Translations under genes and position numbers: made by a program
In this document: positions 1 to 59,789 of the stretch, piece after piece
How the letters are laid out: the number at the start of each line of letters is the position of its first letter
Position numbering within the stretch: position 1 is the stretch's first letter
The notes under the pieces: model-generated
What the model was told of the DNA's origin: nothing
Databases searched by the model: none
Seen by the model: only the letters and a program-made list of their open reading frames with translations
Assembly (NCBI GenBank): GCA_002410925.1
Contig: DHPR01000035.1
Location: 1-59,789 of the forward strand
Reading direction: 5' to 3'
Source: a bacterium UBP13_UBA5359
Lineage (GTDB): Bacteria > UBP13 > UBA5359
DNA: 59,789 bases

Positions 1-278
1 AACGAGCGGTGCAATCAACATTTCTATATCTCTATCAAACAGTTTCGGCTTCAAAGATTATGCGCTGGCTCCGGGGCGACATGAGATGGTTGTATAAAAT
101 TCCGGCAAGATCAACAAAGAAAGCGATTCAGCAGCCGTATTCCCCCTCGCGAGGGGAAGGATGTCTCTTCTAGTTTGTAAAACTAAATGCACTACCCCGT
201 TTGTAAGACCGAACGCAACTCCGGGGTGTGCATTTACTTTTTCAAATCAGTTAGATTTTCGATAAGGCAATTCGATTA

Positions 279-308
279 TTGACGCCGCTCCCGGCGCTCT
301 GGTATACT
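279..308 (+). promoter_or_regulatory. sigma70-type promoter for tRNA-Leu
   Basis: TTGACG (279-284), 18 bp spacer, extended -10 TGg-TATACT (303-308), about 40 bp upstream of the tRNA. Confidence 0.7.
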
Positions 309-348
309 GCATTATGAGCGTGAAACACGCTCTTTTTTGCAATAAATC

Positions 349-432
349 GGGGAAGTGGTGGAATGGCAGACACGCTAGACTTAGGATCTAGTGCCGCAAG
401 GTGTGGGGGTTCAAATCCCCCCTTCCCCACCA
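349..432 (+). tRNA. tRNA-Leu (anticodon TAG)
   Basis: Acceptor stem GGGGAAG/CTTCCCC, D-loop TGGCAGAC, anticodon arm CTAGA-CTTAGGA-TCTAG, long variable arm, GGTTCAAATCC T-loop, encoded CCA. Confidence 0.97.
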
Positions 433-438
433 ATTCTT

Positions 439-639
439 TCAGTCCGTTTCTCTGCCATGCGGGGGTGAGCCGGCAGCCTTGTCACTTACGCTGATCCGGA
501 TTTTTGCTTTGGAGATATCCTGCTTGCTTTGCAGAGCGTGATTGCGTACTTCATCATGATCACTGCCACGGCGAAGCATAGCGGTAACTAATAATAACAC
601 GATTGCTGCTACAAGACAGATAATTATTATATTTTGCAT
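439..639 (-). CDS. small single-TM hypothetical membrane protein (66 aa)
   Basis: Hydrophobic N-terminal helix, GCAGGAGG RBS, SigH-like promoter upstream. Confidence 0.65.
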   Translation of the reverse strand: MQNIIIICLVAAIVLLLVTAMLRRGSDHDEVRNHALQSKQDISKAKIRISVSDKAAGSPPHGRETD

Positions 640-659
640 GCTGAACCTCCTGCAAGCAT

Positions 660-690
660 TATTCTGCAGCGGTGTTTCAAATTCCTTTTT
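660..690 (-). promoter_or_regulatory. SigH-like promoter
   Basis: Minus strand reads AAAGGAATTT-gaaacaccgctgc-AGAAT, matching the AGGA...GAAT consensus and its 22-nt spacing. Confidence 0.55.
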
Positions 691-835
691 ATATGCTTTT
701 AATATCAGGGAAATCTCTTGAGGGGCAAGCCTGAACTCTCTTTATGTTCCGCTCTTTTGTTGAGTTTGCCTTAATGCACTTCTGGGTATGACATGATATG
801 CGTCATATCTCGCAGAGAGATATAGAGGAGAATAC

Positions 836-1192
836 TTGATGCTGGAGATCCATCTCGCCGATCCGTTGATCGAACATTTCATAAGGAACGTTGTCAATGA
901 CTTTATTAAATTGGATATAGTACTGTTTTTTAGCAGGGATGGGAGAGGAGAGGCATCGGTTGAAGAGATAGCCCGCTATATCGGAAGGAGCAATGCCGAT
1001 GTAGAAAAAGCTCTCGTAAAGCTGGCGAATTCCGGCCTGGTTGTAGCGGCTCATGATGCAAAGAAGCTATATGGATTGAGCAAGGATAATTCCGTTCGTA
1101 CAAAGATGGAAAGCCTTCTGCGGTTATATGGCAATATAACGGAACGTTTAAAAATAATCTCTATTTTGATTCAGGCATCTGAACAGGTGTAA
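836..1192 (+). CDS. hypothetical winged-helix DNA-binding-like protein
   Basis: SVEEIARYIGRS...VEKALVKLANSGLV wHTH-like pattern; AGAGGAG RBS. Confidence 0.7.
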   Translation: MMLEIHLADPLIEHFIRNVVNDFIKLDIVLFFSRDGRGEASVEEIARYIGRSNADVEKALVKLANSGLVVAAHDAKKLYGLSKDNSVRTKMESLLRLYGNITERLKIISILIQASEQV

Positions 1193-1292
1193 CGTATTGC
1201 TTTCCCAAATAGTGCTTGAGGCAAAAATGAATTGGAGCAAAGGCGGACATCTTTCATTATTAATTGAAGCCGATGCTTGTAAGCCAGTGCAG

Positions 1293-1321
1293 GTAGGATT
1301 TCATACATTTGTGTAGAATTA
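1293..1321 (+). promoter_or_regulatory. SigH-like promoter
   Basis: AGGATTT-catacatttgtg-TAGAATT, AGGA to GAAT distance 21 nt. Confidence 0.5.
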
Positions 1322-1396
1322 AGCTCTTAAGGGCTTTCAAGCACGACGGCTTTGACTGCCCTTGAATAGCCGGATAGGCTTTCGGGGGATGGATAT

Positions 1397-2371
1397 ATGA
1401 GCGATAAGGATCGAATTCTGGTAGTTGACGATGAGAGGCATATCTGTAATCTTCTCTATGAAGTTCTTACAGATGAGGGCTTTCAGGTAGAGACTGCCTG
1501 CGACGGTAATGCGGCAATCAAGCTTTTGCAGGAAAAGAGCTTTGATCTTCTGATGACCGATATCAAGATGCCTTCCATGGACGGCATATCGCTATCCCGT
1601 TGGGTGGATAAGCATTGTGATTTGCCGGTGATTATCCTGACGGGCTTTCCCAGCGAAGAAACCGGCATGGATGCCCTGCGAAGCGGTGTTGCCGATTATC
1701 TGGTAAAACCCTTCGATATCGATCAAATAATTTTGGTTATTCACCGTACTCTCAATCGCGATCGGTTGCGTACTCAGGCTAGAAGACTTAATGATGCCCT
1801 GGATTACGAGATGGCCAGGCTTATCGATTCTGAATCCGATACCGATCATTTACTGGGAATATTGAAACAGGTATCAAGCAGAGTCAAAATTATCTCCACA
1901 GGCAGCATAGCATCGCTATCTCTGGATGCTGAGCCGAGGCTCTTGTCATTGCTGAAAAATAACGCTTCGCTTTTAGGTATAAAGGGCGCATTGCTTATGC
2001 AGCGGGGACAGGAGGAGTTCATCCCAGTGGAGAGCTTTGGCCTCAGTGATCAATATGCCTCTGTATCATTATTTACCGACGAGATCTATTTGGCTGCTCA
2101 GGCCGGTCAACGAGGCGGGGAAGTTGTGATGCGAGATCTGGCATACTGCGGCAATATGATTCACCGTGAGCTTCTTCTTCAGGAGGGGGTAGGTTCCGTA
2201 TACTGCTATCAATTAGGATCGCCACAATGTCGATGCGGCGCCGGAGTTATTTACGGCAGCGGTTCCAACTCTCTTCAGGGAGCCATTAAGAGGGTTATAT
2301 ATCTTCTGCTGGAGCAGGCAGGGCTGGAGATGCGTCAGCGTGAATATCTCAAGCAGCTTAGCGCTGTGTGA
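1397..2371 (+). CDS. response regulator (receiver domain plus GAF-like C-terminal domain)
   Basis: ILVVDDE...TDIKMPSMDG...ILTG...YLVKPF receiver motifs; C-terminus is GAF-like, with no HTH or enzymatic output recognised. Confidence 0.85.
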   Translation: MSDKDRILVVDDERHICNLLYEVLTDEGFQVETACDGNAAIKLLQEKSFDLLMTDIKMPSMDGISLSRWVDKHCDLPVIILTGFPSEETGMDALRSGVADYLVKPFDIDQIILVIHRTLNRDRLRTQARRLNDALDYEMARLIDSESDTDHLLGILKQVSSRVKIISTGSIASLSLDAEPRLLSLLKNNASLLGIKGALLMQRGQEEFIPVESFGLSDQYASVSLFTDEIYLAAQAGQRGGEVVMRDLAYCGNMIHRELLLQEGVGSVYCYQLGSPQCRCGAGVIYGSGSNSLQGAIKRVIYLLLEQAGLEMRQREYLKQLSAV

Positions 2372-2443
2372 AGCAGGAGAGCAAAGGCTTGGCCATAGAA
2401 ATATAAGCCGGAAGCAATACCCTGTTTTTATCATTCGCTATAT

Positions 2444-2472
2444 TTGTATTGTGATTATTACCGTGCTATAAT
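2444..2472 (+). promoter_or_regulatory. sigma70-type promoter for yqzL-like/pheST
   Basis: TTGTAT-17-TATAAT with extended -10 TG. Confidence 0.65.
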
Positions 2473-2508
2473 GCTGATAATTTATTACGTCTGGAGAAGG
2501 ATGTTAGT

Positions 2509-2649
2509 ATGGCTCTGTCGGGGTGGCTGTGGCAGCTCTTCGAACAGTGTGGTTCAGTTAACATCTACCTCTTGTATAAGGATGTAATCGGCTTGCAGAG
2601 TGCAAAGCCGGTGATTGAAAAGAGGTCTTTTTTCAAATGGGGTTTATGA
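2509..2649 (+). CDS. YqzL-like small protein (46 aa, below the ORF-track cutoff)
   Basis: Translates to MALSGWLWQLFEQCGSVNIYLLYKDVIGLQSAKPVIEKRSFFKWGL; W-x-x-F-x-x-x-G-x-x-x-x-YLLYK is the YqzL-family pattern; GGAGAAGG RBS. Confidence 0.7.
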   Translation: MALSGWLWQLFEQCGSVNIYLLYKDVIGLQSAKPVIEKRSFFKWGL

Positions 2650-2703
2650 CTGTATTCTGATATGCAATACAACTGTGAGGTCTGGAAAAGACTTTTTAAG
2701 TGC

Positions 2704-2737
2704 AGTCTACGCTCTGTAAGGGTGTAGGCTTTTTTTT
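2704..2737 (+). terminator. intrinsic terminator/attenuator directly upstream of pheS
   Basis: 12-bp stem AGTCTACGCTCT/AGGGTGTAGGCT with G-U pairs valid only on the + strand, followed by a T-tract ending 5 nt before the pheS RBS. Confidence 0.75.
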
Positions 2738-2757
2738 GGTTTGAGGAGGAGTTTCGA

Positions 2758-3780
2758 TTGATGCAAAAGGATCTATTACGTTTGGAAAGCGAAGCCCGAC
2801 AGCGCTTATCCGGAGTGAGTTCGCTAGCTGAGCTGGAGGAAATACGCCGGAAGTACCTGGGCAAGAAAGGTTCCGTCACGCAATTGCTTAAGAGCCTGGG
2901 CTCCGTTGCTCCGGAAGAGAGACCGGCTTTGGGACAGGCCATAAATGACCTTAAGAATAGAGTGGCTGCAGAAGCGGATGCAGTTATGCTTCGCCTGGAG
3001 GCGGAGGCTGAGCGGATGCGTCTGGAGGCGGAACGCCTTGATATCACTTTGCCGGGACGAGGCCCGATGCAGGGGCGACGGCATCCGCTGACCAGAATAA
3101 TGGATGAAATCAAGAGTATTTTTATAGGATTGGGTTTCCAGATTGCAGAAGGACCGGAAGTAGAAACGGACCGTTATAACTTTGAAGCTTTAAACATACC
3201 TTCCGATCATCCGGCTCGCGACACTCAGGATTCCTTCTATATCAGCGATAGTGTGCTGCTCAGGACACATACCTCTCCGGTGCAGATACACTGTATGGAG
3301 GATGGAGAGCCGCCTTTTCGGTTTATAATGCCGGGGCGTACATATCGAAGAGATGCCGTTACCAGCCGTCACTCGCCTATTTTTCACCAGGTGGAAGGGT
3401 TGGTGATAGACCGTGATGTGACCTTTACGGATCTTAAGGGGATTTTGACGGTTTTTTCCCGGCAAATGTTCGGGCAGGATACCAGAATGCGGTTCAGGCC
3501 GGATTTCTTCCCCTTCACGGAACCGAGTGCCGAGATAGCTGTAAGCTGCTTTGTTTGCAAGGGTAAGGGTTGTCGTCTCTGTTCCGGCAGCGGCTGGCTG
3601 GAGATACTGGGTGCAGGTATGGTTCATCCTAAAGTGATCGCCAATGTCGGTCATGATCCGGAGAAATGGCAGGGCTTTGCCTTTGGCATGGGAGTAGAGC
3701 GTATAGCATTGCTCAAGTACGGCATAGATGATATTAGGCACTTTTTTGAAGGTGATCTACGATTTTTGAATCAGTTTTAA
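2758..3780 (+). CDS. pheS: phenylalanine--tRNA ligase alpha subunit
   Basis: HPARDTQDSF, LLRTHTSPVQ, HSPIFHQVEG, FFPFTEPS, GFAFGMGVER motifs. Confidence 0.98.
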   Translation: MMQKDLLRLESEARQRLSGVSSLAELEEIRRKYLGKKGSVTQLLKSLGSVAPEERPALGQAINDLKNRVAAEADAVMLRLEAEAERMRLEAERLDITLPGRGPMQGRRHPLTRIMDEIKSIFIGLGFQIAEGPEVETDRYNFEALNIPSDHPARDTQDSFYISDSVLLRTHTSPVQIHCMEDGEPPFRFIMPGRTYRRDAVTSRHSPIFHQVEGLVIDRDVTFTDLKGILTVFSRQMFGQDTRMRFRPDFFPFTEPSAEIAVSCFVCKGKGCRLCSGSGWLEILGAGMVHPKVIANVGHDPEKWQGFAFGMGVERIALLKYGIDDIRHFFEGDLRFLNQF

Positions 3781-3958
3781 AATAATATAGATGCAAATAG
3801 GTGAAGGATTACGACACGCTTTATAAAACGAAGAGAGGCAGAGCGTATATTAAGAAGTAAGAAGGAGTAAGCAGCTTAATCTTAAAAAACAAAGCAGAAA
3901 CAATAGGCTGAAGGACATAGCGTCTTGATGCCTGACATTCAAGGAGGCCTGAATAAAT

Positions 3959-6022
3959 ATGAAAGCACCGCTTATGTGGTTGAGCGATTTTGTGGATATA
4001 GATATTGAACCGGCTGAGCTGGCGGATAAATTGACTATGGCTGGTCTGGAGATCGGTAAAGTGGAGACCGGCGAATGGGGCGAGGTCCTGGATGCGGATA
4101 TCACCTCCAACCGAGGGGATTGTCTCTGCATGTTAGGCTTGGCTCGGGAGATATCCGCTTTGCTGGATAAGGATATCAGTGTGCCGTTGACGGAAGCTCC
4201 GGACGGAGAGGATAAGGGCTGGGCAAAGGTAGAGGTTCATGATTATGATTTATGCTCGCGTTATGCCGCCCGGGTTATAGACGGCATAAGAATAGAGCCA
4301 TCTCCGGAGTGGATTCAAAACCGTTTGATCGCCGCCGGTATGCGCTCCATAAATAATATAGTTGATGCCGCCAATTATGTTATGCTGGAACTGGGACAGC
4401 CTCTTCACTCCTTCGATTATACGGAACTCAATGGAAACCGTATAGTAGTACGCCGGGCAGAGCCGGGTGAGCGTATGGTGAGTATAGACGGGGTGGAAAG
4501 GGAACTGGATCCGCAGATGCTGGTCATTGCCGATGCCGAGCAGCCGGTGGCTATAGCCGGTGTCATGGGCGGAGCAGATAGTGAGGTATCCGAGCATACT
4601 GCAACCATATTACTGGAAGCGGCTATCTTCAAGCCGGGATCTGTTCGCCGGACCTCAAAGCATCTGGGACTGCCTACAGAGGCTTCCTATAGATTTGAGA
4701 GAGGTGTGGATCCCGATGGCATCCGACGGGCGCTGGATCGCGTTACAGCTCTGATACTGGAGATGATCCCTGATGCCGCCGTCAGGGATACGGTGGATCT
4801 TTATCCGCAGCCAATACAACCGCAATCTATCTCTCTTCGAATCGATAAAGTTAATTCTCTATTGGGATCTGATCTCAGCCCATCTACCATGTCGGCTCTG
4901 TTGAGACGGCTGCATTTTAATGTTACCGAGCATGAAGAGAAGCTGGAAGTTATCGTGCCCTCTTATCGTCGTGATGTATCCATAGAGGTGGATTTGATAG
5001 AGGAGATAGCCCGCCTTTACGGATACAACAGCTTTGAGAATACTCTACCGGGCAGGCTTTGCCAGCCGGGAGGGAAGAACCGGGAGCAGAAATACGAAGA
5101 TCTGGTTCGCGATATCCTTACAGGCTGTAGTCTGGATGAGACGGTATGCTACAGTCTGACCGACAGATCCTTTTCTGATCGCTTGCTGCTATCTCCTCAG
5201 GATGACCTATGTCGTGCAGTGAAGATCAAAAACCCTTTGACGGAAGACCTGGCAGTGATGCGCACAACTCTGGCTGATGGCTTGCTATCGGTAATAAAAC
5301 GGAATCTGAGTGTCAAGGAGAACGATATTGCTATCTTCGAATTGGGACGCATCTTTCTGGCAAGGCAGGAGAATGACCTGCCGGAGGAGAAGAGCATGGT
5401 AGGAATAGCCGCCAGAGGCAGCTTTTGGGAGAATCGGTGGAATGTGCCTTCCGAAGCTGTAGAGGTGGATTTCTATCAATTGAAATGGATAGTGGAAAAG
5501 CTGCTTGCCGCTTGCGGCATTGAAGATGCATCTTTCACCGTCGGAGCCGCTCCCTGGCTCCATCCCGGCAGGAGTGCCGAGGTTCGTATCGGCGATCGTA
5601 AGCTTGGATATCTTGGGGAGGTACATCCGCGCACGGTGGCGGCATATGATATATCCGGTCCGGTTTACCTGGCGGAGCTGGATTTTGACCTTCTGGTGGC
5701 GGCCGGCAGGCTGGAAAGGCTTTATAGTTCCGTACCTCGGTTCCCGGCAGTAGAGCGTGATATGGCTCTGCTGGTATCTGAAGAGGTTGCTTCTGCCGAA
5801 ATAACCGGCATAATAAGAGAAACGGCCGGAGCTCTATTGGAGAAGGTAGCGTTTTTTGATCTATATCATGGCAAGCAGTTGCCTGAAGGCATGAAGAGCC
5901 TGGCTTATTCAATATACTACCGCAGTCCCGAGCGAACATTAACCGATGAGGAGGTTAATGCTATACAGGAGCGTATCACTCTAGCGCTGGAAGAGCGTTT
6001 GTCGGCTCAATTGCGTAGTTAA
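3959..6022 (+). CDS. pheT: phenylalanine--tRNA ligase beta subunit (short form, no B2 OB-fold)
   Basis: ITSNRGDCL, B3/4 domain, DLIEEIARLYG, C-terminal FDX-ACB (RTLTDEEVN); 687 aa. Confidence 0.96.
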   Translation: MKAPLMWLSDFVDIDIEPAELADKLTMAGLEIGKVETGEWGEVLDADITSNRGDCLCMLGLAREISALLDKDISVPLTEAPDGEDKGWAKVEVHDYDLCSRYAARVIDGIRIEPSPEWIQNRLIAAGMRSINNIVDAANYVMLELGQPLHSFDYTELNGNRIVVRRAEPGERMVSIDGVERELDPQMLVIADAEQPVAIAGVMGGADSEVSEHTATILLEAAIFKPGSVRRTSKHLGLPTEASYRFERGVDPDGIRRALDRVTALILEMIPDAAVRDTVDLYPQPIQPQSISLRIDKVNSLLGSDLSPSTMSALLRRLHFNVTEHEEKLEVIVPSYRRDVSIEVDLIEEIARLYGYNSFENTLPGRLCQPGGKNREQKYEDLVRDILTGCSLDETVCYSLTDRSFSDRLLLSPQDDLCRAVKIKNPLTEDLAVMRTTLADGLLSVIKRNLSVKENDIAIFELGRIFLARQENDLPEEKSMVGIAARGSFWENRWNVPSEAVEVDFYQLKWIVEKLLAACGIEDASFTVGAAPWLHPGRSAEVRIGDRKLGYLGEVHPRTVAAYDISGPVYLAELDFDLLVAAGRLERLYSSVPRFPAVERDMALLVSEEVASAEITGIIRETAGALLEKVAFFDLYHGKQLPEGMKSLAYSIYYRSPERTLTDEEVNAIQERITLALEERLSAQLRS

Positions 6023-6035
6023 CGGAGATGGTGAT

Positions 6036-6521
6036 ATGAAATCGATGGATGTTGCAATAGTTATTCTGATTGCGTCCTTCGCCATAATGGAATCCAGACG
6101 GGGCTTTGCCATGACCCTGATCGATTTTTTCGGCACCATAGCATCCATCAAATTTGCCTGGGCTCTATATCCCAGACTACAAAGCTCCATGGTTGAATGG
6201 TTTCATCTGACGGCACAGGGAGGCAACCTGGCGGCCTGCATAGCTCTATTTACCCTGTTCATAATGGTTACCTTTGTAGGCAGTAAGATCTTTCATGATA
6301 TGACACAACTTTCGCTGGGAGAGGGTGTGGATTCTCTCTTTGCGGTCTTTTTGGGTATTGGCGTAGGTATAGCTGTTCTGCATGGGTATCTGACCATGCT
6401 CAATCAATTCGGGAGTATGGAATGGCAATTTCTGATCAAGGAATCAGCCCTTGCCAGTGAAATAGTGCATTATTATTCTTACCAGAATATAACTAAATTT
6501 TTACTTAATATAGGGGCATAG
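6036..6521 (+). CDS. CvpA (colicin V production) family membrane protein
   Basis: MDVAIVILI...RRGF N-terminal pattern, four TM segments, typical position after pheT. Confidence 0.75.
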   Translation: MKSMDVAIVILIASFAIMESRRGFAMTLIDFFGTIASIKFAWALYPRLQSSMVEWFHLTAQGGNLAACIALFTLFIMVTFVGSKIFHDMTQLSLGEGVDSLFAVFLGIGVGIAVLHGYLTMLNQFGSMEWQFLIKESALASEIVHYYSYQNITKFLLNIGA

Positions 6522-6522
6522 G

Positions 6523-6555
6523 TGTTTGGGATGTAAGCTCGTTTGCAAGTTTAGG
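6523..6555 (+). repeat. 33-bp intergenic motif, copy 1
   Basis: TGTTTGGGATGTAAGCTCGTTTGCAAGTTTAGG; 28/33 identical to 10284-10316. Confidence 0.7.
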
Positions 6556-6578
6556 GGACAGGAGACGGGAGTGCTGGG

Positions 6579-7241
6579 GTGGCTACTCAGCGTTTAAGTA
6601 TGTTTGCAGATTGGGAAGGCAAAAGACAGAAAACAGATATAAAAGGGAAGCCGTTACAGGCTGCTTTCTATAAAGCTTCGACGTCGGATATAGCCGTCTC
6701 TTTACTGGGCAAAGTTCTGCTGCATAACGTTGACGGCAAAATTCTGTCGGGACGCATTGTGGAGACGGAGGCATATCTTTCGCAGGGTGACCCGGCTTGT
6801 CATGCTTCACGAGGCATGACGCCGCGTAATCGCCCCATGTTCGGCCCGCCAGGAAGGGCATATGTCTATTTTATCTACGGCAATCATTTCTGTTTTAATG
6901 TGGTGACGGCAACACAGGGTGTTGGAGAAGCCGCTCTGATAAGAGCGCTGGAACCGCTATCCGGATTGGAAGAAATGTCCGTAATTAGAAATACCATGAA
7001 TAAGCGGTTGCTTTGCAGCGGCCCCGGGCGTCTTTGCCAGGCATTGCGGATAGATGGAAGCTGCAACGAGGCCGATCTTTCAAGCGGCAGGCTCTTGCTT
7101 CTTGATGATGATTATACCTATGATGATATCATTGCTGTTCCCAGGATAGGAATAAAAAGAGCTGCTAATTTACTATTACGTTTCTATCCGGCAGGCAATC
7201 AGTTTGTATCGCGGCCCGGGATACCGAAACAGGAGGTTTGA
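6579..7241 (+). CDS. DNA-3-methyladenine glycosylase (MPG/AAG family)
   Basis: GRIVETEAY, DPACHA, MFGPPGRAYVYFIYGNH, LIRALEP, GPGRLCQAL, PRIGI motifs. Confidence 0.95.
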   Translation: MATQRLSMFADWEGKRQKTDIKGKPLQAAFYKASTSDIAVSLLGKVLLHNVDGKILSGRIVETEAYLSQGDPACHASRGMTPRNRPMFGPPGRAYVYFIYGNHFCFNVVTATQGVGEAALIRALEPLSGLEEMSVIRNTMNKRLLCSGPGRLCQALRIDGSCNEADLSSGRLLLLDDDYTYDDIIAVPRIGIKRAANLLLRFYPAGNQFVSRPGIPKQEV

Positions 7242-8756
7242 ATGCCTGATATCATACTCTTACCGCTCGATAGCCGGCCCTGTAATACGGATCGTCCTCT
7301 TCGGCTGGCTTCGCTGGCCGGCGCTGATTTACTCTTGCCGCCTCGGGAACTGTTGGGCAGGTATACTCGTCCCGGCCGGCCGGATTTGCTGAAAAGCTGG
7401 CTATGGGAAGAGGGGCAAAGCTGCAGAAATTTCATTATCAATCTGGAGATGCTTCTTTACGGCGGCCTTATAGCCTCAAGAAGCTTTGGCACCGCTTTGG
7501 AAGAGGCCGCCTACAGGATGCAGATGCTGTACAGGCTTAAGGAGAGGCAACCCGATATTTCTTTGACTGCGTTCGGTGTTATTCTGCGTTCTACCATTAC
7601 CGTGTCTGATGCCGCGGATATGGAAGTATGGCGGCTGATGCCTCTCTATTCGGAGCTGCTCGGTCGTGTGCACAGCGGTGAGCAAGGGCTGAAGCGTGAA
7701 TTACAGCGCCTGGAAGCAAAGATTCCACTGGAGATCAGGGAAGGCTATCTTACGGTACGTAGGCGAAATCACCATTTAAATATAGCTGCCGTTAAAGCGG
7801 TTTCCGATGGAGTGCTGGATTATTTGGTTTTGGGGCAGGAAGATGCTACGCCACAGGGCCTGCATTGCCTGGAACAGAGAGAGATTATGGATATTATATC
7901 CCGGTCAGGCTTGTCAAACCGAGTTACGCTTCTAAACGGAGCGGATGAACTGGGCGCTTTGTTGACAGCCCGAGCACTGGGCCCCGCCCGGGGAGAGATA
8001 GCTGTGAAGGGCTCTCCTGATGCTTCCTGGGAGTATATTGCCAGGTATGAGGATATGACCATACATGATAATCTGGAGCAACATCTGCATCTTTTGGACT
8101 GGTCTATTGATGCGAAAAGCGACATAGCCCTTATGGTCAATCTGCCGCACAACGAAGAGATGCCGGATATCTTTTTGGGAGAAGAAGCCTCTCCTTCCAT
8201 ATCATACGATTCTTTATACGGTAAAGTCGAAGATTTGCTCAGCAACAAGTCGAAAGTGGGATTGGTCGATCTGGCAGCAGTCAATGGTGCTGATGACAGG
8301 TTGATGTCCGGATTGGCCGAGAGAGGAGCGCTGGGGCAACTGTCTGCTTTTGCCGGGTGGAATACTGCCGGTAATTCTATAGGATATGCCTTGGCTCATC
8401 TTGGTGCGCTGGCGGCAGCCGAAAAGAGGCGTGAACAGGAGGAGATTGCCCGGGATAATGCCGTCATACTTTTGGAGGAGTATGCAGATGATTGGATATA
8501 TCAATCACGTTGCCGCACTGTAACAGTTAATAGTGCGAGGACAAAAGGCATTTCTCCCTTTGATTTAGGGTCATGCCATGCCGAGGTTGAAGCGGAATTG
8601 CAAGCATGTATGAGGATGGAGCTAAGGCAGCTTGAAGAGCAGGTTTCTTTTCCTATGCTTGCAGCCGATATCGGAATAAATTGGGATATTTTTCTGCCCT
8701 GGCCTCGTCTTTTCGAAGTTGGAGTAAGGGCGAGTGCTATATCTGCTGCGCGGTAA
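7242..8756 (+). CDS. DUF4127 family protein
   Basis: LLPLDSRPCN, MLLYGGLIASR, GQED, GADE, AGWNTAGNSIG, LPWPRLFEV motifs. Confidence 0.85.
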   Translation: MPDIILLPLDSRPCNTDRPLRLASLAGADLLLPPRELLGRYTRPGRPDLLKSWLWEEGQSCRNFIINLEMLLYGGLIASRSFGTALEEAAYRMQMLYRLKERQPDISLTAFGVILRSTITVSDAADMEVWRLMPLYSELLGRVHSGEQGLKRELQRLEAKIPLEIREGYLTVRRRNHHLNIAAVKAVSDGVLDYLVLGQEDATPQGLHCLEQREIMDIISRSGLSNRVTLLNGADELGALLTARALGPARGEIAVKGSPDASWEYIARYEDMTIHDNLEQHLHLLDWSIDAKSDIALMVNLPHNEEMPDIFLGEEASPSISYDSLYGKVEDLLSNKSKVGLVDLAAVNGADDRLMSGLAERGALGQLSAFAGWNTAGNSIGYALAHLGALAAAEKRREQEEIARDNAVILLEEYADDWIYQSRCRTVTVNSARTKGISPFDLGSCHAEVEAELQACMRMELRQLEEQVSFPMLAADIGINWDIFLPWPRLFEVGVRASAISAAR

Positions 8757-8943
8757 CTCTTATCAGGTTAACACTTGCAGGTAAGAGAGAGGACGGGTAG
8801 AATAAGCAGTAATAAATAACAGAGCTGGCGAAGGAATTCTGAGATTGATAGCTCATAAACTTGCAAGGGCGTTTCTTCAGGATAATTACCAGCTTGAACC
8901 GTGTCCCGGTTATAAGTAACGAGTGGCGAGAAGGGAGCCGCAA

Positions 8944-10260
8944 ATGAGTACATCCGTTGAAAATAGAGTTGAAGTGCAAACCGAAACACGTAAAAATTAT
9001 CAGGAGATAATCAAGAGCACTATTTTGATCGTCGGCGGCGGTCCGACAGGCGTGGCGGCGGCACTGGCTGCCAGAAGAAACGGAGCCGATGTTCTGCTGG
9101 TGGAGCATTACGGTTTTTTGGGCGGAGCGGCTACAGCGGCCATGGTAAACCCCTTTATGCAGTATCGGGCTGATGGAAAGCCGATAATCGCCGGAATACT
9201 AAAAGAGATAATAGAGGCTATGGCAGCCGAAGGCGGCGTGGTATGGCCTGAAGCGCAGGGCGGAGCGCTGATTTTTGATCCCGAAGCGATGAAGATGGTG
9301 CTGCTGGAGAAGCTGCAGGCGGCCGGGGTAGGCATCATGCTGCATACTACGGCTGTGGAAGCATTTGCAAATGACGACGTACTTGGAGGCATAGTAGTAC
9401 ATAATAAATCCGGGCGCCAGACCATTCTGGCGCAGGTAACGGTGGATGCCACCGGAGATGCCGATGTCGCCTGGCTGGCAGGTGCGCCCACGGAAAAAGG
9501 GCGAGAGGAAGACGGCCTGATGCAGCCGGTCACTCTTAACTTCCGCATGGCCGGAATAGATGAAGAGCGTATGCCTTCACGGAAAGAGATAAACAGGCTA
9601 TATGATCTGGCCAAAGAGCGTGGGGAGATTAACAATCCCAGGGAAAATGTTCTCTGGTTTAAAACCACTCGCCCCGGAGAGCTGCATTTTAATACTACCA
9701 GAGTAGCCGGCATAGATGGCACCAGTTTTATGGATCTCACTCGGGCCGAGCTGGAATCCAGGCGTCAAACAAAGGAAATGGTTGCTTTTCTGCGCCGCCA
9801 TGTGGCAGGCTTTGAGAATGCCTATCTTCTGGCAACGGCTCCGCAGATAGGAATAAGGGAGACCAGGCGTATTACCGGTGAGTATATCATGACTGAAGAG
9901 GATGTGCTGGAAGGCCGGCAGTTTCCGGATGTAATAGCACAGGGCTCTTATTGTATAGATATCCATAATCCGGCCGGCACGGGCACGGTAATAAAAGAGT
10001 TACCGCCCGGTGCACACTACGATATACCTTACAGATGCCTGGTGCCGCTGAAAATCGACAATCTTCTGGTGGCTGGAAGACCGATCTCCACCACTCATGC
10101 TGCGCATTCTTCCACCAGGATCATGCCGATATGTCTGGCTACCGGACAGGCGGCAGGAACGGCTGCCGCCATGGCGGCGCATCTCAACAAGATGCCCAGA
10201 GAGATAAATATAGCCGCTCTGCAACAATTACTGCGTCAGCAGGGGGTACTGTTGGATTGA
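8944..10260 (+). CDS. FAD-dependent oxidoreductase (FAD_oxidored family)
   Basis: IVGGGPTGVAAA, VDATGDAD, GIRETRRI, YDIPYRCL, LLVAGR, GQAAGTAAA; ATG at 8944 has an AGGGAG RBS. Confidence 0.9.
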   Translation: MSTSVENRVEVQTETRKNYQEIIKSTILIVGGGPTGVAAALAARRNGADVLLVEHYGFLGGAATAAMVNPFMQYRADGKPIIAGILKEIIEAMAAEGGVVWPEAQGGALIFDPEAMKMVLLEKLQAAGVGIMLHTTAVEAFANDDVLGGIVVHNKSGRQTILAQVTVDATGDADVAWLAGAPTEKGREEDGLMQPVTLNFRMAGIDEERMPSRKEINRLYDLAKERGEINNPRENVLWFKTTRPGELHFNTTRVAGIDGTSFMDLTRAELESRRQTKEMVAFLRRHVAGFENAYLLATAPQIGIRETRRITGEYIMTEEDVLEGRQFPDVIAQGSYCIDIHNPAGTGTVIKELPPGAHYDIPYRCLVPLKIDNLLVAGRPISTTHAAHSSTRIMPICLATGQAAGTAAAMAAHLNKMPREINIAALQQLLRQQGVLLD

Positions 10261-10283
10261 ATGATTGGGCATTGAAGAGCGTT

Positions 10284-10316
10284 TGTTTGGGATTTGAGTC
10301 CGTTTGCAAGTTGAGG
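10284..10316 (+). repeat. 33-bp intergenic motif, copy 2
   Basis: TGTTTGGGATTTGAGTCCGTTTGCAAGTTGAGG; 28/33 identical to 6523-6555. Confidence 0.7.
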
Positions 10317-10390
10317 TTGGTTGTTCGGGATTGGGGTGCGCTTGGAAGTTTAGGCACTATGCTTGAAAAGTATATCGGGAGGAGATAATA

Positions 10391-11665
10391 ATGCCTTTAG
10401 CGATGGATAACACAATAGCTTACCGTCCGCAAGCGCCGAAAGCTATAGAAGAAACAGGACTTTCGGCTGATTTTATCAGCGATCTGATTCTAAAGACGCT
10501 TTTTTATAGAGGAACGCTTAATGGCGGCGCTATTGCTTCTGAATTGAAACTGCCGTATGTCGCCGTTATACAGGCTATTCTACGTAATTTGCGAGAGAGT
10601 ACATTTGTGGAAGTGCGCCGTGGAAGTACTTTTCAAGATATAAGCTGGGATAACTCTCTGACAGAGCGAGGCCGGCAGAGGGTGGCTGAAGTTCTTGGTA
10701 GAGATATGTATCTTGGTCCTGCTCCGGTACCGCTTGACCAATATCTGGAGGTAACCTCCAAGCAGCGTTTTGAAACCCAGCAGATAAATGAAGCTATGGT
10801 GAGAGAGGCGCTGTCGGATCTGGTGATCAACGACCATACCATATCGCAGCTGGGCCCGGCCATGAACTCCGGACGCTCTATCTTCCTTTTTGGCGCTGCC
10901 GGAAACGGCAAGACCATTGTAGCCGAGCGTCTTAGCCGCACCATAGCCGGCGGAGTTATGGTTCCTTATGCCGTGGAGGCAGATAATCAAGTTATTAAGG
11001 TTTTTGATCCTCTGCAGCACAAAGCCATAGAGCAGGAAGAGAATTTCGCCAATGATAACCGCTGGGTAGCTTGCCGTCGTCCATTTATAGTAGTGGGCGG
11101 CGAGTTGACCATGGAGAATCTGGATTTGATGTATGATAGCCATCTGAAGTATTATACGGCACCCTTCCAGCTTAAAGCCAATGCCGGAATGCTGCTTATA
11201 GATGACTTTGGACGACAGAGGGTTTCACCGCAAGATCTGCTGAACCGCTGGATAGTGCCTTTGGAAAAGGGAATAGATTTTTATACTTTGATAACCGGCA
11301 AGCAGGTAGTGGTTCCGTTCGACCTGCTTATCGTTTATTCTACCAACCTTGATCCCAAGGACCTGGTTGATGAGGCCTTCTTACGTCGCATACGCTACAA
11401 GATAGAGATAGGCGATCCCAGCGAGGAGGAGTTCAGAGAGATATTTAGGCGGGTATGTGAGGCAAAATCCATACCTTTACGCCGGGAGATGCTCGATTAT
11501 CTTATTCGGCATCATTTCCGGGAGGCCGGCAGGCCGATGAGGGCAGTGCATCCCCGTGATATCCTTGAGCAGTTAATAGACCTGGCTCATTATCTGAACG
11601 AACCTCCGGAGATGACGGAGGAACTGCTGGACCATGCCTGTGCTACATATTTTACTAAATTGTAA
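10391..11665 (+). CDS. AAA+ family ATPase of unknown function (N-terminal wHTH-like region)
   Basis: Walker A GAAGNGKT, Walker B LLIDDFGRQ, sensor STNL, arginine finger DEAFLRRIRYK. Confidence 0.88.
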   Translation: MPLAMDNTIAYRPQAPKAIEETGLSADFISDLILKTLFYRGTLNGGAIASELKLPYVAVIQAILRNLRESTFVEVRRGSTFQDISWDNSLTERGRQRVAEVLGRDMYLGPAPVPLDQYLEVTSKQRFETQQINEAMVREALSDLVINDHTISQLGPAMNSGRSIFLFGAAGNGKTIVAERLSRTIAGGVMVPYAVEADNQVIKVFDPLQHKAIEQEENFANDNRWVACRRPFIVVGGELTMENLDLMYDSHLKYYTAPFQLKANAGMLLIDDFGRQRVSPQDLLNRWIVPLEKGIDFYTLITGKQVVVPFDLLIVYSTNLDPKDLVDEAFLRRIRYKIEIGDPSEEEFREIFRRVCEAKSIPLRREMLDYLIRHHFREAGRPMRAVHPRDILEQLIDLAHYLNEPPEMTEELLDHACATYFTKL

Positions 11666-11786
11666 TGGACAACAGCCTTTGCCGGAAAAGCCTGTTGCAA
11701 AGCCTCTTTATCTTTAGCATTATCATTGTTGTTGGAGAATGCTATTCTTTTCGCACTAGATAGTCGTTAACAGGGAGAGATATAGA

Positions 11787-12623
11787 ATGCCCGAATTACC
11801 CGAAGTGGAAACGATAGTCAGGGGATTGCGTGCCTGTGTTATAGGTAGAAGTGTGACCGGTGTGCAGGTTCTCAGGCAGGATGTTATTCGCGGCTATACA
11901 CCGGAGTTTGAGGAGGCTCTTATCGGCCACAAAGTGGAAGAGGTATTGCGGCGAGGGAAGAATATCATTATTAAGCTGGATGGCGGGCTGGCAATGGTGG
12001 TGCATCTTAAGATGACCGGTCAATTTACCTGCAATCGCCCGGAGGAAGAGATACTCAAGCATACACATCTTCTGATCAACCTCAGTGACGGCGGGCAATT
12101 GCGCTTCAGGGACGTTCGTCGTTTCGGTTATGTTATCCTGGTCAAACTGGATCTATTGACCGAATTGCCGCAACTGGCTGCTATGGGACCAGAGCCTTTG
12201 GAAATAACCTTTGAGGACTTTGCTTGCCGTTTTCGAGGCAGACGGCAATGCATCAAAGCGATGTTGCTCAATCAGAGGGTCGTGGCCGGGCTGGGTAATA
12301 TTTATGCTGACGAGGCTCTGCACAGGGCAGGCATACATCCTGAAACACCGGCTGATCAGCTTAGCGAGCATAACCTGCGCCACCTCTTTGAAGCCGTACG
12401 AGAGGTCCTGTCCGAAGCCATTGCCAGGCGCGGTTCTTCGATAGAGAACTACGTGGATGCAGGTGGCGCGGCAGGCACTTTTCAACTCTACCATCGTGTT
12501 TACCGCAAGCGGGGACAGCCCTGTCCTCTTTGCGGCACTCCTATAGAACGCATTACTGTAGGCGGGCGAGGAACGCATTTCTGTCCTAAATGCCAGAAGA
12601 GATCTGCCGGTTTGCAGAGGTGA
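11787..12623 (+). CDS. mutM: formamidopyrimidine-DNA glycosylase
   Basis: MPELPEVE N-terminus, HLKMTG, GLGNIYADE, C-terminal CPLC...CPKCQ zinc finger. Confidence 0.98.
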   Translation: MPELPEVETIVRGLRACVIGRSVTGVQVLRQDVIRGYTPEFEEALIGHKVEEVLRRGKNIIIKLDGGLAMVVHLKMTGQFTCNRPEEEILKHTHLLINLSDGGQLRFRDVRRFGYVILVKLDLLTELPQLAAMGPEPLEITFEDFACRFRGRRQCIKAMLLNQRVVAGLGNIYADEALHRAGIHPETPADQLSEHNLRHLFEAVREVLSEAIARRGSSIENYVDAGGAAGTFQLYHRVYRKRGQPCPLCGTPIERITVGGRGTHFCPKCQKRSAGLQR

Positions 12624-12991
12624 TATTTGCAGTGCGATAATGAAAGATAATTGCCGAGATTACAGCATAAGGTTTCGTAATCAACGAATCTATTTAATTT
12701 TTATCATCGGTATGATAAAATTATAACTTAAGGCATGCTTTTATACCGCAAAGCCGACCTGGAGAAGAGTTTTACGAAGATTTCTAAAACGGCTCACTAG
12801 AATAGCGGGGCGGCATTTGCTATACAGGTATCTTTTATCTTTTAAATTATCTGAATGTAGAACATACCCGGTTTCAGATTCAGATACCTTATTAGCGGGA
12901 TATAATATAAGCGAAGGTATCTGAAATGGAGGCATAAAGGGGCTTTATTCTCCATCGAGCATTGAATATGAACATAAGTGGAGGGTATAAA

Positions 12992-13582
12992 ATGCAATTA
13001 AGAGATCTGGTAATGGCTAACAGAAGTTACAGGCGTTTCAAAGAGGAGAAGGCCGTTGGCTGCGATACGCTTAAGGAATTAGTAGATCTGGGGCGGCTAT
13101 CGGCCTCCGGAAGCAATATTCAGCCGCTGAAATATATCATCTCCGCCGACCGGGAGAAAAACTCTCGTATCTTTTCTCATCTGGCTTGGGCCGGCTATCT
13201 CAAGAATTGGCCTGGACCGGCTGAGGGAGAGAGACCGGCAGGCTACATAATTATCCTTTGCGATACCGATATTGCTAAATCACCCGGTTGCGATCATGGT
13301 ATTGCCGCTCAAAGCATCATGTTGGGAGCAGTTGAAAAGGGTCTGGGCGGTTGCATAATAGGCTCCGTTAACAGAGAGGAGTTGCGCCGGACTCTGGGTA
13401 TTCCCGGGCGTTATGATATTTTGCTGGTGCTGGCGTTGGGCTATCCGGCTGAAGAGGTAGTGCTGGAAAATGCAAATCAAGACGGAGATATAAAATATTG
13501 GCGTGATAATAAAGGTGTGCATCATGTACCCAAGCGAGGATTAAAGGATGTAATTGTGATGGAAGCTATCGCAGAACGATAG
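12992..13582 (+). CDS. nitroreductase family protein
   Basis: NRSYRRF, SASGSNIQPLKY, LAWAGYL, GIAAQSI, HHVPKR motifs; GGAGGG RBS. Confidence 0.92.
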   Translation: MQLRDLVMANRSYRRFKEEKAVGCDTLKELVDLGRLSASGSNIQPLKYIISADREKNSRIFSHLAWAGYLKNWPGPAEGERPAGYIIILCDTDIAKSPGCDHGIAAQSIMLGAVEKGLGGCIIGSVNREELRRTLGIPGRYDILLVLALGYPAEEVVLENANQDGDIKYWRDNKGVHHVPKRGLKDVIVMEAIAER

Positions 13583-13620
13583 AGAATCTATAAAAATCAA
13601 GGCTTGTGGGAGGAATGATT

Positions 13621-14928
13621 ATGCGTAAAGGAATTGCTCTTTTAGCAGCGGCAATATGTATGGCTCTTATGCTTATCGGCTGCGGAAACAAGGGAGAGCA
13701 GCAGGGCAAGGTGGTTGTTACCATAGCCTGCAGTTATTCACCTACCGATGTAGGTTGCCAGATCATCGACAAATCCATTGATGAATTTATGAAGCAAAAT
13801 CCCGATATCCAGGTGAAGAAAATATGGTTCGACAGAGATTATCAAACCAAGCTGATGACCATGATAGCCGGAGGGAACCCCCCGGATATCTTCCGGATTG
13901 CCCCTGATAATGTTCCCACCTATGTACAGCGAGGTGTTCTGGAGCCGTTGGACGAGTATATTGCCAAAAGCAATGCCTTGAAGCTGGAAGATTTTTTCCC
14001 TCAGGTGCTGCATAAGTACAAATATGATACGCAGAGCAAAATCGTAGGCAAAGGGCTAACCTACGGCTTTGGGACCGATTGGTCGCCGGATTGCACCCTC
14101 TTTTACAACAAAGACATGTTTGACAAAGCCGGGCTGTCTTATCCCGCCAGGAGCATGAGCTGGGAGGAGTTTCGACAGACGGCGCACAAGCTGACTACAG
14201 GTGAGGGCGGTCAAAAGCGGTTTGGCTGCCTGATAAGCAATCTACCTTTGCTGATAGCACAGAACGGCGGCAGCGTCTTCAGCCCTGACGGCAAGAGATG
14301 CCTGCTGGATAGTCCGCAGGCTATAGAAGCCTTTCAGTACATGGTGGATCTGAGGGTTAAAGACAAAGTCATGCCCTCTCTTAGCGATATGCAGAACTCC
14401 AATCAACTGCAACTCTTCCAGACCGGCAGGCTGGGTATGTTCCTCTCCGGCAGGTTCTATGTGCCCATAGTGCAGGAGCAGGTCAAGGGCTTCAAATGGG
14501 GAGTGGCCCCCGGCTTGTATCAGGAGAAGAGAGTGAATATTGTTACCGGACCTTTCGGCTGGGTGATGAGCGGCAAGGTCAAGCATCCTGAAGCCGCCTG
14601 GAAGCTGATGGAGCATCTGGTGGTGGGAGATTGTGAAAAGGAGCTGGCCAGGGCCGGCTATAATATCCCCGTAATCAAGGAGATAGCTGAATCCGACTTG
14701 TTCCTCACCAATCCCAATCATCCAGCCGGGTTCAACAAGATATTTATGGATGAGGTGCCGTATACCATACCCAGTCCCCTGACGCCGTATGTCCCTACGG
14801 ACCAGTGGCAAAGGGCTATCAGCTCCGAGATGGATCTGGCCTATCTGGGCGAGCAAACGGCACGGCAAGCAGCGATTAACGCTGCCCGAGAGATAAATAA
14901 ATTACTGGTCGAAGGGATGAAAAAGTAG
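13621..14928 (+). CDS. carbohydrate ABC transporter substrate-binding lipoprotein (CUT1-type), orphan
   Basis: Lipobox LIGC, AGGNPPDI, LEPLDEY, LFYNKDMFDKAGL, SWEEF motifs; no permease adjacent. Confidence 0.9.
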   Translation: MRKGIALLAAAICMALMLIGCGNKGEQQGKVVVTIACSYSPTDVGCQIIDKSIDEFMKQNPDIQVKKIWFDRDYQTKLMTMIAGGNPPDIFRIAPDNVPTYVQRGVLEPLDEYIAKSNALKLEDFFPQVLHKYKYDTQSKIVGKGLTYGFGTDWSPDCTLFYNKDMFDKAGLSYPARSMSWEEFRQTAHKLTTGEGGQKRFGCLISNLPLLIAQNGGSVFSPDGKRCLLDSPQAIEAFQYMVDLRVKDKVMPSLSDMQNSNQLQLFQTGRLGMFLSGRFYVPIVQEQVKGFKWGVAPGLYQEKRVNIVTGPFGWVMSGKVKHPEAAWKLMEHLVVGDCEKELARAGYNIPVIKEIAESDLFLTNPNHPAGFNKIFMDEVPYTIPSPLTPYVPTDQWQRAISSEMDLAYLGEQTARQAAINAAREINKLLVEGMKK

Positions 14929-14952
14929 AGAGGCTGTTCGACAGCAGCGCAA

Positions 14953-15013
14953 TGGGGTCAGGTCTTTACATATAACATTTTGCAACGAGAGTTAAATGCC
15001 GAGGCCTGCCCCA
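14953..15013. repeat. degenerate REP/MITE-like inverted repeat
   Basis: TGGGGTCAGGTCT ... AGGCCTGCCCCA imperfect inverted repeat in intergenic space. Confidence 0.45.
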
Positions 15014-15155
15014 ACTTTTATCACGACGGCCTCATCCTATTCGAAATCCAGCAAATTTCCAATATATCCATAATGTAACCTGGACGCAAGGTTGCTTCCT
15101 TGTTGGCGTTCGCCGGCCTACACAAAAAACACTTGAAATCTCCTGAGGCGCTCCC

Positions 15156-15184
15156 TTGAAACCCTGGCCGGCAGCCGTTACAAT
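15156..15184 (+). promoter_or_regulatory. sigma70-type promoter for addBA
   Basis: TTGAAA-17-TACAAT. Confidence 0.6.
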
Positions 15185-15239
15185 GTAAGCATGTGGCTCA
15201 TATGTGTATGGGCCGAGCTTTATTGCATTGGAGCGGTAC

Positions 15240-18200
15240 ATGAGCCTGCGCTTTATCCTGGGGCGAGCCGGATACGGCAAGACAAGGTATATATACGAGA
15301 GCATCGGATCGGAATTGTTCAGCGGCAACGATGGCCCGGCGATTCTGGTCTTGGTTCCGGAGCAGGCGGCTTTCCGGACGGAGCGGGAGATTCTGTCCGG
15401 AAGCGGCCTGGCAGGCAGCTTCCGGTTGCGCGTTATGGGTTTCAGCCGTCTGGCAGCAGAGGTGCTGAAGAGTGTTGGGGGCGCGTCAGGGCTCTTGATA
15501 GATGAGCAGGGCAAGCGCATGCTGCTGCGCGACAGATTATCACGGCGTTGCTCCGAGCTGGAGATTTTCAAGCATGCCGATTCCGGCACTGTTGATCGGC
15601 TGGCGGCAACTATCACTGAACTTCACCGCTATCGCATAACATCAAAAGATCTTGTCGAACACTGTGAGACTCTTTCCTTTGAAGAAAAAGGCGGCTGTCG
15701 CCAGGCATTGCTGTCAAAGCTGCAGGAGATAACCTTGATCTACGGCGACTTTGAGGAATGCCTGCGGCAGAGCCGTTACATGGATCCGGATGATGCTCTA
15801 GATCTAGCTGCCGCTGCTATCGGCCGCTGGCATATCGCCAAGGGTGCCTTCGTATATATAGATGGCTTCACCGGTTTTACTCCTCAGGAACTGGCTATGA
15901 TCGAGGCGCTGTTGGAAAAAGTATCTAAAATGAACATCGCCCTTTCTCTCCCTCTTGATCTGGCCGGTCGCGAGCCTGAAAAAGGCGGCATATTTTCAGA
16001 TATCCTGGAAACATATAACGCTCTTAAGGGCATAGCCGATAAGCCGGAGATACTCATAGAAACCCCCGTAATGCTGCAGCCAGCTGCTCCGTTGCGTTTC
16101 TCCAAAGCTGCACTTATCCACCTGGAGCGGTTCTATCCCGGATATAATCGTACTCCCTTTCAAGGTATGCCGAAAGGTCTTCATCTACGCGCCGCTGCCA
16201 ATCCCAGGGCCGAAGTGGAATGGACGGCCAGGGAGATAATCAGGCTTTGCCGGGACCAGGGCTATCGCTGGCGAGATTGCGCCGTGATAGCACGCAATTT
16301 GGAGGATTATGCCGATCTTATCCGAGCCGTTTTTGACGAGGCCGGCATCCCCTGCTTTATTGATCGCCGTCATCCGGTGAATCACCATCCGCTGGTAGGG
16401 TTGTTGCGATCTGCAGTGGAACTCCAGATCACGGATTGGTCTTACGAAGCTGTTTTTTCCTGTCTGAAGACGGATATCTTCCCCCTGGACAGGGATGATT
16501 GCGACTTGCTGGAGAACTATGTTCTGGCGCATGGTATCAGAGGAGGTCGCAGCTGGCTGGATATGCCGCCCTGGGCCTATCGGGCGGAGCTGCTGCGGGA
16601 GGAAGAACTCTCTGATACAGGAGCCGGAAGCCGGGAGCCTGAGCAGAGTGCGCACGGGAATCCCGAAACCAACGATCAACAAAGCAACAACATACCCGGG
16701 GAGCATACCGAAAGATTACTTGATCGTGTTAACCAAGCTCGTGATATAGTAACGGATAATTTGCGAAAGTTTTGCTCCGACTTTACCGGAGGTCTTACTG
16801 TTCGCCGTGCCTGTTTGGCAGTTTATGATCTGTTGGAACGGCTCCAGGTACGTGACATACTGGAACGGTGGTATCTGGAAGCTATGGAGTCCGGCCGTAT
16901 CGAGGAAGCGGAGGAGCATGCCGGGGTCTGGGACAAGATCATAAGGCTGCTGGACCAGATGATGGAATTTTTGAACGAGACGGAAATAAGTCCGCGCGCC
17001 TTTTTGGAATTGCTGGAGGCTGCTTTGCAAAGTGTGGATCTGGGCCTGATACCTCCGGGGATGGATGCAGCCGTAGCCGGGTCCATAGATAGAGCCCGTT
17101 TTCCGCATATCAAGGCGGCCTTTGTTATCGGGTTGAATGACGGTTCCTTCCCGGCTCTGCCCGGGGAGGATATGATCTTCAGCGATACCGATCGCCGGCT
17201 CTTGAAAGAGGGCGGATTGAAATTGGCGCCATCCAGCCGGGAGCAATTGCTGCGAGAGAGATATTTTGCCTATATGGCTCTGACCAGAGCCTCAGAGTAT
17301 CTCAGTCTCAGTTACTCTCTGGCGGATGCCGAAGGACGGTCAAGATCACTATCCTCGGTGGTGACGCATATCAAGGAACTCTTTCCCTCTCTGAGAACAG
17401 AGGATTGGCCCATCGAACCTGGAGAAAGCCAGGCCGATGAGTCGGCCGAAGATTTTATTACCGGTCGTGAAGAAGCTCTCTTCTACCTGATAAGCCGGTT
17501 AGAGACTATGCGCTCTCGCTGGAAGGAATCCGGGCAAAAGGATTCCGGGGAGTTAAAGCCGCAGGGTCTCTGGATAGACCTTTATCGACTGCTGCTGAAT
17601 GCTCCCGGCTGCGGCCGGGAAAGAAAATTGCTTCAGTCTTTGAACCATACCAACCGGGCGCAGCCGCTCTCTGAGAGCGTCATGGCAGAGATGGTCGGTC
17701 CGGTGCTGCATGGCAGCGTATCATCATTGGAGCGTTTTACCGCCTGTCCTTTCTCATATTATGCTTCGCATTTATTGGGCTTGAAGGAGCGCAGCATTTT
17801 CAAAATGGAGGCTGTTCATGCCGGTGTTTTCAAACATGCCGCCATGCGTGATTTTGTTTTGGCTTTACAGGAGAGCGGCCTTGATTGGGGCAAGCTGGAA
17901 CCGGAGGAGGCGGCCGAGATCATGGGCCGTATCTGCAAAGAGCTTATTCCGCGTTTGCAAAACGAGATACTTCTCAGCAGTAATAAATATCGCTATCTGG
18001 CGGATACTCTGACAGCGGAAATGCAGCGAATAGCTGTTATTTATACTGAAGCAGCCCAGCAGACGGCTTATCGCCCTGTAGGTGTGGAGCTGGGATTCGG
18101 CCATGGGCAAACACTGCCGCCGTTGAGCATCAGGCTGAGCGAGGAGCGGCGCTTGGAACTGGAAGGGCGCATAGATCGTGTGGACGCTGCACCGTCCGGC

Positions 18201-18872
18201 GAATGGAGGATTATAGATTACAAGGGAAGCAGGCGTCTCAGACTGGATCCTGCAGATGTAATGTACGGATTATCGTTACAGCTTACAGCTTATGCCGCCC
18301 TGCTTCAAGAGTATGGCCGCCGACTGCACTCTTCCTTATCAGTAATCGGCGGGCTCTTCTACGCTCCGTTACATGATCCACCTCTGAGGGTTGACGGCCC
18401 TCGGAATGAGGAAAGCGTAGCTCATGAGTATCGCAAGAGATTGAAGATGGATGGTCTTTTTTCAGAAGATACCATACATATTTTGGATGGAAAACTGGCT
18501 GCCGGCCAGGAATCACTGCTGGTTAACCTATCGCTGAAAAAGGATGGCAATCCGGTTGCTCGTTGCGGAGCGGTGAGCGTTGATCGCTTGCATTTATTGG
18601 CGGATTATACTCGTATTTCCCTGGCTGAAATCGGCAGTCAGGTGCTGCAGGGGCAGCCTGAGATTGCTCCTTTCCGTCGCGGCAACAGCACTGCCTGCAC
18701 ATATTGTGAATTCAAACCGATATGCGCCTTTGACTCCTCTTTGCCGGATAACAATTGGCGTCGGCTAGAGAGAGCATTTCGAGAGCAGGCTTTCAATGCT
18801 ATGGCAGATAGAATATATAGGAAACAGGGCAGGAAGCAGGAGACAAGAGTTCGGATCGGTTATTCAGCATAG
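15240..18872 (+). CDS. addB: ATP-dependent helicase/nuclease subunit B
   Basis: LRFILGRAGYGKT, LVPEQ, IDGFTGFTPQE, SVSSLERFTACPF, GRIDRVD/IIDYK nuclease, CTYCEFKPIC Fe-S cysteines. Confidence 0.95.
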   Translation: MSLRFILGRAGYGKTRYIYESIGSELFSGNDGPAILVLVPEQAAFRTEREILSGSGLAGSFRLRVMGFSRLAAEVLKSVGGASGLLIDEQGKRMLLRDRLSRRCSELEIFKHADSGTVDRLAATITELHRYRITSKDLVEHCETLSFEEKGGCRQALLSKLQEITLIYGDFEECLRQSRYMDPDDALDLAAAAIGRWHIAKGAFVYIDGFTGFTPQELAMIEALLEKVSKMNIALSLPLDLAGREPEKGGIFSDILETYNALKGIADKPEILIETPVMLQPAAPLRFSKAALIHLERFYPGYNRTPFQGMPKGLHLRAAANPRAEVEWTAREIIRLCRDQGYRWRDCAVIARNLEDYADLIRAVFDEAGIPCFIDRRHPVNHHPLVGLLRSAVELQITDWSYEAVFSCLKTDIFPLDRDDCDLLENYVLAHGIRGGRSWLDMPPWAYRAELLREEELSDTGAGSREPEQSAHGNPETNDQQSNNIPGEHTERLLDRVNQARDIVTDNLRKFCSDFTGGLTVRRACLAVYDLLERLQVRDILERWYLEAMESGRIEEAEEHAGVWDKIIRLLDQMMEFLNETEISPRAFLELLEAALQSVDLGLIPPGMDAAVAGSIDRARFPHIKAAFVIGLNDGSFPALPGEDMIFSDTDRRLLKEGGLKLAPSSREQLLRERYFAYMALTRASEYLSLSYSLADAEGRSRSLSSVVTHIKELFPSLRTEDWPIEPGESQADESAEDFITGREEALFYLISRLETMRSRWKESGQKDSGELKPQGLWIDLYRLLLNAPGCGRERKLLQSLNHTNRAQPLSESVMAEMVGPVLHGSVSSLERFTACPFSYYASHLLGLKERSIFKMEAVHAGVFKHAAMRDFVLALQESGLDWGKLEPEEAAEIMGRICKELIPRLQNEILLSSNKYRYLADTLTAEMQRIAVIYTEAAQQTAYRPVGVELGFGHGQTLPPLSIRLSEERRLELEGRIDRVDAAPSGEWRIIDYKGSRRLRLDPADVMYGLSLQLTAYAALLQEYGRRLHSSLSVIGGLFYAPLHDPPLRVDGPRNEESVAHEYRKRLKMDGLFSEDTIHILDGKLAAGQESLLVNLSLKKDGNPVARCGAVSVDRLHLLADYTRISLAEIGSQVLQGQPEIAPFRRGNSTACTYCEFKPICAFDSSLPDNNWRRLERAFREQAFNAMADRIYRKQGRKQETRVRIGYSA

Positions 18873-18932
18873 AAGTGCGTTTAGATACCCCGGTCTGTTT
18901 GCATGGCAATCGCCGGGCAATAGGGGATAAGC

Positions 18933-21900
18933 ATGGGAAGCGTAAAACTAACAATTAACAACCAACAACCGGCATCTGCTGCCGCAGGCGGTACCTTCTG
19001 GACTCCGGCTCAACAACGGGCTATTGATCTACGGGGTTCCGATATCCTGGTTTCCGCCGCTGCTGGAGCCGGTAAGACAGCTGTGTTGGTGGAGCGCATC
19101 ATCCAGCATATTCTGAAGCCCGGTAATATAGATGATATTGTTACCCGCATACTGGTGGTCACCTTTACTGAAGCGGCAGCCATGGAGATGCGCAGCCGAA
19201 TCATCGATAGCATAAGGAAGACACTGGCGGAAGCTCCAGAGGGAGATGAGCGGCGTCGTGAGTATCTGCACCGTCAGATGGTTCTGGCTGAAGGAGCCTC
19301 CATCTCCACTCTGCACGCCTTCTGCCTTAAAATCGTCAGGCAGTACTACTACCGGCTGGAGGGGTTGGATCCGGCCTTCGGCGTCATGGATGCCGATGAA
19401 GCTGAACTCTTGAGATTGGACGTCTTGGAGAGCCTTTACGAGGAGAGCTATTCATCTTTGTCCGGCTTTACAGAGTTGCTGGAGTACTTCGGAGGTCAGG
19501 AAAAGATGCTGACTACGGCACTTCTCAAGCTCTATGATTTTGCCTGGAGCCAGCCCTGGCCGCTGGATTGGTTGGATAAAGCGGCCTCTGCCTATGGCCT
19601 TTCCGATGATAAAGCGCTGACAGAAACTCGTTGGCTATCCGCCGTCATGGAGGAAACAGCGGCCGCGCTGGCCTATGCAGCAGAGCTTACCGAACTCAAT
19701 CTGCATGATTGTTGCTGCCCTGGCGGTCCGGCTGTTTATGCTGCAGCTTTACAAGAGGATGTCGACATCATCGAGCAGGTGCTGCAAGCAGCCCGGGAGA
19801 GCAGCTGGGACGACCTGATGCATGTATTGGAGGAGGTTGCCTTTGCCAAGCTGGCGCCGGTCAGAGCTAAGGACGGGGTCGATGAGAGGCTGAAGGAACG
19901 AGTGCAGGAACGGCGTAAGGTTGTTAAGGGAATTGTGGACACTCTACAACGGCGCTTCAATCGTCCGGTTGCTATGCTGGCACAGGAGATTCGTCAAACA
20001 GCACCACTGGCGCAGACGCTGACAGAGCTTGTCAAACGATTTGCCGCTGCCTTTTTCGAAGCCAAACAGAACCATCGCTTGGTGGATTTTAACGATCTGG
20101 AACATCTCTCTTTGAAGCTGTTGCTAGGTGAGGGATCCAGACCCGGCTGTGAGATACCTTCCGAAGTGGCTCTGGAATTGAAAGAGCGCTTTGAAGAGGT
20201 TCTGGTCGATGAATATCAGGATATCAATGAATTGCAGGATACCATATTGAGACTGGTCTCTCGTCGTGGCGGTGAGGGCGGGCAATCCAATCTCTTTATG
20301 GTAGGAGATGTCAAACAGAGCATTTATCGTTTTAGGCTGGCTGATCCGGCTATCTTTCAGGGAAGATACAATGCTTATCCGTCAGATGACGGCTGCAATG
20401 CCCCGAAAGAAAAGGTAAAGATCATTCTGGGAGATAACTTTCGCAGCCGCCGAACGATTATCGACGGAGTCAATCTAATCTTCAAGCAGATAATGACATC
20501 AGAACTGGGTGGTATCGATTACGATGAGAACCACCGGTTGAAATATGGCGCATTTAAGGCCTATGCCGATGATGGTGAAGATGAGGCGTATTACGCCAGG
20601 CCGGAATTCCCAGAGGCAGAGCTGTGGCTCTGTACCACTGACGAGGTTGGAGGGCAGGAAGGCGAAGCTGAAGATGATGAAAATGTCGAAGAAGGGCCGG
20701 AGGATCTGGAGAACATTGAGCGCGAAGGGCGGCTTATAGCCCGACGTATCCGTGCGTTGATGGGAGAATGCTCGGAAGAAGAGCTGCAGGTGTATGATAA
20801 GCGAAGTAAAGCGATGCGTCCCGTTCGCTACAGTGATATGGCTATCCTGCTTCGCTCCACCAAGATCAAGGCCAATCTTCTGCTGGAGGAACTGCGCCGC
20901 TGCGGCATACCCGCTTACGCCGATTTGGGAGGCGGTTATTTCAGCGCTGTTGAAGTAGAGACCATGTTCTCTTTGCTGCAGATCATAGATAATCCTCGCC
21001 AGGATATTCATTTGGCAGCGGTGTTGCGTTCGCCTTTGGTCGGCCTGTGTGAAGATGCTCTAGCCTGTATTCGGCTGGCCGATAGACAGGGTGATTATTA
21101 TGATGCATTGCAGGCTGCCGCCGCTGGAGAGGGCGATCCGGCAGAAGCTGCCGGTGAGTTTCTCTTTCACCTCGATCAATGGCGAACTATGGCCAGGCGG
21201 CAGCCACTGGCCGAGCTGATTCAGCGCATCTATGCCGAAACCGGTTATCTGGCTTACGTAGGCGGCCTTCCCGGCGGTGGACAGAGACGCGCCAACCTTC
21301 GGGCACTCTATGACAGAGCCAGGCAGTTTGGTGGTTTCAGCCGGCAGAGTCTCTTCCGCTTTCTGCGTTTCATTGAAAATTTGAGGCAGAACCAGGGAGA
21401 TTTGGGTACAGCCAGAGCCCTTGGAGAGAGCGAAAATGTGGTACGTATCATGAGCATCCACAAGAGCAAGGGGCTGGAATTCCCGGTGGTCTTTTTGGCC
21501 GATTTGGGTAAGCGCTTTAATCTGGATGATACCAGGGGAGATGTTCTGGTCCATCGCGGCTCTGGTTTGGAATTAGGCCTTTCCTGCTATGACAGGAAGC
21601 TGCGGCTGCGTTACCCTACGCTGGCCCGTGAAGCGGTGGCGGCAGCCCTTAAGCGGGACAGTCTGGCCGAAGAGCTGCGTGTACTTTATGTGGCTATGAC
21701 CAGGGCACGGGAACGCCTGATCATGACTGCTTCCGTTAAGAATCATTATGCTGCCGTTCAGCGCTGGAGTCTCTCCGATCATCGGGGCTGGACATTTCCG
21801 TTATATCGGCTGGCAGCAGCTTCCGGATTCCTTGACTGGTTGATGCCGGCATTGCTCAGGCACAGAGATGGAGGGCTCTTCCTGGCTTCTTTAGGGCTGG

Positions 21901-22910
21901 AGATGTCACCGTCGCCTGAGGATATACTTGAAGACCGGTCGGCCTGGAAGATATCCTTGGTACACGCTGTGGAACTGCAAAGGCAAGTACATACCGGAAA
22001 AGGAGCCTGGAGCTTTCTGAAGAATCTCGAACAGCCCTCCGGTTCTCCTGACTCCGGCGTTACAGCCCGGCTTGACCGGGCGCTTGGTTGGAAATATCCT
22101 TTTGCATCAATTGCCGATCTGCCACAGAGAGTACGGATAACCGAAATTGAACATTTGCTGCCGGAGCGGACAGAGGGTAACCCTTCTGCGTCCGGCAATA
22201 CCCTCACGGCGGATGCAGGCGGACAGTATAGCTTATGGCCGGTAGAAGAGTTGGAAACCAACAACCGAGAACCGGCAAATGCGTCCGAAGGAGATGTTTA
22301 TGAATGGGACGATGAACTGCTGGAAGAGCCGAAGCTTTCATTTGCCTTCCCTGCCGTTATATTCCGGTCAAAGGGCAGCCGGTCGGATGCAACTGCTGTC
22401 GGTACAATCAATCATCTGGTGCTGCAGCATCTGAATCTGGATGCAGCGCTGGATGAAGGCGATATAGCCCTGCAAATTCAGCAGATGACGGATAGAGGAT
22501 TGCTGCGGCAGGAAGAGACGGCCTCTATTCTGGTCAAGGAGATAGCAGCTTTTTTCTGCTCCGATCCTGGCAGGCGCATCCTGGCGGAGCGTCATAATCT
22601 GCGCCGTGAACTTCCCTTCAGTCTCCTGCTGCCGGCGGCGGAAGTTTACCCCGATATACCATCGGATCAACTGCAGGGAGAACATGTCTCCCTTTACGGT
22701 ATTATAGATTGCCTTGTTCCGATGGGTGACGGCTATATGCTGATAGATTACAAGACGGATAGGCTGGGCCCGGAGGAAGCCGAAACAGCCCGTGCCAGAT
22801 ATGCAACTCAGATGAGGGCCTACGGCCTGGCGGTGGAGCGCATCACCCGCCGGCGCGTCCTGGAGAGCTGGATCTATCTGCTGCGGCCGGGGATGGCGGT
22901 GAAAATTTAA
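18933..22910 (+). CDS. addA: ATP-dependent helicase/nuclease subunit A
   Basis: VSAAAGAGKTAVLVERI, TFTEAAA, VDEYQD, VGDVKQSIYRFR, SIHKSKGLEF, YVAMTRA, GIID...IDYKTD. Confidence 0.96.
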   Translation: MGSVKLTINNQQPASAAAGGTFWTPAQQRAIDLRGSDILVSAAAGAGKTAVLVERIIQHILKPGNIDDIVTRILVVTFTEAAAMEMRSRIIDSIRKTLAEAPEGDERRREYLHRQMVLAEGASISTLHAFCLKIVRQYYYRLEGLDPAFGVMDADEAELLRLDVLESLYEESYSSLSGFTELLEYFGGQEKMLTTALLKLYDFAWSQPWPLDWLDKAASAYGLSDDKALTETRWLSAVMEETAAALAYAAELTELNLHDCCCPGGPAVYAAALQEDVDIIEQVLQAARESSWDDLMHVLEEVAFAKLAPVRAKDGVDERLKERVQERRKVVKGIVDTLQRRFNRPVAMLAQEIRQTAPLAQTLTELVKRFAAAFFEAKQNHRLVDFNDLEHLSLKLLLGEGSRPGCEIPSEVALELKERFEEVLVDEYQDINELQDTILRLVSRRGGEGGQSNLFMVGDVKQSIYRFRLADPAIFQGRYNAYPSDDGCNAPKEKVKIILGDNFRSRRTIIDGVNLIFKQIMTSELGGIDYDENHRLKYGAFKAYADDGEDEAYYARPEFPEAELWLCTTDEVGGQEGEAEDDENVEEGPEDLENIEREGRLIARRIRALMGECSEEELQVYDKRSKAMRPVRYSDMAILLRSTKIKANLLLEELRRCGIPAYADLGGGYFSAVEVETMFSLLQIIDNPRQDIHLAAVLRSPLVGLCEDALACIRLADRQGDYYDALQAAAAGEGDPAEAAGEFLFHLDQWRTMARRQPLAELIQRIYAETGYLAYVGGLPGGGQRRANLRALYDRARQFGGFSRQSLFRFLRFIENLRQNQGDLGTARALGESENVVRIMSIHKSKGLEFPVVFLADLGKRFNLDDTRGDVLVHRGSGLELGLSCYDRKLRLRYPTLAREAVAAALKRDSLAEELRVLYVAMTRARERLIMTASVKNHYAAVQRWSLSDHRGWTFPLYRLAAASGFLDWLMPALLRHRDGGLFLASLGLEMSPSPEDILEDRSAWKISLVHAVELQRQVHTGKGAWSFLKNLEQPSGSPDSGVTARLDRALGWKYPFASIADLPQRVRITEIEHLLPERTEGNPSASGNTLTADAGGQYSLWPVEELETNNREPANASEGDVYEWDDELLEEPKLSFAFPAVIFRSKGSRSDATAVGTINHLVLQHLNLDAALDEGDIALQIQQMTDRGLLRQEETASILVKEIAAFFCSDPGRRILAERHNLRRELPFSLLLPAAEVYPDIPSDQLQGEHVSLYGIIDCLVPMGDGYMLIDYKTDRLGPEEAETARARYATQMRAYGLAVERITRRRVLESWIYLLRPGMAVKI

Positions 22911-23046
22911 GAGTAGCAATGAATTTGTCTAAGTATGTAAAGGGCTGGTATGATGCTTGATAGTCAATATGGACGAACGCCGGTTTATTACCCAAAGAAC
23001 AAATAAAAAAGCGTTGAAGGCGGTGTGATCAAAAAAGGCAAAATCT

Positions 23047-25146
23047 TTGCGTTACAGTTCAAGCAGGGATAGCCGCCACTGGCTGCAAATAGGTAACGGC
23101 TTTTCCTCGCTAATCGGTAAACTGGTAAGGGATCATTGTTATTACGGTTTTCAGGATGAGAATATCGATATTATAATCCGGGCTCTGGGAGGGAAGGGCA
23201 TCTATTTCGGCACGGAGAAAAGCCCGCTTATCATTCCTGAAGAAGATTCCCTCACTTTTTATCAGCGATACTTGGGGCCGCCGGCTCGCACCGTTCAGAC
23301 TCTGCCGGATGGCTCCGCCACTCTTCGTATATGCAGACAGCCGGAACAAGAGCAGACCATCTGGAAGAGCCTATCGAAATTCGGCCTGAAACGCGGAGAG
23401 GCTGCACAGCTTTTTCAATTGCGTAAGGCAGTGACATCGGTGGATTTTATCTGCAGCTATCTGCCGCGCCTGGCCGAGGCCGGCTTTGAAGTATACGGCG
23501 AAGAGAACATCGGCGGCATCAGAATCAATCGTAATACGCCGAAGATATCCATGGTAGTAAGTTCGGAAATCGATTGGTTCGATCTCAAAATCGTTATCAC
23601 CTTCGGCGACATCCAACTCTCCCTGGCTGAATTCCGCCGCGCTCTGAAGAAGCGAGAGCGCTATGTCAAACTGGTCGATGGTTCCATCGGGGAACTGCCC
23701 TTGGAATGGCTGGAGCGCTACCGGCACGTATTCGAACTGGCAGAGGAGAGTGATGATGGCCTGCACCTGCGTAAGTCGCAGATAACGCTGCTGGAAGCTG
23801 CGTTGGATCAGGCCGATGAAGCCCGGGCCGATGCGGAGTTTAAGGAGAGGTGCCGGTGCTTGCGCGATTTTACCGGCATCGAGCCGGCGGCGTTGCCGAC
23901 AGGTTTAAATGGTGAACTGAGGCCATACCAAAAGGCAGGTTATGATTGGCTGCATTTTCTTCATAAGTATGAACTGGGCGGTTGCCTGGCAGACGATATG
24001 GGTATCGGCAAAACAGCTCAAGCACTGACCCTTCTGGCCTCATTGCAGGAGAGCGGGCATACGCAGGCTGCCAGTCTGATCGTTATGCCGCGCTCTCTGC
24101 TGACCAACTGGGCCAGTGAAGCAGAGCATTTTACTCCCAGGCTTCATGTTTTGGTACACGCCGATGGGGATCGTTTCGACGACCAGGCTCATTTTGATGA
24201 TTATGATCTGGTGCTGACCGGTACACCGGTGGAAAACTCCACTCTGGATCTCTGGTCACAGTTCGCCTTTCCCAACCCCGGCATGCTGGGCAATCTGAAA
24301 TATTTTCGCAAGGAGTTCGCTAATTCCGTGGAGCGTAACAGAGAGGAGGAAGCGGTCGGAGAGTTACGCCGTCTGGTTTATCCCTTTATTTTACGACGAA
24401 CCAAGAAGCAGGTGGCCAGAGAGTTGCCTCTTTGCACAGAACACACTATTTACTGTGAGATGGAGCCTGCTCAGAGGAAAGCATATACCTTATGCAGGGA
24501 TAAATATCGGGCTTATCTGTTAGGGATGATCGAGAGGGAAGGCATAAATAATATGCGAATGAAGATCCTGGAGGGCCTGCTGCGCCTGCGCCAGATATGC
24601 GACCATCCGGTTCTGGTAGACCCCGATTTCAAAGGCGGATCGGTCAAGATGGATGTGCTGCTGGAGGCTGTGGAAACGCTCTGGGAGGAGGGGCATAAGG
24701 CGCTTGTTTTCTCGCAGTTTACCAGGATGCTGAAGGAGATCGAAACGGAATTGCAAGCTCGCCGTATACCCTATGTGTATCTGGACGGCCGCACCAAAGA
24801 ACGTCAGGAGCGCATCGATTTTTTTCAAAACGACCCTGGTATTCCGCTCTTTCTTATAAGCCTGAGGGCCGGTGGAGTAGGTCTCAACCTCACTGCTGCA
24901 GACTACGTTTTCCATGTAGACCCCTGGTGGAATCCGGCAGTAGAGCGCCAGGCCACCGACCGCGCACATCGCATCGGCCAGGAGAAGCCGGTCTTCGTCA
25001 ACAAACTGGTTGTCCGGGATTCGGTGGAGGAGAAGATACTCCTGCTGCAAGAGCGCAAGAAGGATCTCGTAGACAAGCTGATAACCGCTGAAAGCGGCTT
25101 CTTTAAATCGCTTACCCATGAAGATGTCAGGCTGCTGTTCAGTTAA
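23047..25146 (+). pseudogene. SNF2-family helicase, N-terminally decayed with an internal in-frame deletion
   Basis: LRPYQ, LADDMGIGKT, TGTPVEN, LVFSQF, SLRAGGVGLNL, QATDRAHRIGQ are present, but no Walker B DExx motif; no RBS or good start. Confidence 0.75.
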
Positions 25147-25162
25147 ATTTCTTTCAACGCAA

Positions 25163-25230
25163 AAGAAGGAATCTGGAAAAGGATAACGAATATTATAAAT
25201 TAAGCGTATGCATACAGATGTATACAGATG
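25163..25230 (+). promoter_or_regulatory. SigH-like promoter plus putative operator for the GntR/LacI regulator
   Basis: GAAGGAATCT-ggaaaaggata-ACGAAT (21-nt spacing), then tandem ATGCATACAG/ATGTATACAG repeats. Confidence 0.5.
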
Positions 25231-25248
25231 ATTTCTCAGGAGATGAAC

Positions 25249-26415
25249 ATGGACGATAACAACCGGAGTGGAGTAATAGAAAAGGACAGCCCTGTTCCTG
25301 TCTACAGGCAGGTGGAGGAGCATCTGAAGCAGAGCATTGCTTCAGGATACTTGCAGGCCTGCCAGAGAATGCCGTCCACCAGAGAATTGTGCCGGCAATT
25401 CGATATCAGCACTACCACGGCAGTGCTGGCGCTGAAGAGCCTGGTTAACGACGGATTTGCTTATACCGTACAGGGAAAGGGCACTTTTGTGGCGGACAGG
25501 AAGAAGGACCGTCCGGTGATAGGCCTGGTCATACCCCATCTCATCCTGAATAAGGACGTCGAAATGGCCAGGTATGACGCCAAGCATTTTGTTCCTTTGG
25601 TACATTTTATCGAGGATGAAGCCAGGAAAAGTGGGGCGGATATCCTGCTTTGCCTTGATAATGATAGCCCCGAGAATGAAAAGGAAAACATATTGAAACT
25701 GTTGCAGCGAGGTGTGGACGGAATAATAATTTACTACATAGGAGGGGAGAGCAATCTGAAGTATATCAGGCAGATAAAGGCGGCCGGGATACCGCTGGTG
25801 CTTATCGACAGATCTATAGACGGCATCGATGTCGATTATGTAACGACCGATAATTTCAGCGGTGCTTATAAAGCAACACGGTTTTTGCTGGAAAGTAGAT
25901 GTCCGGCCGATTATTACCTTTTTACCAATGCCGAAAAATGCAATGCGAATACGGAAAGAGAAAGAGGGTTTCAAAGAGCGCTGCTGGATTCCGGTCAGGC
26001 TATTCTCGGCAGCAGCATAAAGTCGGCCAGTTGTTATACCAATCTGGAGGATATCGAATACAATGCCAGATACGATGAAGAGATATACTGCCTGGCCAAG
26101 ACTCTGGCCGGTAAAAACCGGGATGTGCCCTTGGGAATCTTTGCCATCAACTCTCCTATTCTGGTGGGTGTATGGGAAGCTTTGAAGGAAATGCGGATAA
26201 ACCGTAGCAATCTTACCCTGGCCTGTTTTGACGAGCCGCCGCTGGCGATACCGGAAGAGGTTCCCTTTGCTATAGTTTTGCAGCCATTGGAAGAAATAGG
26301 CAGGCAGAGTGTCAGGATTGTAACGGAGAAGCTGGCAGGTGAAAAGGAGATACAGAGAATCGTTTTGCCGCCGGTGGTCAAGGTGGTGAATGAAGGCCGG
26401 GCACTGCCGATATAG
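25249..26415 (+). CDS. GntR wHTH + LacI-type sugar-binding transcriptional regulator (AraR-like)
   Basis: PVYRQVEE...MPSTREL...QGKGTFV GntR head; periplasmic-binding-fold tail (VLIDR, VTTDNFSG, ERERGF, QPLEEIGRQ). Confidence 0.92.
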   Translation: MDDNNRSGVIEKDSPVPVYRQVEEHLKQSIASGYLQACQRMPSTRELCRQFDISTTTAVLALKSLVNDGFAYTVQGKGTFVADRKKDRPVIGLVIPHLILNKDVEMARYDAKHFVPLVHFIEDEARKSGADILLCLDNDSPENEKENILKLLQRGVDGIIIYYIGGESNLKYIRQIKAAGIPLVLIDRSIDGIDVDYVTTDNFSGAYKATRFLLESRCPADYYLFTNAEKCNANTERERGFQRALLDSGQAILGSSIKSASCYTNLEDIEYNARYDEEIYCLAKTLAGKNRDVPLGIFAINSPILVGVWEALKEMRINRSNLTLACFDEPPLAIPEEVPFAIVLQPLEEIGRQSVRIVTEKLAGEKEIQRIVLPPVVKVVNEGRALPI

Positions 26416-26489
26416 TCGTCAGTGTATCTGCACGGAATTAAGGTCCTGTTAAGAAGTGTAAAAACCGTGAAAACGTGAAAGGGTGCTGA

Positions 26490-26708
26490 ATGAATAAGAG
26501 TAGGCTATGGGCATATCTTCACATAATTATGGTATTGTTTATACTGTCGGCTTTATCGATCGGTTGTCCGGCGTGGGCAGTCACCTACTCCACCGTAGCA
26601 TGCGAGGATTTATTCGCAAACCTAGGGTCCAAAAGCGTGGTCTACAAGAGTGAAGTTCTTTTGAACTTAGGTCAACTCATGATATACGAGGGTTCGTTAA
26701 CTTTCTGA
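26490..26708 (+). CDS. short signal-peptide ORF, possibly a truncated secreted protein
   Basis: GAAAGGGTG RBS and Sec signal ending in PAWA; only about 42 residues follow. Confidence 0.35.
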   Translation: MNKSRLWAYLHIIMVLFILSALSIGCPAWAVTYSTVACEDLFANLGSKSVVYKSEVLLNLGQLMIYEGSLTF

Positions 26709-26811
26709 ATGCATCTAAATGGTTTTAAGAATTTCTAAAGCAATTCAGGCAGCTACTAAATAAAATCATCCGGCACATTACCAGGTTCGTATTTGAGAGG
26801 AGTGAAATAAA

Positions 26812-27471
26812 ATGAAATGCCAAACAGCGAAAGGCCGGTGGAACGATAAGCTGTCCAACAATCAGAAGAGCCGCAGGACAGGATTTACCTTGATTGAACT
26901 CTTAACCGTTATCCTGATTATCGCCTTGTTGGTCGCCATATTGTTGCCGGTGTTCAGCCAAGCCAGGGAAAAGGCCAAACAAGCGCACTGCATCAGCAAT
27001 TTGAAGCAGCTCGGCCAGATCATGCAGATGTACGCGGCGGATTATGATGATTATATCTTGCCCTTCAACGTTACCTACAACAACGCCGATCAAATGGCCT
27101 ACCCTATGAGAGGAACGCCATGGTGGACGCTGACGATGCCGTATGCCGCCACTGTCGCCAATAAGCTTGTCTTTTGCCCCAGGCGGAGCTTCAGATACGG
27201 TATGAATCTCAATCTGTTCGTTGATGGCAAGAAGTACCGTACGCTTGCCGATACCGCCAGGATGGGCACTCTGGAGGGCAAAATGGTCTATATTATCTGC
27301 AGTGCTAGGGGCGCGGGCATCTGCCTGCATAACTATTATCCTGATGGATTTTATGGTGCCTACAAAGAGCACAATAACGGCCATAACGTCCTCTTCCTGG
27401 ACGGCCATGTCCAGTGGCTACGGGATATCCGCGCCAACAGCAGCGGCTATATCTGGTACTCCAGCAAATGA
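26812..27471 (+). CDS. DUF1559-type prepilin-like protein (type IV pilin N-terminal cleavage/methylation motif + H-X9-DG C-terminus)
   Basis: [48 protein letters not shown] and [14 protein letters not shown]. Confidence 0.93.
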
Positions 27472-27482
27472 GGTGTAAAAGG

Positions 27483-28955
27483 ATGAAGCGATGTTCGATC
27501 CTATCTTTGGCAATTCTTCTTGTCTGTATGATTTTTGCCCCATTAAGCGCCGCTGCAGAAAGATTCAGCTTCATGGTAACGGGCGACAGCCGGAGTTCCG
27601 GCCGGCCTTCGCCGGTGCTGGATAGCATTATGCATGAAGCTGCCCTGCTGCAGCCCGATTTTGTGGTCCACACCGGCGACTGGATGGATGCTCCGGACGA
27701 GGCCGGCTGGAGAAACTTTTTAACCGTGATGAAATCCGGCAAGGTTCCTTATCATCTGGTCATCGGCAATCATGAGACCGGTAAAGACTGGAAAGACCTG
27801 TATGGCAGGATGATAGGCAAGCCTCTTTACTACTCTTTTTCACACAAGGGGACGCTGTTCATCATCTTATGCTGTTATGCCGGCGAAAAAAGCAGCCTGA
27901 TCGACAGTGCCCAGTTTCAGTGGCTGACGGAGCAGTTGCAGCGCAAGGGTAAGACAGCCGGCCGGATCTTCGTTTTTGCGCATGAGCCTCTTTATCCGGT
28001 AGGCCCCCATATCGGTAGTTCGCTCGATAAGTACCCCGGAGAGAGGGATAAGCTGGCCGGCTTGTTTCGTCGATACGGTAATAAACTTATCTTCTTTTGC
28101 AGTCACGAGCATCTCTACAGCAAAAAGACGGTCGACGGCCTGACGCAGATAATCTCCGCCGGAGCTGGAGCGCCGCTTTATGCCTCGCCGGAAAAAGGCG
28201 GGTTTTACCATTACCTTTACGTTACGGTATCCGGCAGCATCTGCGATATTGCCCTTATCAAGCCCGGCAGCATCTTCGGAGACGAGTTGCTCTCCGATCC
28301 GGCCTACCAGCGCCGCGTATCCAGAGAGAGACGGGAAGCGGCCTGGGGAGTCATTCCCGTGGCTGAATTGCCCGGGCCGGTCAGGATAGATGGCGACCTA
28401 TCCGACTGGAAGGGCATAGTTCCGCTGCATCTGGAGAAAGACGACCTTTCGCCCGAAGACCTGGCGGCCGATGTCTATTTAAGCTGGGATAAAGATAACT
28501 TTTATTTCGGCGTTGAGGTCACGGACGATGCTCACGTCAACGGCAGAAAGGGAGCCGATATCTGGAACGGCGATTGTATCCAGATAGCTTTCGATGCTCT
28601 GGGCAACGCCGGCAAGGCAGGCTACGATAGCGATGACCGTGAGTTTGGTCTGGCTTTGGCCGCAGCGGGGCAGGTGTTCTACTGTTGGAAGGGTACATCC
28701 GGGCCGGGTGCCATGACCTTCCCGGCAGCAGTGATCAGAAAAGGCAATCGCACCTGTTACGAAGCGGCTATGCCACTGCAGGAAATCTTTCCCGTCCGTC
28801 CGGCAGCGGGCCTGAGGTTCGGTTTGAACTTGGCCGTCCTCGACGATGATACGGGCACATGCCTGGAGGGCCGGGTGGAACTCAGCGGCGGCATCGTCGG
28901 CGGCAAGGATCCTTCTCTTTTTAGAAAATTTATGTTTGCGGAGAGTGCCAAATGA
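27483..28955 (+). CDS. secreted calcineurin-like metallophosphoesterase fused to a CBM9/DOMON-like domain
   Basis: Signal peptide; GDSR, HTGD, GNHE, HEP, SHEH metal motifs; C-terminal IDGDLSDW...WDKDNFYFGVEVTDD...WNGDCIQ. Confidence 0.88.
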   Translation: MKRCSILSLAILLVCMIFAPLSAAAERFSFMVTGDSRSSGRPSPVLDSIMHEAALLQPDFVVHTGDWMDAPDEAGWRNFLTVMKSGKVPYHLVIGNHETGKDWKDLYGRMIGKPLYYSFSHKGTLFIILCCYAGEKSSLIDSAQFQWLTEQLQRKGKTAGRIFVFAHEPLYPVGPHIGSSLDKYPGERDKLAGLFRRYGNKLIFFCSHEHLYSKKTVDGLTQIISAGAGAPLYASPEKGGFYHYLYVTVSGSICDIALIKPGSIFGDELLSDPAYQRRVSRERREAAWGVIPVAELPGPVRIDGDLSDWKGIVPLHLEKDDLSPEDLAADVYLSWDKDNFYFGVEVTDDAHVNGRKGADIWNGDCIQIAFDALGNAGKAGYDSDDREFGLALAAAGQVFYCWKGTSGPGAMTFPAAVIRKGNRTCYEAAMPLQEIFPVRPAAGLRFGLNLAVLDDDTGTCLEGRVELSGGIVGGKDPSLFRKFMFAESAK

Positions 28956-29638
28956 GAAGTTGTATTAAGATGCCGGCACTGACGCTGGCAATTGTGATTC
29001 TGGCGGCAGCTTCTTCCCAGGCTCGAGCCGGGACGCAATTGCTGAAAGTCTGCCGGCAGATAACGTCGAAGGTATCCCTGGACGGCAGCCTGGAGGAGTG
29101 GAAAGCGGCCGCGGCCATCGATACGGAAAAAGAGGGCAAGATCAACGTGATCAGAAACAATAAGGATGATCTGTCCGCCGTGGCTTATACACTTTGGGAC
29201 AAAGGCAACTTTTACCTGGCTTTGTCCGTCAAGGATGATATTCACAAGAACGATGCCGCCGGAGGCGATATCTGGTCCGGTGACAGCGTGCAGTTTGCCT
29301 TCGATCCCACCCCGGACGATCCTAACGATATCTTCAACGACTATGAGTTCGGGATGGCGCTGACAAAACAGGGAACGGTGATCTGGCGCTGGGCACCCGC
29401 TATGGGCAGGGTAAACGCCGCCAAAGCTTGTATCGTGCACCGGGGCGGGACGACCGTATATGAACTTCAACTGCCTTTCACTGAGATGAACTTTGTTCCG
29501 GCCCGCGACAAGCAGTTGGGCTTTACCTTTGCCGTCAACGAGGATGACGGTAAAGGCTGGTGCGGCTGGCTGGAATGGACGCCCGGTATTTGCGGTTACA
29601 AGGACAGCATACTCTTCGGCAGATTGATTCTCAGGTAA
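28952..29638 (+). CDS. secreted stand-alone CBM9/DOMON-like sugar-binding protein
   Basis: Signal peptide; LDGSLEEW...WDKGNFYLALSVKDD...WSGDSVQFAFD...YELQLP; ATGA overlap with the previous gene. Confidence 0.85.
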   Translation: MRSCIKMPALTLAIVILAAASSQARAGTQLLKVCRQITSKVSLDGSLEEWKAAAAIDTEKEGKINVIRNNKDDLSAVAYTLWDKGNFYLALSVKDDIHKNDAAGGDIWSGDSVQFAFDPTPDDPNDIFNDYEFGMALTKQGTVIWRWAPAMGRVNAAKACIVHRGGTTVYELQLPFTEMNFVPARDKQLGFTFAVNEDDGKGWCGWLEWTPGICGYKDSILFGRLILR

Positions 29639-29653
29639 AGGGAAGGAGCGAAT

Positions 29654-32128
29654 ATGAGAGCAAAGGCTTTCTTAATGTCTTTATTGCTTGGCGGGGGAGT
29701 ATGGTGCAGCCAGCCGTCAAGTGCGGCGGTCCGGCAGGATAAGAGCCTGCCGGCGGCATTTGCCGTTGTCCGGAGTGATTTCAGGGAAACGCTGTCGGTG
29801 TATTTCCGCAACGACTCTCCGGCTCCCGTAACGGTGAAAGATATTTTCGTCGGGGACGACAACGTCAGGGAACTGGCTGAAAAGGGGCAGAAGATGGATT
29901 TTCGGGAGGAGCGGGCCGGTGTGGTCAGATGGTATGACGCACTTCCGGAGACGGTCAAGCCCGGCGATTTCGGCCTGGTCAGAGTGAGGTACGGCAAGAA
30001 GGGCGAGCTGGGCAGGAACATCAGGGTCAGGCTGATATCTCAGGACGGTAAGGATGTGATCAACGAAGAATTGCCGGTAATGAGAGACCCTTGGGTGCAG
30101 TTCGATTACTATAGTTTCGATGCCGGTCTGAGGAAACTGACCCTTTATCTGGACGGCCCGGCGGATTTTCAGCTCGAGACACTCTATATCGGCGGCAGGG
30201 AGTTGTTTTGTTCGGTGAAAGAGATACCTCTGGCGGCAGGAAAAAAACTACTCTTGGAGGCAACCCTGGAAGAGGCGGCCAACGAAGGCGCTTATCTGAT
30301 GGTAACGGCTGTTACCGATAAGGGATTGTGCGCTGCTCCGGTGCGGGCCATCAAGCCGTTCTTCTCTCTGGGCATGTTCCGGGTGTGCACCTGTGCGTCG
30401 GACGGTAAGACCGGGCCGCCGCCGGAGACGTGGCTCAGGGATTGCCAGGATCATTTCATCAATACCCTGACTTATGCTTATGAAAGCGATGAAGTTTTCG
30501 AGCAGGCCCTGCGCTATGGCTTGCGGTGCAGCTTTACTTGTCATTTCGAGAAAACAGCCGAAGCAGCCAGGCGGTTCTGTCTCCACCCTGCCTCCTGGGG
30601 CTGGTCTGTCTGCGATGAACCGGAGGGTTGGAATTGTCCTCCGATGCGCCTGGTAAAAGCCATGACCTCCTTGAGAGAGAACGCCCCCCTGCATCCCGGC
30701 TCCATGGTCTACTGCAACCGGCGCGCCTTTTTCGAATACGATTTCGATGACTTTCCGTTTGTGGATTACTATCCCGTCGCCTCCGCACCGTTGCAGGGAG
30801 CAGGCCGGATGGTGGAGATACTGAAATCCGCCGTCCGGCCCAAACCCGTGGGCTTTATACCGCAGGCATTCAGCGGCGGCGTCAACAAAAAGAACGGCAA
30901 CTCCAATCTGAATCGCTGGGGCAGGTTCCCCACGCCGGATGAAGAGCGGTTGATGGTCTACGATGCCGTGGCCAACGGGGCCAAAGCCCTGCATTATTTT
31001 GCCTATAACATAGAGCCGAACGAACCCGTTTACGGCGTAGGCGAAACCCAATCCCGGGAAGCAGGAGAGCTTTGGTCGGAGATTGGGAGGATAAATGCGG
31101 AACTGGAAGTGCTGGCGCCGTATCTCTGGTGCGGGGATGTCATGCCTCTGGGCAGTTCCCCGGAGGAGAATATAGATGTCAGGACTATCCTGGGCAGCGA
31201 TGTGCTGACGGTTTTCCTGCTGAATCGCGACAATACGTACACCAGAGAAGGCTTTGCATCCCGCCCCCGGCGGAATATCCGGATCAAGGTGAATGTGCCC
31301 TCATGGTTCAAGCCCTTTAAAGTCTGTGAGGTAAACCGGCAGGGCCGGCGCGAACTGCCTTACAGGATGAACAAGGGCTGCCTGGAGGTAAGCGTCCCAG
31401 ACCTGAGAGTTTGCAGTACCCTGGTAATTCCGGGGAGCGAAAGGGTCTGGCTGGATGTTCTGGGAAGAATGTTCGATACCCTCAACCCTGTCAGAGAACT
31501 GGTAAAGGTGCCAGTCATCGACGGTAGCTTGGCCGACTGGGAGGGGGTGGAGCCTCTGGTGCTCGATCCGGTCATGGCCCGGCCGGAATTTTACTATTCT
31601 TCAGCTTACAGGGAATCAGACGATTTGAATGTCAAGATCTACCTGGGGTGGGACAGGAAGAACCTCTATATAGCTGCCCGGGTCAAGGATAACATCTTCA
31701 AGCAGACCAAGTCGGGAGAGGGCATCTGGAGTGAAGACGCGTTGCAGCTGGCCGTGGCCCTTCCATCCGGCATAGACAAGACGGACCGGAGGGAAAGCAG
31801 GTCGGAGTACGGCTTTGCCCTCACCCGTGACGGTGCACAGGCCTACTGCTGGCACAGCCTGCAGCCGGCCGGAGAAGGCTTGCGGCATGATATACCGGTT
31901 GCTGTCAGGAGAACCGGTAACCTTACCGTTTACGAAGCGGCTGTGCCGCTGCAGGAACTGCAACTGTCGCCGGCAAAACCGTTCGGGCTGAATTTTGCCG
32001 TAATCGATGCGGATGACGGCGGCTACTGGAATATCCCCAAGTTCATGCAGCTTTCGCCCGGCATCGTGGGTGGTAAAGGTGTCTCGGGTTTTAAAAAGTT
32101 CATTCTGACGGAAGGAGCAGGACAGTGA
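29654..32128 (+). CDS. secreted hypothetical protein with a GH-like TIM-barrel region and C-terminal CBM9-like domain
   Basis: Signal peptide; WSVCDEP, DYYPV, PQAF, RFPTPDEERLMVYDAVANGAKALHYF; C-terminal IDGSLADW...WDRKNLY. Confidence 0.75.
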   Translation: MRAKAFLMSLLLGGGVWCSQPSSAAVRQDKSLPAAFAVVRSDFRETLSVYFRNDSPAPVTVKDIFVGDDNVRELAEKGQKMDFREERAGVVRWYDALPETVKPGDFGLVRVRYGKKGELGRNIRVRLISQDGKDVINEELPVMRDPWVQFDYYSFDAGLRKLTLYLDGPADFQLETLYIGGRELFCSVKEIPLAAGKKLLLEATLEEAANEGAYLMVTAVTDKGLCAAPVRAIKPFFSLGMFRVCTCASDGKTGPPPETWLRDCQDHFINTLTYAYESDEVFEQALRYGLRCSFTCHFEKTAEAARRFCLHPASWGWSVCDEPEGWNCPPMRLVKAMTSLRENAPLHPGSMVYCNRRAFFEYDFDDFPFVDYYPVASAPLQGAGRMVEILKSAVRPKPVGFIPQAFSGGVNKKNGNSNLNRWGRFPTPDEERLMVYDAVANGAKALHYFAYNIEPNEPVYGVGETQSREAGELWSEIGRINAELEVLAPYLWCGDVMPLGSSPEENIDVRTILGSDVLTVFLLNRDNTYTREGFASRPRRNIRIKVNVPSWFKPFKVCEVNRQGRRELPYRMNKGCLEVSVPDLRVCSTLVIPGSERVWLDVLGRMFDTLNPVRELVKVPVIDGSLADWEGVEPLVLDPVMARPEFYYSSAYRESDDLNVKIYLGWDRKNLYIAARVKDNIFKQTKSGEGIWSEDALQLAVALPSGIDKTDRRESRSEYGFALTRDGAQAYCWHSLQPAGEGLRHDIPVAVRRTGNLTVYEAAVPLQELQLSPAKPFGLNFAVIDADDGGYWNIPKFMQLSPGIVGGKGVSGFKKFILTEGAGQ

Positions 32129-34374
32129 GGTTGATGTTTATAATGATGATGGTGAGCAGTATGCTCCTACTGTCGGTGCCGGGGGCGGGAGCGTCCGAGA
32201 CGGGTATGGTCGGCTGGTGGCCGCTGGATGAGGGATATGGCAGAACGGTTTATGATCTTTCCGTGCTGAGGACTAACGGCACGATTTACGGTGCCGCCTG
32301 GGCGGCCGGTCTGACCGGTTCCTGTCCTGAGCTTACCGGCCCCGGCGAATTCATCCTTATTCCACACCGAGAGGAGTTCGATTTCGATAAAGAGTTTACC
32401 GTCTCCGCCTGGATATGCCCGTTTGCCCTGGCAGAGGGTGTGATTTTCGGCAACGGGGACGGGCACTTATCCGGCTATGTCTTTCAATTGAACGACGGTG
32501 GGTTGAGTGCAGTTCTGAAGAGAGACGGACAAACATGCCGAAGGATAGGGTACAGCGTCACCACGCCGAAGCTGTTACAGGAGAATGTCTGGTCGCATGT
32601 CAGCATTACCTACGACGGCGCCCAAAACGGGGTGCGGTTCTTTTGCGACGGCGCCAGGGCAGGAATCAGGCTGAAGGATAAAGAGGCGGCAGAACTATCG
32701 CCTGCAGGCAGGATTCGCTACCATGAAAAATGGGAAGATGCCAACGTGGCCCAGGTAAGCATCGGCACTTCTCCTATCTTCCCGTTGCGTTTCGGGCAGT
32801 TTCGCGGCCTGATCAGGGACGTTAAGCTTTACCGGCGTGCCCTGAGCGATGAAGAGATCATGGCCGATTATTTGAGAAGCGCTGCATCGATAGGCGCCCT
32901 TAAGGTAACGACCACCAGGGACAGGGAACGAAGCTGGCTTACCTGCCGCATCAAAGGCAGGACGGTGGATGAAAAGGGTAATCCGGTGGAGGCAAAACTC
33001 TCCCTGTCGGTCAATGGCAAATACTACTTTCCTGACGATACGCTCAGTTGGGGTGACAGAAATGGTGCTTCCTTCATTTCACCCAGGGGGGGCTTTGCTC
33101 TGGGCGTTCCACCAGGCAAGATAAGAATTGAGGCGTTTGGCGGCCCGGAGTTCTTTACGGCATCCCTGGAACTGGAGATGAAGGACAAATCGGAACAGGA
33201 ACTGATCATCGAGATGAAGCGATTGGTGGATATGCCGTCGCTGGGATGGTACGGAGGAGAGCATCATCTTCATTCCTATGGGCACGGCAAGGGGAAGACA
33301 TACGATTTCTTTCAGAGGCCGGACGGCTGGCGCTGGTGGGCGGCGGCCGCCATGGCGGCCGGGTTTAATTATGTTTCCAGCCCGGTGCCCAACCCGCAAG
33401 GCAACATCGCTTCCGCCTGGAACGACAGGTTTATCTGCGCCTCAACCACCGAAGGCGGTCCCTGGCTGGACGAAACGTGCAAGATCTGGAAGGCTGTCGG
33501 CGGAGGCGGCATTTGTATGATCCCCGACATAACGGCGGCGGAGAAGGCCGGCGTTCTGGCAGTGCCGCAGGGTTATCCGGATAATTGGCAGGAACTCTTC
33601 TTCGATTCCAATGTCTTCGGCTTCGACCGTAGCTTCCCAGTGGCGGTCGCGCTGGAGAAGGTCTATATCTGGGATGTCTATTATCGGGGGAAAGCTGTAA
33701 CTGCCAAGGATTGGTACAGGTATCTCAACTCCGGTTTCAAGCTGGGTATCGGCTCCGGCTCGGACGAGTATCTGTCCATAAGCCCGGCACCCGAAGCCAA
33801 GGAATATACCAAGCTGGAGAGCCTGTCCTGGCCGGAGGTAATCAAGGGATACAAAAGAAGGTGTACCTTCTGGACCTCCGGTCCTCTGGTAGTTTGCAAG
33901 ATCAACGGCAGGGATATCGGCGATACGGTATTCCTGCCGGTAAACGGCTCCGGCAAAGCACTTCTCTCCATCGAGGCCTGGGACAGGTACGGCTTGCAGC
34001 GGATAGAGGTTGTCAGGAACGGTGAAGTGCTGCAGACACTCGATTTGACGGATAACCCAGCGCATACCGGCAAGGAACTTCAACTGAATATCGAAAACAC
34101 CTGCTGGCTGGCCTTGAGGCTCTATGGAGGCAGGGGAGGCTTTGCTCATACATCTCCCATATATATTCAGTATGGTGACCGGCCGATGGTTCCCAGGCAG
34201 GAGGACATTGACTACTTCCTGAACTGGGTGAAGATGTATCGCAAATTTGTAGTCGACAACGCTGAAAAACAGAAAGTCGCTCCCGATGTCCTGACGCAGA
34301 CATTGAATTGGATCGGCCAGGCGGAGAATGTCTATCAGGGCTTAAGTAAGCCGGCAAATTACAGAAAATGGTGA
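32125..34374 (+). CDS. secreted LamG-domain + PHP-fold (CehA/McbA-like) metallohydrolase
   Basis: VGWWPLDEG...FTVSAWI...WSHVSITYD...RALSDEEI LamG; GWYGGEHHLHS, WYRYLNSG...GSD, TSGP, FAHTSPIYI. Confidence 0.8.
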   Translation: MRLMFIMMMVSSMLLLSVPGAGASETGMVGWWPLDEGYGRTVYDLSVLRTNGTIYGAAWAAGLTGSCPELTGPGEFILIPHREEFDFDKEFTVSAWICPFALAEGVIFGNGDGHLSGYVFQLNDGGLSAVLKRDGQTCRRIGYSVTTPKLLQENVWSHVSITYDGAQNGVRFFCDGARAGIRLKDKEAAELSPAGRIRYHEKWEDANVAQVSIGTSPIFPLRFGQFRGLIRDVKLYRRALSDEEIMADYLRSAASIGALKVTTTRDRERSWLTCRIKGRTVDEKGNPVEAKLSLSVNGKYYFPDDTLSWGDRNGASFISPRGGFALGVPPGKIRIEAFGGPEFFTASLELEMKDKSEQELIIEMKRLVDMPSLGWYGGEHHLHSYGHGKGKTYDFFQRPDGWRWWAAAAMAAGFNYVSSPVPNPQGNIASAWNDRFICASTTEGGPWLDETCKIWKAVGGGGICMIPDITAAEKAGVLAVPQGYPDNWQELFFDSNVFGFDRSFPVAVALEKVYIWDVYYRGKAVTAKDWYRYLNSGFKLGIGSGSDEYLSISPAPEAKEYTKLESLSWPEVIKGYKRRCTFWTSGPLVVCKINGRDIGDTVFLPVNGSGKALLSIEAWDRYGLQRIEVVRNGEVLQTLDLTDNPAHTGKELQLNIENTCWLALRLYGGRGGFAHTSPIYIQYGDRPMVPRQEDIDYFLNWVKMYRKFVVDNAEKQKVAPDVLTQTLNWIGQAENVYQGLSKPANYRKW

Positions 34375-34381
34375 GGGAGGG

Positions 34382-37099
34382 GTGCAAATGGTGTGCATGG
34401 CCAGGTTAGGTATAGCGGCTGTAATGCTGTTACTTATAAGCAGCGCCGGAGTGCAGGCAGCACCACCGCAGGTGCTCAAGGCGGGCGATTATACGGCAAC
34501 CGCTAACTGGATAACTTACAAGGGTCAGGTGAGAATCGATATCGGATTGTTCTATGTCCATTCCGGCTGGAAGAAATTCTTTCTCCACAGCGCCGGTATC
34601 GGCAAGGATACCAGACGCGGCCTCGAAGGCAACCTTCTCTTTTATGAAAGCACAGCCATCGACGGTTCCTATACCGCCAGGCTTGAAGTGCGGACGGAGG
34701 GGGAAAGCGCCGTTGGCGTCGACTTCTATCTTACCAGACACCAGGCAGAGACGGAGGGCGGTTATTCGCTGATCCCCTTCAGCCTGAGCCCGGAGTTCAT
34801 GGCCGGGGCCAGGGTATCGGCCGTCAAAGACGGAAAGACCGTTAACAGTGTGCCCTTTTCCGGTGCCGGTGAGATAATCATCGATAGTCTGGGATACAAA
34901 TTGAAACTTACCTCCACCGCCGGAGGAGAGTGGCTGGCCCTTAACAAAAACAACTGGGTGAATCACTTCTACGGAAGTCTTAAGCCCGGCGAGGAGCGGC
35001 ACTGGGGAGCGAAGATAGAGTTCTCCGGCGATATGGAAAAAGCCGCGGCTGCCGCCGTCCCGGCGGCGGAACAGAAGCCGCCCAGAGACGTGGCCGACGC
35101 CCGTACACCCGGGAAGGATGATTTTCCGGTGATACCCCTGCCCCGGGAGATGAATCTGCGGCCGGGAACGTTTCGTCTCGGTTCCGGAACAAAGATAATA
35201 ACCGGCGGAGGAACGGGAGACGGCGATTCCGACGGCGCCGTTCTGCTGCAGAAGGAATTGAGAGAGATATACCGTTTGCCTGTCGAGATCAGGCCTGCCG
35301 CAGCAATGAAGTCGTTCAGGGGGCATATACTTGTCGGAGAACCCTGGAAGAACAGGGCCGTGCAGGAGGCACTGGCCGAACAGGCACTGACCGTCACGCC
35401 AGAGAGTCCCGGGAAGGAGGGCTATCTTCTGCTGATTACTCCGGAAGAAGTCGTCGTGGCCGGCTCGGATGACAGCGGGACATTCTGGGGTATTCAGACC
35501 CTGCTGCAACTGCTGCGGCAAGGCGGGAAGGAGGTCTGTCTGCCGGCACTGATAATCAGGGACCGGCCGGCTCTGCCGGTAAGAGGCGCCTGTTTCTTCA
35601 GTGAGGCGCCGGTGCCGGTAAGCTCGTTTGAAACGTTTGCCGAAAAGGTTATGGCCAGGCATAAGCTCAACACGCTGGTCCTCAGCCTGGATAACTGGTT
35701 CAATTTCCCTTCGCATCCGGAGATCAATCCCAAGGGGGTACAGAGAGGCGAGCTGGAAAAAGTATTAGAAATTTGTCAGCGCAACCGTATACGCGTCGTG
35801 CCCGAGATCGATTGCCTGAGGAGCGTCAGCGGCATTCTGAAAGCTCATCCTGAGTTGGCGGAGAACCCCCGGGAAAGTTACCCTGACGCCTGCCCCTCCA
35901 ATCCCGCCTTATACAAGCTGCTGGAGGATCTTTTCAGCGACGTGGAGGAGATTGCCAGGCCGTACGGCGGCTTTGACATCTTCTCCATCGCCTGCGACGA
36001 AGTGCAGCAGGCCGATTTCGGAATGTGTCAGAGGTGCAAGGCAACGGGTAAAACCCCGCCGGAGCTTTTTGCCCGGGCTATTACCTGCTGGCACGATTAC
36101 TGGGCGGCCAAAGGAATAAGAACTATGGTCATCGGTGATTCCCTGAGGCTGTACGGCCGGGGTCAGCTTGAGCCGGCCAGAAAGTTGATCCCCAAAGATA
36201 CGATCATCTCCTTCTGGGGATATGCCGGCGGCGGCACCCCCAGTCCCTTTAAAGAGGAAGGCTTTCCCGTTATCGGCTGCTGGCAGTTTCATTCCGGTAA
36301 TATCAGCGATTTTGCCGTATCGGTGCAGGACTGTGAAAAAGGTCTCGGCATATACGGGCTACATACCACGCTCAGCCGGGATTTGCTGCAGCAGGCATTG
36401 GATTATCCCAACGCCGCCCACAATGATTATTTGAATATCTACGCCGGGGATTGCGCCTGGAATCCCGGTAAGAGATCGCCGGCCGATCTTCCCTACAATA
36501 TGTATCAGCGTTATCTGGACCTGCTCTCCTGCAAACCCAACCTGTCACGGGATGAAAAGCCTCGCAAAGGCTTTCTAGTGGACCTGCAGCCTTATCTCAA
36601 CTACGATCTGCCGGCCCGTCTGAAGGACTTGCCGCGGGGAGAGGTCAGGCTGGGAGATACCCTGTTCGCCACCGGGGATAAGGGAGTCGTTGTCTGGGGA
36701 CCGCTGCTGGGAAGTATCCCGGAGAAGGTGTCTATTCCTATCGGCAGAAAAGCGGAATCCCTGGTTTTTCTGCACGGCTGCCTGAAGGATATCTGGGCTG
36801 ATTACAAAGGCTATGCAGGTTGGAAGGGTGAGGTGGGACGCTACCGCATTTTCCTGGAAGGGGATGCCGTTGTAGATGTAAATCTCGTTACCTGCGAACA
36901 GATACAGGCTTTCAGCGCCACCCCGGAAAGAGGGGTAACTGAGCCGGCCAGCATTGCCTGGCAGGGTCAAAGCGGACGCCTTTATTCCTGCCGCTGGAAA
37001 AACCCCGATCCGACTAGGATGATAGAGAAGATGGAGTTTATCTCCGGCAAGACCAAAGCCGGTCCCATGCTTTTGGCTGTTACGGGGCTGGAAGAATAA
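34382..37099 (+). CDS. secreted GH20-like beta-N-acetylhexosaminidase
   Basis: VIPLP, EGYLL...GTFWGIQTLLQL...IRDRP (GH20 domain 2), KLNTL, VVPEID, CPSNP, catalytic D-E pair in ACDEV. Confidence 0.82.
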   Translation: MQMVCMARLGIAAVMLLLISSAGVQAAPPQVLKAGDYTATANWITYKGQVRIDIGLFYVHSGWKKFFLHSAGIGKDTRRGLEGNLLFYESTAIDGSYTARLEVRTEGESAVGVDFYLTRHQAETEGGYSLIPFSLSPEFMAGARVSAVKDGKTVNSVPFSGAGEIIIDSLGYKLKLTSTAGGEWLALNKNNWVNHFYGSLKPGEERHWGAKIEFSGDMEKAAAAAVPAAEQKPPRDVADARTPGKDDFPVIPLPREMNLRPGTFRLGSGTKIITGGGTGDGDSDGAVLLQKELREIYRLPVEIRPAAAMKSFRGHILVGEPWKNRAVQEALAEQALTVTPESPGKEGYLLLITPEEVVVAGSDDSGTFWGIQTLLQLLRQGGKEVCLPALIIRDRPALPVRGACFFSEAPVPVSSFETFAEKVMARHKLNTLVLSLDNWFNFPSHPEINPKGVQRGELEKVLEICQRNRIRVVPEIDCLRSVSGILKAHPELAENPRESYPDACPSNPALYKLLEDLFSDVEEIARPYGGFDIFSIACDEVQQADFGMCQRCKATGKTPPELFARAITCWHDYWAAKGIRTMVIGDSLRLYGRGQLEPARKLIPKDTIISFWGYAGGGTPSPFKEEGFPVIGCWQFHSGNISDFAVSVQDCEKGLGIYGLHTTLSRDLLQQALDYPNAAHNDYLNIYAGDCAWNPGKRSPADLPYNMYQRYLDLLSCKPNLSRDEKPRKGFLVDLQPYLNYDLPARLKDLPRGEVRLGDTLFATGDKGVVVWGPLLGSIPEKVSIPIGRKAESLVFLHGCLKDIWADYKGYAGWKGEVGRYRIFLEGDAVVDVNLVTCEQIQAFSATPERGVTEPASIAWQGQSGRLYSCRWKNPDPTRMIEKMEFISGKTKAGPMLLAVTGLEE

Positions 37100-37119
37100 A
37101 TATAAACGAGAGGTGCACT

Positions 37120-37869
37120 ATGTTTGAAATATGCTCCAGGTTATTGGCAGGCGTTAGTCTTTTGTGGGTTCTAATTCTGAGTGCGATTCCGTCCGTTGCA
37201 AATGGGGAAGCTGCAAAGGAGATATCGTCCGTTAGTGCCGTCCCTGTCCTTTATCTGAACTTCGATGCCGGTATGGGCAATGTAGCCAGGGATAAGTCCG
37301 GCAATGACTATGACTGCAACTGCATCGGGGAACCGAAGTGGCTGAAGATGAAGCAGGGTTTTGCTCTGGAATTCGATGGGGTGGACGATATGGTAATGGT
37401 AAAGGGAGAGAAGATAAATATCTCGTCCTCGGCATCGTTCACCATCAGCCTTTGGATAAAGCCCGAGGCGGTGCAGAAGTCCAGATACAAGATATTTATG
37501 GGCGGCGGCAGGGATTGGGATGCTCAGACAGTGAGCATGACGATGAGAGAACTTTATCCGGGACGGGGCAACAGATGCCCGCTTGCGGTGGATGCCGGCT
37601 CCTGGCAGATGGTGGCTTTTACTTATGATGCCGGCAGCAAAACGGTTGCCGGTTACCTCAATGGCGAGCCGGTATCGAAGTCGGAGTGCAAAACGGACTT
37701 CGGTCCCGCCGGCGGTTTCGGCATCGGTGCCGGGGAGAGCGGTGTATATTACAAGGAGGGATACTTCAAAGGCTGGATCGATGAATTCAAAATATATGAC
37801 AGAGCTTTGGCAGCAGGAGAAATCAAAAACGAATACGAAAGATTAAAGGATGCTTTTGCCGGCGTTTGA
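37120..37869 (+). CDS. secreted LamG-like jellyroll protein
   Basis: Signal peptide; LNFDAG..DKSGN, ALEFDGVDD, FTISLWIKP, WQMVAFTYD, FKGWIDEFKIYDRAL. Confidence 0.88.
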   Translation: MFEICSRLLAGVSLLWVLILSAIPSVANGEAAKEISSVSAVPVLYLNFDAGMGNVARDKSGNDYDCNCIGEPKWLKMKQGFALEFDGVDDMVMVKGEKINISSSASFTISLWIKPEAVQKSRYKIFMGGGRDWDAQTVSMTMRELYPGRGNRCPLAVDAGSWQMVAFTYDAGSKTVAGYLNGEPVSKSECKTDFGPAGGFGIGAGESGVYYKEGYFKGWIDEFKIYDRALAAGEIKNEYERLKDAFAGV

Positions 37870-37960
37870 CGGAGCAAGCTGCCGCCGGTAAATATATGCA
37901 ACATACGGGCAGCAGAAGCATCAGGCAAAACAGGCAAATGATGTAACGGAGGGTTTAACC

Positions 37961-40876
37961 ATGATTGATGTTGCTTCCTCTTACACTTCCATGCCGGCAC
38001 TGCTGGCCCGCATCGAGACCGAGCTTGAATTCGCCGGTAAGTTACTGCAGTTCTTTCCCGATGAGGCTTGTGCCGCCGAAAGGGAGGAGGCACAGGCCTT
38101 TTTGGCTCGCAGCCGGAGCGGCATGAGTGCCGATAACGCCGGCGCTATAGTGGCCGAATGCGAGAGGATGCTGACCAAAACGGCGACTCTGGCCAAGAGC
38201 ATTACCGTGCACATGGTAGCTCATGCCCATATAGATATGAACTGGATGTGGGGCTACGATGAGACGGTGGCTGTCACTCTGGATACCTTCGGGACCATGC
38301 TGAAGCTGATGGAGCGCTACCCGGAGTTCACCTTCTCGCAGAGCCAGGCTTCGGTTTACCGGATAGTGGAGAAGTACAACCCGGCCATGCTGAAGGAGAT
38401 CAGGCAGAGGGTAGCCGAGGGACGCTGGGAGGTATCCTCCTGCACCTGGGTGGAAGGGGATAAGAACATGGCCTCCGGCGAGAGCCAGGTGCGCCAGGTA
38501 TTGTATGCCAAGCGCTTCTTCCGTGATATCTTCGGCCTAAGCTATGACGATATCAGGCTGGACTTCGAGCCGGACACCTTTGGCCATAATCTCAATATTC
38601 CGGCCATCCTGGCCCAGGCGGGCGTCAGGTATTACTATCACTGCCGGGCTACGGACGGTCCCAAGCTCTCCCGTTGGCAGTCCCCGGACGGCAGCAGCCT
38701 GCTCTGCTACTTTGAAAAGGGCGACGACTGGTACAACTACGACGTCAGCGCTGCCAGGGTGGTCGATTCGGCCTACAATGAGATCAAGGAGACCGGTTGC
38801 CGGGAGGTGCTGCGCGTCTACGGTGTGGGTGACCACGGCGGAGGCCCTACCGTTAGGGATATAGAAAGCATCATAGAGATGGCCGCTTGGCCCGTATTCC
38901 CCACTGCCAGGTTCTCCACCTACGGAGAGTATTTCAACCGCATCGAGGCCGCCGATCCGGATTTACCTCGGCTGGAAGGAGAGCGCAACTTCATCTTTAC
39001 CGGCTGCTATACCTCGCAATCGGATACCAAGGCCGCCAACCGTTACGGCGAGAAACTGCTGTTCACCGCCGAAGCCCTGGCCGCTCTGGCCGGGAAGCTA
39101 GACAAGGATTTCAGCTACCCGCAGGCCAATCTGCAGGACGCTTGGGAGAAGGTACTCTTCAGCCAGTTTCACGATATCTTGCCCGGCTCAGGCAAACGCC
39201 AGACCAGGCATTATGCACTGGGACAGCATCAGGAAGTCAAAGCTGCCGCCGGAGTGGCACTGAAATCGGCTCTGGCGGCCATCAACGGCGCCATCGATAC
39301 CGGAGCCGTTATCAAAGCGGCCGGTATACAAGCTGTCGTCGGTGAGGATAGAGCATTCGGCGCCGGTGCGGGCTTCTGGCAGGTAGCTAAGGGGGTATCG
39401 CTCCCGGCTGTGGATGACAGGAACTGCCGCCTCTTCACCGTTTTCAATCCCTCGTCCTTCCCGCGCTCGGAGGTAGTGGAGGCGGTGCTCTGGGATATGG
39501 AAGACAGCGAGGGAGCTCTGGTCGTCAAGGACGACCGCGGCCGAGAAGTTGCCTATCAGATGCTGGAAGAGCCGCGTTACTACTGGGGTCATACCTTTCA
39601 ACGGATACTCTTTGAAGCCGGCGATGTGCCGGCGCTGGGATATAAAACCTTTATCGTCTACCGTGATGCTGCCAGACAGGCGAAGGAACTGGAAGAGTGG
39701 AATTATCGTCTGGAAGCGTCCACAGAGGCCACATTGGAGAACGAAATCCTGAGAGTCGAGCTGGATACCGCCAGCGGCGCCGTCAAGAGTTTGGTAATGA
39801 AGGATATCGGCACCGAATTCGTCCCCCGTCAGGAGGCGACGGCGCTGTTCAGGATTATCGATGAAGGTCCGAGTATATCCGCTGCCAACGGCAAAACCAA
39901 TCCGGGCATGACCGCCTGGCAGATCGGAGCCTACGCCGGCATCGAGCCGGTAAAGGGTGTCCGGTATATCGATGAGGGACAGCCGGACTTCACTTTAGGA
40001 GTGGAGAAGACATCCTTCAAAGCGGTCAGAGGCGCGCTGAGAACCGGCTTTGTCTGGACCGCCCGACTGCGTAACTCCGAGCTGACCACAGCCGTATATC
40101 TGGATAAAGGCTCGGACCGTATCAATATCGATTGTCAGTGCAACTGGCTGGAGACGGGGCGGCCGGGAGGATACGTGCCGCAGCTTAACATCGTCTTCCC
40201 GCTGGCGCTGGAAGGCACGGTCCGCCACTTTGAAGTGCCGTTCGGCGCCATACGCCGGGATGCCCGAAACATGGACCTGCCCGCCCTGCGCTGGGCCGAT
40301 ATCTCCGGCATCGTCAAAGGCACCGGCAGTCAGGCCGGGTTGACGGTCATGACCGATTCCAAATACGGCTACCGCGCCGGCGATGACAGCCTGGCTGTTT
40401 CGTTGATCAGGAGCAGTTACGATCCCGATCCTTTTCCAGAGCTGGGCGAGCATCGTTTCTCTCTGGCCCTGCGCCCGCATTACGGACCCTGTGATAAGGC
40501 CGCGGCTTTCCGCCAGGCCATCGCCTTTGAACAGCCGTTGATCGTCTCCCAGGCCACTGCCGGCGGGGGCACCATGCCGTCTGAAGGATCGTTTCTCGAG
40601 GTTATGAACGATAACCTGGTTCTGTCTGCCCTGAAGCGGCAGGAAGACGGTGACGGCATCGTGGTCAGGCTTTACGAGATAGCCGGTCGGGATACACAGG
40701 CCAAAATACGCTTCTCCCCCCAACTGGCCGGCCCCGGCGCGATGGTAGCGGAGACGGATTTGCTGGAACGCAAGACAGGTAAAGCTAGGGAAGTAGCGAA
40801 TAACGCCGTCATCTTCCACGTGCCGGCTTACGGTATATTGACCTTGTTGCTGGAAAACGCTCCAATGGGTAATTAA
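37961..40876 (+). CDS. alpha-mannosidase (GH38), cytoplasmic
   Basis: HAHIDMNWMW, FSQSQ, PDTFGH, YGVGDHGGGPT, GCYTSQ, QFHDILPGS, FEVPFG, KYGY; no signal peptide. Confidence 0.95.
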   Translation: MIDVASSYTSMPALLARIETELEFAGKLLQFFPDEACAAEREEAQAFLARSRSGMSADNAGAIVAECERMLTKTATLAKSITVHMVAHAHIDMNWMWGYDETVAVTLDTFGTMLKLMERYPEFTFSQSQASVYRIVEKYNPAMLKEIRQRVAEGRWEVSSCTWVEGDKNMASGESQVRQVLYAKRFFRDIFGLSYDDIRLDFEPDTFGHNLNIPAILAQAGVRYYYHCRATDGPKLSRWQSPDGSSLLCYFEKGDDWYNYDVSAARVVDSAYNEIKETGCREVLRVYGVGDHGGGPTVRDIESIIEMAAWPVFPTARFSTYGEYFNRIEAADPDLPRLEGERNFIFTGCYTSQSDTKAANRYGEKLLFTAEALAALAGKLDKDFSYPQANLQDAWEKVLFSQFHDILPGSGKRQTRHYALGQHQEVKAAAGVALKSALAAINGAIDTGAVIKAAGIQAVVGEDRAFGAGAGFWQVAKGVSLPAVDDRNCRLFTVFNPSSFPRSEVVEAVLWDMEDSEGALVVKDDRGREVAYQMLEEPRYYWGHTFQRILFEAGDVPALGYKTFIVYRDAARQAKELEEWNYRLEASTEATLENEILRVELDTASGAVKSLVMKDIGTEFVPRQEATALFRIIDEGPSISAANGKTNPGMTAWQIGAYAGIEPVKGVRYIDEGQPDFTLGVEKTSFKAVRGALRTGFVWTARLRNSELTTAVYLDKGSDRINIDCQCNWLETGRPGGYVPQLNIVFPLALEGTVRHFEVPFGAIRRDARNMDLPALRWADISGIVKGTGSQAGLTVMTDSKYGYRAGDDSLAVSLIRSSYDPDPFPELGEHRFSLALRPHYGPCDKAAAFRQAIAFEQPLIVSQATAGGGTMPSEGSFLEVMNDNLVLSALKRQEDGDGIVVRLYEIAGRDTQAKIRFSPQLAGPGAMVAETDLLERKTGKAREVANNAVIFHVPAYGILTLLLENAPMGN

Positions 40877-40962
40877 GATCAAATTCGGGTATGAATAACG
40901 GGTAGGACAGCTTTATATTCGGCAGAAAGAGTGTTGCAGCAAAGCGAAAAGGAGAGCCTTCA

Positions 40963-43062
40963 TTGAGTGAGAAGAATGGCAGAACGAGAAGGATAACTTT
41001 GACCATCGGCGGGCTGCATTGCGCTGATTGCGCCCTCAGCCTGGAAAAGATGCTGGCGCATCTTAAAGGTGTTCGCGAAGTCAACCTCAATTATATCTAT
41101 GAAACGGCAACCATCAGTTATGATCCCGATCTGACTGCCCCGGGCGATATCATGCGTGCCATTGGTCGTCCCGGATATCGGATAGCCGAGATGAAGAGGG
41201 AGCATCCCTCCTTTCTGACCGAGCATTACGAGAGCATCCTGCTGATCTTCGTCGGAGCGTTGCTGCTTTGCGGCTGGATATTCAGCTATTTTGCCTCGCT
41301 GCGATCGGCCGGCTTGATTTTGACACTGGCCGGAGCCCTGATAGCGCTCTATCCTATTGCCCGCAGTGCCGTGGCTACCCTGCTGGGGCGCAATCTGAAT
41401 GTGGATGTGCTGGTGACGCTGGCTGTTATCGCTGCTCTGATAATCGGCAAGCCCCTGGAAGCCGGGTTGGTAGCCTTGATCATGCTTCTGGGAGAGGTCC
41501 TGGAAGATTTCACGGCCGATCGCACCAGATTGGCCGTCAGAAGGCTTCTAGATATAGGCCCTACCCGGGCTGGATTGATACGCGACGGCAAGGAGGTCAG
41601 CGTCCCTGCTGCAGAGGTAGGTGTCGGTGATAGAGTCATTATCAGGCCGGGAGAGCGCATACCGGTGGACGGGGTTATTGTCTACGGTGAGGCATCCATC
41701 AATGAAGCGGCTATAACGGGAGAGTATCTTCCTACCGATAAAGCTGCCGGTGCCGAAGTTTTTACTGGAACAGTGGTGGAGAGCGGGGCGCTGGAAGTGG
41801 AAGCTGCAAAGGTGGGAGAGGATACTACTCTGGCCCGAATACGTACTCTGGTGCAGGATGCCCAGCAGAAGAAGGCTCCAGTGCAGAGGATTATGGCTCG
41901 CTATGCCGCATGGTTTGTACCCGCCGTAATCATACTGGCCCTGGGCGTATGGGGCTTTACCGGTTCCATCATCCAGGCTATAACGGTATTGGTAGTGGCC
42001 TGTCCCTGTGCCCTGGTTCTGGCCACGCCTACCGCTGTAGCCGCCGGCATAGGCAGTGCTGCCGGTAAGGGAGTCCTGATAAAGGGTGGAAGTTATCTGG
42101 AGAGAGCAGGTGAAGTAAACGCGGTGGCCTTTGACAAGACAGGTACTCTTACCACCGGGCGGGTAACGGTTGCCGGCGTAGTGCCTGCTGAAGGCTATCA
42201 GAAAGAGGATGTTTTTCTTATAGCTCTGGAGGCGGAGAGGCTCTCTGAACACCCCCTGGCGCGAGCCATACTGGTGGAAGCGAAACGCAAAGGGGTATCG
42301 CCCCGCAAGCTTCGGACGGAATTCAAAAGTCGGCGTGGCCTGGGCATCGAAGCTATTATAGAAGGGCAGCTTGTGTTGATAGGCAACCGGCATCTGATGC
42401 TGGATAGGGGATGGGGTATCCCTCACGACATGGAAGAGGCGTTGCGTGCGCATGAACAGAAGGGTGAAACCCCTGTGATAGTGGGCCGGGAGGGAGAGAT
42501 CATGGGCATCATAACCTTCTCCGACACCCTGAGGCCTGAAGCAAAGGAAGCCGTCTCGCGTCTGAAGCGATTGGGAATAGGCCGCATAATCATGTTGACG
42601 GGGGATAATCCGCATACAGCCTCAGCTATAGCCGAACGTTTAGGAATAGATTTCAGAGCCAACCTTTTGCCGGAAGAGAAGGTGGAAGCGATTAATGATC
42701 TCAAACGCCATTACAGCGTAGCTATGGTTGGTGACGGTATTAACGATGCTCCGGCTCTGGCTCAAGCGGACCTGGGCATAGCCATGGGAGCAGCCGGCTC
42801 TGAGATCGCCATAGAGGTTGCGGATATCGCGCTTATGGCAGATGATCTAACCAAGGTAGCCACCGCCATAGACCTCAGCCGGCGTTCTCTATCCCGAATC
42901 AAATACAACTTTATCTTTGCTGTGGTCTTCAACGTCGGAGCTATTGCACTAGCCGCTACCGGCGTCATCGGCTTAATAACCGGAGCCGTTCTGCACCAAT
43001 TCAGTTCACTGGCGGTAATCCTCAACTCAGCTTTGCTGCTGGCGTATAAAGAGAAGAGGTGA
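40963..43062 (+). CDS. heavy-metal-translocating P1B-type ATPase
   Basis: HMA GLHCADC, TGE, CPC, DKTGT, HP, MVGDGINDAP. Confidence 0.95.
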   Translation: MSEKNGRTRRITLTIGGLHCADCALSLEKMLAHLKGVREVNLNYIYETATISYDPDLTAPGDIMRAIGRPGYRIAEMKREHPSFLTEHYESILLIFVGALLLCGWIFSYFASLRSAGLILTLAGALIALYPIARSAVATLLGRNLNVDVLVTLAVIAALIIGKPLEAGLVALIMLLGEVLEDFTADRTRLAVRRLLDIGPTRAGLIRDGKEVSVPAAEVGVGDRVIIRPGERIPVDGVIVYGEASINEAAITGEYLPTDKAAGAEVFTGTVVESGALEVEAAKVGEDTTLARIRTLVQDAQQKKAPVQRIMARYAAWFVPAVIILALGVWGFTGSIIQAITVLVVACPCALVLATPTAVAAGIGSAAGKGVLIKGGSYLERAGEVNAVAFDKTGTLTTGRVTVAGVVPAEGYQKEDVFLIALEAERLSEHPLARAILVEAKRKGVSPRKLRTEFKSRRGLGIEAIIEGQLVLIGNRHLMLDRGWGIPHDMEEALRAHEQKGETPVIVGREGEIMGIITFSDTLRPEAKEAVSRLKRLGIGRIIMLTGDNPHTASAIAERLGIDFRANLLPEEKVEAINDLKRHYSVAMVGDGINDAPALAQADLGIAMGAAGSEIAIEVADIALMADDLTKVATAIDLSRRSLSRIKYNFIFAVVFNVGAIALAATGVIGLITGAVLHQFSSLAVILNSALLLAYKEKR

Positions 43063-43076
43063 CCTCTTCGATAAGC

Positions 43077-43367
43077 TCATACCAACCGGGAAAGATTCCG
43101 TGCCAGGCTGCCGATAGCCCGGCGTGGATCCTCATCATGGCATAAGCTCTCTTCCAGACACCGATCCATCTGAGCATTGATGAAGGAGAGGCAGGCTTTA
43201 CGAAAGGCAGCCCGGGTGGCGGCAAACTGAATCATGATCTCCTCGCAATCCCGGCCATCTTCTATCATGCGCTGCAGGCCGCGCACCTGCCCCTCGATAC
43301 GACGCAGTCGCGCCGAAAGATCATTGCTGTGCCTTGCGCCTATATCCTGTTTATCATTTACAGCCAT
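43077..43367 (-). CDS. CsoR/RcnR/CstR-family transcriptional repressor
   Basis: RLRRIEGQVRGLQRMIE...DCEEI..Q..A.RAA...C motif. Confidence 0.92.
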   Translation of the reverse strand: MAVNDKQDIGARHSNDLSARLRRIEGQVRGLQRMIEDGRDCEEIMIQFAATRAAFRKACLSFINAQMDRCLEESLCHDEDPRRAIGSLARNLSRLV

Positions 43368-43457
43368 AATGTTTTTCCCTTATTTTTGAGCGAATACTCC
43401 TTCGCAGCTCTTTTGCTAGCGCTGCGAAGGGTGGAGAGACTGCCGCCTGTAGCAGCC

Positions 43458-43916
43458 TTACTTTGTCAGATACGGTCTAAGCTTGGCGGCCAAGGCATTT
43501 TTGTCCACATAGCCGATAATCTGGTCCACCTTCTCCCCGTTTTTGAAGATTATCAGCGTCGGGATGCTTCTGATGCCGTAGCGGGAGGCCAGGACGCTCT
43601 CTTCGTCCACGTTGACCTTGCCCACCTTGAGCGAATCTCCGTTTTCCTGGGCTATTTCCTCGAGGATTGGAGCTACCATACGGCAGGGGCCGCACCAGGC
43701 AGCCCAGAAATCCACCAGGACCGGTTTGTCGCTCTGTAATACCTCACTATCGAAATTATTGGTTGTCAGGTGCAGTACTTCCACTTTTAACTCCTCCTTC
43801 ACAAAGGTTGCCTTGTTACTCTTTATTGTTTCGTTTCTTTTTACTGCATAACCTGTTCCGGCTGCTGCTGTTATCAGGACTACCAGCGCTGACACGATTA
43901 GGGTCGAGGGCTTCAA
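43458..43916 (-). CDS. thioredoxin; a short form starts at GTG 43784 and a longer in-frame form carries a signal peptide
   Basis: [27 protein letters not shown] before GTG 43784; upstream in-frame hydrophobic segment. Confidence 0.9.
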
Positions 43917-43933
43917 TCCTATCACCGGCTTTC

Positions 43934-43965
43934 CTTTCAATATACCCCCGGGGGTATATTGAAAG
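43934..43965. promoter_or_regulatory. perfect 32-bp palindrome, CsoR/CstR-type operator
   Basis: CTTTCAATATACCCCC|GGGGGTATATTGAAAG, with the TACCCC..GGGGTA core typical of CsoR-family operators; overlaps the -10/TSS of the trx-csoR promoter. Confidence 0.85.
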
Positions 43966-43992
43966 TATATCTCAAGCCCTATGCTTTGTCAA
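43964..43992 (-). promoter_or_regulatory. sigma70 promoter for the thioredoxin-csoR operon
   Basis: Minus strand TTGACA-17-TATACT. Confidence 0.85.
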
Positions 43993-43993
43993 C

Positions 43994-44431
43994 TCATTTC
44001 AGCTGTTGAGCCAACCAGTCCAGCAAAGCTTTCTTATCCCTGTATCCTATGCTGCGGGCAACCTCTTTGCCTTCTTTAAAGAGAATCAGCGTGGGAATGC
44101 TGCGGATATTATATTTGTTGGCCAATTCCTTGGATTTGTCGGAATCGACTTTGCATACCTTGAGCCTTTCAGCTTTCTCTTTGGCTATCTCTGCGATAAT
44201 GGGCGCCAGCATGCGGCAGGGTCCGCACCAATCAGCGTAGAAATCTACCAACACGGGCTTTTTGCTTTTGAGAACCTCGCTGCCAAAGTTCTTTTCCGTG
44301 ACCAGCTTCGCTTCACCTTTGGGTTTATCCTCCTTACCCTTTTTCTTACTGCCGTCAGCCAGGCTAAGCCCGATGGTCATCACTACTGCAATCAGTACCA
44401 GCACACCTGCAAAATATTTGAACCTTCGCAT
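43994..44431 (-). CDS. thioredoxin with an N-terminal signal peptide/membrane anchor
   Basis: MRRFKYFAGVLVLIAVVMTIGLSLA, then VLVDFYADWCGPC; AAAGGAGG RBS. Confidence 0.9.
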   Translation of the reverse strand: MRRFKYFAGVLVLIAVVMTIGLSLADGSKKKGKEDKPKGEAKLVTEKNFGSEVLKSKKPVLVDFYADWCGPCRMLAPIIAEIAKEKAERLKVCKVDSDKSKELANKYNIRSIPTLILFKEGKEVARSIGYRDKKALLDWLAQQLK

Positions 44432-44568
44432 ACAACTCGCCTCCTTTTATAAATTATAGAGGTGATATATCGTAATATATTCTGTGTCGGTAATCTTTTA
44501 CCCTTCTGCCGGCTGCAACGGCAGGTTTTTAAGCGAAAACGGCGAAATTCTAATACGGCAGGTGTTTG

Positions 44569-45054
44569 ATGAAAAGAATAGGTGTTATCTCCGATACTCA
44601 TATTCCCAGCCGGGCCAAAGCCATGCCGGGCAAGGTTTTCGAGCTCTTCGAAGGCGCCGACATGATATTTCATGCCGGCGATATAGTCTCCTTTGATGTT
44701 TTACATGAACTTGAGCTGCTGGCACCTGTTTATGCCGTGGCTGGAAATATGGATAACTGGGAAGTCCGCCTTGAACTGCCGCTCAAACGGACTATAATAG
44801 TTGAGGCCGTCACCTTCGGCTTAACGCATGGACATCTGTTCAACGTGCGGTCGGAGCGTGCAATCAGGGAGGCTATGGGCGATATCGATTGCCTGATATA
44901 TGGGCATACTCATAAGGCTGCCTTCGAGTATATCGACGATATCGGTATCTTCAACCCCGGTGCCACCGTGGGTGGGACAGATAGTTTCGTAGGCCTGATA
45001 ACCGTGGATGGAGATAACTTTACGCCTGATTGGATAGCGGTCAAGAGGGATTGA
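44569..45054 (+). CDS. YfcE/MJ0936-family metallophosphoesterase
   Basis: ISDTH, HAGD, GNMD, THGH, GHTH, NPG motifs. Confidence 0.92.
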   Translation: MKRIGVISDTHIPSRAKAMPGKVFELFEGADMIFHAGDIVSFDVLHELELLAPVYAVAGNMDNWEVRLELPLKRTIIVEAVTFGLTHGHLFNVRSERAIREAMGDIDCLIYGHTHKAAFEYIDDIGIFNPGATVGGTDSFVGLITVDGDNFTPDWIAVKRD

Positions 45055-45083
45055 TATTTCAATAAAATCGGGAGGATAGGGCA

Positions 45084-46358
45084 ATGAGTATGAGAGATAA
45101 CGTAGTGGAAGCTGCTTATAATCTGGCAAAAGAAAGATATGGTAAGCTGGGAGTAGATACCGATAAGGTGCTGCAGCGCCTTCAGGAGATCTCCATCTCT
45201 CTGCATTGCTGGCAGGGAGATGATGTAGGCGGTTTTGAAGTGCAGGACGCTTCTTTATCCGGCAGCGGTTTACAGGCTACCGGCAATTATCCGGGCAAGG
45301 CCCGTAATGTGGAAGAGCTGCGTCAGGACCTGCTCAAAGCGCTCTCTCTTATTCCGGGCAGGCATCGTGTGAATCTGCATGCCATCTATGGTGAGTTCGG
45401 CGGACGGCAAGTGGACAGGGATCAGGTGGATGTGGAGCATTTCTCAGGCTGGGTGGATTGGGCTGTTGCCAATAATTTGAAACTGGACATGAACGGCTCT
45501 TTCTTTGCTCATCCCATGGCGTCGACCGGCTATACTCTAAGTAGTAAAGACGCCGAAATAAGGCATTTTTGGATAGAGCATGCCGGGCGTTGCAGAAAAA
45601 TAGCCGCCTATATGGGCAACAGATTGGGTTCGGCGGCTATACATAATCTATGGGTGCCGGACGGCTCCAAAGATATGCCGGCGGATAGGTTCTCTCACAG
45701 GAGGCTTTTAAAAGAATCTCTTGATGCTATCTACGCAATCAAACACAGCGATACCGAGATGAAAGACTCCCTTGAGGGCAAACTTTTTGGTATCGGCAGC
45801 GAGGCCTTCGTAGTAGGTTCGCATGAATTTTATGTCAGCTATGCTCTGGCCAACGGCAAGATTCTCTGTCTGGATACCGGGCATTTCCATCCTACCGAGA
45901 CCGTGACGGACAAGATATCCGCTCTGTTGCAATTCTGCGAAGAGCTGCTACTTCATGTCAGCCGCGGCGTGCGCTGGGACAGCGATCATGTCGTTATTCT
46001 TGGCGACGATCTTCTGGCTGTCATGCAGGAGATTGTACGGGCTGATGCTTTGCAGAGAGTACACCTGGCTCTGGATTATTTTGATGCCAGTATCAATCGC
46101 ATCGGAGCCTACGTTATAGGAACAAGGGCTACTCTCAAGGCATTGCTGGCTGCACTGCTGGAACCAACGGAGCAACTGGTAGCGCTGGAAGAGAAAAACG
46201 ATAATTTTGCCAGGCTGGCTCTTATGGATGAATTGAGGAATATGCCGCTGGGTGCAGTTTGGGATTATTACTGTCTGCAGGCCGGCGTGCCTGTCGGCAC
46301 GGACTGGCTGGACGAGGCCAGGAAATATGAAACTGAGGTATTGTCCGGCCGGAGTTAA
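45084..46358 (+). CDS. rhaA: L-rhamnose isomerase
   Basis: SLHCWQGDDV, TGNYPGKAR, NLHAIY, WVPDGSKD, KLFGIGSE, GHFHPTE, SRGVRWDSDHV, DYFDASINR. Confidence 0.96.
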   Translation: MSMRDNVVEAAYNLAKERYGKLGVDTDKVLQRLQEISISLHCWQGDDVGGFEVQDASLSGSGLQATGNYPGKARNVEELRQDLLKALSLIPGRHRVNLHAIYGEFGGRQVDRDQVDVEHFSGWVDWAVANNLKLDMNGSFFAHPMASTGYTLSSKDAEIRHFWIEHAGRCRKIAAYMGNRLGSAAIHNLWVPDGSKDMPADRFSHRRLLKESLDAIYAIKHSDTEMKDSLEGKLFGIGSEAFVVGSHEFYVSYALANGKILCLDTGHFHPTETVTDKISALLQFCEELLLHVSRGVRWDSDHVVILGDDLLAVMQEIVRADALQRVHLALDYFDASINRIGAYVIGTRATLKALLAALLEPTEQLVALEEKNDNFARLALMDELRNMPLGAVWDYYCLQAGVPVGTDWLDEARKYETEVLSGRS

Positions 46359-46372
46359 TATAACCTTAACAT
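46355..46372 (+). promoter_or_regulatory. putative Pho box upstream of phoPR
   Basis: TTAATAT-aacc-TTAACAT direct repeat with 11-bp period. Confidence 0.6.
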
Positions 46373-46387
46373 CGGGCTGGTATATAT

Positions 46388-46511
46388 AGTCTGAAGTCTG
46401 AAGTAGAACGCTCACGCACGAACTGATAGCCTTATCCAGGCTTGGAAGTAAGCCTGGATACTTAAAGGCTAAAGCAGTCTACCGGAGCGTAACTACTTCA
46501 GACTTCAGACT
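46388..46511. repeat. 124-bp fold-back element with 19-bp perfect terminal inverted repeats
   Basis: AGTCTGAAGTCTGAAGTAG / CTACTTCAGACTTCAGACT, plus inner stem ATCCAGGCTT/AAGCCTGGAT. Confidence 0.8.
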
Positions 46512-46538
46512 GCGAAAATACAGAGGTAGAGAGACGTA

Positions 46539-47234
46539 ATGCCTAAAAAGATTCTGGTCGTGGACGATGAGCCGTTCCTGGTAGAATCGATTGTCTACAA
46601 TCTGGAGAAGGAAGGCTATGACGTTATCAGCAGCGGCGACGGGCGGCAGGGACTGGAACTTGCCCGGAGCCGGAGGCCGGACCTGGTCATTCTGGATCTT
46701 ATGCTGCCCTCGCTGAGCGGCCTCGACGTGTGCCGTCAACTGCGGGCTGAAACTAATATCCCCATTATCATGCTCACCGCCAAGGGCGAGGAGATAGACC
46801 GCATCGTCGGTTTGAAGCTGGGTGCGGACGATTATATGGTCAAGCCTTTCAGCATGCAGGAACTGCTGGCCAGGGTGGAGGCCGTGCTCAGGCGCACCTC
46901 CTGCGATGCCGGCGGGGCAGAAGAGACGTATAAGACAGACGGAATCCATCTCGATGTCAGCCGGCATGAAGTTGAAGTGGACGGCGCCGGGGTGGAACTC
47001 TCTCCCAAGGAGTTCGGTCTGCTGCATATCCTCATGGCCAACGCCGGCAGGGTGGTCAGCCGGGAGATGCTGCTGGAAAAGATCTGGGGCCAGGATTTCT
47101 ACGGGGACGACCGCACCGTCGATGTCCATATACGCTGGCTGCGCGAGAAGATAGAGCCGGATCCCTCCACACCCAGCCGCCTGGTAACAATCAGGGGCCT
47201 GGGATACAAGCTTAGGGGGCGTCCAAATTGGTAA
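46539..47234 (+). CDS. phoP: OmpR/PhoB-family response regulator (PhoP/PhoB)
   Basis: Receiver + wHTH (RTVDVHIRWLREKIE..P....TIRGLGY); adjacent to a phoR-like kinase and the pst operon. Confidence 0.85.
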   Translation: MPKKILVVDDEPFLVESIVYNLEKEGYDVISSGDGRQGLELARSRRPDLVILDLMLPSLSGLDVCRQLRAETNIPIIMLTAKGEEIDRIVGLKLGADDYMVKPFSMQELLARVEAVLRRTSCDAGGAEETYKTDGIHLDVSRHEVEVDGAGVELSPKEFGLLHILMANAGRVVSREMLLEKIWGQDFYGDDRTVDVHIRWLREKIEPDPSTPSRLVTIRGLGYKLRGRPNW

Positions 47235-47258
47235 TCTTATTTATGGACGTCCCCTTAA
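47212..47258. repeat. REP-like inverted repeat between phoP and phoR
   Basis: AGGGGGCGTCCA ... TGGACGTCCCCT overlapping the phoP 3' end. Confidence 0.5.
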
Positions 47259-47273
47259 TAAAGGGGTGATCGT

Positions 47274-49034
47274 TTGTTCGGCCGGATGAAAAGCATCAGA
47301 TGGAAGCTCTCGCTCTCTTACATATTAGTAGCTCTCTTCTCCTTTCTATGTGCAGCTTTCCTGGTAGTTCCCCTCTTCGGAACCTGTTTCAACAACCAAC
47401 TTCAGACCGGACTGGTCAGGCAGGCGGCGCTGGTGGCTGATCTGACCGCGAGGCCGGATGCGGACCTGAAAGCCCTGGTGGCCGGAACGGGTAAACAGCT
47501 TGCCGCTCGCATCACCGTCGTGGATGCCGGCGGCCGGGTCAGGGCGGACAGCCTGGCCGATCCCGTCTCCATGGATAACCATGGCAATCGCCCGGAGATC
47601 AAACAGGCCCTGCAGGGCAGGACAGGGCGCAGCCGCCGCTACAGCCGCACTCTGGGCCGGGATATGCTCTATGTAGCCCTGCCGCTAAGGCAGGATGGCC
47701 GGATAACCGGCGCCGTGCGTCTGGCCCTGCCTGCCGCCGATATCCGTTCCGCTCAGCATCACATCCGGGCCATTCTCCTGGGATCGCTCCTGCTTTCATC
47801 CATTCTGGGCATTCTGCTGGGATTTATCTTTGCCCGCAGCATAGTGCGTCCGCTGCACCAGATAGGTGCCGCCAGCCGGGAGTTGGCCGCCGGCAATTTC
47901 CGGGCTCCGCTCGATATTTCCACCGGCGACGAACTGCAGCAACTGGCCGAGGCCTTCAAGTCCATGGGCGCCCAACTGGCCAAACTGGTGGCACAGCTCT
48001 CCTTGGAGCGTGACCAGATGGGTACCATCCTGGAGAATATGGCCGACGGCATTGTGGTGGTGGATGAGAACGGCCGGGTAGAGCTTATCAATGCAGCCGC
48101 CATCCGTATCCTGGCTTCAAAAACACCGGCAGATGGCCTCAAGGGAGGACATTTTGTTACTCTGGCCAGCAACTACGAACTGGCCGGGATGCTGCATCAA
48201 ACGCAGCAGGAAGGAGGAAGGCTCAGCCGGGAATTGGAGTTGCTTCATCCTGCCGGAACCCAGGTATCGGCGTATTTTTCACCGGTATCCGGTCCCGGCG
48301 GCGACGGCCGGACGGTCATCGTCCTGCACGACATCACCAGGCTGAAGCGTCTGGAATCCGTCCGGCAGGTGTTTGTGGCCAACGTTTCTCATGAACTGCG
48401 CACGCCCCTGGCGTCGATCAAGGCCATGGTGGAGACCATCCTGGGCTCCGGCAGAGGCGACGCCCGGCTTGTAGACCGTTTTCTGGGCAATATCAACCAG
48501 GAGATAGACCGGCTCAATAACCTGATCGCTGATCTGCTGCAGCTCAGCCGGATAGAAGACGCCGGTGTGGTCATGCAGCGGGAAGAGGTGGATGCGGCGC
48601 TGCTTATCGGAGAGACGCTGGAGCAGTTTGCCTCCAAGGCAGCGGAACTCAACATCGATCTGCAGAGTAATACCGGCGATAATCTGCGCCTCAGGGGCGA
48701 TGCCGCCCGTCTTAAGCAGGTGTTGCTCAATCTCATCGACAACGCCCTCAAATTCACCCCGGCCGGTGGGCAGGTCACCGTCAGCGCCGGCCGGAAGGAC
48801 GATAGGGTGGTCATCAGGGTGGCCGATACCGGCACCGGCATCCCGCAGGCAGATATGGACCGCATCTTCGAACGCTTCTATCGCGTGGACAAGGCTCGCT
48901 CCCGCACCTTGGGCGGCACCGGCCTGGGGCTGTCCATCGTCAAGCACATCGTGGAAAGCCATGACGGCAGTATCAGCGTCGACAGCCGCGAGGGCCACGG
49001 ATCCGTATTCACGGTCAGCTTGCCGGCTATTTAA
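47274..49034 (+). CDS. phoR: PhoR-type sensor histidine kinase (TM-sCache-TM-HAMP-PAS-HisKA-HATPase)
   Basis: MDNHGNRPEI, RYSRTL, FVANVSHELRTPL, NLIDNALKFT, FERFYRVDKARSR..GGTGLGL. Confidence 0.9.
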   Translation: MFGRMKSIRWKLSLSYILVALFSFLCAAFLVVPLFGTCFNNQLQTGLVRQAALVADLTARPDADLKALVAGTGKQLAARITVVDAGGRVRADSLADPVSMDNHGNRPEIKQALQGRTGRSRRYSRTLGRDMLYVALPLRQDGRITGAVRLALPAADIRSAQHHIRAILLGSLLLSSILGILLGFIFARSIVRPLHQIGAASRELAAGNFRAPLDISTGDELQQLAEAFKSMGAQLAKLVAQLSLERDQMGTILENMADGIVVVDENGRVELINAAAIRILASKTPADGLKGGHFVTLASNYELAGMLHQTQQEGGRLSRELELLHPAGTQVSAYFSPVSGPGGDGRTVIVLHDITRLKRLESVRQVFVANVSHELRTPLASIKAMVETILGSGRGDARLVDRFLGNINQEIDRLNNLIADLLQLSRIEDAGVVMQREEVDAALLIGETLEQFASKAAELNIDLQSNTGDNLRLRGDAARLKQVLLNLIDNALKFTPAGGQVTVSAGRKDDRVVIRVADTGTGIPQADMDRIFERFYRVDKARSRTLGGTGLGLSIVKHIVESHDGSISVDSREGHGSVFTVSLPAI

Positions 49035-49062
49035 GGCAAAAGCCCTTTTCGCTAAATATAAC

Positions 49063-49116
49063 TTGACATTTTGAAAACCACACCATATAATCAGCTAAAA
49101 TGGCTAATTAGCTGAT
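49063..49116 (+). promoter_or_regulatory. consensus sigma70 promoter plus inverted-repeat operator for the Phd-Uma2 gene
   Basis: TTGACA-17-TATAAT, followed by ATCAGCTAA-n9-TTAGCTGAT over the TSS. Confidence 0.8.
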
Positions 49117-49130
49117 GGGGGTATGTTTTG

Positions 49131-49880
49131 ATGATAGTCAATGCAACAGATCTTAAAAACAACCTGGGAAAATATCTTCGCCTGTCTGCCAGCGAAGAGA
49201 TAATCATAACCAGCAACGGTAGGAAAGTAGCTAGATTATCCGCTTATGAGGATATTGTAGGGGCGGGTTTGAAACCCGCCCCTACGGGTGACGGACTGGT
49301 CAGGGAACAGGCCCAGGCATACGATTCCTGGCCGCAAAAGGCTACGTACGAGGAGTTCCTGAAGCTGACCGAGAACAGTGACGAGCGCTATGAGTATATC
49401 GACGGTGAAATTTATCTCCTGGCCTCGCCCAAAACAATTCACCAAATGATACTTGGTGAGCTCTATGGTATATTTTATAACTGGTTCCAGAGCAAGAAGT
49501 GCCGCCCCATGTTTGCGCCTTACGATATCACCCTGCGGCGAAACCCGGAGAACATCAACATAGTCCAGCCCGACTTGATGGTTATCTGCGACCTGGAGGA
49601 GAACCTGAACGAGAAGGATTACTATATGGGTGTTCCCATCCTGATGGTGGAGGTCATTTCCGAGAGCAGCCGCAGCAAGGATTTTATCAAGAAACTCGAA
49701 CTGTATATGGAGACCGGGGTAAAGGAATACTGGATCGTCAATCCGTTGAACCGGGAAGTGCACCTCTATGTCTTTGAAACAGGTGCTATCTATAAAAAGA
49801 TAACCTTTATGAATAAAGAGACCGTATTCTCCTGTAGCTTTGCCGGGCTGGAAGTAGGCCTGGAAGAGCTTTTTAGCTGA
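49131..49880 (+). CDS. Phd/YefM antitoxin domain fused to a Uma2 (PD-(D/E)xK) endonuclease domain
   Basis: IVNATDLKNNLGKYL...IITSNGRKVARL; then RYEYIDGEI..ASP...HQ, VQPDLMVICD, VEVISESS..KD, LY..GVKEYWIVNP. Confidence 0.9.
   Translation: MIVNATDLKNNLGKYLRLSASEEIIITSNGRKVARLSAYEDIVGAGLKPAPTGDGLVREQAQAYDSWPQKATYEEFLKLTENSDERYEYIDGEIYLLASPKTIHQMILGELYGIFYNWFQSKKCRPMFAPYDITLRRNPENINIVQPDLMVICDLEENLNEKDYYMGVPILMVEVISESSRSKDFIKKLELYMETGVKEYWIVNPLNREVHLYVFETGAIYKKITFMNKETVFSCSFAGLEVGLEELFS
49257..49285. repeat. GTAG-type REP palindrome inside the coding sequence
   Basis: GTAGGGGCGGGTTTGAAACCCGCCCCTAC; 28/29 identical to the intergenic copy at 51228-51256. Confidence 0.9.
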
Positions 49881-49955
49881 AATCAACCGGCGGAGGTATT
49901 TTTCTATTGAACGTTGCAGCCAGGCGATACTTGTTCAAGCGAATGTTGAATAATT

Positions 49956-50123
49956 TTAGCAATAGGCAGAAAATCCAAGAATAGAAGTAAGGCCGATATA
50001 GTAATCCGTATTGCCTATCCAGAGGGCTGCAGCAAGAAATTCATCGGGCATCCATTTGCTGTTTGGTACTTTCATCGGGACTAGCATGTATTTACCTCTC
50101 TCCAATCGCAATAGACGTCCTTT
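49956..50123 (-). pseudogene. remnant of an AbiEi-like (type IV TA antitoxin/COG5340-like) gene
   Basis: Minus frame reads KGRLLRLERGKYMLVPMKVPNSKWMPDEFLAAALWIGNTDYYIGLTS, bounded by stops; R-x-x-RG-x-Y...P and YYIG-x-x-S resemble AbiEi. Confidence 0.55.
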
Positions 50124-50185
50124 TTAACATAACCTTAATTTTCATTTAATTCCCCCATAAACGATACTTAACCACGCTTTAGTAC
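50124..50185 (+). promoter_or_regulatory. Pho-box array upstream of the porin gene
   Basis: TTAA-like units at 50124, 50135, 50146, 50157, 50168, 50179 (exact 11-bp period). Confidence 0.75.
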
Positions 50186-50271
50186 GGCAGCTTTATTCTT
50201 AAAACAAGGATGCCGGGCTCGAAGCGCGCGACGAGCAGCGGATATCCATCTTAAAAAGGGGGAAGGAAAAA

Positions 50272-51225
50272 TTGTTAAAAAGGAAAGGTCTGGTAATGGC
50301 GGCAACCGTAGTTCTGTCAGCTCTTGCATCTACAGCCTTTGCCGCCGATGTCACTACCACCGGCTATGTCCAGTTTCAGTATAATTCGGACGCTGCTGCC
50401 GGTACGGCGGACACCTTCAAACTTGGGGAGGTAATACTTCAATTCAAGGGTAAGCTGAACCCTACCGCAAGTTTTGAGGTTGAAATGGACCCTAATCTGA
50501 ACGCCACGGTGAGCGGCACTCAGGTCAACACCAAGATACTCAAGAGTTACCTGGTGGATCTTAAAAACGCTACCGGCGAAGGAACAAATCTCAGATTAGG
50601 GCAGTTCAAGCTGGATTTCGGCATAGAGAACATACTTTCCGCCTCCAAGCGGGAGACGGTGGAGAAGGCGCTGGTGGTCAGCAAGCTTGGTCCGGATCGC
50701 GATCAGGGACTTTACCTCAGCGGCGGTGCCGGTACGCTTGGCTGGGGAGCGGGCGTCTTCAACGGCGAGGGCCGCAACATGCCTGATGCCAACGACGGTA
50801 AGGATATTCTGCTGCGCGGCAAGGTAAATGCCGGCGCTCTCAGCCTGGGGGCTTCTCTTCTTAACGGCAATAAGAGCGTATCCGCTGCCGCCAAGAGGCG
50901 CCTGGGCTTTGATGCTTCCGTTGCCGACGGACCGTTTCTGGCTAGGGCGGAGTATATAAAGGGAACTGACGGGACTACGGATAAGAGCGGTTACTATGCC
51001 CTGGCCGGATATGAGGTTACTCCTTCCGTTACCGTAATTGCCAAATACGACAGCTTTGATAAAGATAACGCTGCTGCCAACGATACGGAGACATGGAAGA
51101 CCGTCGGCATCGTTCAGGATCTGGGCGGGAACGCTCTGGCCAGAGTAGACTACATAATGAAAGATGAAGAAGGCACACCCATGAACAACAACGTGTTCAT
51201 CATCCAATACCAGATAACATTCTGA
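50272..51225 (+). CDS. outer-membrane porin (phosphate-selective OprO/OprP-like)
   Basis: Sec signal ending in AFA, GYVQFQY, LRLGQFKLDFG.E, RDQG, GVFNGEG, alternating beta-strands, C-terminal YQITF. Confidence 0.8.
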   Translation: MLKRKGLVMAATVVLSALASTAFAADVTTTGYVQFQYNSDAAAGTADTFKLGEVILQFKGKLNPTASFEVEMDPNLNATVSGTQVNTKILKSYLVDLKNATGEGTNLRLGQFKLDFGIENILSASKRETVEKALVVSKLGPDRDQGLYLSGGAGTLGWGAGVFNGEGRNMPDANDGKDILLRGKVNAGALSLGASLLNGNKSVSAAAKRRLGFDASVADGPFLARAEYIKGTDGTTDKSGYYALAGYEVTPSVTVIAKYDSFDKDNAAANDTETWKTVGIVQDLGGNALARVDYIMKDEEGTPMNNNVFIIQYQITF

Positions 51226-51227
51226 CC

Positions 51228-51256
51228 GTAGGGGCGGGTTTAAAACCCGCCCCTAC
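51228..51256. repeat. GTAG-type REP palindrome, intergenic
   Basis: GTAGGGGCGGGTTTAAAACCCGCCCCTAC, 2 bp after the porin stop. Confidence 0.9.
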
Positions 51257-51260
51257 CTTC

Positions 51261-51300
51261 TTAATGTTCTCTTAATGTTTGTATAACATTGCCTTAAGTG
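51261..51300 (+). promoter_or_regulatory. Pho-box array upstream of pstS
   Basis: TTAATGT, TTAATGT, ATAACAT, TTAAGTG at 51261, 51272, 51283, 51294 (11-bp period). Confidence 0.75.
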
Positions 51301-51345
51301 GGGCATACTAGAATTAATAATGAAAACAGGGGGGAAGTTAAAATT

Positions 51346-52230
51346 ATGAAGAGATATTCAATATCAGCACTGGCACTCTTAACCGTCGCCGTTGTTGCCG
51401 CCGGCTGCGGACGGCCCACAGGCTCCACCGGAACCGGGGCAGGACAATCGGCATCCATCCAGGTCAAGGGGTCCGACACCATGGTGAACCTGACTCAGGC
51501 CTGGGCTGAGGCCTATATGCAAACGCATCCCGAAGCCAGTATAGCCGTCACCGGCGGAGGCTCAGGCACCGGTATTGCAGCTCTACTCAACGGAACCACC
51601 GATATCGCCATCTCCTCCAGGGATATCCAGGACAAGGAGATCGCTCAGGGCAAGGCCAAGGGGATCGAGCCGGTTGAAAGCGTGGTGGCTCTGGACGGCA
51701 TAGCCGTCATAGTCAATCCGACCAATAAGATCGCAAAGCTCAACGTAGATCAACTGTCCGCCATATTTACCGGCAAAACGATCAACTGGAGCGAGTTGGG
51801 CGGGATGGGCAAAAAGATTGTAGCCTTATCGCGAGATCGCAGTTCCGGCACTCATGTCTTCTTTCTGGAGCATGTTCTGCGTAAGGGCAACGCCAAGGGG
51901 CCGGAGGAGTACGGCACCAGCGTGCTGCTGCTGCCTTCCAGCCAGGCCATTGTCGATGAGGTTGCACAGAGTCCGGATGCCATCGGCTACATAGGCCTGG
52001 GCTATCTGTCGAACAAAGTCAAGGACGTTGCTGTAGCCGCAGACAAATCCACCGTCTATGTCAAGCCGTCAGTGGATACGGTCCGCAGCAAAGCCTATCC
52101 CATATCCAGATCGCTGCTGATGTATACCAACGGAGCGCCGCAGGGGGCTATGAAAGATTTCATCGACTACGTTCTCAGCCCGGGGGGACAGAAGATTGTA
52201 GAGGAGCAGGGCTTTGTTCCCATTAAATAA
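51346..52230 (+). CDS. pstS: phosphate ABC transporter substrate-binding lipoprotein
   Basis: Lipobox AAGC, KGSDTM, TGGGSGTGI, SSR, SRDRSSGT, YPISR. Confidence 0.96.
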   Translation: MKRYSISALALLTVAVVAAGCGRPTGSTGTGAGQSASIQVKGSDTMVNLTQAWAEAYMQTHPEASIAVTGGGSGTGIAALLNGTTDIAISSRDIQDKEIAQGKAKGIEPVESVVALDGIAVIVNPTNKIAKLNVDQLSAIFTGKTINWSELGGMGKKIVALSRDRSSGTHVFFLEHVLRKGNAKGPEEYGTSVLLLPSSQAIVDEVAQSPDAIGYIGLGYLSNKVKDVAVAADKSTVYVKPSVDTVRSKAYPISRSLLMYTNGAPQGAMKDFIDYVLSPGGQKIVEEQGFVPIK

Positions 52231-53128
52231 TCCGACCCAAAAGGGTCGCAGGTCGGAACGATGGTCAGAATGGGCTATCGAACGCATTATCCTGGCAAGC
52301 GGCCTGCTGACCATAGTGTTTATTCTGTTGATCTTTACCTTCCTGTTAAAAGATTCGCTGCCTCTCTTCAAGGTATACCCGCTCAAGGCATTTCTGACGG
52401 GCAGGGATTGGTATCCTATATCCGATCCCGCCCGCTTCGGGCTGGTGCCCTTGCTGGCAGGTTCTCTGGCTGTTACGCTGGGTTCCGTAATCATCGCCGT
52501 GCCTCTGGGCGTGGCGGCGGCCATATACCTGGCCGAGGTAGCCAGGCCGTCGATCAGAGAGAGCGTGAAGCCGGTAGTTGAAATGCTGGCTGCCATACCC
52601 TCGGTGGTCTTCGGTTTTATCGGGCTGCTGATTCTGGCGCCGTATATCAAGAGCCTTTTCGATCTGCCGACGGGCCTGACCGCCCTGACCGGCTCCATTA
52701 TGCTGGCCTTCATGGCTCTGCCCACCATCATCAGCATTTCCGAAGACGCCATATCCGCCGTGCCGCGGGAGTATAGGGAGGCATCGCTGGCCTTGGGCGC
52801 CACTCAATGGCAGACCATAAGCCGGGTTATGGTTCCGGCCGCCCTGTCGGGTATCACCGCTGCCGTCATGCTGGGCATAGGCAGGGTGATAGGAGAAACC
52901 ATGACCGTGTTGATGGTTACCGGCAATGCCGCCCTTATTCCGCACAGCATTACCCAACCGGTGCGGACTATGACCGCCACCATCGCCGCTGAAATGGGGG
53001 AGGCCGTTCAGTATTCGGAGCACTATTTTGCGCTCTTTTCCATCGGCGCCGTCCTCTTCGTCATAACCTTTGCCATCAACTTTACGGCCGATATAGTTCT
53101 GCACAGGTTCAGGAGGGTGGGAAGATGA
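52214..53128 (+). CDS. pstC: phosphate ABC transporter permease PstC
   Basis: [31 protein letters not shown]. Confidence 0.95.
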   Translation: MFPLNNPTQKGRRSERWSEWAIERIILASGLLTIVFILLIFTFLLKDSLPLFKVYPLKAFLTGRDWYPISDPARFGLVPLLAGSLAVTLGSVIIAVPLGVAAAIYLAEVARPSIRESVKPVVEMLAAIPSVVFGFIGLLILAPYIKSLFDLPTGLTALTGSIMLAFMALPTIISISEDAISAVPREYREASLALGATQWQTISRVMVPAALSGITAAVMLGIGRVIGETMTVLMVTGNAALIPHSITQPVRTMTATIAAEMGEAVQYSEHYFALFSIGAVLFVITFAINFTADIVLHRFRRVGR

Positions 53129-53973
53129 GGCCTCGCGGCATAGGAGAGTGGCTGGCTTACGGTCTGCTCTATCTATCCATCGTTCTTGTCACCCTGCCGG
53201 TGGCGGCGGTGCTGTTTATCTTAGTCAGCCGCGGCTACAGCGCCATAAGCTGGGAGTTCCTGACGGCTATGCCCAGGATGGGTATGCGCGCCGGGGGCAT
53301 CTTTCCGGCCATCATGGGCACGCTGCTGCTGGTGCTGGGCACCGTAGCCATAGCGCTTCCGCTGGGCGTCATGGCCGCCATCTACCTGCCGGAATACGCC
53401 GGCCGCGGCCGTCTCAACCGTCTTATCCACCTGGCCATAGTAAATCTGGCCGGTGTGCCGTCTGTGGTCTACGGCCTCTTCGGCCTGGGAGCCTTTGTGC
53501 TCTTTCTGAAGATAGGGGTCTCGCTCCTGGCCGGATGCCTGACGCTGGCGCTGATGATACTGCCGGTCATCATAACGGCCTCGGAAGAAGCGCTTCAGGC
53601 AGTGCCGCAATCTTTCCGGGAGGCCTCGCTGGCGCTGGGAGCCACCCGCTGGAAGACGATATGGAATGTGGTGCTGCCGTCGGCCCTGCCCGGCATACTC
53701 ACAGGAGCTATTCTAGGCGTGGGCAGAGCGGCCGGGGAAACAGCGCCGATTCTCTTTACGGCGGCGGCTTTCTTCCTGCCGCGTCTGCCTAAATCGATCT
53801 TCGATCAGGTGATGGCTCTGCCGTATCATCTTTACATCATAGCCACGCAGGTGCCTAATATTCCGCAAAATGTGCAATACGGGACGGCGTTGGTTCTGGT
53901 GGCCCTGGTGCTTCTGGTCAACGCTTCCGCCATTATATTGAGAAGTTATATCAGACGGCGCAGAAGCTGGTGA
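53125..53973 (+). CDS. pstA: phosphate ABC transporter permease PstA
   Basis: [30 protein letters not shown]. Confidence 0.95.
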
Positions 53974-53983
53974 GGAGAGACAG

Positions 53984-54742
<759 letters not shown>

Positions 54743-54755
54743 GAGGAGCACGGCT

Positions 54756-55421
54756 ATGACGAAGAGCATCAGGAAGACATTCGACGAGCAGTTGTCCGAT
54801 ATGCAGCAGGAGATAGTCTGCATGGGCAGTATGGTGGAGCAGATGGTCCATCGCGCCATCAAGGCTTTGTCCGAAAGAGATGTGGAACTGGCGGAAAGAG
54901 TTATACAGATGGATGATGCCGTAGACGACCTTGATCTCTCCATCGAAGGACGCTGTATGCGCATGCTGGCCCTGCAGCAGCCGGTGGCCAGGGATCTGCG
55001 CACCATCGGAACTGCTATGAAGATCATAACCGATCTGGAGCGGATGGGCGATCATGCCGTGGATATAGCCAAGATGGCTCGGACGATGGCGGACCAGCCC
55101 CTGTTCAAGCCGCTGGTGGATATACCCAGGATGGCGGCTATAGTCCAGAAAATGCTGCGGGAAAGCCTGCACGCCTTTGTGAACCGTGATATCAAACTGG
55201 TGCATAAGATGGTAGCCGACGATGATGCCGTGGACGCCCTCTACCGGAGCATCTACGATGAGATAGCCGATTATATGGAGAAGGATCCCGGCATTATCCG
55301 GCAAGGTCTGATCTTGCTGATGGTGGCCCGCTTTCTGGAGAGGATTGCCGATCACGCCACCAACATCGGCGAGCGCGTCATCTTTATGGAGACCGGTGTG
55401 CTGGAGGAACTGAATATCTGA
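54756..55421 (+). CDS. phoU: phosphate signalling complex protein
   Basis: QQPVARDLR, DLERMGDHA, LERIADHATNIGE; GAGAGGAG RBS. Confidence 0.96.
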   Translation: MTKSIRKTFDEQLSDMQQEIVCMGSMVEQMVHRAIKALSERDVELAERVIQMDDAVDDLDLSIEGRCMRMLALQQPVARDLRTIGTAMKIITDLERMGDHAVDIAKMARTMADQPLFKPLVDIPRMAAIVQKMLRESLHAFVNRDIKLVHKMVADDDAVDALYRSIYDEIADYMEKDPGIIRQGLILLMVARFLERIADHATNIGERVIFMETGVLEELNI

Positions 55422-55559
55422 GAAGGATTGTATCGCAGAGGATTCTCAAGACCTTCTTCCGTTCAACCGATCTCTCTTTGAGGTAGTAAATAATTCTATG
55501 ATTATCGTAAATTCTTTCTTGCAAAGTATTTCACAAACGCCAAATAATAACGATAAGCC

Positions 55560-55610
55560 TTGACAATAACCCCTCTTGATTTTATCCTGAAATATGGACA
55601 ATCTCAGGAT
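55560..55610 (+). promoter_or_regulatory. clpB promoter with an overlapping inverted repeat
   Basis: TTGACA-17-TATCCT; ATCCTGA-n13-TCAGGAT spans the -10/TSS. Confidence 0.55.
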
Positions 55611-55629
55611 TATGCGGGAGGGTATGCCG

Positions 55630-58200
55630 ATGCGATTCGACAAATTCACCGTTAAAGCTCAGGAAGCTGTTCAAATAGCACAAGGACTGGCTGAAGAAAA
55701 GAGTCATCAGCAGGTTGATGTAGAGCATTTGCTGATGGCTCTCCTGCAGCAGGAAGATGGTTTGGCATCTCCTGTTTTGGCTAAGCTGGGAGCCGATATC
55801 GGCGGTATAATGTCAGAGCTCAGAGAAGCTATAGCTCGTATACCCAAGGTGCATGGCGCCGGCCAGATGTATATCTCTGACGGACTGCGCCTGATTTTCG
55901 ATCAGGCGTGGAAAGAGATAGAACGCTTTCAGGATGAATATCTCAGTGCTGAGCATCTGCTTCTGGCCATTGCCGGCGACAAGGGCGTTGCCGGGCAGAT
56001 ACTGCGTTCCAAAGGTGCTACCGTGGAGAGTATCCTCAAAGCATTGGCCGATATACGCGGCAGCCAGAGAGTCACGGATCCCAATCCCGAAGATAAGTAT
56101 CAGGCATTGGAGAAATTCAGCCGCGATCTGACGGAAGCAGCCCGCCAGGGCAAGTTGGATCCGGTTATCGGCCGCGATGAAGAGATACGCCGGGTAATTC
56201 AGGTGTTGTCGCGTCGCACCAAGAATAATCCGGTATTGATAGGCGAACCGGGAGTGGGCAAGACTGCTATTGTAGAGGGTCTGGCCAGACGTATCATCAG
56301 TGGCGATGTGCCGGAGGGATTGAAGGAGAAGCGCCTGGTAGCTATGGACCTTGGCGCCATGATTGCCGGCGCCAAGTATCGCGGAGAGTTTGAAGACCGT
56401 CTTAAAGCCCTGCTCAAAGAGGTGATCTCTTCCGAGGGAGGAATAATCCTCTTTATAGATGAGCTGCATACGTTAGTAGGCGCCGGTTCCGCTGAAGGAG
56501 CCGTTGACGCCGCTAACATGCTCAAGCCGGCTCTGGCCAGGGGAGAATTGCGTTGCATAGGAGCTACTACGCTGGATGAGTATCGCAAATACATAGAGAA
56601 AGATGCCGCTCTGGAACGTCGCTTTCAACCGATTGTGGTGCAGGAGCCTTCGGTTGAAGATGCCATTGCCATTTTGCGTGGGCTCAAAGAACGCTATGAA
56701 GTACACCATGGCGTACGTATTATGGATGATGCCCTGGTAGCTGCCGCCACTCTTTCCAACAGATATATTACCGATCGTTTTCTTCCGGATAAGGCGGTGG
56801 ATCTGGTAGATGAAGCCGCCTCATGTCTACGTATAGAGATCGATAGTCTGCCTACCGAGATAGATGAGGTGGAGCGCCGTATAATGCAGCTTGAGATAGA
56901 GCGCCAGGCACTGTCACGGGAGAGCGATAAGGCCTCAGCTGAGCGCCTGCGCAAGCTGGAGGAGGAATTGGAGAGCCTGAAGGCTCAGAGCGCTGGCATG
57001 AAGGAGCATTGGAATCGGGAGAAAGAGATAATCAGCCGTATTCGCAGCACCAAAGAGACTATCGAGAGGGCCAGCCAGGAGGAGGAAGCAGCTGAGCGTA
57101 AGGGAGACCTTGCCCGGGCGGCCGAGCTTCGTTTCGGTGTCAAGCTAAATCTGACCCGTATTTTAGAAGAGGCCAATAAGGAACTGGTAGAACTGCAAAA
57201 GAATAAGAGAATGCTCAAAGAAGAGGTTGAAGCCGAGGATATTGCTGCGGTAGTAGCCAAATGGACCGGGATTCCGGTGGCCCGCATGATGGAAGGAGAG
57301 ATAGAACGGCTACTGAAGATGGAGAGCATCATGAAGGGAAGAGTCATCGGACAGGATGCCGCTGTGGATGCTGTTGGCAGAGCAGTAAGGCGCTCCCGTT
57401 CCGGCCTCGCTGATCCCGACAGGCCTACCGGTAGTTTTATCTTTCTGGGGCCGACGGGGGTGGGCAAGACAGAACTGGCTCGTACTTTAGCCGATTTTCT
57501 GTTTGATAACGAACGAGCTATGATTCGTATAGACATGAGCGAATATATGGAGAAGCATACCGTCTCCCGCCTGGTGGGAGCGCCTCCCGGATACGTAGGA
57601 TATGACGAGGGAGGCCAGCTTACCGAAGCCGTCAGGAGAAGACCATATTCCGTAGTGCTCTTGGATGAGATAGAGAAGGCCCATCCCGACGTCTTCAATA
57701 TTCTGCTGCAGGTGCTTGACGACGGCCGGTTGACAGACGGCCAGGGCAGGACCGTAGACTTCAGGAATACGGTTATTATTATGACCTCTAACCTGGGCAG
57801 CGAGCTTTTGGGGGAGAGCGTAGACGATAAATCACGGCAGGCGGTTATGGATCTGCTGCGGCAGCATTTCCGGCCTGAATTTCTCAATCGCGTAGATGAA
57901 ATTGTAATCTTTAACATGCTGGGGCGGCTGGAAATAGAGCGTATTGTGGATATCCAGGCTGCCCGGCTCAAGGAGCGGCTGGCCGATAAAGGCATTACTC
58001 TGGAGCTGACGCCGGAGGCCAAGGCCCGGCTGGCTCGAGAGGGTTTCGATCCTGCCTACGGTGCCAGGCCGCTGAAGCGCGTTATACAAAGGCGTTTGCA
58101 GGATGAACTGGCCATGAAGCTCTTGGAAGGAGAGATTGCCGGGGGCACTTCAATAAGGGTTGCAGTGAGGGATGACGAGTTATCTTTTGAGAAGGTCTGA
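55630..58200 (+). CDS. clpB: ATP-dependent disaggregase ClpB
   Basis: MRFDKFT, Clp-[23 protein letters not shown], long coiled-coil M-domain, GPTGVGKT, no IGF loop. Confidence 0.97.
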
Positions 58201-58336
58201 AAGCCGGTTTTTTATCCTTCCTTCTGCAAACTTTTCTGCATGAAGGAATCTTCAGCGATACAAATGGAAAACATAAATAGGGTACGCTCTTAATGCAGGC
58301 ACCTTGGAATACATCTATTCCGCTTCATGGGTTCTC

Positions 58337-58373
58337 TTGCATTTGCAATCTTTTTATATTAAAATGATTACAA
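58337..58373 (+). promoter_or_regulatory. promoter plus Per/Fur-box-like operator of perR
   Basis: TTGCAT-17-TAAAAT overlapped by 7-1-7 TTAAAAT-G-ATTACAA. Confidence 0.6.
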
Positions 58374-58480
58374 ATTAAAAACCTTTAAAATCTAAGTCAG
58401 GATGGAGACCTATCTTTGCTGACGTTTGGGTAAGCAGGCTCATTTTATTTAAATCTCAGTGAGCGAAGGGAGAAGCGGCA

Positions 58481-58903
58481 ATGCAGATTGAGAGAATGAT
58501 TCGCAGGTTTCGTGAAGCAGGTTTAAAGATAACACCACAACGTGTGGCTATATTTGAATATCTTTACACCACCACCTCACATCCAACGGTAGATGATATA
58601 TATGCATATATTACCGGCCGTTTCCCCAGTGTTTCCCTAACGACTGTTTATAATACATTGCAGACCATGGTCGGTTTGGGAGAGATTGAAGAGATAGCCA
58701 TCAGTCACGAGCGCAGGAACTTCGATCCGGATACCAGGCCTCATTCTCATATTATGTGCGTCAAATGCAAAAGAATAGAGGATATTTATACCGATAATCT
58801 CAGTGAGAATTGTCTGCCGGAATCTGTGCGGAAGAGATACCGCATTCTGGGCCAGAGGATATACTTTTACGGCCTCTGTTCACGGTGTGTTGCTGAGAAA
58901 TAG
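58481..58903 (+). CDS. perR: Fur-family regulator, PerR-like
   Basis: KITPQR, SHPTVDDIY, SLTTVYNTL, FD..PHSH, CxxC...CxxC. Confidence 0.8.
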   Translation: MQIERMIRRFREAGLKITPQRVAIFEYLYTTTSHPTVDDIYAYITGRFPSVSLTTVYNTLQTMVGLGEIEEIAISHERRNFDPDTRPHSHIMCVKCKRIEDIYTDNLSENCLPESVRKRYRILGQRIYFYGLCSRCVAEK

Positions 58904-58918
58904 ATTCGTAGCAGCGAC

Positions 58919-58965
58919 TTGACATTAGCAGAGCAACGATATAGAATACTTTGTAATGGTTACAA
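58919..58965 (+). promoter_or_regulatory. promoter plus Per/Fur-box-like operator of the downstream Clp ATPase
   Basis: TTGACA-17-TAGAAT, then TTGTAAT-G-GTTACAA palindrome at the TSS. Confidence 0.7.
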
Positions 58966-59076
58966 TTTAATAAAAGTTTCATACTGAAGGATGAAAAATA
59001 TCCGGAGGATGGGAATATCAGACTTGGATCGAGCGACAAGCATCGAGTGCCGAGCTGCAAGGAGGGGGAAGAGAGG

Positions 59077-59789
59077 ATGAAATGTCAGATATGCAATAAA
59101 GAGAACGCTTCTATACATCTGACCAAAATATCCGGCGGAGAGGCTGAAGAGCTCTGGATATGTGAAAGATGTGCTCGTGAACACGGTTTTCTTGATAGTG
59201 GTCTGGGTATGCCGTTTGGGGGAATCAGTGATGCAGCATCACTGGGAGGCATGATCTCCTTCCTTCTGCCGGAAATAAATGCAGGCAGAGGAGCAGGCAA
59301 CAGGCTTTCAAAGAGATCGCAGATGTTGCTGAATGCTGCGGATCAGATGGCCAGGGATGCCGGCTTGGAAGCGCCGCATGCAGTACACCTGCTGAGAACT
59401 CTGCTACAGGAGCCGCGAGGCTTTGCCAGATTCCTTGTTGAAGCTGGGGGTGTGAATATTAATACCCTGGTGAAGGAGCTTGAGAGCGCTGGCAAGGAGA
59501 GTGCCGGAACCGAGGCAGACAGAGCGGAGCTTAATGCTGTTCTGCAAGCCGCTGGCGATGAGGCACAACGTACTCGCAGCACACAGATAGAGCCGGAGCA
59601 CATACTTATGGCTATATTGCGTCAGAGTGAGAACAGAGCGGCCGCAATGCTGACGAGATTAGGATTCAATCCACAGCAAGCTCAGGCCCGCCTGGATCAT
59701 CTGAGAAAGGAAGGAGGTGGCATTTCCGCCATGATGAACAATAGCAATGCAACTGCCTCAGAGAAGGCGCTTGAGACATACGGCAGAGA
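59077..59789 (+). CDS. Hsp100/Clp ATPase, 5' part: zinc-finger domain + Clp-N repeats (runs off the window; not in the ORF track)
   Basis: MKCQICNKENASIHLTKISGGEAEELWICERCA, then Clp-N (RLSKRSQMLL...HAVHLL...IEPEHILMAIL) and ALETYGR leading into AAA-1. Confidence 0.85.
   Translation, partial: MKCQICNKENASIHLTKISGGEAEELWICERCAREHGFLDSGLGMPFGGISDAASLGGMISFLLPEINAGRGAGNRLSKRSQMLLNAADQMARDAGLEAPHAVHLLRTLLQEPRGFARFLVEAGGVNINTLVKELESAGKESAGTEADRAELNAVLQAAGDEAQRTRSTQIEPEHILMAILRQSENRAAAMLTRLGFNPQQAQARLDHLRKEGGGISAMMNNSNATASEKALETYGR

Follow-up and report, generated by a model that had tools for sequence, protein, structure and literature searches.

Our analysis suggests that the prepilin encoded at the head of a glycan degradation locus may be an operon-specific pilus subunit for glycan capture, a tentative reading to which we give a probability of about 0.4. 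The locus lies in the window, i.e. the whole stretch of 59,789 nucleotides that we analysed. It is one of about 33 regulator-pilin-glycan units in a small genome, and it links DUF1559 proteins both to polysaccharide use and to a pilus machine that retracts.

We propose that the operon would be sugar-regulated and would break down a glycan with mannose and N-acetylhexosamine, probably phosphorylated, a candidate substrate assigned from the family-level annotation of the enzymes. Its first structural gene would encode a pilin that is specific to the operon and paralogous to the type IVa pilin of the cell itself. Upon induction PilD would cut the prepilin, and the mature pilin would join, or sit on, the retractile type IVa pilus (PilB/PilT/PilC/PilMNOPQ), where its variable head may lend the fibre affinity for the operon's substrate, whether by contacting it or through bound CBM9/LamG proteins that are co-expressed. 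Once captured, the polymer would be cleaved outside the cytoplasm by the six Sec-exported proteins, enzymes and binding proteins together. A sugar ABC permease, the only one and shared across the genome, would import the oligosaccharides delivered by dispersed binding proteins, and the cytoplasmic GH38 would complete the degradation.

The locus runs on the plus strand from a GntR/LacI-type regulator through the DUF1559/H-X9-DG prepilin and six signal-peptide proteins to a cytoplasmic GH38 (Table 1), and is flanked by a SNF2 helicase and a P-type ATPase. Every gene of the preliminary description was found; the ATG at 25249 is internal to the regulator ORF, and the start was corrected to that in Table 1. 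The regulator matches PF00392 (E 3.8e-14), PF13407, PF00532 and PF13377. The spacings from the pilin on are +11, -4 (ATGA), +15, -4 (GTGA), +7 and +20 bp, then +91 bp before GH38, and the translations, read by eye, have signal peptides in 6/6 middle proteins and none on GH38, in agreement with the earlier picture of six tightly coupled secreted proteins followed by a cytoplasmic enzyme. The small ORF between the regulator and the pilin has a start resembling a signal peptide and is absent from the syntenic contig described below; promoter-like sites are not enriched over shuffled sequence (12 found vs 12.2 expected).

Table 1. Genes and other features of the locus, with a porin gene on the same contig.
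Feature	Position	Strand	Evidence or content
AraR-type sugar regulator	25228..26415	+	GntR winged helix/HTH residues 26-88; LacI-type sugar-binding domain 117-382
Regulator-pilin spacer, 396 bp	26416..26811	+	One promoter-like site 26518-26545; 72-codon ORF 26490-26708
DUF1559/H-X9-DG prepilin, 219 aa	26812..27471	+	Curated family models, pilin-like model
Calcineurin-like metallophosphoesterase, secreted, C-terminal CBM9-like domain	27483..28955	+	PF00149 E 2.6e-12; PF06452 E 2.4e-11
Stand-alone CBM9-like protein, secreted, 228 aa	28952..29638	+	PF06452 E 6.7e-15
824-aa secreted protein, unclassified GH-like barrel, C-terminal CBM9_1	29654..32128	+	Domain, model and Foldseek
LamG + CehA/McbA-type (PHP-like) metallohydrolase, secreted, 749 aa	32125..34374	+	PF13385 (Laminin_G_3) E 2e-17; NF038032 92.8 bits, cut-off 80
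GH20-like hexosaminidase or lacto-N-biosidase-like enzyme, secreted, 905 aa	34382..37099	+	PF02838 (GH20b) E 2e-20; PF00728 27.8 bits (weak), cut-off 22.3
Stand-alone LamG protein, secreted, 249 aa	37120..37869	+	PF13385 E 4.2e-19
GH38 alpha-mannosidase, cytoplasmic, 971 aa, without signal peptide	37961..40876	+	Four GH38 Pfam domains, N-domain E 1.5e-55
Porin gene	50272-51225		

The 824-aa protein is probably a glycoside hydrolase of an unclassified, rare family. It consists of two beta-sandwiches, a TIM-like barrel, another beta-sandwich and the CBM9-like domain, with no Pfam family matched in residues 1-600 and seven homologues at E <= 0.001 including the query, three of them close (46-54% identity). 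The best Foldseek matches of its model (pLDDT 70.7) are GH66 dextranases (E 7e-14), followed by GH13, GH39 and GH5. The "PHP" domain reported earlier gave no match to Pfam PHP and is better described as a PHP-like CehA/McbA domain, which the NCBIfam model recognizes. The best solved relatives of the GH20-like protein are the beta-N-acetylhexosaminidase 8bal (1.2e-14) and the lacto-N-biosidase 4h04, and those of GH38 are Ams1-type alpha-mannosidases (E 4e-62).

The prepilin has a class III signal (G/FTLIE), E5, P22, an invariant Cys pair, a variable head and an H-X9-DG C-terminus (187-X9-D197-G198). It exceeds the curated cut-offs, given in brackets, of PF07596 ('SBP_bac_10') with 33.9 bits (23.3), PF07963 with 26.6 (21.2), TIGR04294 with 20.6 (19) and TIGR02532 with 23.6 (16.3). 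E5 and P22 are invariant in 34/34 aligned pilins, and the head is hypervariable. The AlphaFold2 model, of middling confidence (pLDDT 74.1), is predicted to have the pilin fold: of its 25 best structural matches, 24 come from type IV pilins or pseudopilins, with modest Z-scores of about 6 (PilA4 6.2, EpsG 6.0).

Type IV assembly machinery was sought and found. The genome encodes a complete type IVa pilus cluster (pilB-pilT-pilC-pilD...pilM-pilQ), a T2SS and a Tad-like system, along with 4 secretins and a number of ATPases of the PilT type. The gene immediately following pilD encodes a pilin that belongs to the H-X9-DG family itself (99.8% probability against the family profile), aligns with the window pilin at 30% identity along almost the whole length including H-X9-DG (E 1e-22), and has 89% and 56% orthologues in the two congeners. 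Family genes near machine genes are few, only 1/36 here and 3/78 in foreign loci.

The arrangement in the window recurs across the 2.25 Mb genome. We analysed 33 of the 36 DUF1559 ORFs and found a sugar regulator ahead of 22, directly upstream in 20 of the 32 other loci and within about 1 kb in the window and locus L016. The 20 comprise 12 GntR+PBP, 4 LacI, 2 AraC, 1 GntR-UTRA and 1 DeoR, and at least 12 paralogues of the window regulator lie directly upstream of other DUF1559 genes. The median gap is 66 bp between regulator and pilin (n=20) and 42.5 bp between pilin and next gene (n=28). LamG, CBM or GH domains occur in 16/27 genes directly downstream of pilins, and 17/21 LamG proteins have a DUF1559 gene no more than 10 kb away, vs 22.5% of 1465 genes. 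The layout is therefore not due to chance, since it recurs over the genome and LamG proteins cluster near DUF1559 genes.

L045, an unrelated metagenome contig, keeps the same order of regulator, pilin (37%), CBM9 protein (54%), 818-aa enzyme (54%) and LamG/PHP protein (41%). The CBM9 orthologue adjoins the pilin there, and orthologue fragments of the LamG/CehA-McbA protein occur in L045 and L046 (41-42%). The two pilins would be orthologous by synteny and nearest path, the pilin tree being poorly resolved. Pilin GC3 and the GC3 of the gene that follows correlate more closely (r = 0.83, n=28) than adjacent genes do generally (r = 0.59, n=995) or pilin and regulator (r = 0.35, n=27). The recurrence in 33 loci, the syntenic contig and the GC3 tracking all indicate that the pilin belongs with the glycan genes, as had been proposed.

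The tightest gene-order link, and a fusion, involve the regulator and not the enzymes, which counts against glycan capture and fits a signalling role too. The pilin, in the membrane or the fibre, might report a polymer unable to enter the cell and so control the upstream AraR/LacI-type regulator, e.g. through a membrane pool of unassembled pilin or through tethering and release, and such a role could coexist with capture. Besides the 20/32 loci above, a regulator lies directly upstream in 11/71 among 74 foreign loci (12/71 by Pfam), vs 5/541 over the remaining positions between -6 and +6, with only 2/12 positives in the sample outside Lentisphaerota. In two cases one protein carries a regulator followed by a pilin: P0137 (GntR 11-72, binding domain 83-361, N_methyl 424-446, DUF1559 from 451) and P0139 (LacI 11-51, binding domain 77-339, N_methyl 414-436, DUF1559 from 441). 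However these are 2 of 120 listed longer proteins, both labelled Omnitrophota, and may only reflect translational coupling. The regulators also own a sugar-binding domain that could detect sugars once imported, the GC3 of the pilin goes with the enzymes and not with the regulator, and in 11/33 loci the 1 kb or so upstream contains no regulator; signalling is a rather unlikely explanation. In favour of glycan capture, P0196 and P0222 show an H-X9-DG pilin fused to two domains of the discoidin (galactose-binding-like) type.

Alternatively, the pilin could be a secretion adaptor, inserted in the T2SS pseudopilus or in a pilus machine that serves for secretion, where it aids enzyme export across the outer membrane. 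The T2SS is complete (GspD, E, F, G, H, I, J, K, an L-like protein and M), all six exported proteins with their Sec signal peptides would need an outer-membrane route, and T2SS export has been proposed for the alginases beside a pseudopilin in another organism (PMC13274419). But a GspG-K set is already provided by the T2SS itself. The window pilin resembles GspG/PulG/EpsG in N-terminal helix and overall fold (PulG Z 4.8), whereas its head is about 70 residues larger with the H-X9-DG end; it reaches 37.4 bits against the GspG cut-off of 88.85 through the N-terminal helix only, and T2SSG Pfam gave no match. The genome's own GspG likewise aligns only over this helix (53 residues, E 0.006), while the full-length relative is the pilus-cluster pilin, which points to the type IVa pilus as the linked machine and not to the T2SS. 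To our knowledge no T2SS uses cargo-specific major pseudopilins, and we consider this role unlikely.

In the preliminary description the pilin replaced the uptake component, which would mean that retraction draws the polysaccharide into the periplasm by way of a secretin, in the way that competence pili take up DNA. We know of no direct evidence for glycan uptake through secretins in any organism. The secretins and PilT-type ATPases would be at hand, the genome has one TonB-dependent receptor with none (SusC-type) in or beside the locus, and some gold-labelled dextran was seemingly internalised in planctomycetes with dextran-binding fibres, as described in PMC5394234. The locus is indeed transporter-less, with no transporter family matched within it by Pfam domain search, and the description also holds across the genome, with its one pair of sugar-type ABC permeases in trans to the locus. 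There are, however, 12-13 dispersed SBP_bac_1 sugar-binding proteins, of which four are encoded within other pilin operons, for this one pair, and inner-membrane import is therefore probably shared and in trans. A stand-in is thus unneeded at the inner membrane, and the outer-membrane step alone has no obvious route; exported hydrolases and porins would suffice there for oligosaccharides, and uptake by the pilin seems quite improbable.

It is highly improbable that DUF1559 genes simply multiply and land at operon heads by chance, with no direct functional link: the paralogues are very divergent and dispersed and many foreign loci lack a glycan context, but the positional enrichment beside regulators and LamG/GH genes, the conserved synteny, the compositional coupling, the fusions and the published co-induction (PMC13274419) argue against it.

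Glycan capture by a pilin has partial parallels elsewhere. Type IVa pilins with accessory binding roles, e.g. the DNA-receptor minor pilin ComP, share the class III signal, E5, P22 and pilin fold. The window pilin model has a structural match to ComP (Z 5.3), and a machine with PilT is present here. They differ in being a few in a pilus locus, whereas here about 35 regulated paralogues spread over catabolic operons, with a glycan as the putative ligand. Bacteroidota SusC/SusD loci likewise combine a regulator, binding proteins and exported glycoside hydrolases per glycan, many times per genome, but in our locus the pilin occupies the place of the capture genes, with no SusC-type receptor and an AraR/LacI-type regulator. 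The alginate-induced cluster of the verrucomicrobium Verruconatronum alginivorum contains a pulG-like pseudopilin gene with 67 homologues in that genome, and growth on alginate goes with over-expression of a pseudopilin (PMC13274419). The phylum and substrate are different, the only role named in the relevant passages of that report is possible T2SS export, and we liken the two by description. Dextran binds the pili-like fibres of planctomycetes, organisms rich in DUF1559 genes, a likeness that rests on fibre behaviour and not on a DUF1559 subunit named in the account (PMC5394234).

A large paralogous set also occurs in Planctomycetes, as in P. limnophila with 68 DUF1559 copies, their function given as unknown where PMC10632474 treats them. 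Our genome differs in its small size, in a lineage outside the phyla usually named for the family, in the copies behind sugar regulators and in the copy that is the pilus-cluster pilin. The "Firmicutes-like backbone" proposed earlier finds no support, as the cell is diderm (BamA, secretins, porin) and the best PheT matches outside the genus (42-48%) split between Armatimonadetes and Firmicutes. Horizontal gain is plausible for this one module, because its GC3 is atypical for the genome, no orthologue of the locus occurs in the two congeners and a syntenic copy lies on an unrelated contig. The DUF1559 family as such is native to the lineage, with 29-51 matches in each of all three species by which the phylum is represented in the genome collection searched.

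The layout of the glycan locus, with a regulator followed by a pilin gene and then by enzyme genes, is the rule of this genome and no oddity. The DUF1559 family (PF07596) has 37 matches in 36 ORFs of the genome, and 33 DUF1559 ORFs chosen by a stricter motif were used for the analysis of neighbours. Of the 32 other loci, 20 have a sugar-type regulator as their immediate upstream neighbour on the same strand (12 GntR+PBP, 4 LacI, 2 AraC, 1 GntR-UTRA and 1 DeoR); one further locus and the window have it within about 1 kb upstream, giving 22 of 33 in total. The median gap between regulator and pilin is 66 bp. Among the 27 genes scanned directly downstream, 16 encode LamG, CBM or GH proteins, three encode sugar-metabolic proteins and five match no family. 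The 71 genes that follow these often encode GH123, GH42, GH20, GH38, GH89, GH130, sialidase-like or LamG proteins, and they include four SBP_bac_1 proteins and no ABC permease. We found 17 of 21 LamG proteins at most 10 kb from a DUF1559 gene, versus 22.5% of 1465 genes, for which the binomial p of 2e-8 overstates the case because the loci are not independent. In a LamG protein of another locus, a weak Pfam match to the Clostridium neurotoxin receptor-binding N domain overlaps a stronger LamG match on the same residues and is taken as likeness of fold. In the left part of the window a DUF4127 protein is followed by an FAD_oxidored protein, and the same FAD_oxidored family occurs within a pilin operon on contig C39.

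The window is the entire contig C30 (59,789 bp) of a genome of 2.25 Mb in 40 contigs, rated 98.4% complete. Profile matches and translations put every gene of the preliminary description in its place, and the locus is indeed without a transporter, as no transporter family was matched within 25228-40876. All the long genes of the region are on the + strand, and the intergenic gaps from the pilin to the last LamG gene range from -4 to +20 bp.

Features of the window and of the type IVa pilus cluster on another contig of the same genome
Feature	Position	Strand	Remark
tRNA-Leu	349-432		
PheT	3959-6022		
DUF4127 and FAD_oxidored proteins	7242-10260		
SBP_bac_1 sugar-binding protein	13606-14928		
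AraR-type regulator	25228-26415	+	GntR helix and LacI-type binding domain
72-codon ORF	26490-26708		in the regulator-pilin spacer
Regulator-pilin spacer			396 bp between regulator and prepilin
Prepilin, 219 aa	26812-27471	+	H-X9-DG; above the curated cut-offs of PF07596, PF07963, TIGR04294 and TIGR02532
Metallophos and CBM9 protein			first of six signal-peptide proteins
CBM9 protein			second, signal peptide
824-aa protein with CBM9	29654-32128		third, signal peptide
LamG and CehA/McbA PHP-like metallohydrolase, 749 aa	32125-34374		fourth, signal peptide
GH20-like protein, 905 aa	34382-37099		fifth, signal peptide
LamG protein			sixth, signal peptide
GH38 protein			no signal peptide; 91 bp past the last LamG gene
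Pho block	46539-55421		
Phd/YefM-Uma2 ORF	49128-49880		
Type IVa pilus cluster L048	contig C1:18843-31669		of its three pilins, the one next to pilD belongs to the H-X9-DG family

The GH38 protein has its N, middle, C and C2 domains all above the cut-offs and finds Ams1-type relatives at E 4e-62, and its activity is predicted from the family. The 905-aa protein is predicted to be GH20-like: the GH20b domain scores 74.2 bits, the catalytic domain is weak (27.8 bits versus a cut-off of 22.3, profile positions 78-260 of 348), and PDB relatives are found at 1e-14 to 1e-9. CBM9 (PF06452, cut-off 23.4) is matched in three proteins of the locus with 44.3, 55.9 and 30.7 bits, as putative binding domains. 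The stand-alone CBM9 protein is encoded at 28952-29638 and the last LamG protein at 37120-37869; in the 749-aa protein the LamG module spans residues 28-250. Over its first 600 residues the 824-aa protein matches no Pfam family. It is modelled (pLDDT 70.7) as a TIM-like barrel surrounded by beta-sandwiches, with GH66 dextranases as the best structural matches (E 7e-14), followed by GH13, GH39 and GH5; we read it as a predicted glycoside hydrolase of an unclassified and rare family. Seven homologues were found at E <= 0.001 including the query itself, three of them close, and a first scan of genome contigs with this protein gave no match. An NCBIfam match of the LamG proteins to the "TafC fimbrial protein" is taken as likeness to the LamG fold, TafC being a subunit of a haloarchaeal Tat fimbria.

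The spacer between regulator and pilin holds no convincing operator palindrome, the sole match having 13-nt arms that are 77% complementary. The scan for promoters and terminators was uninformative (12 promoter-like sites versus 12.2 expected), and the Rfam scan found the tRNA-Leu alone. Among the data sets listed as carrying the locus, none was of RNA. The 72-codon ORF starts like a signal peptide with a lipobox-like motif (LSIGC). Neither a paralogue in the genome nor a counterpart in L045, a syntenic metagenome contig, was found for it, and it may not be a gene.

Few protein families that lack an assigned function are as large as DUF1559. The window pilin matches PF07596 over residues 50-111 with 33.9 bits versus a gathering score of 23.3, and in the genome scan it is the weakest copy above the threshold (23.6 bits). 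TIGR04294, the model of the C-terminal H-X9-DG motif, is matched over residues 186-203 (20.6 bits versus 19), and in an alignment of 34 sequences at least 90% retain H187 and G198. The same alignment has E5, P22 and two cysteines invariant, with a hypervariable head between the cysteines. A class III signal peptide is recognized by Gly at -1, a hydrophobic N-terminus and Glu at +5, as well as by PF07963 (26.6 bits versus 21.2) and TIGR02532 (23.6 versus 16.3). The AlphaFold2 model (pLDDT 74.1) consists of a helix over residues 27-77 and six strands, and as modelled the protein has a pilin fold: pilins or pseudopilins make up 24 of the 25 highest-ranking VIA-align matches, the best Z being a modest 6.2. 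This call is based on VIA-align, and Foldseek with the same model gave no match at E <= 0.001. A solute-binding-protein fold, hinted at by the Pfam name SBP_bac_10, is absent among the structural matches listed. The window pilin also fails the models of GspG, the major pseudopilin of the type II secretion system (T2SS): it misses the TIGR01710 cut-off (37.4 bits versus 88.85, over the N-terminal 58 residues only) and has no match to PF08334, which the genome's own GspG matches at E 3.1e-38. In the pilin tree 34 of 49 inner branches are unresolved, and it supports neither orthology nor a donor.

The pilus-coupled system proposed in the preliminary description depends on type IV machinery, and this machinery is present in the genome. 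Contig C1 carries, in order, pilB, a gene for a PilT-type ATPase, pilC, pilD, three pilin genes, pilM and a secretin gene, pilM and the secretin gene being separated by three ORFs that lack a diagnostic match. The pilM ORF of this cluster is unusually long (526 aa). A T2SS is encoded on contig C13 by genes for GspD, E, F, G, H, I, J, K and M and for a PilM/PilN-like protein, and further machine genes comprise a Tad-like set, one more PilB and three more PilT-type genes. Immediately past pilD lies a pilin gene whose product shares 30% of its residues with the window pilin (E 1e-22); the alignment spans almost the entire protein and takes in the H-X9-DG end, whereas GspG of the T2SS aligns with the window pilin by the N-terminal helix alone (E 0.006). 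The post-pilD pilin matches a profile of the 34 family members with a probability of 99.8%; it has one-to-one orthologues in the congeners (89% and 56%), and its next best matches are DUF1559 paralogues. Judged by these comparisons, this pilin of the type IVa cluster is a DUF1559 family member, which is a new point. Our literature search found no description of regulator-pilin-enzyme modules or of a pilus-cluster pilin as a DUF1559 member, which is no proof of absence. Passages of PMC10632474 still term DUF1559 a family of unknown function and name it as the largest paralogue group of Planctopirus limnophila, with 68 copies.

The locus differs from the known types of glycan loci in its transport. 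A Bacteroidota PUL has a SusC-like TonB-dependent transporter adjacent to a SusD-like protein, whereas neither family was found among the proteins of the window locus; the one match to the TonB-dependent receptor (PF00593) in the genome is on another contig. A Gram-positive-type locus combines a regulator, an ABC importer and glycoside hydrolases, whereas 25228-40876 encodes no ABC binding protein or permeases. BPD_transp_1 permeases form three pairs genome-wide: that of the Pst system in the window, that of an Opp-like system as read from the cluster layout, and on contig C40 the only sugar-type pair, with no binding protein or ATPase adjoining. The 12-13 SBP_bac_1 proteins are dispersed over the genome, which also encodes seven MFS_1 proteins and has no match to MFS_2. 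A locus without a transporter is thus the habit of this genome, and import across the inner membrane is most simply explained as shared and in trans. The nearest SBP_bac_1 protein to the locus is an orphan 10 kb upstream with no permease adjoining. Two others share 75.5% and 66% identity with it, and the second of these lies in a GH123/GH130 pilin operon; the orphan may be regarded as a candidate binding protein for the oligosaccharides of the locus. For the outer-membrane step the genome inventory holds no dedicated candidate.

Taken together, the parts of the locus suggest a glycan that contains mannose and HexNAc and bears phosphodiester or phosphate groups, a reading that draws on the family names of the Ams1-like GH38, the GH20-like hexosaminidase/lacto-N-biosidase-like enzyme, two exported metallophosphoesterases, three CBM9-like and two LamG modules. 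Candidate sources may be microbial or fungal cell-wall glycans or N-glycan-like material.

Cellulose-binding pilins are found in Ruminococcus. Our preferred reading, with a probability of roughly 0.4, is that the window pilin is an operon-specific paralogue of the type IVa pilin which captures the operon's substrate. The prepilin would be cut by PilD, the processed pilin would enter the retractile type IVa pilus, and the pilus would thereby gain capture of the operon's own substrate; the products would be imported via the shared ABC system, and GH38 would act in the cytoplasm. We infer the cleavage and the filament assembly; PilD (A24_N and Peptidase_A24) and full machines are encoded. The binding and the nature of the substrate are likewise put forward conditionally. 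Available passages of PMC5394234 describe dextran-binding fibres of planctomycetes and leave their subunit unnamed.

Four other roles of the pilin were weighed. It might be a signalling partner of the regulator, which is unlikely and would be compatible with capture; the adjacency of the two genes and the fusions described below fit it, and 11 of the 33 pilin ORFs have no such regulator within about 1 kb upstream. Somewhat less probable is that it serves as a secretion adaptor. According to passages of a 2026 paper (PMC13274419), a pulG-like pseudopilin with 67 homologues lies inside an alginate-induced cluster of Verruconatronum alginivorum and a pseudopilin is over-expressed on alginate, and its authors propose T2SS export; the window pilin resembles the post-pilD pilin over almost its full length and GspG in the helix alone. 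The suggestion of the preliminary description that the pilus substitutes for the uptake component starts from the missing transporter, and we consider it improbable, import being most simply shared. That the pilin has no functional link to the glycan genes is very improbable given how regularly the layout recurs.

Outside this genome, a family-alignment scan gave 78 loci, labelled mainly as Lentisphaerota, Verrucomicrobiota, Planctomycetota and Armatimonadota; they are the best matches to this genome's pilins and hence not an unbiased sample, and the pilin ORF was placed in 74. Regulators were detected with an HMM made from those of this genome, plus Pfam. By the HMM, a LacI/GntR-PBP regulator lies directly upstream in 11 of 71 loci, versus 5 of 541 at the other positions from -6 to +6; by Pfam the count is 12 of 71, ten of them Lentisphaerota and one Phycisphaeraceae. 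The 60 downstream genes scanned, with 11 ORFs under about 90 aa left out, include about 10 for glycan enzymes or sugar-metabolic proteins and four for phosphoesterases. Machine genes are near 3 of the 78 loci only. Among the 120 longer relatives listed there are two regulator-pilin fusions (P0137 and P0139) and two pilins with two discoidin domains (P0196 and P0222). In the two fusions Ser or Ala takes the place of Gly before FTLIE, and a prepilin peptidase may or may not cut them.

We speculate, as a rather doubtful generalization, that DUF1559 proteins are substrate-specific, sugar-induced subunits of a retractile type IVa pilus, one per glycan operon. The pilus so decorated would bind the polymer of that operon, PilT retraction would reel it to or through the PilQ secretin, and the subunits would also report the substrate to the adjacent, in some cases fused, regulator; this would be common to Planctomycetota, Verrucomicrobiota, Lentisphaerota, Armatimonadota and the present lineage. 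If true, it would be a pilus-based counterpart of SusC/D capture across those phyla. Planctomycetes and their neighbours seize large polysaccharides without SusC/D. This genome is a compact case: about 36 DUF1559 members in 2.25 Mb, most between a sugar regulator and exported glycan enzymes, with one member as the pilin of the retractile pilus cluster and a single shared sugar permease. The layout can serve as a rule for predicting glycan loci where PUL predictors fail, and it is shared by cultivable organisms, which makes ordinary experiments possible.

The module also appears to be inherited as a unit. L045, a contig of 6.1 kb, has the same order with identities of 22% (regulator), 37% (pilin), 54% (CBM9), 54% (818-aa enzyme) and 41% (LamG/PHP), and its pilin has the same C-terminal region as the window pilin. 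A second metagenome contig, L046, keeps the last two genes of this order (818-aa-type enzyme and LamG/PHP). Across the genome, GC3 of the pilin correlates with that of the next gene at r = 0.83 (n=28) and with that of the regulator at r = 0.35 (n=27), compared with r = 0.59 (n=995) for adjacent genes generally.

The horizontal acquisition raised in the preliminary description is plausible for the module, whereas the DUF1559 family itself is native to the lineage, since all three species of the phylum hold it (37, 29 and 51 matches). GC3 is 0.59-0.71 in the window pilin and in the seven genes downstream of it (92nd-99th percentile), more than in any other of the 33 operons, and GC is 55.8% in the locus, 50.5% in the left flank, and 45% and 28% in the homologous contigs. 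Neither of the two congeners has an orthologue of the 824-aa, 749-aa or 905-aa protein: the best matches there are 32-35% identical, about as distant as the genome's own paralogues (30-33%), and are therefore read as counterparts of those paralogues. Alternatively the module may have been lost in the congeners, or the high GC3 may reflect selection on codon use; the Pho genes at 46.5-54 kb have it too. A chimeric contig might also account for the GC shift, but in four other studies both flank and locus are present together, at comparably low depth; contigs from these studies cover both at >99% identity, each of them being short and reaching over part of the stretch only. The Pho block consists of a PhoB/PhoR-like two-component pair, porin O/P, PstS-C-A-B and PhoU, with GC3 at the 92nd-99.7th percentile. 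As this is as high as in the glycan locus, the unusual composition of the right half of the contig extends past the locus itself. In one ORF of this part, an N-terminal Phd/YefM antitoxin segment is fused to a Uma2 domain, a putative restriction endonuclease.

The Firmicutes-like backbone proposed for this genome is not safe. The cell is diderm, as BamA, a porin, one TonB-dependent receptor and four secretins are encoded. The phylum comprises three species of one genus in the genome collection searched; PheT has relatives at 93% and 81%, and the next matches, at 42-48%, are a mix of Armatimonadetes and Firmicutes. PheT has the short 687-aa form common to the Armatimonadetes matches, without the N-terminal tRNA-binding domain PF01588 carried by the Firmicutes matches. 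The DNA is found again in metagenomes of fermentation, landfill and sludge samples, from 11 studies in all.
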